Assembly: GCA_964035545.1 (NCBI GenBank)
Contig: OZ037767.1
Location: forward strand, 1,375,680 to 1,439,679
Origin: Bugula neritina
Lineage: Eukaryota > Animalia > Bryozoa
Reading direction: 5' to 3'
DNA: 64,000 nt
Below, piece by piece: positions 1 through 64,000 of this stretch; the first letter of the stretch is position 1, and the number at the start of each line of letters is the position of its first letter. The notes under the pieces were generated by a model that ran no database searches, was not told the DNA's origin, and saw only the letters and a list, made by a program, of their open reading frames with translations. The translations under genes and the position numbers were made by a program.

Positions 1-450
1 CAGTGAAAGTCAAGTCACCAACTAGGGATTATGCTAGTTTTGTGAACAGCTCTTAGAACAGCAAACACTAATGTTATACATAACATATGAGTAGTGTAAC
101 ACCTGAAATAGGAATACATGTTCCACGATATATATACACCCAACATAAGCACTAAATATCTGCAGAAATATACCACCATTTATTGTTGTACATTGGCACT
201 TTTTCTCGGTGCTAGTTATTTTATAAATTATTATATAGTATGGAATTTCTCAATAACTTAAATTTTGAAATATTCAAGTTAAAACACATTTGTTTATGTA
301 TTTCTATTTTGATCTAACAATTCAATTCATATGCAATGGTCAGTATGAAATCAATAATTTAAGTGTAGTCAGTTGATTTTAATCTGAGTAAGTTATATCA
401 ACGGTTTATTGAGTGTTAGTATTACTATACTGAGTCACATGTCTGTACAG

Positions 451-3400
451 AGACCCAGTACCATCAGGGTGGACAACATGGACCGGCCTGTACAGGATTC
501 ACACATAGTACGATACCCCCAGATCCTACATTACTCCAGAATCAACGAGTCTCTCTCAGTTCCAGACAGTAAAGAATGCCGAACACTACTTAAACGGAGA
601 AAGAAGCTGCATAAAGTACTCAGTATGTATACAACTTACGTGTCAACTCAGTATGTATACAACTTACGTGTCAACTCAGTATGTATACAACTTACGTGTC
701 AACTCAGTATGTATACAACTTACGTGTCAAACCTGCAAGCCAGTCATATAATTACTGTATCAGGACAGCTCTAACATATATAATTCCTGTATCAGGACAG
801 CTCTAACACACATATAATTACTGTATCAGGACACCTCTAACACATATATAATTACTGTATCAGGACAGCTCTAACCCACATATAATTCCTGTATCAGGGC
901 AGCTCTAACACACATATAATTCCTGTATCAGGGCAGCTCTAACATATATATAATTCCTGTATCAGGGCAGCTCTAACATATATAATTCCTGTATCAGGAC
1001 AGCTCTAACACACATATAATTCCTGTATCAGGGCAGCTCTAACACACATATAATTCCTGTATCAGGGCAGCTCTAACATATATATAATTCCTGTATCAGG
1101 GCAGCTCTAACATATATAATTCCTGTATCAGGACAGCTCTAACACACATATAATTACTGTATCAGGACACCTCTAACACATATATAATTACTGTATCAGG
1201 ACAGCTCTAACACACATATAATTCCTGTATCAGGACAGCTCTAACTCTTCTGGTATTTCTGCAGATAGAAGGGCCATCAGTAGAGCCGACATGCAGAAAT
1301 ATTTAACTGATCTGCAGTCAGTGCAGCAAAAACTGCAGCAGCTGAAAGCTCAAGGTGCTGGTGACGGGTAAGTGGTTACAGTGTGTCATGTGACAGTGTG
1401 ACATGTCACAGCAAGTCATATTAATCATTGTTTGCTATGTATATACAACTGATGTTTTATATTGGTAATCATCTATTGCTTGCTACAGTATTTACTGTGT
1501 GACAATGTGACGTGACAATGTGATGTGATGTGACAGGTGCAGCACCAAAGAGCCCCTGATAGAGCTCAGCTCCCAGGGGTTCTTCTCCACGGGACTCAGG
1601 GCTGATGTGACTCAGTGGTCCCTCATCATTCCCAAGATTGTAGACAACGTGAGGTTTGTTCAATCTCTCAGCATCCTGCAGGACAACATGGACTATAAGT
1701 TCCAGAACCCCTTCTACTTGCAAGTGAGTGTCACTCTACTTTCTACCTGCAAGTGAGTGTCTACCTGCAGGTAGAAAGTAGAGCGAATTGTTGCAGAGAG
1801 TTGCCAATATATCCAAAAAGATGCTAACATTATTACAGTAGATATTACTTGGTGCCAGCGTCTATTATAATGGTTAAAGTATAGTGTAAGGTCATGAGGA
1901 TGAAAGTATGTAATTCTGTGGCGAGGGTTAAAAGTTTGAATAAACATTTCATCAAATAGCATTCAAGTGATTCCAATATAAACATTTATTTATATTACCT
2001 ACTTTGACGGAGAATGAGTTGAACTGATGGGAGTCACAAAAGTGTGTCCCAAAGGGGAGACAATCTGCTATTCCGTCTTACTTAGGCCTAGCTATTTTTA
2101 ATTTTGCTACAAATCATGTTTATCGATAGCTCGCGTTGACCCACCCGTCCTACATCAGTTGTGCGTCACTGAATCAAGACCACATCAGAAATACTCAGAC
2201 TAACTGTGGACTAAGGAAGCCGGAGTTTGGGAGTTACCCGGTGTACAAGGAGCTGCGGGTGAAGAAGAAAGGTAACCTGTGCTTCACCTTCTAACCTGTA
2301 TGAGTTCATGTAGTATAGATACACTGTAGGCTTTATATCGCAGACCTCTAAGTAGTTTGTATATTGTAGGACTAAAGACACTGTTAGAGATCATGTCTCT
2401 CAAGTACAGGCAGTACACAGGGCCCATCTATAGTTACGAGAGACTGGAGTATTTGGGAGACGCCGTCCTCGAGTTTCTTACTACGTAAGTCAGTTTACTA
2501 CGCACTGTGTTGTGTTACTACGCACTGTGTTGTGTTACTACGCACTGTGTATTACTACGCAGTGTGTTACTACGCAGTGTGTTACTACGCACTGTGTTGT
2601 ATTACTACGCAGGGTATTACTACGCAGTGTGTAGCAAAGCATGTAGTGTGATAGTTGATAAAGTTATCTTCACATTAAATATGGCGGCTCTGAACACATT
2701 TATGAGTTATAAAATCACTGAACCTAAAATAAGACTATCTTCAGAGTTGACATGGCAAGGCAAGTGTGCCAAATGTGTGGCTAACTAACCAGGGAGGCAG
2801 ATTTGCTGGAACACCGCGTAGACATTGAAGTAGAGCGGGAAGTGTTGATGCCATGAGCTGTTTGTCTCTATTATCAAGACGCTGACCGCTGACTCGGCAT
2901 TGTGTTGTAGTGTTCACCTGTATTTCACTTTCCCCAAGTTGGAGGAAGGAGGGCTGGCTACCTTCAGAACTGCTCTCATTAGAAATGAACATTTAACTCA
3001 GTTATCAAAGGTATACATGTACACTTAAACTGTGCTGTAGCATCCTCATGCATGTGTAGCACACTGTACGTGTAGCACACTGTACGTGTAGCACACTGTA
3101 CGTGTAGCATACTGTACGTATGTATTGTTAGTGTGCTGTGGTAGTGCTAGAATAATAGTCTAGAATTTCATATATCTGTTCCTTAGCACTAGTCAGTAAA
3201 TATTCCATTCATATATTCACTAATTTCTATCACTAGTCGTATGATTTCCTGAGTAAATCTAACTTGAAAAGCTTGTTCCTTTGTACAGGAGGCAACATAG
3301 CAGTTTAATATCATTGTGAAAGTTGTTATTCTGATTTGTACTGTGCCTACAGCTACTCGGGGTACAGCACTACGTACTCTACGCTCACGGCGTGGACTTG

Positions 3401-6400
3401 TGTTCGTCAGTCCAGTTTGATCACACTTTAGCCAATGCCTTTGAAGCTATTCTAGGTAAGTATTGTCTGTGGATTTGTCTTTGTTGTATTGTGTTTTTAT
3501 TTTGCAATATATTTAAATTCTATATAATCAACTGATCTACTGCTGTTTTGCTTTTCATTATGCGTACTTTTATTTTTTATAATTGAACATCATTTATAGT
3601 TTGATTACCAATGTAGTCATGTTGTATGTAATATACTATACAGTAATATGAATATAATATAGTACTATACTAATATATACTATAGTATATAATAATATAC
3701 TATACAGTAATATGAATATAATATAATACTATACATATCTATTGTGTATATATTACCATCTATGCGGTATTATTTCTGTCATATATGTAACCTCTATGTT
3801 GTAATATCTGGATGTATAATTACTATAAATGTCACGATACTTTGCCAGCTGTATTGTTGGCAGTTGTATTGAAAGTTTAGCCAAGTTTGTTTAAATATAA
3901 AGCAATTATTTTGCAACACTGGTTGTGTAAGTATAAGTTTTGGTGTTTTGGCACAAAATGCACATCATCGTTATTGTAACGTCACGCTGTATTTCAGGTG
4001 CAGTATTTCTTGACGGTGGTTTAGAAGCTGCCGATAAATTTCTCTCTAAGTTGCTGTCGAAATCACTTGACTTTGCTGAGTTTTCACCTTGTTGGGATAA
4101 GCTGCCCCCTCATCCTCTACAGGTATATAATACTACATTGTATACTCTCTACACAACCTCTACAGCTAGTCTACACTGTATCATATATACTCTCTACACA
4201 ACCTCTACAGCTAGTCTACAATGTATCATATATACTCTCTACACAACCTCTACAGCTAGTCTACAATGTATCATATATACTGTCTACACAACCTCCTCTC
4301 TTGGCAGGAGTTATATCCGAGTGGGGACAGGAAGTTGATAGAAGGCACTCCCGGACTAAAGAGATGCACGGAGTTTGAAGAGCTCACCGGCCTCCGATTT
4401 AACCACATCTCTCTGTTGGCTCGAGCTCTGACTCACAGTAGTTCTGGTTACACAGACTTTGCCCAGTATGTCACTCATTCTATGCTTACTGTGTAGTACT
4501 GTCAGGCTACCATGTTTCTACTTGGGATATATTACCTATTTCAACATAATTCTGTAAATAACTAAATATTAATTAAATTAGCTGTTGTGTCTGGAATCTG
4601 GTTAAACATAGTCCATCATTAGTTGAGTTGGTGTTTGTAGTTTGTGTCAATCACTGCATTTCCATGAAGGCGAATGAATGCGTACGGATGCCCGTACGGA
4701 TTACATCGAAGGAAAAACACCACGTTCCTATGCAATCCGTACGAAGTTATCTTCTCTTTGCAACTGTGACGGCTGAACTAAAATGATAATTAATATGGCC
4801 AACTTTGAGTTTGAGTTCATGCACAACGACAGTTTTTTAATTCTGTCTCCATTTTTGATAGATTAAATCAACTAAATACACAAACTTTGAGTCAGTTTAT
4901 TTAAAATAAAAAAACCATAAACCAATGAAAGCATAAAGTATTTCTTGATCGATAAACTAAAGCTTAAAAGTAATTCAAATTTTCAAAATGAAAAAAGCTG
5001 TCAACTTATTTTTAGCTTGAGAAAGCTTTGGCTTGCGGAATAGTTTTACAAATTTAAGATGATTAGTGATTATTCTAAAGAATAGCAGCTAGGATAAATA
5101 AAATAATTTAAATTTTTAAAAGTCGAAGTACACTTTAGCGTAGGTTGTAACTTATAATTATTGTTTACATCGCGTAACTATGTAACTAAGCGCCACAAAT
5201 GCTGATCTCTGTCTCCGACACAAAAGGTTTCATTCGATTTAACCGAAGGAACCATTTCCATGATGCGCATAATGCGAAGGAACATTTTCATCGAAGGAGC
5301 CGTTCGGTGTAATTTCCGGCTGCGGTTTTGCTTCGATGCAGCTGTTTCCATAGGGCGAATGAGAAAATCCATTCGCATAATGCGATAATGGAAACGCAGT
5401 GACTGTGTAACTAATACTACTCTGTTACTAATACTAATAGTACTCTGTTGTTACTAATACTATTAGCACTTTAGTGTAACTATGTAAACAGTACTACTAG
5501 TACCCTGCTGTTACTAATACTATTAGTACTTTAGTGTAACTATGTAAACAGTACTGCCAGTACCCTGCTGTTACTAATACTATTAGTACTTTAGTGTAAC
5601 TATGTAAACAGTACTGCCAGTACCCTGCTGTTACTAATACTATTAGTACTTTAGTGTAACCATGTAAACAGTACTGCCAGTACCCTGCTGTTACTAATAC
5701 TATTAGTACTTTAGTGTAACTATGTAAACAGTACTGCCAGTACCCTGCTGTTACTATGGTGTAAGTGTTTTATTGTTACACTATTCAGGGGTAACAATCA
5801 GACACTAGAGTTCCTTGGTGACAGCGTGCTGCAGCTGGTGGTATCCGACTATCTCTATAAGAAATATCCTAACCACCACGAAGGCCATCTCACTGTATGT
5901 ATCTCATAATTTTTCTCTCCTCTTTAAACTCAGATTAAATTTTAAATTATTTCAGCTAAGAATGTAAATTTCAATAAATTCTGATATATGCTCAAGTAGA
6001 CTGATTCACATACCCGTGACACTTATTAAGCATATGACATAATAATTCATCATTTTGACAGATATTTAAAATAGTTCACTGGGTGATTAAAATACATGTG
6101 TATAATTAGTGTGCTGTGATGAATAATCTAGTGTACCATATGCTGATTGGCCGAATGTAGTGTCACATGTTTTGCTGTCTATTTTCTCTAAACTGCTGAC
6201 TGTTTCTAAACAGCTTCTCCGAAGTTCGCTAGTCAACAACGAGACGCAGGCCGAGATTTTCAAGGACATCGGAATCGCCAAGTTTATATACCGGAAGTTG
6301 ACTACTGAGATTCAGACTAAGGAAAGGGCCGACTACGTCGAAGGTACAGTATTGAACTTCTCCCCACCGCCCTTTGGATTTTACTAACTGCATTACTTTT

Positions 6401-6991
6401 CACAACTGTTTGAATATAAATTAAAGCGGCATAGCTAAAATATATTTTTCTAGTGTTTTAATTTTCCTGCAATATGTTATTGCTAATGAAGAATTCACAG
6501 TAGAGCACCCTTTTCTATCCACCTCTTGATAGAATACCCCTCTCTATCCACCTCTTATTGATAGAATACCCCTCTCTATCCACCCCTTATTGATAGAATA
6601 CCCCTTCATATCTGCTCTTCACTCACCAGCATATGAAGCTAATCATTTAGTATTATATTTTCAGCTCTACTCGGTGCCCTGTTTGTTGACCAAGGTCTGC
6701 TTTCATGTAAAGCTTTCTGTAAAGCCTTGTTCTTTCCACGTCTCAAGGTACGTATCAGCTCAGTATATAACAGCTGTTTTATACTCTCTGATCTCTATAC
6801 TCTCTGATTTCCATAGTAGTATTTCGAGCTACTCTGTTAACTAGTTGAGTTGTGTTCTCTTATCCAGGAGACTATAGAGAACCAAGACTGGAATGATGCC
6901 AAATCTCTTCTTCAACAGTGCTGCCTGGAGTTGAGGGACTTGAACTCATCCGGTGACCCCCATTTGCCTGTTTATAAGTGAGTCACTAGTG

Positions 6992-7028
<37 letters not shown>

Positions 7029-7064
7029 CAGTACTAGTAGTAGTAGCAGCAGCAGTAGCAGTAC

Positions 7065-7115
<51 letters not shown>

Positions 7116-7289
7116 CACTAGCAGTAGTAGTACTAGTAGTATTAGTTGTAGTAATAGTAGCAGTAGCACTAGCAGTACTAGTAGTGGCAGTACTAGTAGT
7201 AGCAGTACTAGTAGTAGCAGTACTAGTGGTAGTACTAGTAGTAGCAGTAGCAGTACTAGTAGTAGTAGTAGTAATAGCAGTAGCAGTAC

Positions 7290-7343
<54 letters not shown>

Positions 7344-8286
7344 CAGCAGTAGCAGTAGTAGTAGCAGTAGTAGTAGTTATAAAGTCTCTCCTCTGCACAG
7401 GGTGGTGGGCCAGCAGGGACCAACCCACAAGATGCTGTTCAAGGTGGCGGTTTACTTCAAGGACCAGAGAATAGGAGTTGGTGAAGAGAAGAGCATCCAG
7501 AAAGCCCAGTTTGAGGCAGCAAAGAATGCGTTGGACACGAATCGGAGTGAGTTTCGGATTATTACTTCACGTCATGACATTCACTCAATCTTTCAATATT
7601 TAATGCTGTTTTTTTTAATTTCCAATGTGTTATAAACATTTCAATTTTATTCCTAATTATCATTCACCATAAAGGAGGTAGTAAACTTGTACTGTATGCA
7701 CTGTGTGTGATATGGTATGAGTTGACACATTGTATGCTGATACATTGTAAGTATGTTGATACATTGTAAACATGCTGATACATTATAACTATGCTGACAC
7801 ATTGTAGGCATGTTCCCTATGCTGTTACCTGGCACTAACAAACTGATGACCAATGTTAGCTCCGCCCAGGTCAGGCAGCTCCAGCGTAAACTAGCGAGCC
7901 GTAAGAAAGACGCGCATGCACTCACACACATGGAGGTAGGTTATTGAAGCTCTCTGTCTTGTATTCTCTATCCCTTCTTTACTAGTATGTGTTCTGTGAT
8001 TGGCTGAAAGATGATTACCTCACAGATTACCTAACAGCTTATTCCCTGCAAAGGAATGTGCTTCACACTGCATTTTATCAATACGAAATTATACATTATA
8101 TTTAGGCTAAATATAGACAGTCTTGGAAAGGTGCCAGATGTTTCATTCTAGCTTAGGGCTGCAGGTTTAGCTAATCTCTACTCCATATAGTATAATATCA
8201 TAGTTCAGTCTATTGCCACATTCTTCTTGCATGCCTTTTATTGAGTTGAAAATATATCTTCTTATTTTCAGTCATACTGGAACTGA
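451..8286 (+). CDS. DROSHA: Drosha (class 2 RNase III of Microprocessor), 5'-partial; exons 451-622, 1265-1367, 1537-1723, 2130-2271, 2370-2484, 2911-3010, 3353-3455, 3998-4122, 4308-4465, 5789-5894, 6214-6343, 6665-6747, 6868-6977, 7401-7546, 7808-7935, 8272-8286
   Basis: GT-AG exons join in frame: [12 protein letters not shown]...[17 protein letters not shown]...LALTHPSY...[17 protein letters not shown] (RIIIDa)...LYAHGVDLC...[10 protein letters not shown]...[11 protein letters not shown] (RIIIDb)...[16 protein letters not shown]...ADYVE...[16 protein letters not shown]...[14 protein letters not shown] (dsRBD). This is colinear with the recalled animal Drosha sequence. The last two exons are less certain. 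Confidence 0.95.
618..730 (+). repeat. 28-bp minisatellite x4 spanning a Drosha splice donor
   Basis: ACTCA|GTATGTATACAACTTACGTGTCA starts at 618, 646, 674 and 702; the first unit contains the predicted donor at 623. Confidence 0.95.
745..1245 (+). repeat. 32-34-bp minisatellite x15 in a Drosha intron
   Basis: Unit CATATAATT(A/C)CTGTATCAGG(A/G)CA(G/C)CTCTAAC...; the TGTATCAGG core recurs 15 times from 756 to 1226. Confidence 0.95.
2478..2632 (+). repeat. 15-20-bp minisatellite (~8 units) seeded by exon-end TTACTACG
   Basis: Units TTACTACGCA(C/G)TGTG... follow the donor at 2485; TTACTAC|G is the exon end itself. Confidence 0.85.
3054..3118 (+). repeat. 16-bp tandem repeat x4
   Basis: GTGTAGCACACTGTAC repeated in a Drosha intron. 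Confidence 0.85.
4141..4295 (+). repeat. 45-bp minisatellite x3.5 filling a Drosha intron
   Basis: CTCTCTACACAACCTCTACAGCTAGTCTACA(C/A)TGTATCATATATA at 4145, 4190, 4235, partial at 4280; contains CCTCTACAG, identical to the upstream exon end. Confidence 0.9.
4652..5401. mobile_element. Non-autonomous DNA transposon (MITE-like), ~750 bp, CAC...GTG termini
   Basis: Terminal inverted repeats CACTGCATTTCCAT / ATGGAAACGCAGTG; GC-richer subterminal regions around an AT-rich core; 3-bp flanks AAT/ACT (imperfect TSD); no transposase ORF. Confidence 0.7.
5450..5756 (+). repeat. 60-bp minisatellite x5
   Basis: GTTACTAATACTATTAGTACTTTAGTGTAACTATGTAAACAGTACTGCCAGTACCCTGCT; five near-identical consecutive 60-nt lines. 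Confidence 0.95.
6500..6606 (+). repeat. ~30-32-bp tandem repeat x3.5
   Basis: GATAGAATACCCCTCTCTATCCACCTCTTATT-like units in a Drosha intron. Confidence 0.8.
6987..7377 (+). repeat. (GTA)n compound microsatellite filling a Drosha intron
   Basis: About 390 bp of GTA with GCA/CTA/GTG variants, between donor 6978 and acceptor 7400. Confidence 0.97.
7720..7815 (+). repeat. ~19-bp degenerate tandem repeat x5 overlapping a Drosha acceptor
   Basis: ATG(C/T)TGA(T/C)ACATTGTA units; the last reads ATGCTGACACATTGTAG|GCATG and supplies the predicted AG (7806-7807). Confidence 0.7.
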
Positions 8287-11200
8287 GACGACCCTGGCTA
8301 TTGGCACTGAGACGGTCGCACTATTTCTGGTGTCTGTTATTTGAATATGTGGTGACATAGCACTAGTCCTAGCTTAGAGTTTCCTGTCCTATTTATACGC
8401 TTTTATTTTACTTCCTTTGTGATACTCGCAAATATTTCGTACAAACATTTAGACTGTTCTGTCCCAACATTTGATATATGTATTTTCTCAGCATATTATT
8501 ATAGTGTCTTTACACGTCTTTACACTTATACACGCAGTGTGTGCTTAACTTTTATACAAACTCTGTCTTCAATCATGAATTACATAATAAATTGTCTTTT
8601 TTCTTAATGTAAATAGACAGTTATGTTGCCTGCCGTATAATCATTGTAGCTCGAAGTTTCAAGTTTAGGAGCTTTAATATTAGGTAAATTTAATTGTCTA
8701 TCAAATATAAGTTGATTTTATTCCTCTTGAAGTACCACCTTTTGTTGATAAGTTTTTCAATAAACTGCATTTCATTGGCCTATAAAATGACATGAAGTTT
8801 TCAGTTTGCATAGAAGAGATTCATTTGTACATAGTTACAGTTAATATGCAGTAGAATACAGATAAAATTATATTTTCTGTGGTTTATATGGAGACTATGA
8901 CGTAGTGGCTGTCACATCAATTTTACTTGTCAAAGGTTTTTGTGCTATTAAGCCGAGATTTTCTAGCAACCTGTGGTTTTCTTATCTGATTAATATCTCA
9001 CTGGTGAAGTTGTAATATCTTCCCTTCACTTGGATAGATGGAATATTATTAATATAAACATAATTTCAATAATGGTAATTTAAAATTGGCATGATGCTCA
9101 CAAAACCATGACATAGCTTGGTGGCATTTATACAAAGCTGCTGTTTATACCATATATGGTTTATAGGTGCTGACATGTTCTTGTAAATCAAAGACTGGTG
9201 ATGCAACAGCTATGCTCATCAGGGTATACAGCTAGTTCAATGGAAACATATATTCACATTTGTTACCCAGTATTAAATATTAAATTCTCTTTCTTGATGA
9301 CATAATGATTATGACATCTTTGACATGAGGGTATTCAGTTAATAACTAGAACCGTCCAAAGTGAAGGAAGACATTTTGCCAGGAGTTAATAACTAATCCG
9401 GGAATAAAAATGGATAAGCTATTCTTATAGGAAAAAAGCTACTCTAATACGATAGTGTTGACAGTTGTAGTTGTGTTCAATATTCAGCTTTGGAGGTTGA
9501 TCACAAAGTACACTAAAATTTCTTGGGAAGAAGGTTACAGACTTCTACAGTAGTGAGGGGATTTATCTACTCGCTGTAACTCGCAACTTCTTTTTAAAGA
9601 GTGTGTTTTAGATTATTATAATTCACAGTAGGCTTATAGGGTTGTTATCCGTACATTCGTTTATAACAATTTTTCCATTAAATTTTGATACTGTATACTA
9701 CTGTATACTAATACTAATACTGTATACTATTAGGAATGTACATATTGTATCAGACTATATTATGAACATATGTATTACATCACATATTATATGATGTACT
9801 ATGTTATTTATAAAGGCAGTTACAAACTGAGGGACTGATGCATATAGACTGTATCAACATCCTGGCCCTGGTTCCATTGGGTCAATTATGTCAGAACTGT
9901 TCTAACTGTCCAAATGCACAATTTCATCTTTATTATGAGATTTTGCAAACACTGAGTGTTTATAACTCAAAAGTAGTAATACTTGTGCTGGTTTGAAATT
10001 GCAGGGTGTATATTTTAGTACGATGTGCACTTTTTATAGACAACTAACTAACTGATGATTAATCATTTCTTTCAAACAAATCAATATTCTTTGAGACAAG
10101 GAGTGACAAACAGGGAGTGAAAGCTTTTCCAGAATAGCAACAAATTTGTTTCTCTTACTAGTAATTTTCATAGCTAATAATGTGTTACACTTAGCAGTGT
10201 TGCAATATATTTAATATCCTATTTCGAAATTATTTCAAAGAGCTTTTGTACCAACTCTTGATTTACTACTGGCTTGTTCTTCAAAGGACTAGGCTATGAC
10301 AGCATAAGTTGTAGTGATGTCATATATATGCAGCATAGTTGTGATAGAAATAAGGAAAGCAAAAAATCCATGACACCATCATACCATCATATTGCACAAG
10401 TTCAACAGCCAGTGACAGTTAGTTGCTCTTTTATCTGTGAGATAAAATATTTTGTCACCCAGTATTTGTTCAACCACTTTAATGCTTGTGTTACTGTATA
10501 ACATTTTTCTACTTTATATCAAAATCTTCAATGTATTATGTAGTACTTCCTTGTATTTTTGATCATTTAAAAATATAATGTATATTGCAGATATCTAGCT
10601 CAATTGCAAATATATATAACTTTTAGATACATTTGATATGTTAACTTCAACTTTACATATTTTGTCAAAATCTTTAGTAATAATGCCTGATTTCTATCAT
10701 TTAATCATCTTTGGTTCTTATATAAGACTTTATTACCTTTCTATTCTATTTTCACTTATATGTAGATATTACTGGGCTAGCGACGTAAAGTTGGAGTTGC
10801 GAAACCTTACACAGAATCAAACACATCTGCCCCAAATATCACTTTACATAAAATTGGCCAAAAGCAGTGAGAATTGAATAAGTTTAGTTACACATGCAGT
10901 TGATTAAAGTAAGCATATCTTATGACATGAAGTATTCTCTTCACATTGCAGCATTTAGTGAATCAAAATTAACAGTAGGGACTGGTAAATTAGACTTATA
11001 TAGATAACAAAATGTTATTATACTCCAACATATTGCATAGTACTTAGTACACTATATTTGAGAGGGAGTTAAAATGATGCTAGTAGTTGTGTTCTCCTGT
11101 CGTTTGTTTGTCTGTTCACTCTGTGGCTCATCTTCTTCCTTTATAGCCTGAGTGATGCTGGGCTGCAATCACCATGACAACAAAAATCTCAAATACTTTT

Positions 11201-11303
11201 TTCCAGGAGTTACGCAATATTGCAACACTTAATATACTGAGTAGTTTTATAACATGAAATGCCTGAATGTGTAGTATTTTATGTTTAGAAGCTTCTTCAG
11301 CTG

Positions 11304-14300
11304 TTATAAACACAGAGCATGCCATTCCTGTTTATTTATAGTATCTCAAGATATATAGCTTAGAATTATGCTGTCTGTAAAGTGATATCTAAGCATTTAC
11401 TGTTATAGCATAGTTTTCTATTGCAATTAAGCTTGACATATAAACATAGTTTTATTTTAATTATATAGCAACGCACTCCTTTCAGTGAAAAATAAAGCTA
11501 TATGCTATGAATCAAAGGGAATCTTTGCTATACTTACTCTTGCACTGCTCAGAGTCATCTTCCCTTGTAAAGACATGGAATATCTATCTAAACTGTTATT
11601 AGATGCTGAAGCTGCAGGAAATGTGCCTTTAACAGAGCTTTTAAGCCAGAGTGAAAGAATCTCACATGTAGACATCTACAGCATGTGGTACATTTTTCAC
11701 TAATTGTTAAATACATACCTATTAGCATGATAATATATTCTTACGTATTAATAGTTTAGATAGTCTGTTTTCTGTATCTACACTCTTTTCATTATTAGAT
11801 TAAGGTAGCAGGTAGGTTGCGAAAGAGATTAGTTGCATCATAATATAAGATATTGCATGCACATCTAAGCAGTACAGCTTATTTTACGCTACATATAAAT
11901 TTGTAATGAATAATAAAAATGGCTAGAGGAATGTTTTGTAGTTGAAAAACTAAATGTAAACAGCTCAGTATTATATAATCTTGTCTAAAACTTACTCTGT
12001 CCTGCTTGCTCCTCTTCACTGCATAAACCAGCACTTCTATACACAGAATTACAATTGCAATGCCCAACCCTCCGATCAGAAATACAAAAATTCCACCTGC
12101 AAAAATTCAAATTGAAATTTTACAATGGTAAACAAGTGTTTATTACTTCTTCAAATGCTTAGAATTTTATTCTTTTTGAATAGGTAAATAAATTTAATGC
12201 CCAACCTAGGTTGTCCAGTTTCAGCTGCAGGTTTGTGTCATCTGCCTCTTTCTGCTGGCACTTATTGTCATTCACCTTCCACCACTTGTTGTACAACTCA
12301 AGTAAGTCTTGCTTCTCACTCAGACTCAGGATAATACTCGACAGTCTGTCTCGGTACTCATGACCTAGATCAGAAATCTTGTTGTCAATATGACAGAAAA
12401 ACTACTGAAATGAAAACATTGGGCTGTTTTATTTAAATTGAAAATTCAGCTAATTTCATTAATCAGTGAAGCTTGTGTTATAGTATTATATGCTCTTGCA
12501 GTTCTATCAATCTGCATTGCACAAGGCACACAGCTATGCTATGATTGCTAATTGTAAGACAATAATATAGTATTATCCTAATCTATGCCTGCATATCTCA
12601 TTAGAAAGCTAAACTCCAATCCTAGGCATCTAAAAACAGCTTTTTTACTTATTTTATAAAAAGACAAGTTGTCTAAAATTAGGTCAACATCAAAACAGGA
12701 AGTATATTTTGCAGTGTACATCCTGATAGATTTAATTGATTCTACGTGACATTTAAAAGAAATAGTTATATAAACTGGACAAGAAACAGGCACTGCTTCA
12801 TAGTAATTCATAGGCATGTTGATTATAGTAAAACAATACCCATTCCTACCTGTTTTAAGACCAATACCATAGCTAAGGCTGTTGATTGGTGGACCAACTT
12901 GTGTTAGTTCGCAGTTTTCATCTGTGTTTGTCTGAAAACAATGCTACTTTGTAGCTAAATTACTTTTTAAATATTATATATATATAATCATTTTCTAGCA
13001 CCTATAGATTCTAGCACTTGGCAATTTATTGCATTAATACAAAGCTTGAAATGAACTTAATCTACTCAAAGATATACAAGTATAAATATATGATGGATCT
13101 ATAAGAATAAATCATATAATGTACTACAAGGCAATGTCTAAAAACAGTATCTCCACACTGTCTAATTTCAAGTTGCATAAATTTACTTGTAGTAAATATT
13201 AAACTTTTTGGTGATGTACAAAATTGCTAGGCATTGACAACTTTCTAGTCTGTGGCAATTTATTTTAATAAAGATTCTGTATCTATTTCAACATTTGCAT
13301 AGAAATTTGTTTTGTGTTTTCAAAGATTAGTTGAACACTGAAAACATCAATAAACCCGAATTTCAAAAGAGCATAACTTCAAATTAGCTAAATACTTTTT
13401 GTAAAACACAGTCGGAATTTTTCTCCCAAACAGATGCATAAAGAGTACAGTAGTGGAGGGAAACTTACATTATACTGGATATAAGGAGACTCCATAAGGA
13501 ACGCATAGTTCCCGTCCCTCACTCTAGCTATTCCCTCGTTGGTGTCACTGCTAAAGGCATCTGGAGATGTGCTGATTCTCTCCCACATGCGTTGGTAGAG
13601 AGGAATTTTGGAGTTTTCAAAAAAGCTGCATGTGTTTCCATTTTTCTAGAATTATTTTTATAATCAAATAGTAATAAATTGTCATGCAAATGAATTTACA
13701 TGCAGTATTGAGTTAAACTACTAAATTACGTATAATTTAATGGGAAATTATATATTATGCTATATTCTAATGAATGTGAAAAAAGCATTTTATTTTTAAG
13801 TTTGAACAAACCTACAACTTTAATCAAAATAGTATAATATAATATATGTATATGTATATGTATAGTATTTAAACAATACTATACATATACATATATTATA
13901 TTATATTATTGGTGATGTAGCAGGCAGGAATACAATAAAATGAAAAAATAGTTGATACTTACCTTAAATAATTTACTTAACTTACTTTGCACCCGTAAGT
14001 CACTTCTGTCTGTGCCTCCAACTCTTCAGCACTTTTGAAAGTGTCTGACAGCGTGGTGATGGTGAGAAACGCTGCCAAGTTGGCCGTGTAAGACGATATG
14101 ATGATGAGAGTGAACAGCCACCAGGCTATGGCTATGATTCTGGTAGATGGAGCTTTGGGCATGATGTCACATCCTGAAATATAGCATGGGGTTATCTTTC
14201 CTATGCTTGAGATATAGCATAGGGTTATGTTTCCTCTACTTGAGATATAGTAAGGAGTTATCTTTTCTACAGAGTTACGAATGATGATTTATCTCTAGCT

Positions 14301-17300
14301 ACAACTATGCTACTTCAACTTTAGCGTTTATAGCAACCTATAATATAATGCTGTATTATTTTTGAATGATATTTGTAAGCTTGCTTGAACTAGTAACTCA
14401 TTAGATATATCCATACCTTGCTGCATGATAGATCCTACAGAAAACCAAAAGGCATTGGATAAATTGAACTGATTTTCTAAGAATCCATAATTCTCTTGGC
14501 ATGGGAATGGGTTTTCCCATTCAGTTGGGGAAAACCGTGAAAATATGTACATCCCGAAACTCACCACCACCACAGATGCTGCAAAATATAGTAAATCGCA
14601 ATAAAGTATAACTAATTTTATGGTTTTTATTTCAGTCTTGAATTGAACAATTTATTAAAACATACATGCAAACATTCTAAATTTCAGATTATGAGTATTT
14701 ATATTAGCAGTTGTCTTACCAATTATGGTCCCCCAGACGGTTAAACTGATTGGTTCCATAAATGTTAGCAGGTGAGGGGGTGCTTTCTCCGGCACTTTGT
14801 AGAGAATGGCTATTCCGAAAGTCATGAATGGCTTCGTAAAGTCAATAGACTGCTCTCTCTCATAGTTTATGGTGAGGGGGGCCGCAGCCAAGTCCGCAGT
14901 CTATATAGTTATACAGACACGTATATATACTCATATTATATATTATACATCATATATTATATATAACATCAGGATAGTATATTACACACTTACCCCTTCT
15001 ACAATCTCTTTCACCATCCCATTCCATTCCTGTGTCTCTTCGTTAAAAGAACCATACTCATTATCCGCTACTATTCTGAACTCGTATGACAGATCTTACA
15101 TGAAATATACAGATGAAAATGTATAAGACTAACTAATTGCAATTTCTAGCTTACAGCAACCTTGATTTAATATGTTATGAATACTATAGTAGAAACATTT
15201 ACTTATAAGTACTGTATATCTACATAATATATTTGATTAGTTCTGAAACCTTGTCTCAGGTTTAAATCCCATTGGAAGCTGCTGGTGCCAAGAAGAATAT
15301 TATTCAAATTCCTTATGTCTCACTTTATGACCTACGACTCATGTGATGAATGTAATTTAATGTTTATGAATCTTTAGAAAATAAAAACATAGCCTACAAA
15401 TACAAAGATAGCAGTTTGCCTGCAGTTCGCCTAATTCTAATTTCTGTTAAAATTAAAATCACAGATTAACTGATTACACACCTATCTGTAGTAGGGCTGC
15501 TTCATCTACAATCTTGTTCATCAGATCCACGATGTATCCTTCATATTGGTTATTCCCCACTAGTCTGTCTCCCTGGTGATTCTCTTTCAACATGAAGAAT
15601 GGATCTATCTGTGAATAGAATAGCTCTTACTTTAGATTAGCATGTAGTTCAATTTACTTACTTTCACATACAAGCAAGTTCATCTGTTACTGGTAAGTAT
15701 ATAGTACGTATAATCTGCTAATATATATTATCTGCATACTAGTATCAGCATACTGCTATCAGCTTTTTACATATTCGAACTTGATGTCTTCACATACATT
15801 ACCATGATCTCTATACTTACTTTAATTGTAGTGACTATTAAAGGTCTACTAGTAGAAGAGTAAGTGGCATTCTGTAAGGGGATTTGAGGGTAAGTGGACA
15901 GAGCAACGGCTCCAGAGGTATTGGGTAAAGGCGGAGTATAGTTCCCTATGTTAGTTGCCTCCCCACCTGGCTGTAACTTCATAATGTATAGCGTGTAGTT
16001 CTGTCTTTGCCCGTGGCTATCAAACTCTATCAGACCAGTCATCCCGTCGTATTCCACTGTCTGAATAATATATGTAGGTTTTAGGGCTACCGTTTTATAG
16101 ATACCGGGCTATCATAAGAAGGTTTGAAAACTTGATTGAAGTTTAAAATGAATTGCATAGTTATTTCATATTTATAATTTATAAACTTTTGATTCCTTCC
16201 TAATAATCAGCTATTAATATAGTTTGAGCATTGATAATTTAAACTTTAAATAGTTGGTGCTAAATGTTTTTATGTAGAAAAAAAAACAAAACAATAAGTT
16301 TTGAAATTTTTCCCAATTAGATTTACATTCAAATAAAGATCTGGGCAAACAGTTTACCTCTTTGAGTTTCTGCCCGAGCAAACGGCCATTCTTCCAGACA
16401 CTGTTGTTGGCTGAACAGTCCAAGGCTGTAGTGGAGAACCCGGAGTATTCTTCTAAGGAAGTGTTGATAGCCTTTGCCAGTATGGCTATAGAGTCAACTA
16501 TCAGGGCATTGTGGGTCTAAAGTAATCATGTTATATTATACTTATATAGTATAGCATATCATAACATATTATGTTATGCATACGTTACAATATATTATGT
16601 AATATGTAGCTGTTATAATATATTGTAACTAAATATACTTCCATAAGTTGATAATAATGATAATGGTAATACATGCAAATATATCATGAGAAATTGATTT
16701 GAAATATATTTATTATAATTAGCTGATTAGGAATTTATTAATTCAACACACTGTAATACAAATTCAATCTCTTTCTCAATCACTTCTCTGCATACCAACC
16801 GTAAAATAATGTTTTGGGATATTTGGCCCAGTGCCATATAGCTTGTGGTAATGCTCATAATTCATCACTGTGGATGAGGGTGGTACAGAGCCTGCGTTGA
16901 CAATCTGAGCCCAAGTGATGGTAGCCCCACCATACGAGTAGTGCTCCATATCCAGTGCGTGCAGGTCCTGTGTAACAGTGAATAACACAACCATATGATA
17001 ACTCCATCATTAACTGCTGTTTTCACCAAACATAGTTCTTTCATCAGCTATAAGCAACTGTTTTTAAATAATTCAAGCAGTTTTAGATAGTTTTTGTTGC
17101 AAAAAATTACGCTATTTCCCAAGATATCTGCAGTAAATTTGTTAATTGTAAACTTTTCCAATAAACTTAGTTGCTAATAAATTTTGCACCTTTTAATGCA
17201 GGCTAAGCCAGTATACACTCTAGTATAAGACGTACCAGTGACAGGAAATGGTAGTGGTATACGCCAGTTAGCATCTGTCTCTCCAGGGCTTTGTTAAGGA

Positions 17301-19999
17301 ACCCTTTGACTGAGGCAATGTCACAGTCTACTATGATCTGTTTAGATTTTAATTTAATGATATAGTCAAAGGTGGGGGTGTAGTCAGACCCCCCATGCAT
17401 GTGATAGGAATTAACTACAATCTCCTGCCTTTTGTGTAGCTCCAGCAGTTCCAGGTGCCTTGTCAGTTCTTTAATATAATATAATATGCTTATTAGGTAA
17501 TATAATGCAATATAATGTAATACAATATGCTATTACACAATATAACATAGTATACAATATGCCATTAGGATTTAGGTGATACAATAAAATATAATATATA
17601 ACATAACATGCTATTAAAAATCATAATAATATGTTAGTATAAGTGTATAAATGTATTATCTTACAGTGTATTACCATACAATACATTAGATATAATATTA
17701 TAACATGACATATATAGTACCTACAGTAGAATGTATATTTAGATATTATAGTGTTATACTACATATAACATAGAACCATATACTAATCTAACCTGTAGTA
17801 GATTTATACACTATGAACACATTGTCCCAGTCCCACTCCTTCTGATTACTAGTAATAAGTAAGCTGGTGAAGTCAATGAGATGCTGAGGGTCAGGGTGCA
17901 TGTGCACTACCATGTCCTTGCTGTAGTCTTGTGAAGGGGACAACTCCAAGTATGGTACTTGCTTCAGCTCACTAACCAACTGCATGTATTCCCTAATTGA
18001 CTTCTTTTTCACACCGATTGATGCAGAGATCATTGACTTCAAGGCATGATCACACACTATAAATGATAGAATCAAATAACATGTAGCATTACATAACGCA
18101 TAATATATATAATATTATATAATATAGCCTACATTGTGGTTTATAAAATATGATAGTATACTATTTTTGTTTCATTGTATTTTGCTGAATTGGCTTTCAT
18201 TAATATCCAAAAATATTTCTTTTTTAAATAATTTTTAGCTAACATTTTATCTTAGTTTAATTTGTTGCAACTTATGATAAACATAGGAGCAGTGGAATAC
18301 AATATACTTGAATAAATAACCATAGAATGTAATGCATCATATGGTTATATATTAAATACATATCAACTATATAAATGAATAACAGCATTGCGACTGAATA
18401 GGTCAAAAGCTCAAGATTGTTGAGTAGTTCTCTTACCATATCTGGACAAGAGAAATCCTTCTTCACTGTTTATGCGTCTTGTCTGGGCTTGTAGAGTTAT
18501 CCACCTTTTGAAGGGAAGCCAATTAACAAAATCCACTGCCTTTGCGAATATGGCTGGTGAGTCCAAATCTTCACAGATGGTGTTTGTGTGTGCAGAAGGT
18601 TCAAATATACCAGCTGGAGGGTTACAGTTTAGTGTATATCAGGCATAAACCTTGTTTATATAGTTTATATTACTGGGTCATGTTGTCATATAACAGGTCA
18701 GTTTTATACCTCTTATATACTTTCTTTATAATAAAGTTAAACCAAAGTGAACATTTTCACGAATAACTTTCTCAAACTTTTGACTTTATAACCGCGTACA
18801 GCTATACTTGCATATGAAATAAAAATAACTTTACATGTTAGAATCTACTGGCAGTTTAGCTGTAAGAAGACTGAAATATGAACTATTTTGATATTTTCTC
18901 CATCCTATCATGGCCGACAGGCAGTAAAAAGTAGCCCAACATTCTACATGGTATTATATATACAGCATTTAGTAGCATTTTGCATTAAGTGCATAGCCAA
19001 CGTATATATAACTCATCACATAAATATGAGCAATATGAATATACGATTACTTATATATTGATAATTAGACTATAAGTAATATTCCTAATCATAAAACAAT
19101 TATAAAGCTGCATCCAATTTATACAAAATCATTATCGTAATACGAGTATATTATAGCTATGCTTAAAGCACCTAGTTTACATGCTGTTTTACTATTTGTA
19201 TTGCTGTTCCTTACATTTCAAATTAAATTAAAAGAAAAAAGCTGATGAAAATCCAGTTTTTCCAACAAAAGTGGCAAGAAAGCAGTTCACAACTCAAGTT
19301 AATTACTATTGCATAATTTTATTACTAACAATTAGTGAGTGAGTTCACAGAACAACTACCTAGGAACACGCATTGCATCAACAGTAAAATGTTATTACAA
19401 ATGAAGTCAACTACCTGTACTATGATTCACTGCAAGTTATAAAAGTTATGTGAATGGCTCATCATTCATTAGTACAATATTCTGATTTAGTACTAATAAA
19501 AGACAGCTAGCCAGTTAGTGCTGAGCAAAGGAATTTATATTTTGTAACTTGAAACAAACCAGCATTTTGTATGTAAATTTCAAGCTTAACTTGATATATT
19601 AATAGAAAATGGGGACACAAAATGCATTTTATATTTCTAATTCATAAATTAATTCTTTAAAATTTGGTATTTGTAATTTGGAAGCAGTTTATCAATACAT
19701 TATTACACCTATCTTATTAATTAGTAAAATTAAAGCAAATTAACTTTGCCATGATAACTGCTTTAAACTTTGTATTTCATCATAACTATTTACACTTGCA
19801 TATGAAAATAAAAGTGATTATAAACTTTTCTACAAATTAATTTTGTGACTTCAGCTTTAATAAAAAGAAGAAATATGATTTTTAGACAAAACTTACCAAT
19901 ATTGAAGTCAGTCTGAATAGGGGCTACTGGAATTAGGAAATTACATAAGAGAACTGAGGCTACCAACTCTAAATTCTGAACTCTGTGTATTTGTTTCAT
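11304..19999 (-). CDS. Ionotropic glutamate receptor subunit, non-NMDA (kainate/AMPA-like); exons 19999-19897, 18613-18437, 18056-17793, 17468-17236, 16967-16800, 16516-16358, 16060-15821, 15608-15482, 15094-14994, 14900-14720, 14578-14417, 14173-13986, 13645-13469, 12931-12850, 12364-12206, 12096-11996, 11675-11538, 11327-11304
   Basis: In-frame exons encode a signal peptide, ATD (AGIFEP...AVDFVN), S1 ([32 protein letters not shown]), M1, pore loop [15 protein letters not shown]3 [12 protein letters not shown]2 (YAFLMES, CELTQVG, NKWWK) and M4 (LDNLGGIFVFL). The last exon is uncertain; read-through would give a stop at 11505-11507. Confidence 0.93.
14176..14270. repeat. 33-bp tandem repeat x3 abutting an iGluR acceptor
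   Basis: ATATAGCATGGGGTTATCTTTCCTATGCTTGAG-like units; on the minus strand the last unit ends TATTTCAG| (acceptor) where the others read TATCTCAAG. Confidence 0.7.
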
Positions 20000-22051
20000 T
20001 TTCTGTTAGTCTCTGTACTGAGCGCAGCCTAAGCTGTTATGTATTATGTTATGTTATGTATAACTCTTAGAGCTGCTGCTGTTGATGTTTTGATGCTTGT
20101 TTGCTATTGGCTGATTATTCCACATCATAGGCCAATTACAGGCCTGTTTATCTCTGTAGGGCATACATGTGCTGTCTCTCTGTTTGTATAGCGTTATTAT
20201 TAGTATCTACATGTCAATAGAATGTTATACAATCATGTTTATTAATTTAAAAACATTTATATATACAAATGTTACTGATTAGTAACTAATTTTGTTACAT
20301 GTTGTTGCACTTTTAAATAGCAGAAGTACATATAAACATAAACTTATATAAATATTCAAAGCAAATGGAATTGCAAGAAAAAATGTACTATATAATATAG
20401 TAGATACTATAACTGAGGTGATCCAAGTAATATAAGCTCAAATCAAATTAAAAATACTACACTTTCTGATGAAAATAGTAAATGCTACACATGAAAATAC
20501 TTTATAACACAAAAATTCAAATCAATAAATATTGCATGAAAGCAACGTAAGTGTATACAGTGATAGGAGAATAAGTTGAATGTAAAATAATTCCCAGTTA
20601 ATATGTTAATATGAATGTCATGACCAACAAACAAAATAGTAGAAATTATCATGACATCAGATTATTAGCTCTGGAAAAGAGGTTTTCAAGTGCTATACAC
20701 AATGATATAGTGCTATGCTGGACATTTAATCAATATGTTTGTGTAGCTAATTTTTATTACAGATAACACATGCATATCTCTACATATACAATGCATTTCA
20801 CAAGTATGAATATTGTACATTGTATTATAAAAAATGGAAACAGAAGTTTACTATAAAACCCTCTTTGTTGGCCATATTTTACAGATGAGCTCATACACTA
20901 ATGTAATTTGCCAACTGATTTTTTATAAAGACATGCTATAGAAAGCAAAGTTATTATTAGAAAAATTAAGGCCGGGTGGGTAAAGTTATATGTACCAGAA
21001 ATGTCATGAATGCAACATGTAAGACAAAAGTCAAGTTTTCCTTCACCATGCAGAGGGGTACCAATGTGCAAAGTTAAAATTAGTGAATCTCAAACATTCC
21101 AACTGTACCTACTGTGAAACAAGTGTTGGACTTTTTTTTAAAAATCTCAACTGCAAATTTATCTGTACATTCAAGGTTACAGATTGTTTTAGCAGAATAA
21201 TAATAATTTGATGTGCTACAGCAAAATGGCAGTGCTATTATTTATTCTTGAACAATAACTGAAATGGCAAAGCTTAATTAGCAGCTAATGATTGTTTTTG
21301 TAGATCTGTTAGTTCCAAGACTTTAAAGTTGACTTATAAACTTTACCTTATAATTGAAAATATACCTTAAACAATAAAAAGGAGTAAATTTAAGTTAAAT
21401 GATAATTAAACTTGTTTGTTGATTACCTTCAGTACAAAGTCTAACTGACAGAGCCAGGATCATCTATGAGACAATGATTAATTACAGAAGATACCAACTA
21501 ACTGAAATATTGACAACTATCAGACACTCATAATTTTGGCTATTTTCAGTATTTTGTATATCAGCATTAATCATTCTCTCATTAATTGTACTGGATCTGC
21601 CAGTTAAAGTTTTGAGCATTTTTTATTTTCAGTGAAATCTCTGAGTCTTTGTATACCTTGAAAACAAAGTTGCGGCAAGGTAACAAAATACTAATTACCA
21701 GAAATACCAATAGTTTGGAGAATGGTGCTAAAAAGCCTTGCTAAACAGAACATGTAGAAAGGTTATCTTCTCTTACCAACGAAAATGGTACGCGATTTCC
21801 ACAAATTGACGGCAGCACGATGATTACGAAGGTGCACAATAGTCTATTCAACGTCTCATGGTCAAGGTCATAGCTGTAGAGTAAAAAATTATCATGAGAG
21901 GTGGCAGCATACACCCGTTAGAATATTTTCCTCACAAAATTTCACCAACATTTAACATTTTCATTCAAATTTCAATTTGCATTGAAGCAGACTGAGAATT
22001 TAGTTGTACACACACCCTAGACACACCAGTTTTATATGGTTCACTATCACT

Positions 22052-25000
22052 ATGCCATCAAGTTCAACCAGTTTTAGTCTCAAAGAGTTAAAGGAAAAAT
22101 TTGAAGATGGAGAATTAGATTTGAGCTTATCTTCTTTAACTGGAGATGATATCCCTTTAAAGCAGTTGAAAGTTGGTAAAACTTCAAGTTCAAAATCTAA
22201 GAGTTCTTAATCTTAAAGTTAATCTATGACTCAGACTATCGCCTCTCACTTCTCAGCTCTCAGTATCTGAGTATCACTTATGACTTAACTTATTAGTTAT
22301 CAGTAAGTACTGATTATGGCTATCAGTATAAATAATAATATGAATATCAGTCTTAGACTAAGTTTATTATTCAGAATATAAATATTTATTGACTATAAAT
22401 TACTGAACACCAATATGAATATGATTGTCATGATCATTGCTATTGCTGATATTAATTAATATTTATAGTTATAATTGTTTTAAGCTAAAATTTCGTGAGT
22501 ATAGAGAATAAGTTTTCATCTTTTTTACTTTTAAGGAATTTTTGTAACTTTTAAACTCATCTTTTGCCTACTACTAAATACTGCATAGTATTAATTGTAT
22601 TATTTTTTGTTATAGTTATAATACTCTGTGATGTATCATGTGATGCTACACTATGTTATAGTATTTATATTACTTATGTTGTACAAAATTGTGTTCAACT
22701 ATTTTGAATTGTTGTAGCAACTGAAGAAAATACAGAGCTTGGACTTATCCAATAATGTGATTTCCTCATTGCCAGTGAGTGTAACGTTGACTTGGCTTTT
22801 TCTTGGGGTGGGGAGGGGGGGTACATGTCTCTCTGAGTAAAGTGTGCAAGTTGTAGAATAACAACATTTAATTAGAACATGTTGATTAAATTGAATCTGT
22901 TTCAAACTGCTTATTCTTTTAATCTGGGCTGTTGTGTGTCATTTTATATGATGATCATAATTTTTTATTAATAAAAAGAATACTAAGATAATATCTAGTT
23001 TACCATACTGCGTGATGTATCATAATAACCTACATTATTAATAAAGTAGTAATTTTGCTGTAGGTAGAGTTGTGCTCCACGCTACCCCACCTTGTTAAAC
23101 TGGATCTTAGCAAGAACTTACTTACTGCGTTACCTGGTAATATCGGAGAGTTGAAGAATTTAAAGAGTCTGGACTTGCTAGGTAATTAATGTTGCACAAA
23201 TTCAGAATGGAAATAAAAATAATTTCTAGTAATAAATAAATAGCTTCAAACAGTTGGTGAATCAAGTAGACATTTCATTTTATGTCATTCGTATAATATA
23301 GAAAAAGGTAAATTAGGAATTCTGCTGTAGATTGAATATCTTTTATTAATAGAGGATTTCTTTGAATAGCCATCAAATTTATTTGACTTTTTATAACACT
23401 GTTACAACTGTCAGGAGGCCTGGCCACACGATCGTGAGAATCACACGAAACTCGTGTGACCATTTTCGTGAGTTATCTTTTCGTATTGACCAGCCACACG
23501 CTCGTTAGACGAAAAGCCATTATGCCGAGATTGGTGCCGCAAATTTATATAAGTTATAAAGGAAAAATTTTGCCATTTTTGTTATTTTTTTGGTATTTTA
23601 TGTGTACATTGTTTAGTTTTGTTTATTGGTAAAGTTTTTAAACGCATTTTTTATGCATATAAAATTAAATTTTTTTTTTAAAACTCACTCATGTACGTAA
23701 ATACAAAGCTATAAAGTTTAAGCTTAGCTGTGATTACAGTGTGAATATGAATTGAATAATGCTTGCAATAGCTATTTTACACAAAATACATTACAGTTGC
23801 TATAAATGTAAGACTAGTAAATTGGATGCAAATAGGCATAGTAATACTACTTAATTTATGCTATTTTTGAAATTTGTAGTAAATATTTGGCGTGTATAAT
23901 ATATATATATATATATATATACCCCTAATATATACCACTTTGATGGCAACAAGTCATTTTTATTAGTCTATGAATGAGTTTTGCACGAGATAAAAGCAGC
24001 AGAAAATTGCCAAATGGAGAAACGTAGTAGAAATGAAATAATCACTGTTGCTAAAATTCTATTGACCAATCAAATGGTACTTATCGTCGATTGGGATTTT
24101 TTGTTCATCGTCATCGTTGTGTACACCCAACGATGACGATTTCGTTTGAATTCCCTCAAATTTTCTCGTACAAATGTTTTTTCGTGTCAAATAGACGATT
24201 TCGTGTGATTCTCACTATCGTGTGGCCAGGCCTTAGGCAATTCCAAGTCTGTCTAATTTCATTTCTGAACCTTTATCCACAATATTTAGTTTTTGACTTT
24301 GAAACTTTGCTGGACCAGTTAGTCATGCCTTCTGGAACCTTCCACAGTTTATGACTATAAAATATTGCAGGCAACAGGTTGACTACACTGCCTGAAAGTT
24401 TTGGAGATTTGTCTTCCCTTGTTTGGTTAGACGTGAGAGACAATCCCCTGTCAGCTGCTATACTGAAGGAGGCAGGGGACTGTTTGGATGATAGACAGTG
24501 TAGAACATGTGCTATAAGGGTGAGTATACAGTGTAGAACATGTGCTATAAGAGTGAGTATACAGTGTAAAACATGTGCTATAAGGGTGAGTATACAGTGT
24601 AGAACATGTGCTATAAGAGTGAGTATACAGTGTAAAACATGTGCTATAAGGGTGAGTATACAGTGTAGAACATGTGCTATAAGGGTGAGTATACAGTGTA
24701 GAACATGTGCTATAAGAGTGAGTATACAGTGTAGAACATGTGCTATAAGAGTGAGTGTACAGTGTAAAACATGTGCTATAAGGGTGATTATACAGTGTAA
24801 AACATGTGCTATAAGAGTGAGTATACAGTGTAGAACATGTGCTATAAGAGTGAGTATACAGTGTAAAACATGTGCTATAAGGGTGAGTGTACAGTGTAAA
24901 ACATGTGCTATAAGGGTGATTATACAGTGTAAAACATGTGCTATAAGAGTGAGTATACAGTGTAGAACATGTGCTATAAGAGTGAGTATACAGTGTAAAA

Positions 25001-27656
25001 CATGTGCTATAAGGGTGAGTATACAGTGTAGAACATGTGCTATAAGGGTGAGTATACAGTGTAGAACATGTGCTATAAGGGTGAGTATACAGTGTAGAAC
25101 ATGTGCTATAAGGGTGAGTATACAGTGTAGAACATGGGCTATAAGGGTGAGTATACAGTGTAGAACATGTGCTATAAGAGTGAGTATACAGTGTAAAACA
25201 TGTGCTATAAGGGTGATTATACAGTGTAGAACATGTGCTATAAGGGTAAGTATACAGTGTAGAACATGTGCTATAAGGGTGATTATACAGTGTAGAACAT
25301 GTGCTATAAGGGTGATTATACAGTGTAGAACATGTGCTATAAGGGTGAGTATACAGTGTAGAACATGTGCTATAAGGGTGAGTATACAGTGTAGAACATG
25401 GGCTATAAGGGTGAGTATACAGTGTAGAACATGTGCTATAAGAGTGAGTATACAGTGTAGAACATGTGCTATAAGGGTGAGTATACAGTGTAGAGCATGT
25501 GCTATAAGGGTGAGTATACAGTGTAGAACATGTGCTATAAGGGTGAGTATACAGTGTAGAACATGTGCTATAAGGGTGAGTATACAGTGTAGAACATGTG
25601 CTATAAGGGTGAGTATACAGTGTAGAACATGTGCTATAAGGGTGAGTATACAGTGTAGAACATGTGCTATAAGAGTGAGTATACAGTGTAGAACATGTGC
25701 TATAAGGGTGAGTATACAGTGTAGAACATGTGCTATAAGGGTGAGTATACAGTGTAGAACATGTGCTATAAGGGTGAGTATACAGTGTAGAAAATGTGCT
25801 ATAAGAGTGAGTATACAGTGTAAAACATGTGCTATAAGGGTGATTATACAGTGTAGAACATGTGCTATAAGGGTGATTATACAGTGTAGAACATGTGCTA
25901 TAAGGGTAAGTATACAGTGTAGAACATGTGCTATAAGGGTGAGTATACAGTGTAGAACATGTGCTATAAGAGTGAGTATACAGTGTAGAACATGTGCTAT
26001 AAGAGTGAGTATACAGTGTAGAACATGTGCTATAAGGGTGAGTATACAGTGTAGAGCATGTGCTATAAGGGTGAGTACACAGTGTAGAACATGTGCTATA
26101 AGGGTGGGTATACTGTATTCTGTGATCCCTAATTGGCTGCAAATATTTTGTAGTGTGTTTTCTAGGTAGTTAATTTCTAACCTGTGGGGGAAAGTTTGCG
26201 GTAAAAGCAATTCTGAACTCTTATATTTGTTATGGCCATAGAACAGGTCTATTATACTTACTCATACAAAACTTTATCAACATTTTTATGCTGGTTATAA
26301 CTTACTATATTATGAACCTGTTTGGTTATTATTATTACTTACCTGTAGGTTGTTGGGCTGATGAGTTCTGTACACGTTCATAGAGAGAAAATTAGAGTAG
26401 AAGAGAGAGCTAGTGGGTATTCTACACTCTGCTGTATCTGGTTATATTCTACTTCTTTCATAGAGTTTACATAGTTATTCCTAATCATCAATGGATTGTT
26501 TCACATTGTTAATTAAACGTAGAGTTAAGGAATTGTTACCTAAAGCTCAAAACACATGAATATTGTGTCTGTGTATGACAATATAATACCTCATGTTACG
26601 TGTGAAGCAGCTGTGCTGTAATAGCATGGAGCCATCTCCATGTTTGAGAGTTGAACTGAAACTGGAAAGTGTAAATTAGAATCTAAATCCGTATTTTGCC
26701 AATAAAATGATTTAATATAAGGAAGTGCTCAGTTGGAGTGCAGATTTAAGTGTCTCAAATAGTTGCTAGCCTTTGCACCCATCACCTGGTCTAATTGAAT
26801 ATTTATCTCAAACACAGACCAGGAGGCTGAAGCCAAGGCTAAAGCTGAAGAGGAGAAGACTGAGAGGAAAAGACAGAAGCAGTTGGAGAAAGAGAGACGC
26901 AGACAGGAATATCTGCTGCAGAAACAACACAAACCTGAGTCTGAGGGTCAGGGTATCACTAACATATCAGGTAAGTTGGCAGGTAAATAAGCCTCAATGA
27001 AGCATGGTAACCTTGGTAAAAATTTGAAATTTTATATGTAATTTATTTTAACTACTAGTTTTGAGAATTATTTAAACCTCAAAATCCTTCATAGAATAAA
27101 CTAAAATGTTATTAAAATTTAGTTTTACTGTAATATACATCTGATTGGTCTACTCAGTATTTAACTTCCACATACAAGTTTTAGTTCACAGTGAATGTTG
27201 TTGTGATATTTTGGCAGAATTTAACCTAAGTTCTGCTTTAGCAGGTGATTGTAAAGATGGTGGGACTGTTGACAGCCCTAAAAATACAACAGAGAGGAAA
27301 TCTTCAGGTATGAATAGTCTATTCAGCAGCTTCACAACTACTGATACATACTTTGATATATTTAATAGCATTTCTGTGTGATAGTAAACACATGTACGTT
27401 GCCTGAATTTTATTATAATTATTATGCTCGTCTTCCTGCAGGTGGAGTTAGCAGTGTGCTGATGCTAATATTCTTGTCTGCAATATTCACTGCTGCCCTG
27501 GTATATGCAGCATACTTCTATTGTGAGAGTGATTCTAAACCTCCGCTGCCAATCTGCCGCACTCCTGTGATGCTCGCTGTCAGAGACTTTGTCAATGATA
27601 ATGTTAAACCACTCATAGCTGCCCTAACAAATGGATTCCATAGGACTGCGGACTGA
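22052..27656 (+). CDS. LRRC59: Leucine-rich repeat-containing protein 59 (ER/nuclear-envelope membrane protein), ~312 aa; exons 22052-22171, 22718-22774, 23064-23181, 24371-24519, 26349-26412, 26818-26970, 27245-27307, 27442-27656
   Basis: LKEKFEDGELDLSLSSL...HLVKLDLSKN...LVWLDVRDNPL...AGDCLDDRQCRTCAIRV matches the recalled LRRC59 motif AGDCLDEKQCKQCANKV, followed by a charged coiled coil (EKERRRQEY) and a C-terminal TM helix. Exons sum to 939 nt. Confidence 0.93.
23416..24233. mobile_element. MITE-like non-autonomous DNA transposon (PIF/Harbinger-like termini), ~820 bp, in LRRC59 intron 3
   Basis: ~35-bp TIR AGGCCTGGCCACACGAT(C/A)GTGAGAATCACACGAAA with one mismatch; right flank TTA, left flank not a matching TSD. 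Confidence 0.85.
24496..26113 (+). repeat. 33-bp minisatellite x49 made of the last 24 nt of LRRC59 exon 4 plus the first 9 nt of the intron
   Basis: CAGTGTAGAACATGTGCTATAAGG|GTGAGTATA; first unit at 24496, last at 26080 (1584/33 = 48 intervals); no indels or stops in the coding frame. Confidence 0.98.
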
Positions 27657-28789
27657 TGCTCATTATGAATATATTTAATATTGATCATATGTTTATAAAA
27701 TAAAAAGAAACTATTTTCTTTGTTTTATTTTATTGGTTTTAATAATTTTTTTATTATTGGCTAGAATGAAATTATTATGACAATTGGTAATAACTGCTAA
27801 AATTTTATTTGTAATCAAGAAAATTACTTTTTGAATATGCAATGCATTATGTAATTTTATTTAAATGTTACTAAATATAGCTATAATATGTAAGGTTGAC
27901 TAGCTTCCACTTTTCTTGTTCTAAAGTGATAGCTTGGCATGTGCGTTATACTAAAATTTAAAAACAGCATTTATTGCCTAGCTATCTATGAGTTTGAAAA
28001 TCATAGTTCTATAAGATCTGTTAATAAAATTGTTATAAATATAGAAGCTATCACATGGGATGTATTTAATAAGATCTTATACAAATACTAAGCAAGCACA
28101 CATTTGAACTTGAATGGGAATTCCTAAATTTAAAAGAAGTACTAAAACTTAAATAACCTATTGCAAATTATAACCAGTAAAAATTCTAACTGCAATGGAT
28201 ATAAAAATAGACTCGAGTGTGGTAATAATACACATTTTGTCCATAGTTATTCGTAAACCGACTGGCACCTGTCAGCAAGTTGATGTTAATAGTTGCCTTT
28301 TCCTGTTTTCTTAATCTCAGCGGGAAAAGTTTAACCCCCTGACCTCAATAAATAACAGCCGCGGCGTGTGAAGTATGATTCTATAGGAACGGCGGTAATT
28401 TTTAGTTTTATGATTTTAGGCTACAACCTGCAGCAGACGACGTTTCATCCTTTCGACTGATAGTCTCATTCTAGTTTTGTCGACTCTCTGATAACACTGT
28501 TATTTCAGCACCGACTTACGCAAAGTTCATCTATTACTAACCTTTGAATACATTCTCATTCTACAACCTAGTAAGTAGTAATTTCAGTATAATAACACAG
28601 AACAATATTGCAATCATTATGATTAGATTTCTTTTTTTTAGATATTTCTCAACTTTAGTTTACAAAATGAAAATGAAAATCTGATGTCTATTGCAATTGG
28701 ACTTTGCAATGCTTTTACTAAATTAGCAATGCTTCTTTTAACACTAATATTTATTTTAGTAGTTGGAAGCAAAAATTAAATATAAATAA

Positions 28790-29410
28790 TTCTAATAGTG
28801 TTACTAATACTATTAGTAATACTAATAGTAATAGTGCTATACCAAGAGTTTAATACTAATACTAATAAGTAATAGTAATACTAATAGTAATACTAATACT
28901 GTAATAGTAATACTGAGAAACAATAGTCTCAGTACTACTAGTAGTAGTAGTAGTATTTCTAGGTCTAGCAGTAAAAGTTACCATCTTATAATTATAGCAA
29001 TATACTTAAAGTAGAAACAGTGAATTATTACTATTAGTATTTATATTATTAGCAAATCGAATTAAAGTGTTAATATTACTATTAGTATTATAAGTGCAAG
29101 TGTATACAGTAAACACCTTCCTAAAGTTTTTACTGTTGCAAATAGTAATAGCATTGGTTAGCAGTAGTACTAGTAGAGATACTCAGTTTGAGTTTAATTG
29201 ATTATACATGTTGAAATAACATCTACTTTGTATGCATCAATTACATGAATAAATAAATTATACATATGGTATATATACTTAAAGTTAATATTTATTATTA
29301 TTATATTACTATTAGTAAATGCTAAATTTGTATTGCTTTAAATTCAAATTGAATTATTATTGTTACTAGTGCTAGTACTAGTACTAGTAGTAGTACTCGA
29401 GTAGTACTAT
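28790..29410. repeat. AT-rich low-complexity (TAG/AAT/TAC)n region upstream of PRDM9
   Basis: Runs of AGTAATACTAAT, TAGTAG and TATTAT. Confidence 0.6.
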
Positions 29411-29723
29411 TTTTTCTAATTTTTTTTCTGAATTGAATTGAGCTAATAATAATCAAAATATCACCTGCTCAGGATTAGCACCACTTAAAAGTTCTATCTC
29501 GCTCTAATTTTAACAATTTAAGCTCAAAAAATGAAACCATCTGTGATTAAAACTAATTTTAAAGCCAACAAATTTTAAATATGGAGTAGTAGAACAATAA
29601 ATTGTAAAATATGTTATCCTAAAACTTAATTAGGTATTGAAAATGTAACACCTTCATATTTTTGACAGATTTTAAGCGTTATAAATTGTTTACATTCTCA
29701 TAGCATATGTTAATAGGCTAACA

Positions 29724-32700
29724 ATGTCTGGAGAAATGGGAAAATGTGCTAAACTCTCAGACTATTTTTCTGAAGACCAAATTAAAGGGATGGGCAGATA
29801 TGAAAGAACACGGAATGAAAATCTCATTCGGAATTACAACTATATGAAGTCTATAGGTGAACCTTGTACTGCTTTACCGAGTAATAAAATATTTCCATTG
29901 CTTGTTATAGAAAATATAGTTGCTAAAATAAATTCTGTTATTTCCTATATTGAGTTGCATACAAGTATTCATAACTTTTATAAGTTTTAAAAATGTCACC
30001 AGTTTCTTTCATATTTAGGACTGGGTACTATCAAACCTCCTTTTCCAAAGAAGAAAGAAATTCTAAAGCAGCCTCTGGCTGAGAGAAAGTCATGGGGTTC
30101 CTTGGAGAAAGATGGAGAGGCGGCTGCTAACACCCGTCCAGTTCGAGGTATGTTGTTTGGTCCATTTTTATCTGGAATTTATGTGATTTTAATTAAAGCT
30201 ATGTGGATGTAGCCAGTTATTTTCTAGGTCAAAGTATTCAGATTTTTGCACATATTTAACACACACGCGCGCACACACAGTTGCGTGTTGTAAACTTCTG
30301 TTCTTTATACATAACACCTTCAAAATATAATATGTAGTACTTTCAGTATCCAAAAACTATATTAGATGTGTTTTTTTGAACCTCTCTTCAATTGCAGTGA
30401 TAATTAAGCTCTTTATATAAGTTTATTTTATTAAAAGCAATATTCAAACAACACAATTTTTTCATGAATTAATAGCTGAATATTTTTTCTGTTTCAATTT
30501 AAGATTATGAGAGATTCTTAATAAATGTACGCTATCTGTGTTCCTATTGTTTACTCAACTAATGATTGCTCTGAACAAATCTTTCACCTGCAGAAAGGAA
30601 GACGGTAAAAAGATTTCAGCCTCCTGCACCAAAGTTGCAAGTGGAAAAAACCACCAAGTGTGATGCTAAGGTATAGCAATTCTATTATATTCTGTTTACC
30701 CAATATACTTCAAATTTTACTTTCAGATTCACTTCAAACTATTTGTCTTTTGATCCACACTTTATGCTTCTATATATATTAAAAAGCAATAATGATATAT
30801 CACAAAAGTGCTTTATATTGTATAGTCAGGCAGGTTTGTAATACACCTGCAGTTTGACGAGTCATTTAACAGTCAAATGATGGACTCTGAATGAATTAAC
30901 CTACTGATGTACACATCAGTTCTGATTCAAGTTTGTCTAAAATATTAAATTGTTTGCCCAATTTAGAAAAAAATATTACAGACTCAACTAATTTTCAACA
31001 TTCATAAGTTTAAAGGATCTTATTACAGAATGCAGATGCTGACACTAATGGGCAATTAGACAGCAGTTTTGAATCTGAAGATTTGGAGTGGTCAACGCAG
31101 AGTTCCTCTTCTGAAGACTCTGATGATGACTACAATGAGGAGAATATTCCAGTAAAGAAGAGAAGAATTCTGAAACCAAAAGGTAGTATGAGAGAATAAC
31201 TATACGTAGATAATCTCATGAATACGATATAAGCTATTTATTTTACTAGCTTGTAGAGTTGTGTAAATAATCATATATAGGAATTCACAAGGCAAAAGTT
31301 CATATTGCTTTTGTATTAGGATCAGGAGTTGTAGATTTATAATTTGTAAAAGAATGTTCAAACATTTGAAGTCTTCAATTATGAAGGAAAACTATCTATT
31401 TAACTCTTCTAAAGATTTGAATTGAGTGTTTTTGCTACTCAGCTGCTTCTATTGATACATCAAATTAACTTTCAGCCCATTCATCACGAGTTCTCTTCCG
31501 ACCTCTCAACAACACTAAAATGATAATATACAAAAAGAAGATACTACCCAGGAGGAAGTGTGTGTCGTCAGCCTTTAACTACAAAGAGCAGGATGTGGAG
31601 GATGACGACTCCTACATCTGTATGTATCACAGCACACTTTTCTTGTTATGGTGACGGAGTGTATTATAATGAGAGGAATAGATGGTATACAGTAACACCA
31701 GCTGTGGTCTCAGCTGAAGCACTGAGTGTTTTGGTTGAAGATAAACGCTGCATCTCTCACTTCTCTGTTATACTGATTTATATTTTAGATTGTGAAGAAT
31801 GTCAGCTGGAATATGTGGGTTGTTGTCCACTTCACACTTTAATACCCATACTTGACACTCCAGTATGTATTTCAGTTCTGTTATATGCTTTCTGGTATTA
31901 TTAAACTATTGCAATGTATGATTATGATATATTATGTACTTGGGACATGTGTATATATATGTTCTCGATATATGATTTCTCTGGTGAATACTTGGAATTG
32001 TGTGAATTTTTTTCTCAAATGTTAATTTATTTTTCTGTTATTTATTTCTTGAAATTATTATTGGCTGATTTTTGCATTGACACTTGGTGATAGCATTCAG
32101 CTAGTCATTTATAAGCATCAGTTATACAAAGGCTCTCATGATGTTTACAATATGGCTCTCAGGTGCCACTAGGGGAAGAAAACCGAGCTGAGAAAACTCT
32201 CCCAGCTGGTCTTTCCTTGTCAGCTTCAAAAATAAAGAACGCCGGACGAGGTGTTTGGACAGACCGAGTGATTCCAAAGTTCACCAGGTTTGGGCCGTAT
32301 GAGGGGGTGGAGAAGGTGTGCAGTGACGTGACCAAGGATGAGGTGTCGGGATACGGCTGGCTGGTCAGTGACTCACATCTCTGTGTTATATAACACTGAC
32401 TCCATGAAACCCTTACACTTAGCTGAGCTGTTTCTTAGTTTCAAGTTTGCACAACTCAAGTTTTGCTTGTTAAACCGATAAGATTCGAAAGCACATATTT
32501 TATATAGTTTAATGTTAAGGAATGCGGAAAGATTTAAGTATCCATTTTCTCCTTTCAGATTAACTACAAATTAGCTGGCTGTTCACAATGTCTTATGCAG
32601 TAATGTTTCTATGCAAATGACAGTTCTTTTGCAAACAGCTTTCTCTAAGCAGCCCAAACCATTCTCATTTTTTACAGCTGCCTAGACTAATACTTATTGC

Positions 32701-34331
32701 ACATGCTCAGTGCTAACTAATATAATTTGTTTCCTTAACTGTTACAGGTTGTGAGGGGCTCAGGCTCTTACTATATAGATGGTGAAGATACTCGAACTTC
32801 AAATTGGCTGCGTTACATCAACTGTGCCCGTACCAAGGTGGAACAGAACTTGGAGGCATATCAGTATCAGGGGAAGACTTACTATAAAACTCTCAGAGAG
32901 ATAACCATAGGTGAGAGTATAGTATAATTATACAGTATTAATACACAGTCAGTTCTCTGTAGTTCACACACTTAGCTGGTGGTTCTGTTGTTGCAGGACA
33001 TGAACTGCTGGTTTGGTACGGAGATGATTACGCCGCTGACCTTGGCATTGATAAAGAGAACTATGCTACAGCTGCCTGTCCTCTAATTGGTTAGTTTTTG
33101 CTGCTCAAGTTGTCATATGTTATCTTGTAGCAATATGATAGTGTTGTATTAAAGTGAGATGTCAAAGTTTCCCCATCAGGTTTAGAGCAAGTTTTATAAT
33201 TTCAGTGAATGTTGTGTTGAAAGTTAGACAACTTTATGGGAACCCATGTTCACAGACTTTATTTTCTCCAGCAGCTCCCCAACAGCCAAACAGTTCGGCA
33301 GCAAACGCCTCAGTGACTTTCCATTACTGTGATGAGTGTAAAGCTCAGTTTGTGAACAAATCCTCTCTACTCAGGCATAAAAAGTGGCACAAGCAGAGCT
33401 CTTCTAGTAAGTCTACTAGCTTAAAGTTTCCTTTTGTCAAAGTTATGTTTAAAATTTTATTTCATTCCTAATAGCTGTATTTCTTGTTCATTTGCTGAAA
33501 GTTAATGCAACATGACTAATTAATTTAACTCCTAAAATATATCTTCCGAATGATATGCAAATAATATTCATCTTCTACCTCGTACTTAGACAAAAATTCT
33601 ATCCTGCATGGTTGTTGATTAATGTGCAGCCTTAGCAGTAAAGTATTACATGTTATTATGAATCCTCATAATAATTTGTTGCAGCTAAAGAAAATAGTTC
33701 TTCTCCAGTTGAACTAGAAGCTCCCAGAACTATAAAATGTGGAGACTGTGACTTTAGATGCAGTTATCCTGACGAACTCAAGAAACATGTGAAATGTCAC
33801 CGGAAAGGAAGTGAGAAGAAATACAAATGTACTCTGTGTGAGTATAGAAGTGCGTACAGCAGTCACCTACAGACACACTTCAGGACACACAGTGGAGAGA
33901 AGCCATACAAGTGTACTCAGTGTGAGTATAGATGTGCACAGAGCAGTGCTCTACAGACACACCTCAGAACACACAGTGGAGAGAAGCCATACAAGTGTAC
34001 TCTGTGTGAATATAGAAGTGCGTACAGCAGTCACCTACAGACACACTTCAGGACACACAGTGGAGAGAAGCCATACAAGTGTACTCAGTGTGAGTATAGA
34101 TGTGCACAGAGCAGTGCTCTACAGACACACCTCAGAACACACAGTGGAGAGAAGCCATACAAGTGTACTCTGTGTGAGTATAGATGTGCACAGGGCAGTC
34201 ACCTACAGACACACCTCAGGACACACAGTGGAGAGAAGCCATACAAGTGTACTCTGTGTGAGTATAGATGTGCATACAGCAGTACCCTACAGGATCACCT
34301 CAGGACACAACATGCTGGTGAGAAACCTTAG
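29724..34331 (+). CDS. PRDM9: Full-length PRDM9/PRDM7-type histone methyltransferase, ~649 aa; coding exons c1 29724-29856, c2 30019-30147, c3 30594-30670, c4 31029-31182, c5 31476-31619, c6 31789-31862, c7 32163-32363, c8 32748-32910, c9 32997-33089, c10 33272-33406, c11 33685-34331
   Basis: aKRAB (LSDYFSEDQIKGMGRYERTRNENLIRNYNYMKSIGL); SSXRD-like (LPRRK...YKEQDVEDDDSYIY); Zn knuckle (CEEC...CPLH); PR/SET with the three catalytic-site tyrosines (FGPYEG, TYYKT, LLVWYG) plus NWLRYINCAR; post-SET finger; one spacer finger; six tandem 84-bp fingers in one exon. Exons sum to 1950 nt, in frame. Confidence 0.93.
33822..34328 (+). repeat. 84-bp C2H2 zinc-finger minisatellite x6 (PRDM9 array)
   Basis: Near-identical units; recognition helices YSSHLQT, QSSALQT, YSSHLQT, QSSALQT, QGSHLQT, YSSTLQD. 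Confidence 0.95.
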
Positions 34332-36915
34332 TTGAGTGATCGCACATCACCTCTATAACATTGTGACATGTACTGTATAGTATAGTGCATTGCAGTGCAG
34401 CACTAGATGTTTATATCTCATTAGTTGCAATTGTATTGACTATGAGGTACACATTGTATAGGCTTTATATATCTTATATTTCTAGTTTTATGCATTCCTC
34501 TTATAATTTTGTGATACACTCTAATATATATGTGATAAACATGCATGTATTGTTATACCTTTATGCTAGTAGACTATTATATATATGCTATACAGAACTA
34601 CTTCTATATATTTTATACAAATTATCCTTGTATAGTCTACACCATTATAATACATTAGTTGATGGCAGTAGGTTCAGTAATATTATATGCCTAGTAATTT
34701 ACTGCCAATAACATATTTTTCTTGTGTTGATCACAATAGATGTGAATATTATATTTAATATATTATCATATTTGCATATTGTTACCCTATATTATATTAT
34801 TCTAAATTTCTTATAAATAATACTATGATTTATAGGTCACTATCATTCTGATTGGATCTGACCATCGCATATCATTTTGCATTTTCTTTATTTTAACTTG
34901 CAAAACTTTCCTATATATAAATCAAGCAATGTTTATATGCTTTCTTATCTTACTCATTTATGTTTACAAACTATTGAGCATGTGAAAGTTTAGAGTTGCA
35001 CATGCAATATCAATAAAATAATTTTGTCAAATGCAGCTGCTGTGCTCTATCTCTGTGTTGCAATAATTATCCCAATAGGTCGCAGTAGCTTAATGGATTT
35101 AGATTGCATTTTTAAATAGATCAATGTTGTACTGCTACCAGTGACTATCCTGCTTAATATATTTGTCTAGATTTTTATTTATCAAAACCTTTGGTAATTC
35201 AGGGCAAAAATAATGGCCAATAGTTTAATGATGTGATAAAGTAATTACCTAATAATTATGTTTGCCCAAAAATAATGCTGTGGCTAACTGGTTAAAGCTT
35301 TTGGCTGCAATGAAATTATATAACTTTGCTTGTGCTCCAACAACATTTTTCCACCTCTTTGGGATGTTACATCATTTATGCCTTTGTTTAATGATTGTGC
35401 TAAAATAGGCTTGTTATTGTTAGTATTTTGATAAGATTTATGAGAAAGCAACTCTCAACTTGAATAAAAACCCTAATATTATGCAATATTGTTTAGCAGC
35501 TATGACATGGTGGAGAAATCTGTTATATAGGGAGTTGTATAAGGGTTGCCTTTACAGTTTACACAGTTATAAACTAGGTAACAGTGATTAATTAATAAAG
35601 AAATATCACTTGCAACAAACAACTATACTCTAAGAAAGTCAAAGTAGATTATTACACCCTGTAGGTTTAATATAAAATATGTGAGCAGTTACAATTGACT
35701 ACCTTCGAATGCACTTGCCTATACAGTCAATCTTGTTTTGCTTGAGTAATGCTAGGAATTTAGAACTTACTTGAATTATGTTGCAGGTTTGTTAGATGCT
35801 TTGTTAAACTACTTCAAAATACTAACTATATATATAGAGACACTGATTCTAGCTAGTAGCTAAGAACTGAGTGTAACAATTCAACTAGCTTAGAACTTAA
35901 GAAATCTTCAACATAGAGAGCTGTGCACCCCGATTTATATTTCCCGACAATTTATGTTGACCCAATCAAAAACTAGTCTGAAAACGGCTAGCCAATAGCA
36001 TGTATAAGATTATAATACACAAAGCCACGCCTACAAGCAAAAAGTTACTACATCTTCAACTGACAAGCAAGTGCTTGATCTGCTAAGCATGAGTCATACT
36101 GTGAGTCAACAGGTGGTTCTTAAATTCTTCCTCAGCAGCTGAACTTACTGATTGAGAGACAACCATAATGGCTAAAATCTAATTAAAAAATTCTAAATAA
36201 GAGTAGGCTACCTTATAAAGAACAAAAATTCTAGTACAACACCTCCATTCTGTTAGAACAAGCTGTTAGCTCAAACAGCAGAGCATTTTAACTTGTAATA
36301 GAAAACTTTATATTTTGGCTTCTCCCATTTATTTAATATTATCCAGTCTTTTGTTTGTAATGCACAGGCATACCAGTGTGGCTTTATTCAGTTCTTAAAC
36401 AAACCTCCATGAATATAACAAGAAATAGTTGAACAGAATCTGTTAACTGTTTTCCTTAGAATCTGGTAAATAGCTAGGCAGCTTCTGGTTGGTGTGTGAA
36501 ATAATGATCATACTGTGAAGTAGAGAGGGCCACTGTGTAGTTTATTGAATATTAACAAAAGAGGGTAGAACTGAGGGTGAACTGCTCAATATTTCAGTCA
36601 AAAATATATTATTAATTATTAACGCTATATATTATGGGTATAATTTCATACAGTCGGTTCACGATGTACATTACATATGCTAAACATAATCATACAAAAT
36701 CATTATGAAATATTCAACGCAGTTTGAACTAAGTATTAAATACTAAACAATGCTGCAAAATGTAATCATTAAATATGGGAGACTTGGCTAATTCAATCAA
36801 TATAAAACACTACAACAAATATTACCTAATGCATTGCCATGATCAACATGGCACTGTTTAAATTTGTTAACCTATATCTACTACCATAGCCTAAATCTCT
36901 TAAACCAAGTTAGGT

Positions 36916-37355
36916 TTAGCTTGTGGTCTCATCTGAGTCGTACTGTTTGCGGAAACAATCTTCAACAGGAAAGAAATCCCAGCATCTGTTATTATACATT
37001 TCCCAGACGTATGTTTCCTGGCCTGTGTACTCCGTATCCGGTTTTTTTTATCAAATGCATCAAAAAGAACCTAAAAAGTTACCAATAAAATGTTAAAAAT
37101 TCCATAAATGCATATGGAGTGCTAACTATAGCAATAACATTCCCACAACGTAGAAAACAGTGGTGTGTGGTAGCAAAATGTTTACCATAACTAAACCAGA
37201 TTACGCAATAATAATAATTAAAATAAATCATCTTATTCCAATACCGAAAGAGTAAAATAAAGATATGGAAAAAAGTAGTTTCTTACATGTAGTTTGCAAA
37301 GTTGTGTTCTTTCGTAACATGCTTTTGAAACCCGTGTGGATGTTCGTCAAAATAG
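36916..37355 (-). pseudogene. Duplicated ryanodine receptor 3' fragment 1 (last exon, last intron, part of penultimate exon)
   Basis: Near-identical to 58360-58800; truncated at TCGTCAAAATAG; +1 frameshift in the T run at ~37042-37049; 3' UTR similarity extends back to ~36415. Confidence 0.9.
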
Positions 37356-37489
37356 GCAATCCTACTTCCTTTATTAGTAACCAAACAAAAACAGAATTAC
37401 AAGTAGCAAAATAGTAGTACACAGTCTAAAAACACAGAAGTAGCTCTCCAACTCTCTGGGCAGGCTTGGTCACCTCGTCACATACTGAG

Positions 37490-37695
37490 ACACGCCCATT
37501 TTCAGGCTGGCCAATAAGCCTCAGCTTATGAATAACACAGTGAACCAGCCAGCCAATCGCTGTAAATCATTAACAGTCGAACCAATTAGCACTATGGTAT
37601 ACTTCTGTTTCATGAATGCTGTCTAGTCAACAGTTAGTGTTTGGTGAATAAAGTCCTGTGACAACTAGGGAGAACTATTTTAACTACAAGTGAGT
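37490..37695 (+). promoter_or_regulatory. Putative promoter and first non-coding exon of SET-less copy A
   Basis: CACGCCC box at 37491, CCAAT at 37511, 37553 and 37582, donor-like AA|GTGAGT at 37690; the block is conserved before the other ATG-bearing copies. Confidence 0.5.
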
Positions 37696-38514
37696 CTTAA
37701 AAAATAAATATAATATACGTTAACACTTAGATTCTTAGAATTTTCTCAGTAACCCTTTGTTTCCTATATATTATTTTATCATTACAATAACAGTCTGGCA
37801 TTCAACTGTTTTTATAGTAGTAACCAACACTAGCACTTAGGTGCAATGGCGAAGAAATTTCAACAGCTAAAGTTTTCATGTAAATAAATTTGATAAACTA
37901 CTATGTTGTTTTAACATGATGATGTTAGCATAAGAATAATTATCAATAATTTTATGTTATATATAGAATTATACATAGCTGCAGCAGTGTGTTGATATTT
38001 TTATCAACTATCTAAATTGAAAATAATATTCATATTGTAATGGCTCATAGATAGAAAAAAAGGGAGACTCGTCTTTTCCCCCTTTTGATAAACACTAACA
38101 CATAAGACTATGCATTCTAGTTAGTCGTAGCTTTCCCTTCTAGTCGGCCAACGTGACTAGGTCATACTAAACTGTCCCCTCCAATCAGGTTGGATATCAA
38201 CACGTGATCAAGATATACTTAAAAACAGTGTTTCCCGCGATGACATGGTTGAGACACTCTATTCTGATCTTCTTTTATCACTGATGTAGACTTTTCTCTT
38301 TATTGTATATTATTCTTCAATACATATTATTCTCATGCTTCTAATAATATATCTTGGAGTTGATTGCATAACATTCAGGGGATGAACTGATTAGAAACAT
38401 ACACAAGTACCCACAATAACATAGTTCGAGAACTATAACATTATAAAAGTAAGCCCATCCTATCTTTTCAGATTTTAAGTTTACATTTTCATAGCATATG
38501 TTAATAGGCTAACA

Positions 38515-41500
38515 ATGTCTGGAGAAATAGGAAGATGTGTTGATCTCTCGGACTATTTTTCTGAAGACCAAATTAAAGCGATGGGCAGATATGAAAAAAC
38601 ACGAAATGAAAATCTCATTAGGAATTACAACTATATGAAGTCTATAGGTAAATCTAAATATTCTGCATTGCTTGTTATAAAACATATATAATTGTTAATA
38701 TGCATTATGTTAATTCCTGCTACCCTAACAGAACAAATCGGAGATGGGCGAGAAAGTATACATCATGCTATTTCTTACATTGAGTTGCCTGCAAGCATTT
38801 ATAACTCAACAGATATCATTGATTTGACATTGCGGTAAGATACAATGTCAGTTGATTTTTTAAAAATGTCACTTGCTGAATTTATATTTAGGACTGGATA
38901 CTATTAAACCTCCATTTCCAAAGAAAGAAGTTCTAAAGCAACCTTTAGCTGAGAGAAACTCATGTGGTTCCATAGAGAAAGGTGGAGAGGCGGCTGTTAA
39001 CACCAAGTGTGATACTAAGGTATAGCAATTCTATTATTTTGTTTACTCAATATACTTCAAATTTTACTTTCTAACTATTTGGCTTTTTGATCCACACTTC
39101 ATGCTTCTATATATAATTCAAAAGCCATGTAGTGTCCTTGATGATAAATAGTAAAATTTCATGAACTTGGTTTTATTTAGTTTGCTTACTGACACTCTGC
39201 TGCCAATTTGTTCACAGTTGTTATAATTTCTCATTTAGCAATTTAGCATTTACTGACATTGCCACACTGCCTTTGTGTTTTCACAGATTTCAACAGTAAA
39301 TCGCCCATCTTTATTGTATGTTTTAGCACTTGTTTGTCACTTTTTTTATCTTCAGGACCATTTTAGTATCACTAGGTGCATTGCAAGTTTTATTCTGCAC
39401 TGACTGCACTCAAAAATTATGACTAAGAAATGAGTGCATTAGCTTTACCATAAGACACAAACAGATAATCACGGGCTTTCCATGTACCGATCTCAGATCG
39501 ATCTCAGATTGATCTCAGATTGATCTCAGATTGATCTCAGATCGATCTCAGATCGATCTCAGATCGATCTCAGATCGATCTCGCTGAGATCGATCTGAAA
39601 AATGTGCTCAGATCGATCGTTTTTCCATGAGAGTGTCAGATCGATCTAGCGAAGTTGCCTCCTCTTAAGTGAAGGATACTTTAAAAGTATAATTTGTTCA
39701 CCTATTTGGGTGATTAAAGCTACTACTGTTGAAAACAAGATGGTCGTAGTCTAAAATTTAATCCCAACTATAAACTGTACGCAGCAAAGCTTTCAGTGTA
39801 TGGTAATTTGGCCAATTTAAAATAATTAATTTTAATTTTTCAGCTTGACAGCTTATATAAAATTAATGGCTGTCTTGCAGATTATTAATAAACTTACCGG
39901 GCCGTTGGGCTTAAAATTACAAAGAAAATAGCTAATGAAACTAAATTTTAATAGTCATTTAAATTCAATTTAAATTATCCCGTTTTTTTTACCTTCTGCT
40001 GCATATAATTGAGTTTTCTTAATCATAGTACTGAAAGTATAAGTTTTGGCATCTGAAAAGGTGGCTATCATAATTATTTAATACTTTGCTTAGTAATTAT
40101 CCATAAGTTATCATTTTTATTAGCAGACAACATTGTAGCGAGCAGTCTTTTTCTACTTCTCAGATCGATCTGGCGTCTTTCCATGGTCTTATTGACATGA
40201 GATCGATCTGAGTTCGAGCTCCACAGACTGACCAGCTCAGATCGATCTGAGATCGGTCCATGGAAAGCCGGTGAATATAAATATACGCACTTATAGCCAG
40301 GACATTATGGTATAAGAACCCTAAAGGTTCCATTCTCATCTACTTTCCATTCTCATCTACTCTCACATAATATCAGCTGTTATTTTCACAAAACGCACAG
40401 TATAAAATATTTCTTTCCTTATAACTTTGCTAATCTATATTATTACTTTGAATATTTAAATAATTATAAAACAAGCAATTTATCAAATTATCTTATGTAC
40501 TTATCTGTGTTTAATTTGCTCTTATTCCGTCATATTTTAATCTTGTAAAAAATTTGTAGTTTCACAGGGTAAACAGTGTGAATAAATAAACTACCTACAC
40601 TAAAACACACACTAAAACTTTTATATCAACTTAGGAGGGCAGTTACAAGCTATATTAAAATAATTTCGGAAGATCTGATATGCACCATAAATATCACTTA
40701 ATCAATTGACTCTAATGGATTCTTGCATATATGAACGTATCAGTTCTGCTTAACCTTTGCTTCAAATGCTAAATTCTCTGCTTAACTTTGAAAACCTTTA
40801 CTGGAATAATTTTCCACATAATTCATAAAATCACAGTTACAAGTTTGTCATTACAGAATGCAGATGCTGACACTAATGGGCAATTAGACAGCAGTTCTGA
40901 CTCAGAAGCTCTGGACTGGTTAGAGAACTGTTACTCTTCTGAAGACTCTGATGATGACTACAATGAGGAGAATATTCCAGTAAAGAAGAGAAGAATTCTG
41001 AAACCAAAAGGTAGTATGAGAGAATAAACTATATATATTGCTATACTTGTGAATACTATATGAGCTATTTAGTTTACTTGTAGAGTTGTGTAAATAGTCT
41101 TATATAGGAATTCACAAGGCAAAGATCCCATGCATATACACAGTTGGCTAATGTTAAGCTACGTTTATACCTCTGCTGAAAAAAATACTGAGTTTTAGTT
41201 AATAACGCTTGTCCAGGTACCCCTTTATAGTCAAACTGAAATCAATGAAATCATATTTATGCCGGAACTCACTTTCTAAAAGTAAACTCTGACTCGCCTA
41301 ATGGCTATTTGATGCCCTTTATAAACGTCGTGAATTAGTGAAGTTGTCAACCTAAAAGTAATATTTGTGAAGGCGTAGGCGATATAATTATTACCATTCA
41401 AGTATGTCATCTTATAATCGCCAAAGTCATAACTAAATAACGATGTTTACAAGGAGTTGTTACTCCTTTTGAGTATTATTCTGAAATCGGCCGATTAAGT

Positions 41501-43163
41501 TATCACAGTACAAAAATTTTTACTAGTGGCATTTACAATGCAATGCAACTCGAAGAACTTTCAACCCAGCCAAATTGAATTTCTGACTGAAAATCAGGAA
41601 AGTCTAAACGCAACTAAAACTTAATTGATGTTATGTTCTTGGGGGCCATCCATAAATTATGTCACGCTCAAGGGGGGGGAGGGGGTACCCTCATGTGTGA
41701 CAGTTTGTGACAGGGGGGAGGGGGGGAGGGTAGATATGTGTGATGTCACATTTTCAAATATTTTACCAAAACAAAATATTTCAGATATGTATTAATACTG
41801 AACATAAAACATCAAATACATGTATTTTTTGTCAATATAAAGCACAATAAAAACAGACTCCCTCCCCAGACCAATTAGCAAAAATCCCACTCCTTGACCT
41901 CTGCACCTGTGACCTATATAATGTAACCATTAGTGTGGTTCATGTCATGCCAGGAATATAGGTCACCAGTATAGTTACAGACTTATATTCACAATTGGAT
42001 CGAAGAAAACTAACTATTATGATGTTGAAAAACAGACTTCATGCTCTAGTGGAACTTTAATACCACTGAGGCAGTAAAAATAGCAGTTATAGGCCAGAAC
42101 TTATGACCTGCCTTATTAAATCAAGCATGGTTTCAATAATGTTTATGATTTTCTTGTCATTGGATAATAATGATACACTGAATAAATTTGGGTTCTTAAA
42201 AAGTTGCATTCATAAATATTGAACTTTGTGCCTGTAATGATTACTAAACATAAACCATTCAATCAGTACTTTTTGTATGGAGTATTTAATCTTAAAAGGG
42301 CGTTTACATAATCTGTGTGACATCACATGGGGGGAGGGGGTCATATAAGCGTGACACTTTGTGACAAGGGGGGGAGGGGGGGTCAAAAAGTGCTGAATAA
42401 AGTGTGACATAATTTATGGATGGCCCCTTGCCATATTTGAGAGTTTATTAGCCTACACGACTGTGTGAAAGCTGCAATTTTTGTTTATTTGCTAAAAGTT
42501 AATGCAAGTTGACTAGTTATTTAGAGTGTGTTAAACTGATAATACATCTTCCAAGTGATATGTGAATATGTATTTTCTAGCACATTTTGGGACAAAAAAA
42601 TTATCCTGGTTATTACTTTGTGTTCAGCCTTCTCAGTAAAGTATTACATATTATTACATGAATCCTCATAATAATTTGTTGCAGCTGAAAAAAATAGTTC
42701 TTCCCCAGTTGAACTAGAAGCTCCCAGAACTATAAAATGTGGAGACTGTGACTTTAGATGCAGTTATCCTGACGAACTCAAGAAACATGTGAAATGTCAC
42801 CAGAAAGGAAGTGAAAAGAAATACAAATGTACTCGGTGTGAATATAGAAGTGCAGACCGCAGTAACTTACAGAGACACCTCAGGACACACAGTTTGGAGA
42901 AGCCATACAAATGTCCTCTGTGTGAATATGGAAGTGCACAGAGCAGTCACCTACAAGCACACCTCAGGACACACAGTGGGGAGAAGCCATACAAATGTAC
43001 TCTGTGTGAATATGGAAGTGCATACAGCAGTCACCTGCAGAGGCACCTCAGGACACACAGTGGGGAGAAGCCATACAAGTGTACTCTGTGTGAGTATAAA
43101 AGTACACAGAGCTGTCACCTACAGGCACACCTCAGAAGACGTCATCCTGGTGAGAAACCTTAG
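38515..43163 (+). CDS. PRDM9-derived SET-less KRAB-zinc finger gene, copy A (~297 aa; 1+4 fingers); exons 38515-38647, 38892-39019, 40857-41010, 42685-43163
   Basis: Paralogues of PRDM9 c1, fused c2/c3, c4 and c11 with intact splice sites; 894 nt in frame, no stops; nothing similar to c5-c10 between 41010 and 42685. Confidence 0.82.
39470..40273. mobile_element. MITE, 804 bp, CAC...GTG termini, AAT target-site duplication
   Basis: ~35-bp TIR CAC(G/C)GGCTTTCCATG(T/G)ACCGATCTCAGATCGATCT; AAT on both sides; empty site CAGATAATATA in paralogues (~46721, ~49360, ~54819); internal 11-bp array GATCTCAGAT(C/T) at 39489-39582. Confidence 0.93.
41642..42427. mobile_element. PIF/Harbinger-like MITE, 786 bp, TTG target-site duplication
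   Basis: TIR GGGGCCATCCATAAATTATGTCAC; TTG on both sides; empty site GTTCTTGCCATAT in paralogues (~50711, ~56154); G-run-rich subterminal repeats. Confidence 0.93.
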
Positions 43164-43952
43164 TTGAGTGATAACCTCTCACCTCTATAACATTGTGACA
43201 TGTACTGTATAGTATAGTGCATTGCAGCACTAGATGTTTATATCTCATCAGTTGCAATTGTATAATTATTGGCTATGAGGTACACATTGTACAGGCTTTA
43301 TATATCTAGTTTTATGCATTCATCTTATAATTTTGTGATATACTCTAATATGTGATTAACATGTTTAACATGCATGTGTTGTTGTACCTTTACGCTAGTA
43401 GATAATGGGCTAGTACACCATTATATATCATAATATATTATAATATAATATATGTGACAAGAGATACTTGGACAGAATTTGTTGTTGACTGTTTTCCTTA
43501 GAATCGGGTAAATAGCTAGGCAGCTTCTGGTTGGTGTGTGAAATAATGATCATACTGTGAAGAAGAGAGGGCCACTGTGTAGTTTATTGAATATTAAAAA
43601 GAGGGTAGAACTGAGGGTGAACTGCTCAATATTTCAGTCAAAAATATATTATTTATTTACGCTATATATTATGGGTATAATTTCATACAGTCAGTTCACG
43701 CTATACATTACATATACTAAACATAATCATACAAAATCATTATGAAATATTCAATGCAGTTTGAACTAAGTATTAAATACTAAACAATGCTGCAAAATGT
43801 AATCATTAAATATGGGAGACTTGGCTAATTCAATCAATATAAAACACTACAACAAATATTAGCTAATGCATTGCCATGATCAACATGGCACTGTTTAAAT
43901 TTGTTAACCTATATCTACTACCATAGCCTAAATCTCTTAAACCAAGTTAGGT

Positions 43953-44391
43953 TTAGCTTGTGGTCTCATCTGAGTCGTACTGTTTGCGGAAACAATCTTC
44001 AACAGGAAAGAAATCCCAGCATCTGTTATTATACATTTCCCAGACGTATGTTTCCTGGCCTGTGTACTCCGTATCCGGTTTTTTTATCAAATGCATCAAA
44101 AAGAACCTAAAAAGTTACCAATAAAATGTTAAAAATTCCATAAATGCATATGGAGTGCTAACTATAGCAATAACATTCCCACAACGTAGAAAACAGTGGT
44201 GTGTGGTAGCAAAATGTTTACCATAACTAAACCAGATTACGCAATAATAATAATTAAAATAAATCATCTTATTCCAATACTGAAAGAGTAAAATAAGGAT
44301 ATGAAAAAAAGTAGTTTCTTACATGTAGTTTGCAAAGTTGTGTTCTTTCATAACAAGCTTTTGAAACCCCTGTGGATACTCGTCAAAATAG
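43953..44391 (-). pseudogene. Duplicated ryanodine receptor 3' fragment 2
   Basis: Same extent and breakpoint as fragment 1; shares the G>E change ([10 protein letters not shown]) with fragment 1. Confidence 0.9.
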
Positions 44392-44529
44392 GCAAACCTA
44401 CTTCCTTTATTAGTAACAAAAAAAAACAGAATTACAAGTAGCAAAATAACAGTACACAGTCTAAAAACACAACAGTAGCTAACTGCTGTCCGACTCTCTG
44501 GGCTGGCTTGTCACCTCGTCATATACTGA

Positions 44530-44748
44530 GACACGCCCATTTTCAGGCTGGCCAATAAGCCTCAGCTTATGAATAACACAGTGGACCAGCCAGCCAATCG
44601 CTGTAATTCATTAGCAGTCGAACCAATTAGCACTATGGTCTACTTCTGTTTTATGAATGCTGTCTAGTCAACAGTTACAGTGAGTTAGTGTTTGATGAAT
44701 AAAGTCCTGTGACAACTATAGGGAGAACTATTTTAACTACAAGTAAGT
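44530..44748 (+). promoter_or_regulatory. Putative promoter and first non-coding exon of copy B/C
   Basis: CACGCCC at 44532, CCAAT at 44552, 44594 and 44623, donor-like AA|GTAAGT at 44743. Confidence 0.5.
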
Positions 44749-45507
44749 GTTAAAAAATAAATATAATATACGTTAACACTTAAATTCTTAGAATTTTCTC
44801 AGTAACCCTCACTTAGGTGCAATGGCGGAGAAATTTCAACAGCTGAAGTTTTCATGTAAATAAATATGATAAACTACTATGTTGTTTTAACATGATGATG
44901 TTAGCATAAGAATAATTATCAATACTTTCATGTTATATATATAATTATATATAGCTGCAGCAGTTTGTTGATATTTTTACCAACTATCTAAATTGAAAGT
45001 ATTGTAATGGCTCATAGATAGAAAAAAGGGGACTCGTCTTTTCCCCCTTTTGATGGACACTAACACATAGACTATGCATTCTAGTTAGTCATATAGCGTT
45101 TCTCTTCTAATCGGCCAACGTGACTAGGTCATACTAAACTGTCCCCTCCAATCAGGTTGGATATCAACACGTGATCAAGATTTACATAAAAACATTGTTT
45201 CCAGCGAGGACATGGTTGAGACCAGCTAGGCTAGCAGTAAAAAACTAATTGATATTCTGCTCTTCTTTTATCACTGATGTAGACTTTTCTCTTTATTGTA
45301 TATTATTCTTCAATACATATTATTCTCACGCTTCTAATAATATATCTTGGGGTTGATTGCATAACATTCTGGGGATGAACTAATTATAAACATACACATG
45401 TACCCACAATAACAAAGTTGGAAAACTATAACATTCTAAAAGTAAGCCCATCCTATCTTTTCAGATATTAAGTTTACATTCTCATAGCATATGTTAATAG
45501 GCTAACA

Positions 45508-48500
45508 ATGTCTGGAGAAATAGGAAAATGTGCTACACTCTCGGACTATTTTTCTGAAGACCAAATTAAAGCGATGGGCAGATGTGAAAAAACACGAAAT
45601 GAAAATCTCATTCGGAATTACAACTATATGAAGTCTATAGGTAAATCTAAATATTCTGCATTGCTTGTTATAAAACATATATAATTGTTAATATGCATTA
45701 TGTTATTTCCTGCTACCCTAACGGAACAAATCGGAGATGGGTGAGAAAGTATACATCATGCTATTTCTTACATTGAGTTGTCTGCAAGCATTTATAACTC
45801 AACAGATATCATTAATTCGACATTGAGGTAAGATACAATGTCAGTTGATCTTTTAAAAATGTCACTTGCTGAATTTATATTTAGGACTGGATACTATTAA
45901 ACCTCCATTTCCAAAGAAAGAAGTTCTAAAGCAACCTTTAGCTGAGAGAAACTCATGTGGTTCCATAGAGAAAGGTGGAGAGGCAGCTGTTAACACCACC
46001 AAGTGTGATACTAAGGTATAGCAATTCTATTATTTTGTTTACTCAATATACTTCAAATTTTACTTTCTAACTATTTGGCTTTTTGATCCACACTTCATGC
46101 TTCTATATATTCAAAAGATATGTAGTGTCCTTGATGATGTAATGTTTGTATCTGTTTACTAAAGCTATGTTTATATTATCCCACAACTTATACCTGCTAG
46201 CAGCCTTATGAAATGTTATAGCTATACAATTATGCTGTCAAAGTAATTATGTTGTGGTTTTCAAAGTGCTATGTAACTGTTGTGACATACTGTTTGTTTA
46301 TCAAGTGGGAGTTAGCTTTGAGATTGGAGACAATAAAGTGTAGTGACAGTGAGAAAATTGGTAGTAATTTATTGCAGTAATTATCTATACAACACAACAG
46401 ATGATAGATAGTAAAATTTCATAAACTTGGCTTTATTTAGTTTGCTTACTAACACTCTGCTGCCAATTTGTTCATAGCTGTTATAATTTCTCATTTAGCA
46501 ATTTAGCATTTACTGACATTGCCACACTGTGTTTGTGTTTTCACAGATTTCAACAGTAAATCGCCCATCTTTATTGTATGTTTTAGCACTTGTTTGTCAC
46601 TTTTTTACCTTCAGGACCTTTTTAGTATCACTAGATGCATTGCAAGTTTTATTCTGCACTGACTGCACTCAAAAATCATGACTAAGAAATGAGTGCATTA
46701 GCTTTACCATAAGACATGAACAGATAATATACCACTTAGCCAGGACATTATAGTATAAGAACCCTCAAGGTTCCATTCTCATCTACTCTCACATAATATC
46801 AGCTGTTATTTTCACAAAACGCACAGTATAAAATATTTCTTTCCTTATAACTTTGCTAATCTATACTATTACTTTGAATATTTTAATAATTATAAAACAA
46901 GCAATTTATCAAATTATCTTATGTACTTTTCTGTGTTTAATTTGCTCTTATTCCGTCATATTTTAATCTTGTAAAAAAGTTGTAGTTTCACAGTGTAAAC
47001 AGTGTGAATAAATAAACTACCTACACTAAAACACACACTAAAACTTTTATATCAACTTAGGAGGGCAGTTACAAGCTATATTAAAATAATTTCGGAAGAT
47101 CTGATATGCACCATAAATATCACTTAATCAATTGACTCTAATGGATTCTTGCATATATAAACTTATCAGTTCTGCTTAACTTTTGCTTCAAATGCTAAAT
47201 TCTTTGCTTAACTTTGAAAAACCTTTACTGGAATAATTTTCGACGTGATTCATAAAATCACAGTTACAAGTTTGTCATTACAGAATGCAGATGCTGACAC
47301 TAATGGGCAATTAGACAGCAGTTTTGAATCTGAAGCTCTGGATTGGTTAGAGAAATGTTACTCTTCTGATGACTCTGGTGATGACTACAATGAGGAGAAT
47401 ATTCCAGCAAAGAAGAGAATTCTGAAACCAAAAGGTAGTATGAAAGAATAACTATACATTGCTATACTTGTGAATACGATGTGTGCTGTTTAGTTTACTT
47501 GTAGAATTGTGTAAATAGCCTTATATAGGAATTCACAAGGCAAAGATCCCATGCATATACACAGTTGGCTAATGTTGAGTTACGTTTATACCTCTGCTGA
47601 AAAAAATACTGAGTTTTAGTTAATAGCGCTTGTCCAGGTACCCTTTCATAGTCAAACTGAAATCATTGAAATCATATTTATGCCGAAACTTACTTTCTAA
47701 AAGTAAACTCTGACTCGCCTAATGGCCATTTGATGCCCTCTATAAACGTCGTGAATTAGTGAAATTGCCAGCATAAAAGTGATATTTGTGAAGGCGTAGG
47801 CGATATAATTATTACCATATAAGTATGTCATCTTATAATCGCCAAAGTCATAACTAAATAACGATGTTTACAAGGAGTTGTTACTCCTTCTGAGTATTAT
47901 TCTGAAATCGGCCGATTAAGTTATCACAGTACAAAAATTTTTACTAGTGGCTTTTACAATGCAACACAACTCGAAGAACTTTCCACCCAGCCAAATTGAA
48001 TTTCGAACTGAAAATCGTGAAAGTCTAAACGCAACTAAAACTTAATTGATGTTATGTTCTTACCATATTTGACAGTTTATTAGCCTACACGACTGTGTGA
48101 AAGCTGCAATTTTTGTTTATTTGCTGAAAGTTAATACAACTTGACTAATTATTTAGAGTTTGTTAATCTGATAATACATCTTCCAAGTGATATGTGAATA
48201 TGTATTTTCTAGCACATTTTGGGACAAAAAAACTATCCTGGTTATTACATACAAGTGTACTCAGTGTGAATATAGAAGTGCTTGTTATAAAATATTGCTT
48301 GTTATAAAACGTATATAATTTTTAATATGCATTATGTTATTTCCTGCTACCCTAACAGAACAAATTGGAGATGGATGAGAAAGTATACATCATGCTATTT
48401 CTTACATTGAGTTGCCTGCAAGCATTTATAACTCAACAGATATCATTAATTCGACATTGAGGTAAGATACAATGTCAGTTGATTTTTTAAAAATGTCACT

Positions 48501-51500
48501 TGCTGAATTTATATTTAGGACTGGATACTATTAAACCTCCATTTCCAAAGAAAGAAGTTTTAAAGCAACCTTTAGCTGAGAGAAACTCATGTGGTTCCAT
48601 AGAGAAAGGTGGAGAGGCGGCTGTTAACACCACCAAGTGTGATACTAAGGTATAGCAATTATATTATTTTGTTTACTCAATATACTTCAAATTTTACTTT
48701 CTAACTATTTGGCTCTTTGATCCACACTTCATGCTTCTATATATTCAAAAAATATGTAGTGTCCTTGATGATGTAATGTTTGTATCTGTTTACTAAAGCT
48801 ATGTTTATATTATCCCACAACTTATACCTGCTAGTAGCCTTATATTATGAAATGTTATAGCTATACAATTATGCTGTCAAAGTAATTATGTTGTGGTTTT
48901 CAAAGTGCTATGTAACTGTTGTGACATACTGTTTGTTTATCAAGTGGGAGTTAGCTTTGAGATTTGAGACAAAAAAGTGTAGTGACAGTGAGAAAGTTGG
49001 TAGTAATTTATTGCAGTAATTATCTATACAACACAACAGATGATAGATAGTAAAATTTCATAAACTTGGCTTTATTTAGTTTGCTTACTGACACTCTGCT
49101 GCCAATTTGTTCACAGCTGTTATAATTTCTCATTTAGCAATTTAGCATTTACTGACATTGCCACACTGTGTTTGTGTTTTCACAGATTTCAACAGTAAAT
49201 CGCCCATCTTTATTGTATGTTTTAGCACTTGTTTGTCACTTTTTTATCTTCAGGACCATTTTAGTATCACTAGGTGCATTGCAAGTTTTATTCTGCACTG
49301 ACTGCACTCAAAAATTATGACTAAGAAATGAGTGCATTAGCTTTACCATAAGACACAAACAGATAATATACCACTTAGCCAGGACATTATGGTATAAGAA
49401 CCCTCAAGGTTCCATTCTCATCTACTTTCCATTCTCATCTACTCTCACATAATATCAGCTGTTATTTTCACAAAACGCACAGTATAAAATATTTCTTTCC
49501 TTATAACTTTGCTAATCTATATTATTACTTTGAATATTTAAATAATTATAAAACAAGCAATTTATCAAATTATCTCATGTACTTTTCTGTGTTTAATTTG
49601 CTCTTATTCCGTCATATTTTAATCTTGTAAAACATTTGTAGTTTCACAGTGTAAACAGTGTGAATAAATAAACTACCTACACTAAAACACACACTAAAAT
49701 TTTGTATCAACTTAGGAGGGCAGTTACAAGCTATATTAAAATAATTTCGGAAGATCTAATATGCACCATAAATATCACTTAATCAATTGACTCTAATGGA
49801 TTCTTGCATATATAAACTTATCAGTTCTGCTTAACTTTTGCTTCAAATGCTAAATTCTTTGCTTAACTTTGAAAAACCTTTGCTCGAATAATTTTCGACG
49901 TGATTCATAAAATCACAGTTACAAGTTTTTCATTACAGAATGCAGATGCTGACACTAATGGGCAATTAGACAGCAGTTTTGAATCTGAAGCTCTGGATTG
50001 GTTAGAGAACTGTTACTCTTCTGAAGACTCTGATGATGACTACAATGAGGAGAATATTCCAGTAAAGAAGAGAATTCTGAAACCAAAAGGTAGTATGAGA
50101 GAATAACTATACATTGCTATACTTGTGAATACTATATGAGCTATTTAGTTTACTTGTAGAGTTGTGTAAATAGTCATATATAGGAATTCACAAGGCAAAG
50201 ATCCCATGCATATACACAGTTGGCTAATGTTGAGTTACGTTTATACCTCTGCTGAAAAAAATACTGAGTTTCAGTTAATAGCGCTTGTCCAGGTACCCCT
50301 TTATAGTCAAACTGAAATCGTTGAAATCATATTTATGCCGAAACTTACTTTCTAAAAATAAACTCTGACTCGCCTAATGGCCATTTGATGCCCTTTATAA
50401 ACGTCGTGAATTAGTGAAATTGCCAGCATAAAAGTAATATTTGTGAAGGCGTAGGCGATATAATTCTTACCATATAAGTATGTCATCTTATAATCGCCAA
50501 AGTCATAACTAAATAACAATGTTTACAAGGAGTTGTTACTCTTTTTGAGTATTATTCTGAAATCGGCCGATTAAGTTATCACAGTACAAAAATTTTTACT
50601 AGTGGCTTTTACAATGCAACACAACTCGAAGAACTTTCAACCCAGCCAAATTGAATTTCGAACTGAAAATCGTGAAAGTCTAAACGCAACTAAAACTTAA
50701 TTGATGTTATGTTCTTGCCATATTTGAGAGTTTATTAGCCTACACGACTGTGTGAAAGCTGCAATTTTTGTTTATTTGCTGAAAGTCAATACAACTTGAC
50801 TAATTATTTAGAGTTTGTTAATCTGATAATACATTTTCCAAGTGATATGTGAATATGTATTTTCTAGCACATTTTGGGACAAAAAAATTATCCTGGTTAT
50901 TACTTTGTGTTCAGCCTTTTCAGTAAAGTATTACATATTATTACATGAATCCTCATAATAATTTGTTGCAGCTGAAGAAAATAGTTCTTCCCCAGTTGAA
51001 CTAGAAGCTCCCAGAACTATAAAATGTGGAGACTGTGACTTTAGATGCGGTTATCCTGACGAACTCAAGAAACATATGAAATGTCACCGGAAAGGAAGTG
51101 AGAAGAAATACAAATGTACTCGGTGTGAGTATAGAAGTGCAGACCGCAGTAACTTACAGAGACACCTCAGGACACACAGTTTGGAGAAGCCATACAAGTG
51201 TACTCAGTGCGAGTATAGATGTACAACCAGTAGTACCCTACAGAGACACCTCAGGACACACAGTGGGGAGAAGCCATACAAATGTACTCTGTGTGAATAT
51301 GGAAGTGCATACAGCAGTCACCTGCAGAGGCACCTCAGGACACACAGTGGGGAGAAGCCATACAAGTGTACTCTGTGTGAGTATAAAAGTGCACAGAGCA
51401 GTCACCTACAGGCACACCTCAGAACACACAGTGGAGAGAAGCCATACAAGTGTACTCTGTGTGAATATAGAAGTTCATACAGCAGTGACCTACAGAAACA

Positions 51501-51534
51501 CCTCAGAAGACGTCATCCTGGTGAGAAACCTTAG
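45508..51534 (+). CDS. PRDM9-derived SET-less KRAB-zinc finger gene, chimeric copy B/C (~419 aa if all exons are used; 1+5 fingers); exons 45508-45640, 45885-46015, 47284-47434, 48519-48649, 49939-50089, 50972-51534
   Basis: Copy B lacks its ZF exon (only a 34-bp scar at 48248-48281 remains) and copy C lacks its KRAB exon. The remaining exons are phase-compatible and sum to 1260 nt without stops. Confidence 0.7.
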
Positions 51535-52316
51535 TTGAGTGATAACCTCTCACCTCTATAACATTGTGACATGTACTGTATAGTATAGTGCATTGCAGCA
51601 CTAGATGTTTATATCTCATCAGTTGCAATTGTATAATTATTGGCTATGAGGTACACATTGTACAGGCTTTATATATCTAGTTTTATGCATTCATCTTATA
51701 ATTTTGTGATATACTCTAATATGTGATTAACATGCATGTATTGTTATACCTTTACGCTAGTAGATAATGGGCTAGTACACCGTTATATATCATAATATAT
51801 TATAATATAATATATGTGACAAGAGATACTTGGACAGAATTTGTTGTTAACTGTTTTCCTTAGAATCTGGTAAATAGCTAGGCAGCTTCTGATTGGTGTG
51901 TGGAATAATGATCATAAGGTGAAGTAGAGAGGGCCACTGTGTAGTTTATTGAATATTAACAAAAGAGGGTAGAACTGAGGGTGAACTGCTCAATATTTTA
52001 GTCAAAAATATATTATTCATTTACGCTATTTATTATGGGTATAATTTCATACAGTCGGTTCACGATATACATTACATATGCTAAACATAATCATACAAAA
52101 TCATTATGAAATATTCAATGCAGTTTGAACTAAGTATTAAATACTAAACAATGCTGCAAAATGTAATCATTAAATATGGGAGACTTGGCTAATTCAATCA
52201 ATATAAAACACTACAAAAAATATTACCTAATGCATTGCCATGATCAACATGGCACTGTTTAAATTTGTTAACCTATGTTGACTACCATAGCCTAAATCTC
52301 TTAAACCAAGTTAGGT

Positions 52317-52759
52317 TTAGCTTGTGGTCTCATCTAAGTCTTACTGTTTCCGGAAACAATCGCCAACAGGAAAGAAATCCCAGCATCTGTTATTATACAT
52401 TTCCCAAACGTATGTTTCCTGGCCTGTGTACTCCGTATCCAGTTCATTTATCAAATGCATCAAAAAGAACCTAAAAAGTTACCAATAAAATGTTAAAAAT
52501 TCCATAAATATATGCATATGGAGTGCTAACTATAGCAATAACATTCCCACAACGTAGAAAACAGTGGTGTGTGGTAGCAAAATGTTTACCATAACTAAAC
52601 CAGATTACGCAATAATAATAATTAAAATAAATCATCTTATTCCAATACTGAAAGAGTAAAATAAGGATATGAAAAAAAGTAGTTTCTTACATGTAGTTTG
52701 CAAAGTTGTGTTCTTTCATAATATGCTTTTGAAACCCCTGTGGATGTTCGTCAAAATAG
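52317..52759 (-). pseudogene. Duplicated ryanodine receptor 3' fragment 3
   Basis: Same breakpoint; premature stop (KQY to KQ*) at ~52342; keeps PVGDC like the intact gene. Confidence 0.9.
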
Positions 52760-52899
52760 GCAAACCTACTTCCTTTATTAGTAACCAAACAAAAACAGAA
52801 TTACAAGTAGCAAAATAGTAGTACACAGTCTAAAAACACAACAGTAGCTAACTGCTCTCCAACTCTCTGGGCTGGCTTGTCACCTCGTCATATACTGAG

Positions 52900-53115
52900 A
52901 CACGCCCATTTTCAGGCTGGCCAATAAGCCTCAGCTTATGAATAACACAGTGGACCAGCCAGCCAATCGCTGTAATTCATTAGCAGTCGAACCAATTAGC
53001 ACTATGGTCTACTTCTGTTTTATGAATGCTGTCTAGTCAACAGTTACAGTGAGTTAGTGTTTGATGAATAAAGTCCTGTGACAACTAGGGAGAACTATTT
53101 TAACTACAAGTAAGT
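52900..53115 (+). promoter_or_regulatory. Putative promoter and first non-coding exon of copy D
   Basis: CACGCCC at 52901, CCAAT at 52921, 52963 and 52992, donor-like AA|GTAAGT at 53110. Confidence 0.5.
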
Positions 53116-53879
53116 CTTAAAAAATAAATATAATATACGTTAACACTTAGATTCTTAGAGATTTCTCAGTAACCCTCACTTAGGTGCAATGGCAGAGAAA
53201 TTTCAACAGCTCAAGTTTTCATTTAAATAAATTTGATAAACTACTATGTTGTTTTAACATGATGATGTTAGCATAAGAATCATTATAAATACTTTCATGT
53301 TATATATAGAATTATATATAGCTGCAGCAGTTTGTTGATATTTTTACCAACTATCTAAATTGAAAGTATTGTAATGGCTCATAGATAGAAAAAAGGGGAC
53401 TCGTCTTTTCCCCCTTTTGATGGACACTAACACATTGACGATGCATTCTAGTTAGTCATATAGCGTTTCCCTTCTAGTCGGCCAACGTGACTAGATCATA
53501 CTAAACTGTCCCCTCCAATCAGGTTGGATATCAACACATGATCAAGATATACATAAAAACATTGTTTCCGCGAGGACATGATTGAGACCGGCTAGGCTAG
53601 CAGTAAAACACTAATTGATATTCTGTTCTTCTTTTATCACTGATGTAGACTTTTCTCTTTATTGTATATTATTCTTCAATACATATTATTCCCACGCTTC
53701 TAATAATATATCTTGGAGTTGATTGCATAACATCCTGGGGATGTACTAATTAGAAACATACACAAGTACCCACAATAAGTATAACATAGTTGGAAAACTA
53801 TAACATTATAAAAGTAATCCCTTCCTATCTTTTCAGATTTTAGGTTTACATTCTCATAGCATATGTTAATAGGCTAACA

Positions 53880-56800
53880 ATGTCTGGAGAAATAAGAAAA
53901 TGTGCTACACTCTCGGACTATTTTTCTGAAGATCAAATTGAAGCGATGGGCAGATGTGAAAAAACAAGAAAAGAAAATCTCATTCGGAATTACAACTATA
54001 TGAAGTCTATAGGTAAATCTAAATATTCTGCATTGCTTGTTATAAAACATATATAATTGTTAATATGCATTATGTTATTTCCTGCTACCCTAACAGAACA
54101 AATTGGAGATGGATGAGAAAGTATACATCATGCTATTTCTTACATTGAGCTGCATGCAAGCATTTATAACTCAACATTGATTTAACATTGCGGTAAGATA
54201 CAATGTCAGTTGATTTTTTAAAAATGTCACTTGCTGAATTTATATTTAGGGCTGGATACTATTAAACCTCCATTTACAAAGAAAGAAGTTCTAAAGCAAC
54301 CTTTAGCTGAGAGAAACTCATGTGGTTCCATAGAGAAAGGTGGAGAGGCGGCTGTTAACACCACCAAGTGTGATACTAAGGTATAGCAATTCTATTCTTT
54401 TGTTTACTCAATATACCTCAAATTTTACTTTCCAACTATTTGGCTTTTTGATCCACACTTCATGCTTCTATATATTCAAAAGCTATGTAGTGTCCTTGAT
54501 AATAAATAGTAAAATTTCATAAACTTGGTTTTATTTAGTTTGCTTACTGACACTCTGCTGCCAATTTGTTCACAGCTGTTATAATTTCTCATTTAGCAAT
54601 TTAGCATATACTGACATTGCCACACTGTGTTTGTGTTTTCACAGATTTCAACAGTGAATCGCCCATCTTTATTGTATGTTTTAGCACTTGTTTGTCACTT
54701 TTTTATCTTCAGGACCATTTTAGTATCACTAGGTGCATTGCAAGTTTTATTCTGCACTGACTGCACTCAAAAGTCATGATTAAGAAATGAGTGCATTAGC
54801 TTTACCATAAGACACAAACAGATAATATACCACTTAGCCAGGACATTATAGTATAAGAACCCTCAAGGTTCCATTCTCATCTACTCTCACATAATATCAG
54901 TTATTTTCACAAAACGCACAGTATAAAATATTTCTTTTCCTATAACTTTGCTAATCTATACTATTACTTTGAATATTTTAATAATTATAAAACAAGCAAT
55001 TTATCAAATTATCTTATGTACTTTTCTGTGTTTAATTTGCTCTTATTCTGTCATATTTTAATCTTCTTGTAAAAAAAATTGTAGAACTTCACTGTGTAAA
55101 CGGTGTGAATAAATAGACTGCCTACACTAAAACACACAGCCGTATGAAACTTTCATATCAACTTAGGAGGGCAGCTACAATAATTTCGAAAGATCTGATA
55201 TGCACCATGCATAACTATCACTTAATCGATGGACTCTAATGGATTCTTGCATATATAAACGTATCAGTTCTGCTTAACTTTTGCTTCAAATGCTAAATTC
55301 TTTGCCTAACTTTGAAAAACCTCTACTCAAATGATTTTCCACATGATTCATAAAAGCACAGTTACAAGTTTGTCATTACAGAATGCAGATGCTGACACTA
55401 ATGGGAAATTAGACAGCAGTTTTGAATCTGAAGCTCTGGATTGGTTAGAGAACTGTTACTCTTCTGGAGACTCTGATGATGAATACAACGAGGAGAATAT
55501 TCCAGTAAATAAGAGAATTCTGAAACCAAAAGGTAGTATGAGAGAATAACTATACATTGCTATACTTGTGAATACTATATGAGCTATTTAGTTTACTTGT
55601 AGAGTTGTGTAAATAGTCATATATAGGAATTCACAAGGCAAAGATCCCATGCATATACACAGTTGGCTAATGTTAAGTTACGTTTATACCTCTGCTGAAA
55701 AAAATACTGAGTTTCAGTTAATAGCGCTTGTCCAGGTACCCTTTTATAGTCAAACTGAAATCGTTGAAATCATATTTATGCCGAAACTTACTTTCTAAAA
55801 GTAAACTCTGACTCGCCTAATGGCCATTTGATGCCCTTTATAGACGTCGTGAATTAGTGAAATTGTCAGCATAAAAGTGATATTTGTGAAGGCGTAGGCG
55901 ATATAATTATTACCATATAAGTATGTCATCTTATAATCGCCAAAGTCATAACTAAATAACGATGTTTACAAGGAGTTGTTACTCCTTTTGAGTATTATTC
56001 TGAAATCGGCCGATTAAGTTATCACAGTACAAAAATTTTTACTAGTGGCTTTTACAATGCAACGCAACTCGAAGAACTTTCAACCCAGCCAAATTGAATT
56101 TTGAACTGAAAATCGTGAAAGTCTAAACGCAACTAAAACTTAATTGATGTTATGTTCTTGCCATATTTGACAGTTTATTAGCCTACACGACTGTGTGAAA
56201 GCTGCAATTTTTGTTTATTTGCTAAAAGTTAATACAACTAGACTAATTATTTCGAGTTTGTTAATCTGATAATACATCTTCCAAGTGATATGTGAATATG
56301 TATTTTCTAGCACATTTTGGGACAAAAAAATTATCCTGGTTATTACTTTGTGTTCAGCCTTTTCAGTAAAGTATTACATATTATTACATGAATCCTCATA
56401 ATAATTTGTTGCAGCTGAAGAAAATAGTTCTTCCCCAGTTGAACTAGAAGCTCCCAGAACTATAAAATGTGGAGACTGTGACTTTAGATGCAGTTATCCT
56501 GACGAACTCAAGAAACATATGAAATGTCACCGGAAAGGAAGTGAGAAGAAATACAAGTGTACTCTGTGTGAGTATAGAAGTGCAGACCGCCGTAACCTAC
56601 AGACACACCTCAGGACACACAGTGGAGAGAAGCCATACAAGTGTACTCTGTGTGAGTATAGAAGTGCATACAGTGGTGCTCTACAGAGACACCTCAGGAC
56701 ACACAGTGGAGAGAAGCCATACAAGTGTACTCTGTGTGAGTATAGATGTACAACCAGTAGTACCCTACAGAACCACCTCGGGACACACAGTGGAGAGAAG

Positions 56801-57565
56801 CCATACAAGTGTACTCTGTGTGAGTATAGAAGTGCATACAGCAGTGCTCTACAGAGACACCTCAGGACACACAGTGGGAAGAAGCCGTACAAGTGTACTC
56901 TGTGTGAGTATAGATGTACAACCAATGGTAACCTACAGACACACCTCAGGACACACAGTGGAGAGAAGCCATACAAGTGTACTCTGTGTGAGTATAGATG
57001 TGCACAGAGCAGTCACCTACAAACACACCTCAGGACACACAGTGGAGAGAAGCCATACAAGTGTACTCTGTGTGAGTATAGAAGTGCATACAGTGGTGCT
57101 CTACAGAGACACCTCAGGACACACAGTGGAGAGAAGCCATACAAGTGTACTCTGTGTGAGTATAGATGTACAACCAGTAGTACCCTACAGAACCACCTCA
57201 GGACACACAGTGGAGAGAAACCATACAAGTGTACTCTGTGTGAGTATAGAAGTGCACAGAGCAGTCACCTACAGAGACACCTCAGGAAACACAGTGGAGA
57301 GAAGCCATACAAGTGTACTCTGTGTGAGTATAGATGTACAACCAATGGTAACCTACAGACACACCTCAGAACACACAGTGGAGAGAAGCCATACAAGTGT
57401 ACTCTGTGTGAGTATAGATGTACAACCAGTAGTACCCTACAGGACCACCTCAGGACACACAGTGGAGAAAAACCATACAAGTGTACTCAGTGTGAGTATA
57501 GATGTGCAGTCAACAGTAACCTACAGAGACACCTCAGGACACAACATGCTGGTGAGAAACCTTAG
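53880..57565 (+). CDS. PRDM9-derived SET-less KRAB-zinc finger gene, copy D (~521 aa; 1+12 fingers); exons 53880-54012, 54250-54380, 55382-55532, 56415-57565
   Basis: Same four-exon structure as copy A; 1566 nt in frame, no stops, intact GT-AG sites. Confidence 0.83.
56552..57562 (+). repeat. 84-bp zinc-finger minisatellite x12 with ~5-finger higher-order period
   Basis: Helices DRRNLQT, YSGALQR, TSSTLQN, YSSALQR, TNGNLQT, QSSHLQT, YSGALQR, TSSTLQN, QSSHLQR, TNGNLQT, TSSTLQD, VNSNLQR; helices 2, 3 and 5 recur as 7, 8 and 10. Confidence 0.95.
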
Positions 57566-57989
57566 TTGAGTGATAACCTGTCACCTCTATAACATTGTGA
57601 CATGTACTGTATAGTATAGCGCATTGCAGTGCAGCACTAGATGTTTATATCTCATGAGTTGCAATTGTATAATTGTTGACTATGAGCTACACATTGTACA
57701 GGCTTTATATATCTTATATTTATAGGTTTATGCATTCATCTTATAATTTTGTGATATACTCTAATATGTGATTAACATGCATGTATTGTTATACCTTTAC
57801 GCTAGTAGATAATGGGCTAGTACACTATTATATATAATAATATATTATAATATAATATATGTGGCAAGAGATACTTGGACAGAATTTGTTGTTGACTGTT
57901 TTCCTTAGAATCTGGTAAATAGCTAGGCAGCTTCTGATTGGTGTGTGGAATAATGATCATACCGTGAAGTAGAGAGGGCCACTGTGTAG

Positions 57990-57995
57990 TTTATT
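57990..57995 (-). terminator. Candidate RyR polyadenylation signal
   Basis: AATAAA on the minus strand ~365 nt after the RyR stop; conserved in the duplicated fragments. Confidence 0.4.
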
Positions 57996-58359
57996 GAATA
58001 ATAACAAAAGAGGGTAGGACTGAGGGCGAACTGCTCAATATTTCAGTCAAAAATATATTATTTATTTACGCTATATATTATGGGTATAATTTCATACAGT
58101 CGGTTCACGCAATCCATTACATATGCTAAACATAATCATACAAAAAATATGAAATATTCAATGTAGTTTGAACTAAGTATTAAATACTAAACAATGCTGC
58201 AAAATGCAATCATCAAATATGGGAGACTTGGCTAATTCAATCAATATAAAACACTACAAAAAATATTAGCCAATGCATTGCCATGATCAACATGGCACTG
58301 TTTAAATTTGTTAACCTATATCTACTACCATAGCCTAAATCTCTTAAACCAAGTTAAGG

Positions 58360-61300
58360 TTAGCTTGTGGTCTCATCTGAGTCGTACTGTTTTCGGAAAC
58401 AATCGCCAACAGGAAAGAAATCCCAGCATCTATTATTATACATTTCCCAAACGTATGTTTCCTGGCCTGTGTACTCCGTATCCGGTTTATTTATCAAATG
58501 CATCAAAAAGAACCTAAAAAGTTACCAATAAAAATGTTAAAAATTCCATAAATGCATATAGAGTGCTAACTATAGCAATAATATTCACTTAAATTAAAAG
58601 ACTGGTGTGTAGCTGCAAAATGTTTACCATAACTCGACTAGATTACGCAATAATAAAAATGATAAAAATATATCATGTTTTTCCAATAAGGAAAGAGTAA
58701 AATAATGACATGGAAATAAGTAGTTTCTTACATGTAGTTTGCAAAGTTGTGTTCTTTCATAACATGCCTTTCAAACCCGTGTGGATGTTCGTCAAAATAG
58801 TCCTTACCAATGCCGCATATGAAGCAGCTTGACTGTAGTATAAATAAAACAATAGGAGTTCAATAAATAAACAAAATATACAGCACAGAGCATACTTCAA
58901 GCTGAAGACAAATCACACGTATTAGTAGGGAAATACATTTATTACTTGAATAAAGTTACAAACATACCTCCATATCTTCCTTTACTTGTTCTAATTGACT
59001 TCTTAATTCTCCAAAAGCATCGATAATTAAACCTAAAACATGGTGACAATGTTTTCTGTTAACTCACTGCAAGAATTGAACCCAAGTACAATGAAGTTTG
59101 TACTTAATCAAGCTATGTACTTTCCAAGATATAAAATACAATCAAAACTCAATTACCTTGAATGATGGCAAGGAGGATAACGATGACAAAGAAGAAGAAA
59201 GAAATATCAAAGATATTCCTGAAGACCTCTGAAGGATCTCCATCTGCTGATTCAATCTCATCTCCGATTCCTCCCCCAGCCCTGACACCAGTGTGCAGGT
59301 GGAACACAAAACACTAAAACATGTCATGAGAAGCTTTGACTGACCAGTGCTAGTGTCGTTAGTAAATAGTTTTGATGTTTTACAATTCAGTGTAGTGAAG
59401 TTGAGAGAATTCATTAAACTCACCGTAAGTAAATCATTGCATTTATACTGAGGGCCATCTCCCTCCTCCCCCTCCTGTGCGTAGAACTTTCTGAAGAAGT
59501 TGAAGGCTATGACTGAGTAGATGTAGACCACCACTGAGGTCAGCATGACTGTGAGAATCAGCTGCTTCCCATTGTGAGTAACAGACTGTGGCAAACAGAG
59601 AACTCTACTGAAATCTCACTATATGCTTATATTTATTCATCAGAGCAATGAATTTTATTTTACATCACAGTTTGAAAAATACTATGTTTAACAGAAAAGT
59701 TAAGACGAATAACTTTATGAAAGCCCATGCTTACAATAAACCTATGCATTATATTATGGCTATGGTAATGCATGAATGTTTAGTTTTTCAGATTTTCAGT
59801 TTAAAAGTCAAGAAAAAACATATTCTGTAATATTTACAATAATTCCACATTGGCTAGCATTGTTAGAATATCTAAAAAGTTTCATAAAGTTACCTGCAAA
59901 ATGGTGCCAAGGGTTTTAATACTGAAAGCCACATCCATTAAATGTGCTGCATAAAAGAAGTGATTATAGTTTCCTATGATACTGAAGAGAAGGTACGAGG
60001 AGAGATAGAGGAAATTCTACAATCAAACAAAAATCTTTTTAAAATTCCTTTTCCTAGATAAATGAAAACAAAAAGTAGACAACTCATACTTGATGTACAT
60101 AATGTGATTTGCGATCTCAAATTTAGCAGCAGAAAATACGAATGTGTATATGCAGAAGCACAACTACTTCTGTCTAGAACTAATCAATACCCTAAGGCTC
60201 AAACCATAGATAAAGTTGATAAGAGGAACAATTTAAGACATCAAGTAAGCTTGATATTTGAGTATAAAAACGGCCACCTCAGATGAAATACTTCAAATGA
60301 TGGTCAGGTTTTAGCAAAAAGAGATCTTACAGTTCAAGAAATATGATAGCATCATGTTCAGCTGCAATTAACTTGGTAAAGTTAGTTAATGTGTTACCAG
60401 GTAAAGTTAGTTGATGTGTTACCAGGTAAAGTTAGTTGATGTGTTACCAAGTAAAGTTAGCTGATGTGTTACCAGGTAATATTCTCCACTCACATTATCA
60501 GATAAAATAACTCCCCACTTCCAAATTTCATATTTCCAGTCCACATCGGAGAGAAAAGTTGGAAGTAGACCCCCTGATGTTTTCTTAACTTCTGGTGCAA
60601 ATCTGGCTTTTCCCGCGTCAGATTTCTCTATGGCGAGCAGTGCGTTGATTTCCTCCGGGTCAAACTGTTCAGAGTATTTGGCCTTGACCTAAAGGTAAGA
60701 GTGAAAAGTTGGTTGAGTAACCACAGAGTCAAGGGATACTAAAAAATGCAGTTCAATTTAGCGCTAGATATTGCACACTATGGAACATATATTAAAAATA
60801 CTGTTACTAAACAACGTGCAGAAATCTTAATCTAAAGACACAATTATCTGATACAAATTACAATTTCTTTATCAACTGCTTCAGATTACTCAACAGCTCT
60901 ATTAAAAAAGTCGTCACAATAAAAATTTCAAACCCCAACCTGTATAGCTAAACACTTGAATTGTTTTGTGATTAATAAACACCCTGAACTACCATTTAAA
61001 TTTCTAATTATGATTTCCATACCTTCTTCTTGACAAACTTGTCCCAGTAGTAAGCAGGGAAAGACCGAGTACTCAGCACAAGTCTGTCCCACTGTAGCTT
61101 CAGTTCATCACTTCCCGGTTCCTCCGCAATCCACATACCTTCAAACTCTAGTTTTCGGGCTATTGACTTCTCCCGTTTGAAGATCACTAAAGGCACCTAA
61201 CAAACAGCATTTTCTTTCAGCTTAAACACAAATTTATAAGACAGAACTAAAAAGTTAAACTTTTTATCTCCTGAAGTGTTAATTGTATTTATTATTGCTT

Positions 61301-63723
61301 TGTATAAGAAATCTTAATAATTTGTATTTTATGGTTATGTTTCCATAGTAACAGCCACTACGAAATAGTGACTAACCTTGAGACAGTAGTATGCAATGAG
61401 CATGCTCAGGGATGTGAGAGTGTGGACGAGAGCAAGTAACTGTAGACTATACTCTAAGTATGAGTCGGACTCCTTCATGGCAATTGTCTCCTCGACTTCA
61501 CATTCACTATTCTCTTCAGCTTCCATTAAGGCAGCTTCTTCGTCAGATACTTCCACCATCATAGTTGTTACCTTGGATATCAGCAACAGTTGTAATAGTG
61601 GTAGTTGCAAGAACAGTAGAAAGTGCAGTTTACAAAGAGGCGTTTGAGGGTTCTCCCCAGGACAAATCTGTGTTGAGTTGGTAAAACATTGGGAGGCAAT
61701 TGCTTTTAACAATACTAAATTGGATGGTGAGCGATTTCAAAGGAAATTTTGATATATTTTTGATTACAATTTCTATATATAAAATTTAGAAGATATGAAT
61801 AGTAACTAGGATAAGTTTGACTTCTTAAAAACATGACCGTCATTTCACCAACAAATGTTTTCAACTCACCCGATAGAATAAGAGTAGAAAATTGATAGCA
61901 AAGGCCATTGTCAAAGCAGCCATCTTGAAGTTGTAGAAATTTCTAGCAAAGAAGCTAATGGCATATTTTCCCCAGTCAAAGCCAACTGTGTCATAGCTAG
62001 GCTGTTCATCACCCTTAGGTCCTCCGGGCTCCCTGGTAACATCATCTGGAGTCTGGTTTGGAGAGGAGAGAGGCTGAAATGGTGGCGACTAAAACATACA
62101 GGAAATAGTAAAATTAAGTTATTCAAAACACAAAACTAAAGTACAAAAAACACCTTTATTATAACGTGACTCGCCTGGTGATTCATTGTAGAGTTTGGCA
62201 AATCATGCGTCTGCTGAGACAAACTAGCTCCGTCTGCAACTTCAATAGCCTCATCTGCATTAGCAGACGTCTGCTCAGACTGAGAAAATGTTCCGGAAAC
62301 ATCCTCCAAACTGGTAGGTTCACCAAGGCCAGACGGGGTTGTATAAGACTCAGGAGGGGGTAGGCAGTGGATTCTTTCATCCACCACTTGGGTTTGGGGT
62401 TCTCCCATCATCATAGCCAATATCCATTTGAAGAATGTGCTGATGAAAATTGAAATTTATAAAACTAATAACTAATTGACTGTAATTTAATAATAGTAAG
62501 GCTTTTAGATTCAAGAGATACCTTTATAAATAGAGCACTTTCAAGTTACTAACCAATCAATACAGCGGATAATAAAAATATAAAATAAAAACTTACCAAA
62601 TTATAGTGAAGATGAGTTTCAATATAAACACAGTTGATTTTTTCACAACTTGAAGTAGGGCCATCAACAACTGCGTGAATGTCATGGAGCGTAGAGTTGA
62701 AACACCGTGTTTAATATTGGTGACGGTTAGTAAGCCAAGGGCAAACCATAGGCCCGCCCACATGGTAGAGATGCAAGTTTTTGTGCCTTCCCACACAAGG
62801 CCGCTGAAATGCACAGGAAATCTGAATTAGTAAAAGTTGAGAGAAATATGTGAGATAACTTTGAGTAGGCTGTTGGGTAGAATAGTGAAAACTAGTTACG
62901 AAGATGTCAAAATATATGCAAAAAGAAACAGTTACGGGAAGAAAAGAAAACTATGTGGTGCAATGAAGTCTGTTGACCAATCAGAATGAGAGAATCAAAA
63001 GTTGTCTTTTCAACAACTGAATTAGTGTATAATCAAAGCTTTTTATAGGTGAAGGTAAATTTGGTTTAATAAAAATCAGAGAGTTGAGAAATTATAACAG
63101 TTAAATGTATTGAAATAGAAGCAAGGTGTGTATAATCATCATAAATACCTGTTATTTTTAAAGCTGAAAAACACAAATAACTGCATTACCAAGTAATCAT
63201 CAATACTGCCATTTTCAACAGGTGCAAAAGTTACGAAATCAAAAAAACCTACATGACAAAATAAGTGTTTTAAAGCCTGTAGGCTAGCTTACATATGCTG
63301 CTTTTATCCGGCAACCCACAATAAACATAAAGTACAACATAATATAACATACACAGTAGATATTTGTTCCGTATATCCAGCCTGAGCTCTCAATGCTTTA
63401 GCATGTGCCATACGCAGATCTTGTTCCTCAGCACTGATACTAGTAGCGTGCTGCATCTATCAGAATAACACAAGTGGGTAACTATCAGATACACTGTTAT
63501 ATTCAATGTAATACGTCATGTCAAATAAATTTGTCATTTCAAAAAGATTTAAATAAACTACACAACCAAGCCGTAGCAAATGGCTGATAAAACAAGCAAT
63601 AAATTAAGTTTTGCAAATTCCAACCTCAAATATTGTGTCTTCACAGAAACCAACAAATGATTCAATCTTCTCGTTATCTCCCTCTTCGTTGACGATGTTG
63701 TGAAGGAAGTAACGTTTAGATTC
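58360..63723 (-). CDS. RYR: Ryanodine receptor, C-terminal channel region (gene continues beyond the window); approximate exons 63723-63625, 63456-63353, 62803-62597, 62439-62175 (or 62154), 62088-61870, 61571-61377, 61196-61023, 60688-60494, 60016-59894, 59586-59424, 59313-59157, 59032-58968, 58832-58732, 58513-58360
   Basis: [17 protein letters not shown]...[50 protein letters not shown], selectivity filter [35 protein letters not shown]...KEHNFANY, C-terminus [15 protein letters not shown]. Confidence 0.97.
60375..60478. repeat. 25-bp tandem repeat x4 just inside a RyR donor
   Basis: GTAAAGTTAGTTGATGTGTTACCAG units ~15 nt from the donor at 60493. Confidence 0.9.
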
Positions 63724-63734
63724 CTGTATAACAC

Positions 63735-63928
63735 AACATATACAATGTAGAGAGTAACATATACATATACAATGTAGAGAGTAACATATACATATACAAT
63801 GTAGAGTGTAACATATACATATACAATGTAGAGAGTAACATATACATATACAATGTAGAGAGTAACATATACATATACAATGTAGAGTGTAACATATACA
63901 ATGTAGAGAGTAACATATACATATACAA
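63735..63928. repeat. 27/21-bp minisatellite abutting a RyR acceptor
   Basis: AACATATAC(ATATAC)AATGTAGAG(A/T)GT units ending ~10 nt from the AG at 63725-63724. Confidence 0.9.
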
Positions 63929-64000
63929 TACTGAGCGTACACTAGTTTATACTCACTTTGATTTGTGGTTTCTCCCACTGATTGATATGGCTCTGTGTAA

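Follow-up and report, generated by a model that had tools for sequence, protein, structure and literature searches.

Downstream of an intact PRDM9 gene in a bugulid bryozoan lie three further zinc-finger reading frames, which raises the question of what these genes are, how they arose and whether they are maintained. They were found in a window of 64,000 nucleotides, the whole stretch of DNA analysed here, whose host had been taken for a probable invertebrate from its letters alone. The three genes are almost certainly real, lineage-specific paralogues of PRDM9, as judged from their origin and architecture, and are a case of the known birth and death of PRDM9 genes, in a variant form that lacks SET.

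The full-length PRDM9 gene (29724-34331, plus strand) consists of 11 exons with AG acceptors and GT donors throughout, and its ORF of 649 amino acids has no internal stop. An alternative acceptor of exon 5 (31491 instead of 31476) yields a protein of 644 amino acids and is backed by the B. neritina orthologue. Exon 1 (29724-29856) encodes the start codon and a helix pair resembling the ancestral KRAB-A box, exon 2 (30019-30147) the region past KRAB-A with a KPPFP motif, and exon 4 (31029-31182), which ends in phase 1, an acidic/basic linker; exon 3 (30594-30670) is nearly all gone from the downstream copies. The block of exons 5 to 10 (31476-33406) encodes an SSXRD-like region, a zinc knuckle, the PR/SET domain and the post-SET finger. 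It is made up of exon 5 (31476 or 31491-31619), exon 6 (31789-31862), exon 7 (32163-32363), exon 8 (32748-32910), exon 9 (32997-33089) and exon 10 (33272-33406); exons 7 to 9 match Pfam PF21549, exon 10 matches C2H2, and the best solved relative is PRDM9 4c1q. The finger exon (33685-34331) starts in phase 1 and encodes one atypical finger and six C2H2 fingers, followed by a stop codon.

The paralogues A, B and C follow in tandem 3' of PRDM9 on the same strand. Exon-by-exon tblastn searches of the window located copies of exon 1 at 38515, 45508 and 53880, of exon 2 at 38894, 45887, 48521 and 54252, of exon 4 at 40851, 47278, 49933 and 55376, and of the finger exon at 42675, 50962 and 56405; a second copy of exons 5 to 10 was not found in the window. 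These matches bear out the claim of the sequence-only reading that the copies stem from the PRDM9 gene beside them. A profile of exon 1 (A1) gave four matches in the 216-Mb genome, all of them inside the window. The in-frame deletion of the exons for SSXRD, zinc knuckle, PR/SET and post-SET finger, which had been proposed together with the junctions 41010>42685, 50089>50972 and 55532>56415, was reproduced to the nucleotide, as were the open spliced models of 297 (A), 419 (B) and 521 (C) amino acids with four, five and 12 fingers, each array being preceded by one atypical finger. Since the end of exon 4 and the start of the finger exon are both in phase 1, the deletion product remains in frame. 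The earlier statement that no copy carries a stop or frameshift also holds: all ORFs are intact, none of the 22 splice dinucleotides is lost, and each of the three copies retains its start codon. A second in-frame deletion has fused PRDM9 exon 2 to the end of exon 3 in the exon 2 of the copies.

Copy A comprises exon 1 (38515-38647), the fused exon 2 (38892-39019), the linker exon 4 (40857-41010) and the finger exon (42685-43163), and copy C comprises exon 1 (53880-54012), the fused exon 2 (54250-54380), exon 4 (55382-55532) and a finger exon (56415-57565) that includes a recent five-finger block duplication. In copy B, exon 1 (45508-45640) is followed by two exon 2/exon 4 pairs, the first at 45885-47434 (exon 2, 45885-46015; exon 4, 47284-47434) and the second at 48519-50089 (exon 2, 48519-48649; exon 4, 49939-50089), and by the finger exon (50972-51534). 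The two pairs result from an internal 2.6-kb duplication (45660-48248 versus 48294-50903, 96.7% identical). The second pair is phase-compatible and could be included in frame; the model of 419 amino acids requires this inclusion, and the protein would otherwise have 325 amino acids. At the deletion junction, within the exon 4-to-finger-exon intron, copy C carries a high-copy dispersed repeat of about 400 bp (55736-56135), with equivalents at about 50293-50690 in copy B and 41217-41637 in copy A; the repeat has a depth of about 20000 and at least 40 genomic copies. The corresponding intron of copy A also contains an additional stretch of about 750-800 bp.

Each unit was duplicated together with a piece of the convergent ryanodine-receptor (RyR) gene. 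Fragments of the last RyR exon are found on the minus strand at 36919-37078 (frameshifted), 43956-44114 (open) and 52320-52478 (in-frame stop), which agrees with the earlier observation that two of the three are disrupted, and the last coding exon of the real RyR gene lies on the same strand at 58363-58521. The end of the duplication unit falls at about 58800, within the penultimate exon of the real gene. The duplicated span very probably began some 90 bp 5' of the PRDM9 start codon, extended through the finger exon and reached into the 3' end of RyR.

A tandem array of this kind could also arise as an assembly artefact in which uncollapsed haplotypes were joined; this is extremely improbable. 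The copies differ from each other by 3-5%, which is similar to the roughly 4% between two B. neritina haplotigs, contigs of run X1 on exons 1 and 2 of copy C carry copy-B letters, and one C-exact contig of that run has half the single-copy depth. However, three units and, in addition, a partial duplication inside one of them are more than two haplotypes can yield, the window contains no N, and the units differ in finger number, in the additional intron stretch of A and in the 2.6-kb duplication of B. An independent assembly of another species shows the same order of PRDM9, RyR fragment and next copy, and depth added up across copy C at a likeness of 96% comes to about two to three times the single-copy value, which is weak evidence in the same direction.

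This other species is B. neritina, whose noncoding DNA is about 12% diverged from that of the window's bugulid. Its contig L017, which is collinear with the window at 34.3-38.6 kb, holds the intact PRDM9, the RyR fragment and the next copy, and contig L016 holds a dispersed, intact SET-less gene of 329 amino acids; the survey of a relative suggested earlier thus recovered both the order and a separate gene. The dispersed gene has the same repeat of about 400 bp in its exon 4-to-finger-exon intron and, unlike A, B and C, has kept exon 3. In a tree of exon 4, it groups with A, B and C against both PRDM9s with 100% support. Exons 1 and 2 cluster by species instead, and the sequences indicate that gene conversion occurs between neighbouring genes. 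The paralogues of both species all have the same sequence upstream and lack the same 12 nt, the two PRDM9s share a different upstream sequence, and the derived residues LDWLENC are common to the SET-less genes of both species. Because the deletion, the intron repeat, LDWLENC and the upstream sequence are found in both species, the SET-less lineage is, on this comparison, older than their split, and only the triplication is young. The earlier proposal of a recent origin therefore fails for the deletion and stands for the triplication.

Whether the copies are under selection was addressed at the level of substitutions and indels. It is possible, though rather unlikely, that they are non-functional by-products of birth and death, i.e., young partial duplicates heading to decay, whose ORFs are open as a result of the recent triplication, gene conversion between neighbours and fewer indels in exons than in AT-rich introns. 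Other animals commonly carry truncated PRDM9 copies (bioRxiv 10.64898/2026.09.07.749791), and in B. neritina the tandem copy has a 1-nt deletion that shifts the frame in exon 1, and haplotig L001 lacks exons 1 to 3. The three copies of the window give a pN/pS of 0.60, not significantly below 1 (p = 0.14), and exon 1 evolves at a near-neutral rate (nine nonsynonymous versus three synonymous changes); the linker has a pN/pS of 0.55-0.82 between species. Conserved head residues have also been replaced: Cys has taken the place of Tyr26, a residue conserved in homologues of other taxa, in copies B and C as well as in those of B. neritina, and in B. neritina a likewise conserved Asp-Gln is Cys-Glu. 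The evident conversion in exons 1 and 2 could keep ORFs open without selection; however, PRDM9 differs from the copies by 11-17% and so has not overwritten them recently. Between species, the SET-less genes have a pN/pS of 0.56-0.74, compared with 0.29 for PRDM9, and the lowest value is below 1 (p about 0.03).

The indels argue against decay as well. Noncoding DNA of A, B and C has accumulated 4-8 small indels per kb and pair, about 65% of which are not multiples of three, and no frameshift is seen in the roughly 0.9 kb of shared coding sequence, where about 4.7 would be expected at a neutral rate that was taken from AT-rich introns and may overstate the exon rate. Both coding indels among A, B and C are 3 nt long. 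Between species, indels that are not multiples of three amount to 6.7 per kb in noncoding DNA and are absent from coding sequence; every coding indel is in frame (3, 3, 12 and 54 nt). The SET-less form has stayed open in two species, with no frameshifts against about five to six expected, and the co-duplicated RyR pieces did degrade. Taken from these sequence patterns, selection on the copies is relaxed but probably not absent.

The sequence-only reading had called the head a KRAB domain and regarded the cluster as an independent, recent origin of a KZFP-like family. The label did not hold up: Pfam KRAB has no match in the exons, in the joined database proteins P0010 and P0012, or genome-wide. 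An AF2 model of the head of the B. neritina orthologue resembles the N-termini of chordate PRDM7/9, SSX and KRAB proteins, and in an Atlas shape search the bryozoan head matched an SSX cluster (TM 0.54) and also a KRAB-annotated cluster. Judged by these models, the head would at best be of the ancestral PRDM9/SSX KRAB type. The finger arrays differ between copies as claimed, mainly at DNA-contact positions: variability is highest at unit positions 12, 15 and 18, corresponding to helix positions -1, +3 and +6, and contact residues hold 0.27-0.58 of array diversity versus 0.14 under uniform variation.

A true KZFP-like repressor system, with a corepressor-recruiting head and arrays that track transposons as in tetrapod KRAB clusters, would fit the KRAB-like N-terminus, the C2H2 array in one 3' exon, the tandem cluster, the contact-residue diversity and the weak structural neighbours of the head, which besides the KRAB-annotated cluster include the KRAB of ZNF93 (7z36_D, Z 3.0). 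It is nevertheless improbable, since the Pfam searches were negative, the ancestral-type head lacks the MLE spacing, there are only three genes, the heads evolve near-neutrally and no transposon link was found. The ancestral KRAB type was reported to lack repressor activity (PMC8835667), and the KRAB of PRDM9 to bind CXXC1, not TRIM28 (PMC5688218). A TRIM28-type repressor role is less likely. Of the earlier proposal, the independence of the event, in a lophotrochozoan, stands; the recency of the deletion and the repressor role are unsupported.

In the history favoured here, PRDM9 was duplicated in tandem in an ancestor shared by two or more bugulid species. The duplicate was then shortened by about 2.2 kb in the stretch from exon 4 to the finger exon, and the dispersed repeat now lies at the junction. 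Its product would combine the ancestral-KRAB-like head, an acidic/basic, NLS-like linker and a C2H2 array, with neither SSXRD nor methyltransferase domain. In the window's species, most of exon 3 was presumably lost before the recent triplication, and in B. neritina one SET-less copy appears to have moved to another locus. At least some copies may be translated into non-catalytic, sequence-specific DNA binders. The seven sequencing runs found consist of DNA-like unitigs, in which splice joints are absent even in the RyR gene, a result that the decay reading would also accommodate. The copies would most likely act beside PRDM9 in the germ line because they have kept the PRDM9-type head and array, which in the mouse serve contacts with CXXC1 and other partners and multimerisation; PRDM9 forms multimers by way of the finger array (PMC6643046). 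Possible modes of action for the copies are binding or marking of sites of their own without methylating H3K4/K36, competition with PRDM9 and entry into PRDM9 multimers. The account as a whole, including this germ-line function, has about an even chance of being correct.

In vertebrates and cnidarians, truncated PRDM9 paralogues likewise arose by PRDM9 duplication and subsequent loss of whole-exon domains (Baker et al. 2017, PMC5519329; bioRxiv 10.64898/2026.09.07.749791), with birth-and-death turnover that leaves old truncated lineages beside young copies and with fast-changing finger arrays. The cnidarian survey defined homologues by SET and described only 5' and/or 3' truncations (SZ, XSZ, kXSZ, S; bioRxiv 10.64898/2026.09.07.749791), whereas the bryozoan loss of SSXRD and SET is internal and keeps head and finger array in frame. 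Among mammalian relatives, SSX is also PRDM9-derived and has an ancestral KRAB head without methyltransferase domain; however, it keeps SSXRD and lost the fingers, whereas the bryozoan copies did the reverse. Primate PRDM7 likewise arose by recent duplication of PRDM9 and differs from it in domain content, but keeps KRAB, SSXRD and SET with a truncated finger array, the opposite of the bryozoan copies. The coelacanth and tetrapod KRAB zinc-finger proteins share the N-terminal KRAB-type head, a C2H2 array encoded by one 3' exon, the tandem clustering and the concentration of variation at contact residues, and their proposed origin is a PRDM9-like gene minus SET, as seen here. In contrast to them, the bryozoan head is of the ancestral type that Pfam KRAB misses and does not allow a TRIM28-type partner to be deduced, there are three genes rather than hundreds, constraint is relaxed, and the event is independent. 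Surveys anchored on SET would overlook such internally deleted PRDM9 copies, which mimic the proposed birth of the vertebrate KRAB zinc-finger genes.

The window is eukaryotic DNA with a GC content of 33-40% and zero N, and its nucleotide identity to Bugula neritina proteins and contigs is 80-90%; by its sequence, the species is a bugulid distinct from the B. neritina of GCA_010799875.2. The PRDM9 gene occupies 29724-34331 on the plus strand and consists of 11 exons, all bounded by canonical AG/GT sites, which together form a 649-aa open frame. Two in-frame acceptors for exon 5, located at 31476 and 31491, are 15 nt apart, and the frame is 644 aa when exon 5 begins at 31491. A 1-nt difference in the B. 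neritina orthologue leaves only the downstream acceptor usable, so that exon 5 probably starts at 31491 and the shorter protein is probably the one made. The PR/SET profile of the PRDM family (Pfam PF21549) matches exons 7, 8 and 9 (E 1e-6, 1e-18 and 0.03, respectively), exon 10 encodes a single C2H2 finger according to Pfam, and the solved structures nearest to both large SET exons are those of mouse and human PRDM9 (4c1q, 6nm4, 4ijd), while PRDM14, PRDM11 and PRDM1 rank lower. The tyrosines in the aligned SET motifs FGPYEG, NWLRYINCAR and AYQY are kept, which we take to be the catalytic residues numbered Y276, Y341 and Y357. Exon 5 encodes a basic and then acidic stretch and is followed by the exon with the CxxC knuckle, which is the place expected for the SSXRD domain; Pfam gave no SSXRD match on the 47 aa of this exon at E<=1. 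In the last exon, an atypical finger comes first, and six fingers of 28 aa each come after it (zf-H2C2_2, E 5e-44). The orthologue of B. neritina, found on L017, a part of contig VXIV02000606.1, is intact and has an exon 7 identity of 100%, and pN/pS between the two orthologues over exons 5-10 (SSXRD-SET) is 0.11. The parent gene is a bona fide PRDM9 under constraint.

Three paralogues, copies A, B and C, follow PRDM9 in tandem. A tblastn search of the window with the individual PRDM9 exons detected, besides PRDM9 itself, exon 1 and the finger exon three times each and exons 2 and 4 four times each; no second copy of exons 5-10 was found, in agreement with their loss from the copies as claimed in the sequence-only reading. 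With the splice sites and phases of PRDM9, the spliced models of the copies stay open over 297, 419 and 521 aa and encode 4, 5 and 12 fingers, which exactly reproduces the junctions, lengths and differing arrays described in that reading; joined sequences of the window served only for such frame checks and for substitution counts, and its genes were searched exon by exon. The copies adjoin PRDM9 in collinear order, have 71-89% homology in exons as well as introns and use common splice sites and phases. Thus, they derive from PRDM9 by duplication. Each gene of this tandem cluster has its array in one 3' exon, joined to the N-terminal KRAB-like region (hereafter the head), and possesses no other catalytic domain. 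In every copy, exon 2 of PRDM9 has been fused in frame to the final codons of exon 3 to form a single exon, with a breakpoint between AACACC and ACCACC and a loss of about 25 residues. Copy B additionally contains an internal 2.6-kb duplication, 96.7% identical, with a second pair of exons 2 and 4, which could be included in frame because the end of exon 4 and the start of exon 2 are both in phase 1. In the 216-Mb assembly of the window's species, an exon 1 profile detected four places only, all of which are exon 1 of PRDM9 or of copies A, B and C. In a phmmer search of exon 1 against 1.84 billion proteins, the matches were five short ORFs, all of which end in KSIG and are probably first exons in other taxa; two contigs behind these ORFs are 1.3-1.5 kb long and too short for gene context.

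The duplication unit begins about 90 bp upstream of the ATG and ends at about 58800, within the penultimate exon of the convergent ryanodine-receptor (RyR) gene, whose last-exon fragments were thereby co-duplicated. One of the three fragments is frameshifted, one carries a stop and one is open, which bears out the earlier claim that two of three are disrupted while the frames of the copies are open. Homology of the copies to PRDM9 breaks off at 31296 and picks up again at 33473. The filler at this junction is 557 bp long in copies B and C, and about 400 bp of it is a dispersed repeat, which is located at 55600-56200 in copy C, at about 50293-50690 in copy B and at 41217-41637 in copy A. This repeat occurs at least 40 times in the genome, its unitig depth is about 20000, and it occupies the same intron in B. 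neritina; an inverted-repeat search revealed no terminal inverted repeats in it. Copy A has an additional stretch of about 750-800 bp in the intron between exon 4 and the finger exon. Elsewhere in the window, a long coding-phase minisatellite at 24273-26210 has more than one open frame on either strand, and tandem-repeat tracts with units that are 81-97% identical are present at 618-1245 and 6977-7377, the latter of which also matches repeats on the B. neritina contig L001.

A pyrimidine tract followed by CAG is found about 50 nt upstream of each ATG (at about 29670, 38465, 45458 and 53830). It is conserved in seven of seven copies from both species, and the roughly 40 nt that immediately precede the ATG hardly vary. 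Beyond about -90, the paralogues of the two species all have one upstream sequence and a 12-nt deletion in common, and the two PRDM9 genes have another sequence in common. Exon 1 probably starts at a splice acceptor and is preceded by an unseen 5' non-coding exon, and the acceptor-like CAG, taken with the upstream sequence specific to the paralogues, is suggestive of a separate promoter and 5' exon.

The age of the SET-less genes can be read from B. neritina. On L017, PRDM9 is followed by an RyR fragment and then by a further exon 1 and exon 2 (20073-20508), collinear with 34.3-38.6 kb of the window. The RyR fragment beside the B. neritina PRDM9 (L017 18466-18880) includes a piece matching the upstream RyR exon region at 60285-60654 of the window; this piece is missing from the window's fragments, and the duplicated RyR segment thus differs in extent between the species. 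A dispersed SET-less gene is located at 8475-11935 of L016, another B. neritina stretch, and has five fingers and a 329-aa open frame. In it, exons 1, 2, 3 and 4 lead directly to the finger exon through an intron that bears the same repeat, and an RyR fragment comes next; no copy of exons 5-10 was found in this gene, and its atypical leading finger has been lost through a 54-nt in-frame deletion. A haplotig (L001 3765-5306) is about 96% identical to this locus, lacks exons 1-3 through a difference of about 6.2 kb. The flanks of L016 match contigs C6 and C8 in the assembly of the window's species, so that this copy has moved, and orthology by position is ruled out. The survey of a related genome proposed in the sequence-only reading thus returned both the order of PRDM9, RyR fragment and next copy and a dispersed SET-less gene.

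Separate deletions in the two species could in principle account for SET-less genes in both; this is ruled out by the collinear junction and the common repeat. In a tree of the exon 4 region, a split with 100% support sets the two PRDM9 genes apart from the B. neritina gene and copies A, B and C, and all SET-less genes carry LDWLENC at a place where both PRDM9s have LEWS(T/K)QSS. Together with the common upstream sequence, this makes the SET-less lineage older than the species split. In B. neritina, PRDM9 and the SET-less gene both have a GC donor at exon 2 rather than GT. A tree of exons 1-2 groups by species, which points to gene conversion. Divergence between the species, taken over mostly noncoding DNA between the copies, is 0.116-0.126, and divergence among the three units of the window is 0.026-0.041; by sequence comparison, exon 3 was lost and the unit was triplicated after the split, in the window's lineage. 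The proposed recent origin therefore applies to the amplification, but not to the SET-less deletion, which is already present in B. neritina.

Whether the copies are kept by selection was addressed by substitutions and by indels. Among copies A, B and C, the non-finger codons show 20 nonsynonymous and 9 synonymous events (pN/pS 0.60, p = 0.14), with a ratio of 9:3 in exon 1 alone. Against the B. neritina SET-less gene, pN/pS is 0.56 for A or B (p about 0.03) and 0.74 for C (not significant), and the same codons of the PRDM9 orthologues give 0.29 (p < 1e-4). The check by exon pN/pS thus speaks for constraint between the species for A or B, but not among the three copies. In noncoding alignments among A, B and C, each pair differs by 4-8 small indels per kb, of which about 65% are not multiples of three; over the three-copy tree, these rates predict about 5.3 frameshifts per kb and about 4.7 in the roughly 0.9 kb of shared coding sequence. 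Zero frameshifts were found in this shared sequence, and both of its coding indels measure 3 nt. In the comparison of the two species, 6.7 indels per kb of noncoding DNA are not multiples of three versus none in coding sequence, where the indels are 12 and 54 nt long. Furthermore, about 5.7% of possible substitutions would make a stop, and none has done so. The absence of frameshifts and stops from the compared frames argues for selection on the open frame, although the expectation is built on rates taken from introns, and gene conversion could soften the argument. The genes could instead be decaying: a single nucleotide is missing at codon 11 in exon 1 of the tandem copy of B. neritina, possibly an error of the draft assembly, and one haplotig is truncated at its 5' end.

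The finger arrays vary where DNA is contacted. Entropy over 27 fingers is highest at unit positions 12, 15 and 18, corresponding to helix positions -1, +3 and +6, with hardly any variation in the framework. The four contact positions account for 0.30-0.35 of the diversity in PRDM9, 0.27-0.41 in A, 0.29-0.39 in B and 0.47-0.58 in C, compared to 0.14 expected under uniform variation. The array of copy C (56543-57558) contains a recent duplication of a five-finger block, visible as a 92% identical self-match at an offset of 420 nt, to which it partly owes its length; fingers 2 and 7 as well as 5 and 10 are identical, and fingers 3 and 8 are one residue apart. A run search over 47701-57700 yielded seven runs, none of them registered as RNA, and four runs aligned to 53801-59800 behave as DNA unitigs, without splice joints, RyR exons included. 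Over exons 1-2 of copy C (53880-54380), the contigs of the DNA run X1 have the letters of copy B at 53895, 53933, 53940, 53967, 54251 and 54276; among the contigs listed for these exons, none has C's own letters, and the depth of a C-exact contig at 55145-55291 is 57, about half that of single-copy sequence (114). This may reflect a copy-number or gene-conversion polymorphism, or an effect of filtering.

The description of the head as KRAB in the sense of a modern KRAB-A box did not hold. The Pfam profile PF01352 (KRAB) matched neither the exon 1 and exon 2 pieces of PRDM9, to which the copies' own exons are 80-87% identical, nor, in a six-frame genome scan, exon 1 of PRDM9 or of copies A, B and C, nor the database proteins P0010 and P0012 of B. 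neritina (exons 1 and 2 joined) or P0011. PDB sequence searches with the head were empty (phmmer and two profile searches), as were an Atlas feature search for KRAB and a Foldseek search against the PDB; VIA-align reached Z<=3.6 at best, with the KRAB domain of ZNF93 tied among unrelated helices. By the standard profile, the head is not a KRAB domain. An AF2 model of the N-terminus of B. neritina PRDM9 predicts two helices with a pLDDT of 84-91 over residues 10-50, and its Atlas shape neighbours include chordate clusters of four kinds, namely KRAB, PRDM7, PRDM9-like proteins with SET and SSXRD, and SSX (TM 0.43-0.54). These neighbours and the position within PRDM9 let the modelled head fit the ancestral KRAB of PMC8835667, which is reported there from protostomes, has a core one residue shorter and was found inactive for TRIM28 binding and repression; compared by eye, the head has the L-IR-NY spacing one residue shorter that is given there for the ancestral type. 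In agreement with this, the head of mouse PRDM9 binds CXXC1 and other partners and shows no TRIM28 binding or repression (PMC5688218).

Beyond the origin, architecture, age and open frames documented here, the copies are putatively translated. Their products would be DNA binders which keep the partner-binding head and the multimerising array of PRDM9 but are incapable of histone methylation; multimerisation of PRDM9 through its finger array is described in PMC6643046. Such proteins could compete with, partner with or redirect PRDM9. With rather less than even confidence, we suggest that bugulids possess a functional, independently born family of head-plus-array proteins, which arose by one in-frame deletion in PRDM9, has been kept since before the species split and is now expanding.

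To our knowledge, PRDM9 has been studied very little beyond vertebrates and cnidarians, and no paper linking it to bryozoans was found in the literature. In the locus described here, a lophotrochozoan PRDM9 is intact and under strong constraint. Truncated paralogues of PRDM9 are common; a cnidarian survey (bioRxiv 10.64898/2026.09.07.749791) requires SET and reports terminal truncations only. The copies resemble these paralogues in their origin by duplication but lack the SET domain, and since the survey is SET-anchored, the combination of head and fingers without the enzyme is a new variant, an architecture invisible to surveys of this kind. With KRAB zinc-finger genes, the copies have the same architecture, whereas the defining KRAB profile is absent from them. 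KRAB zinc-finger genes are thought to stem from a PRDM9-like gene. If functional, the bugulid family would repeat in nature the step by which the vertebrate KRAB zinc-finger genes are proposed to have arisen, and it might influence the sites of PRDM9 action without any catalysis of its own. Parent gene, deletion junction and daughter genes lie side by side, and with all parts preserved, the transition from PRDM9 to KRAB zinc-finger genes can be examined here with respect to the first-day role of such a protein, any activity of the head without SET and possible interference of the copies with hotspot choice. Even if the copies are silent, they represent a clear, dated case of PRDM9 birth and death in a new phylum.
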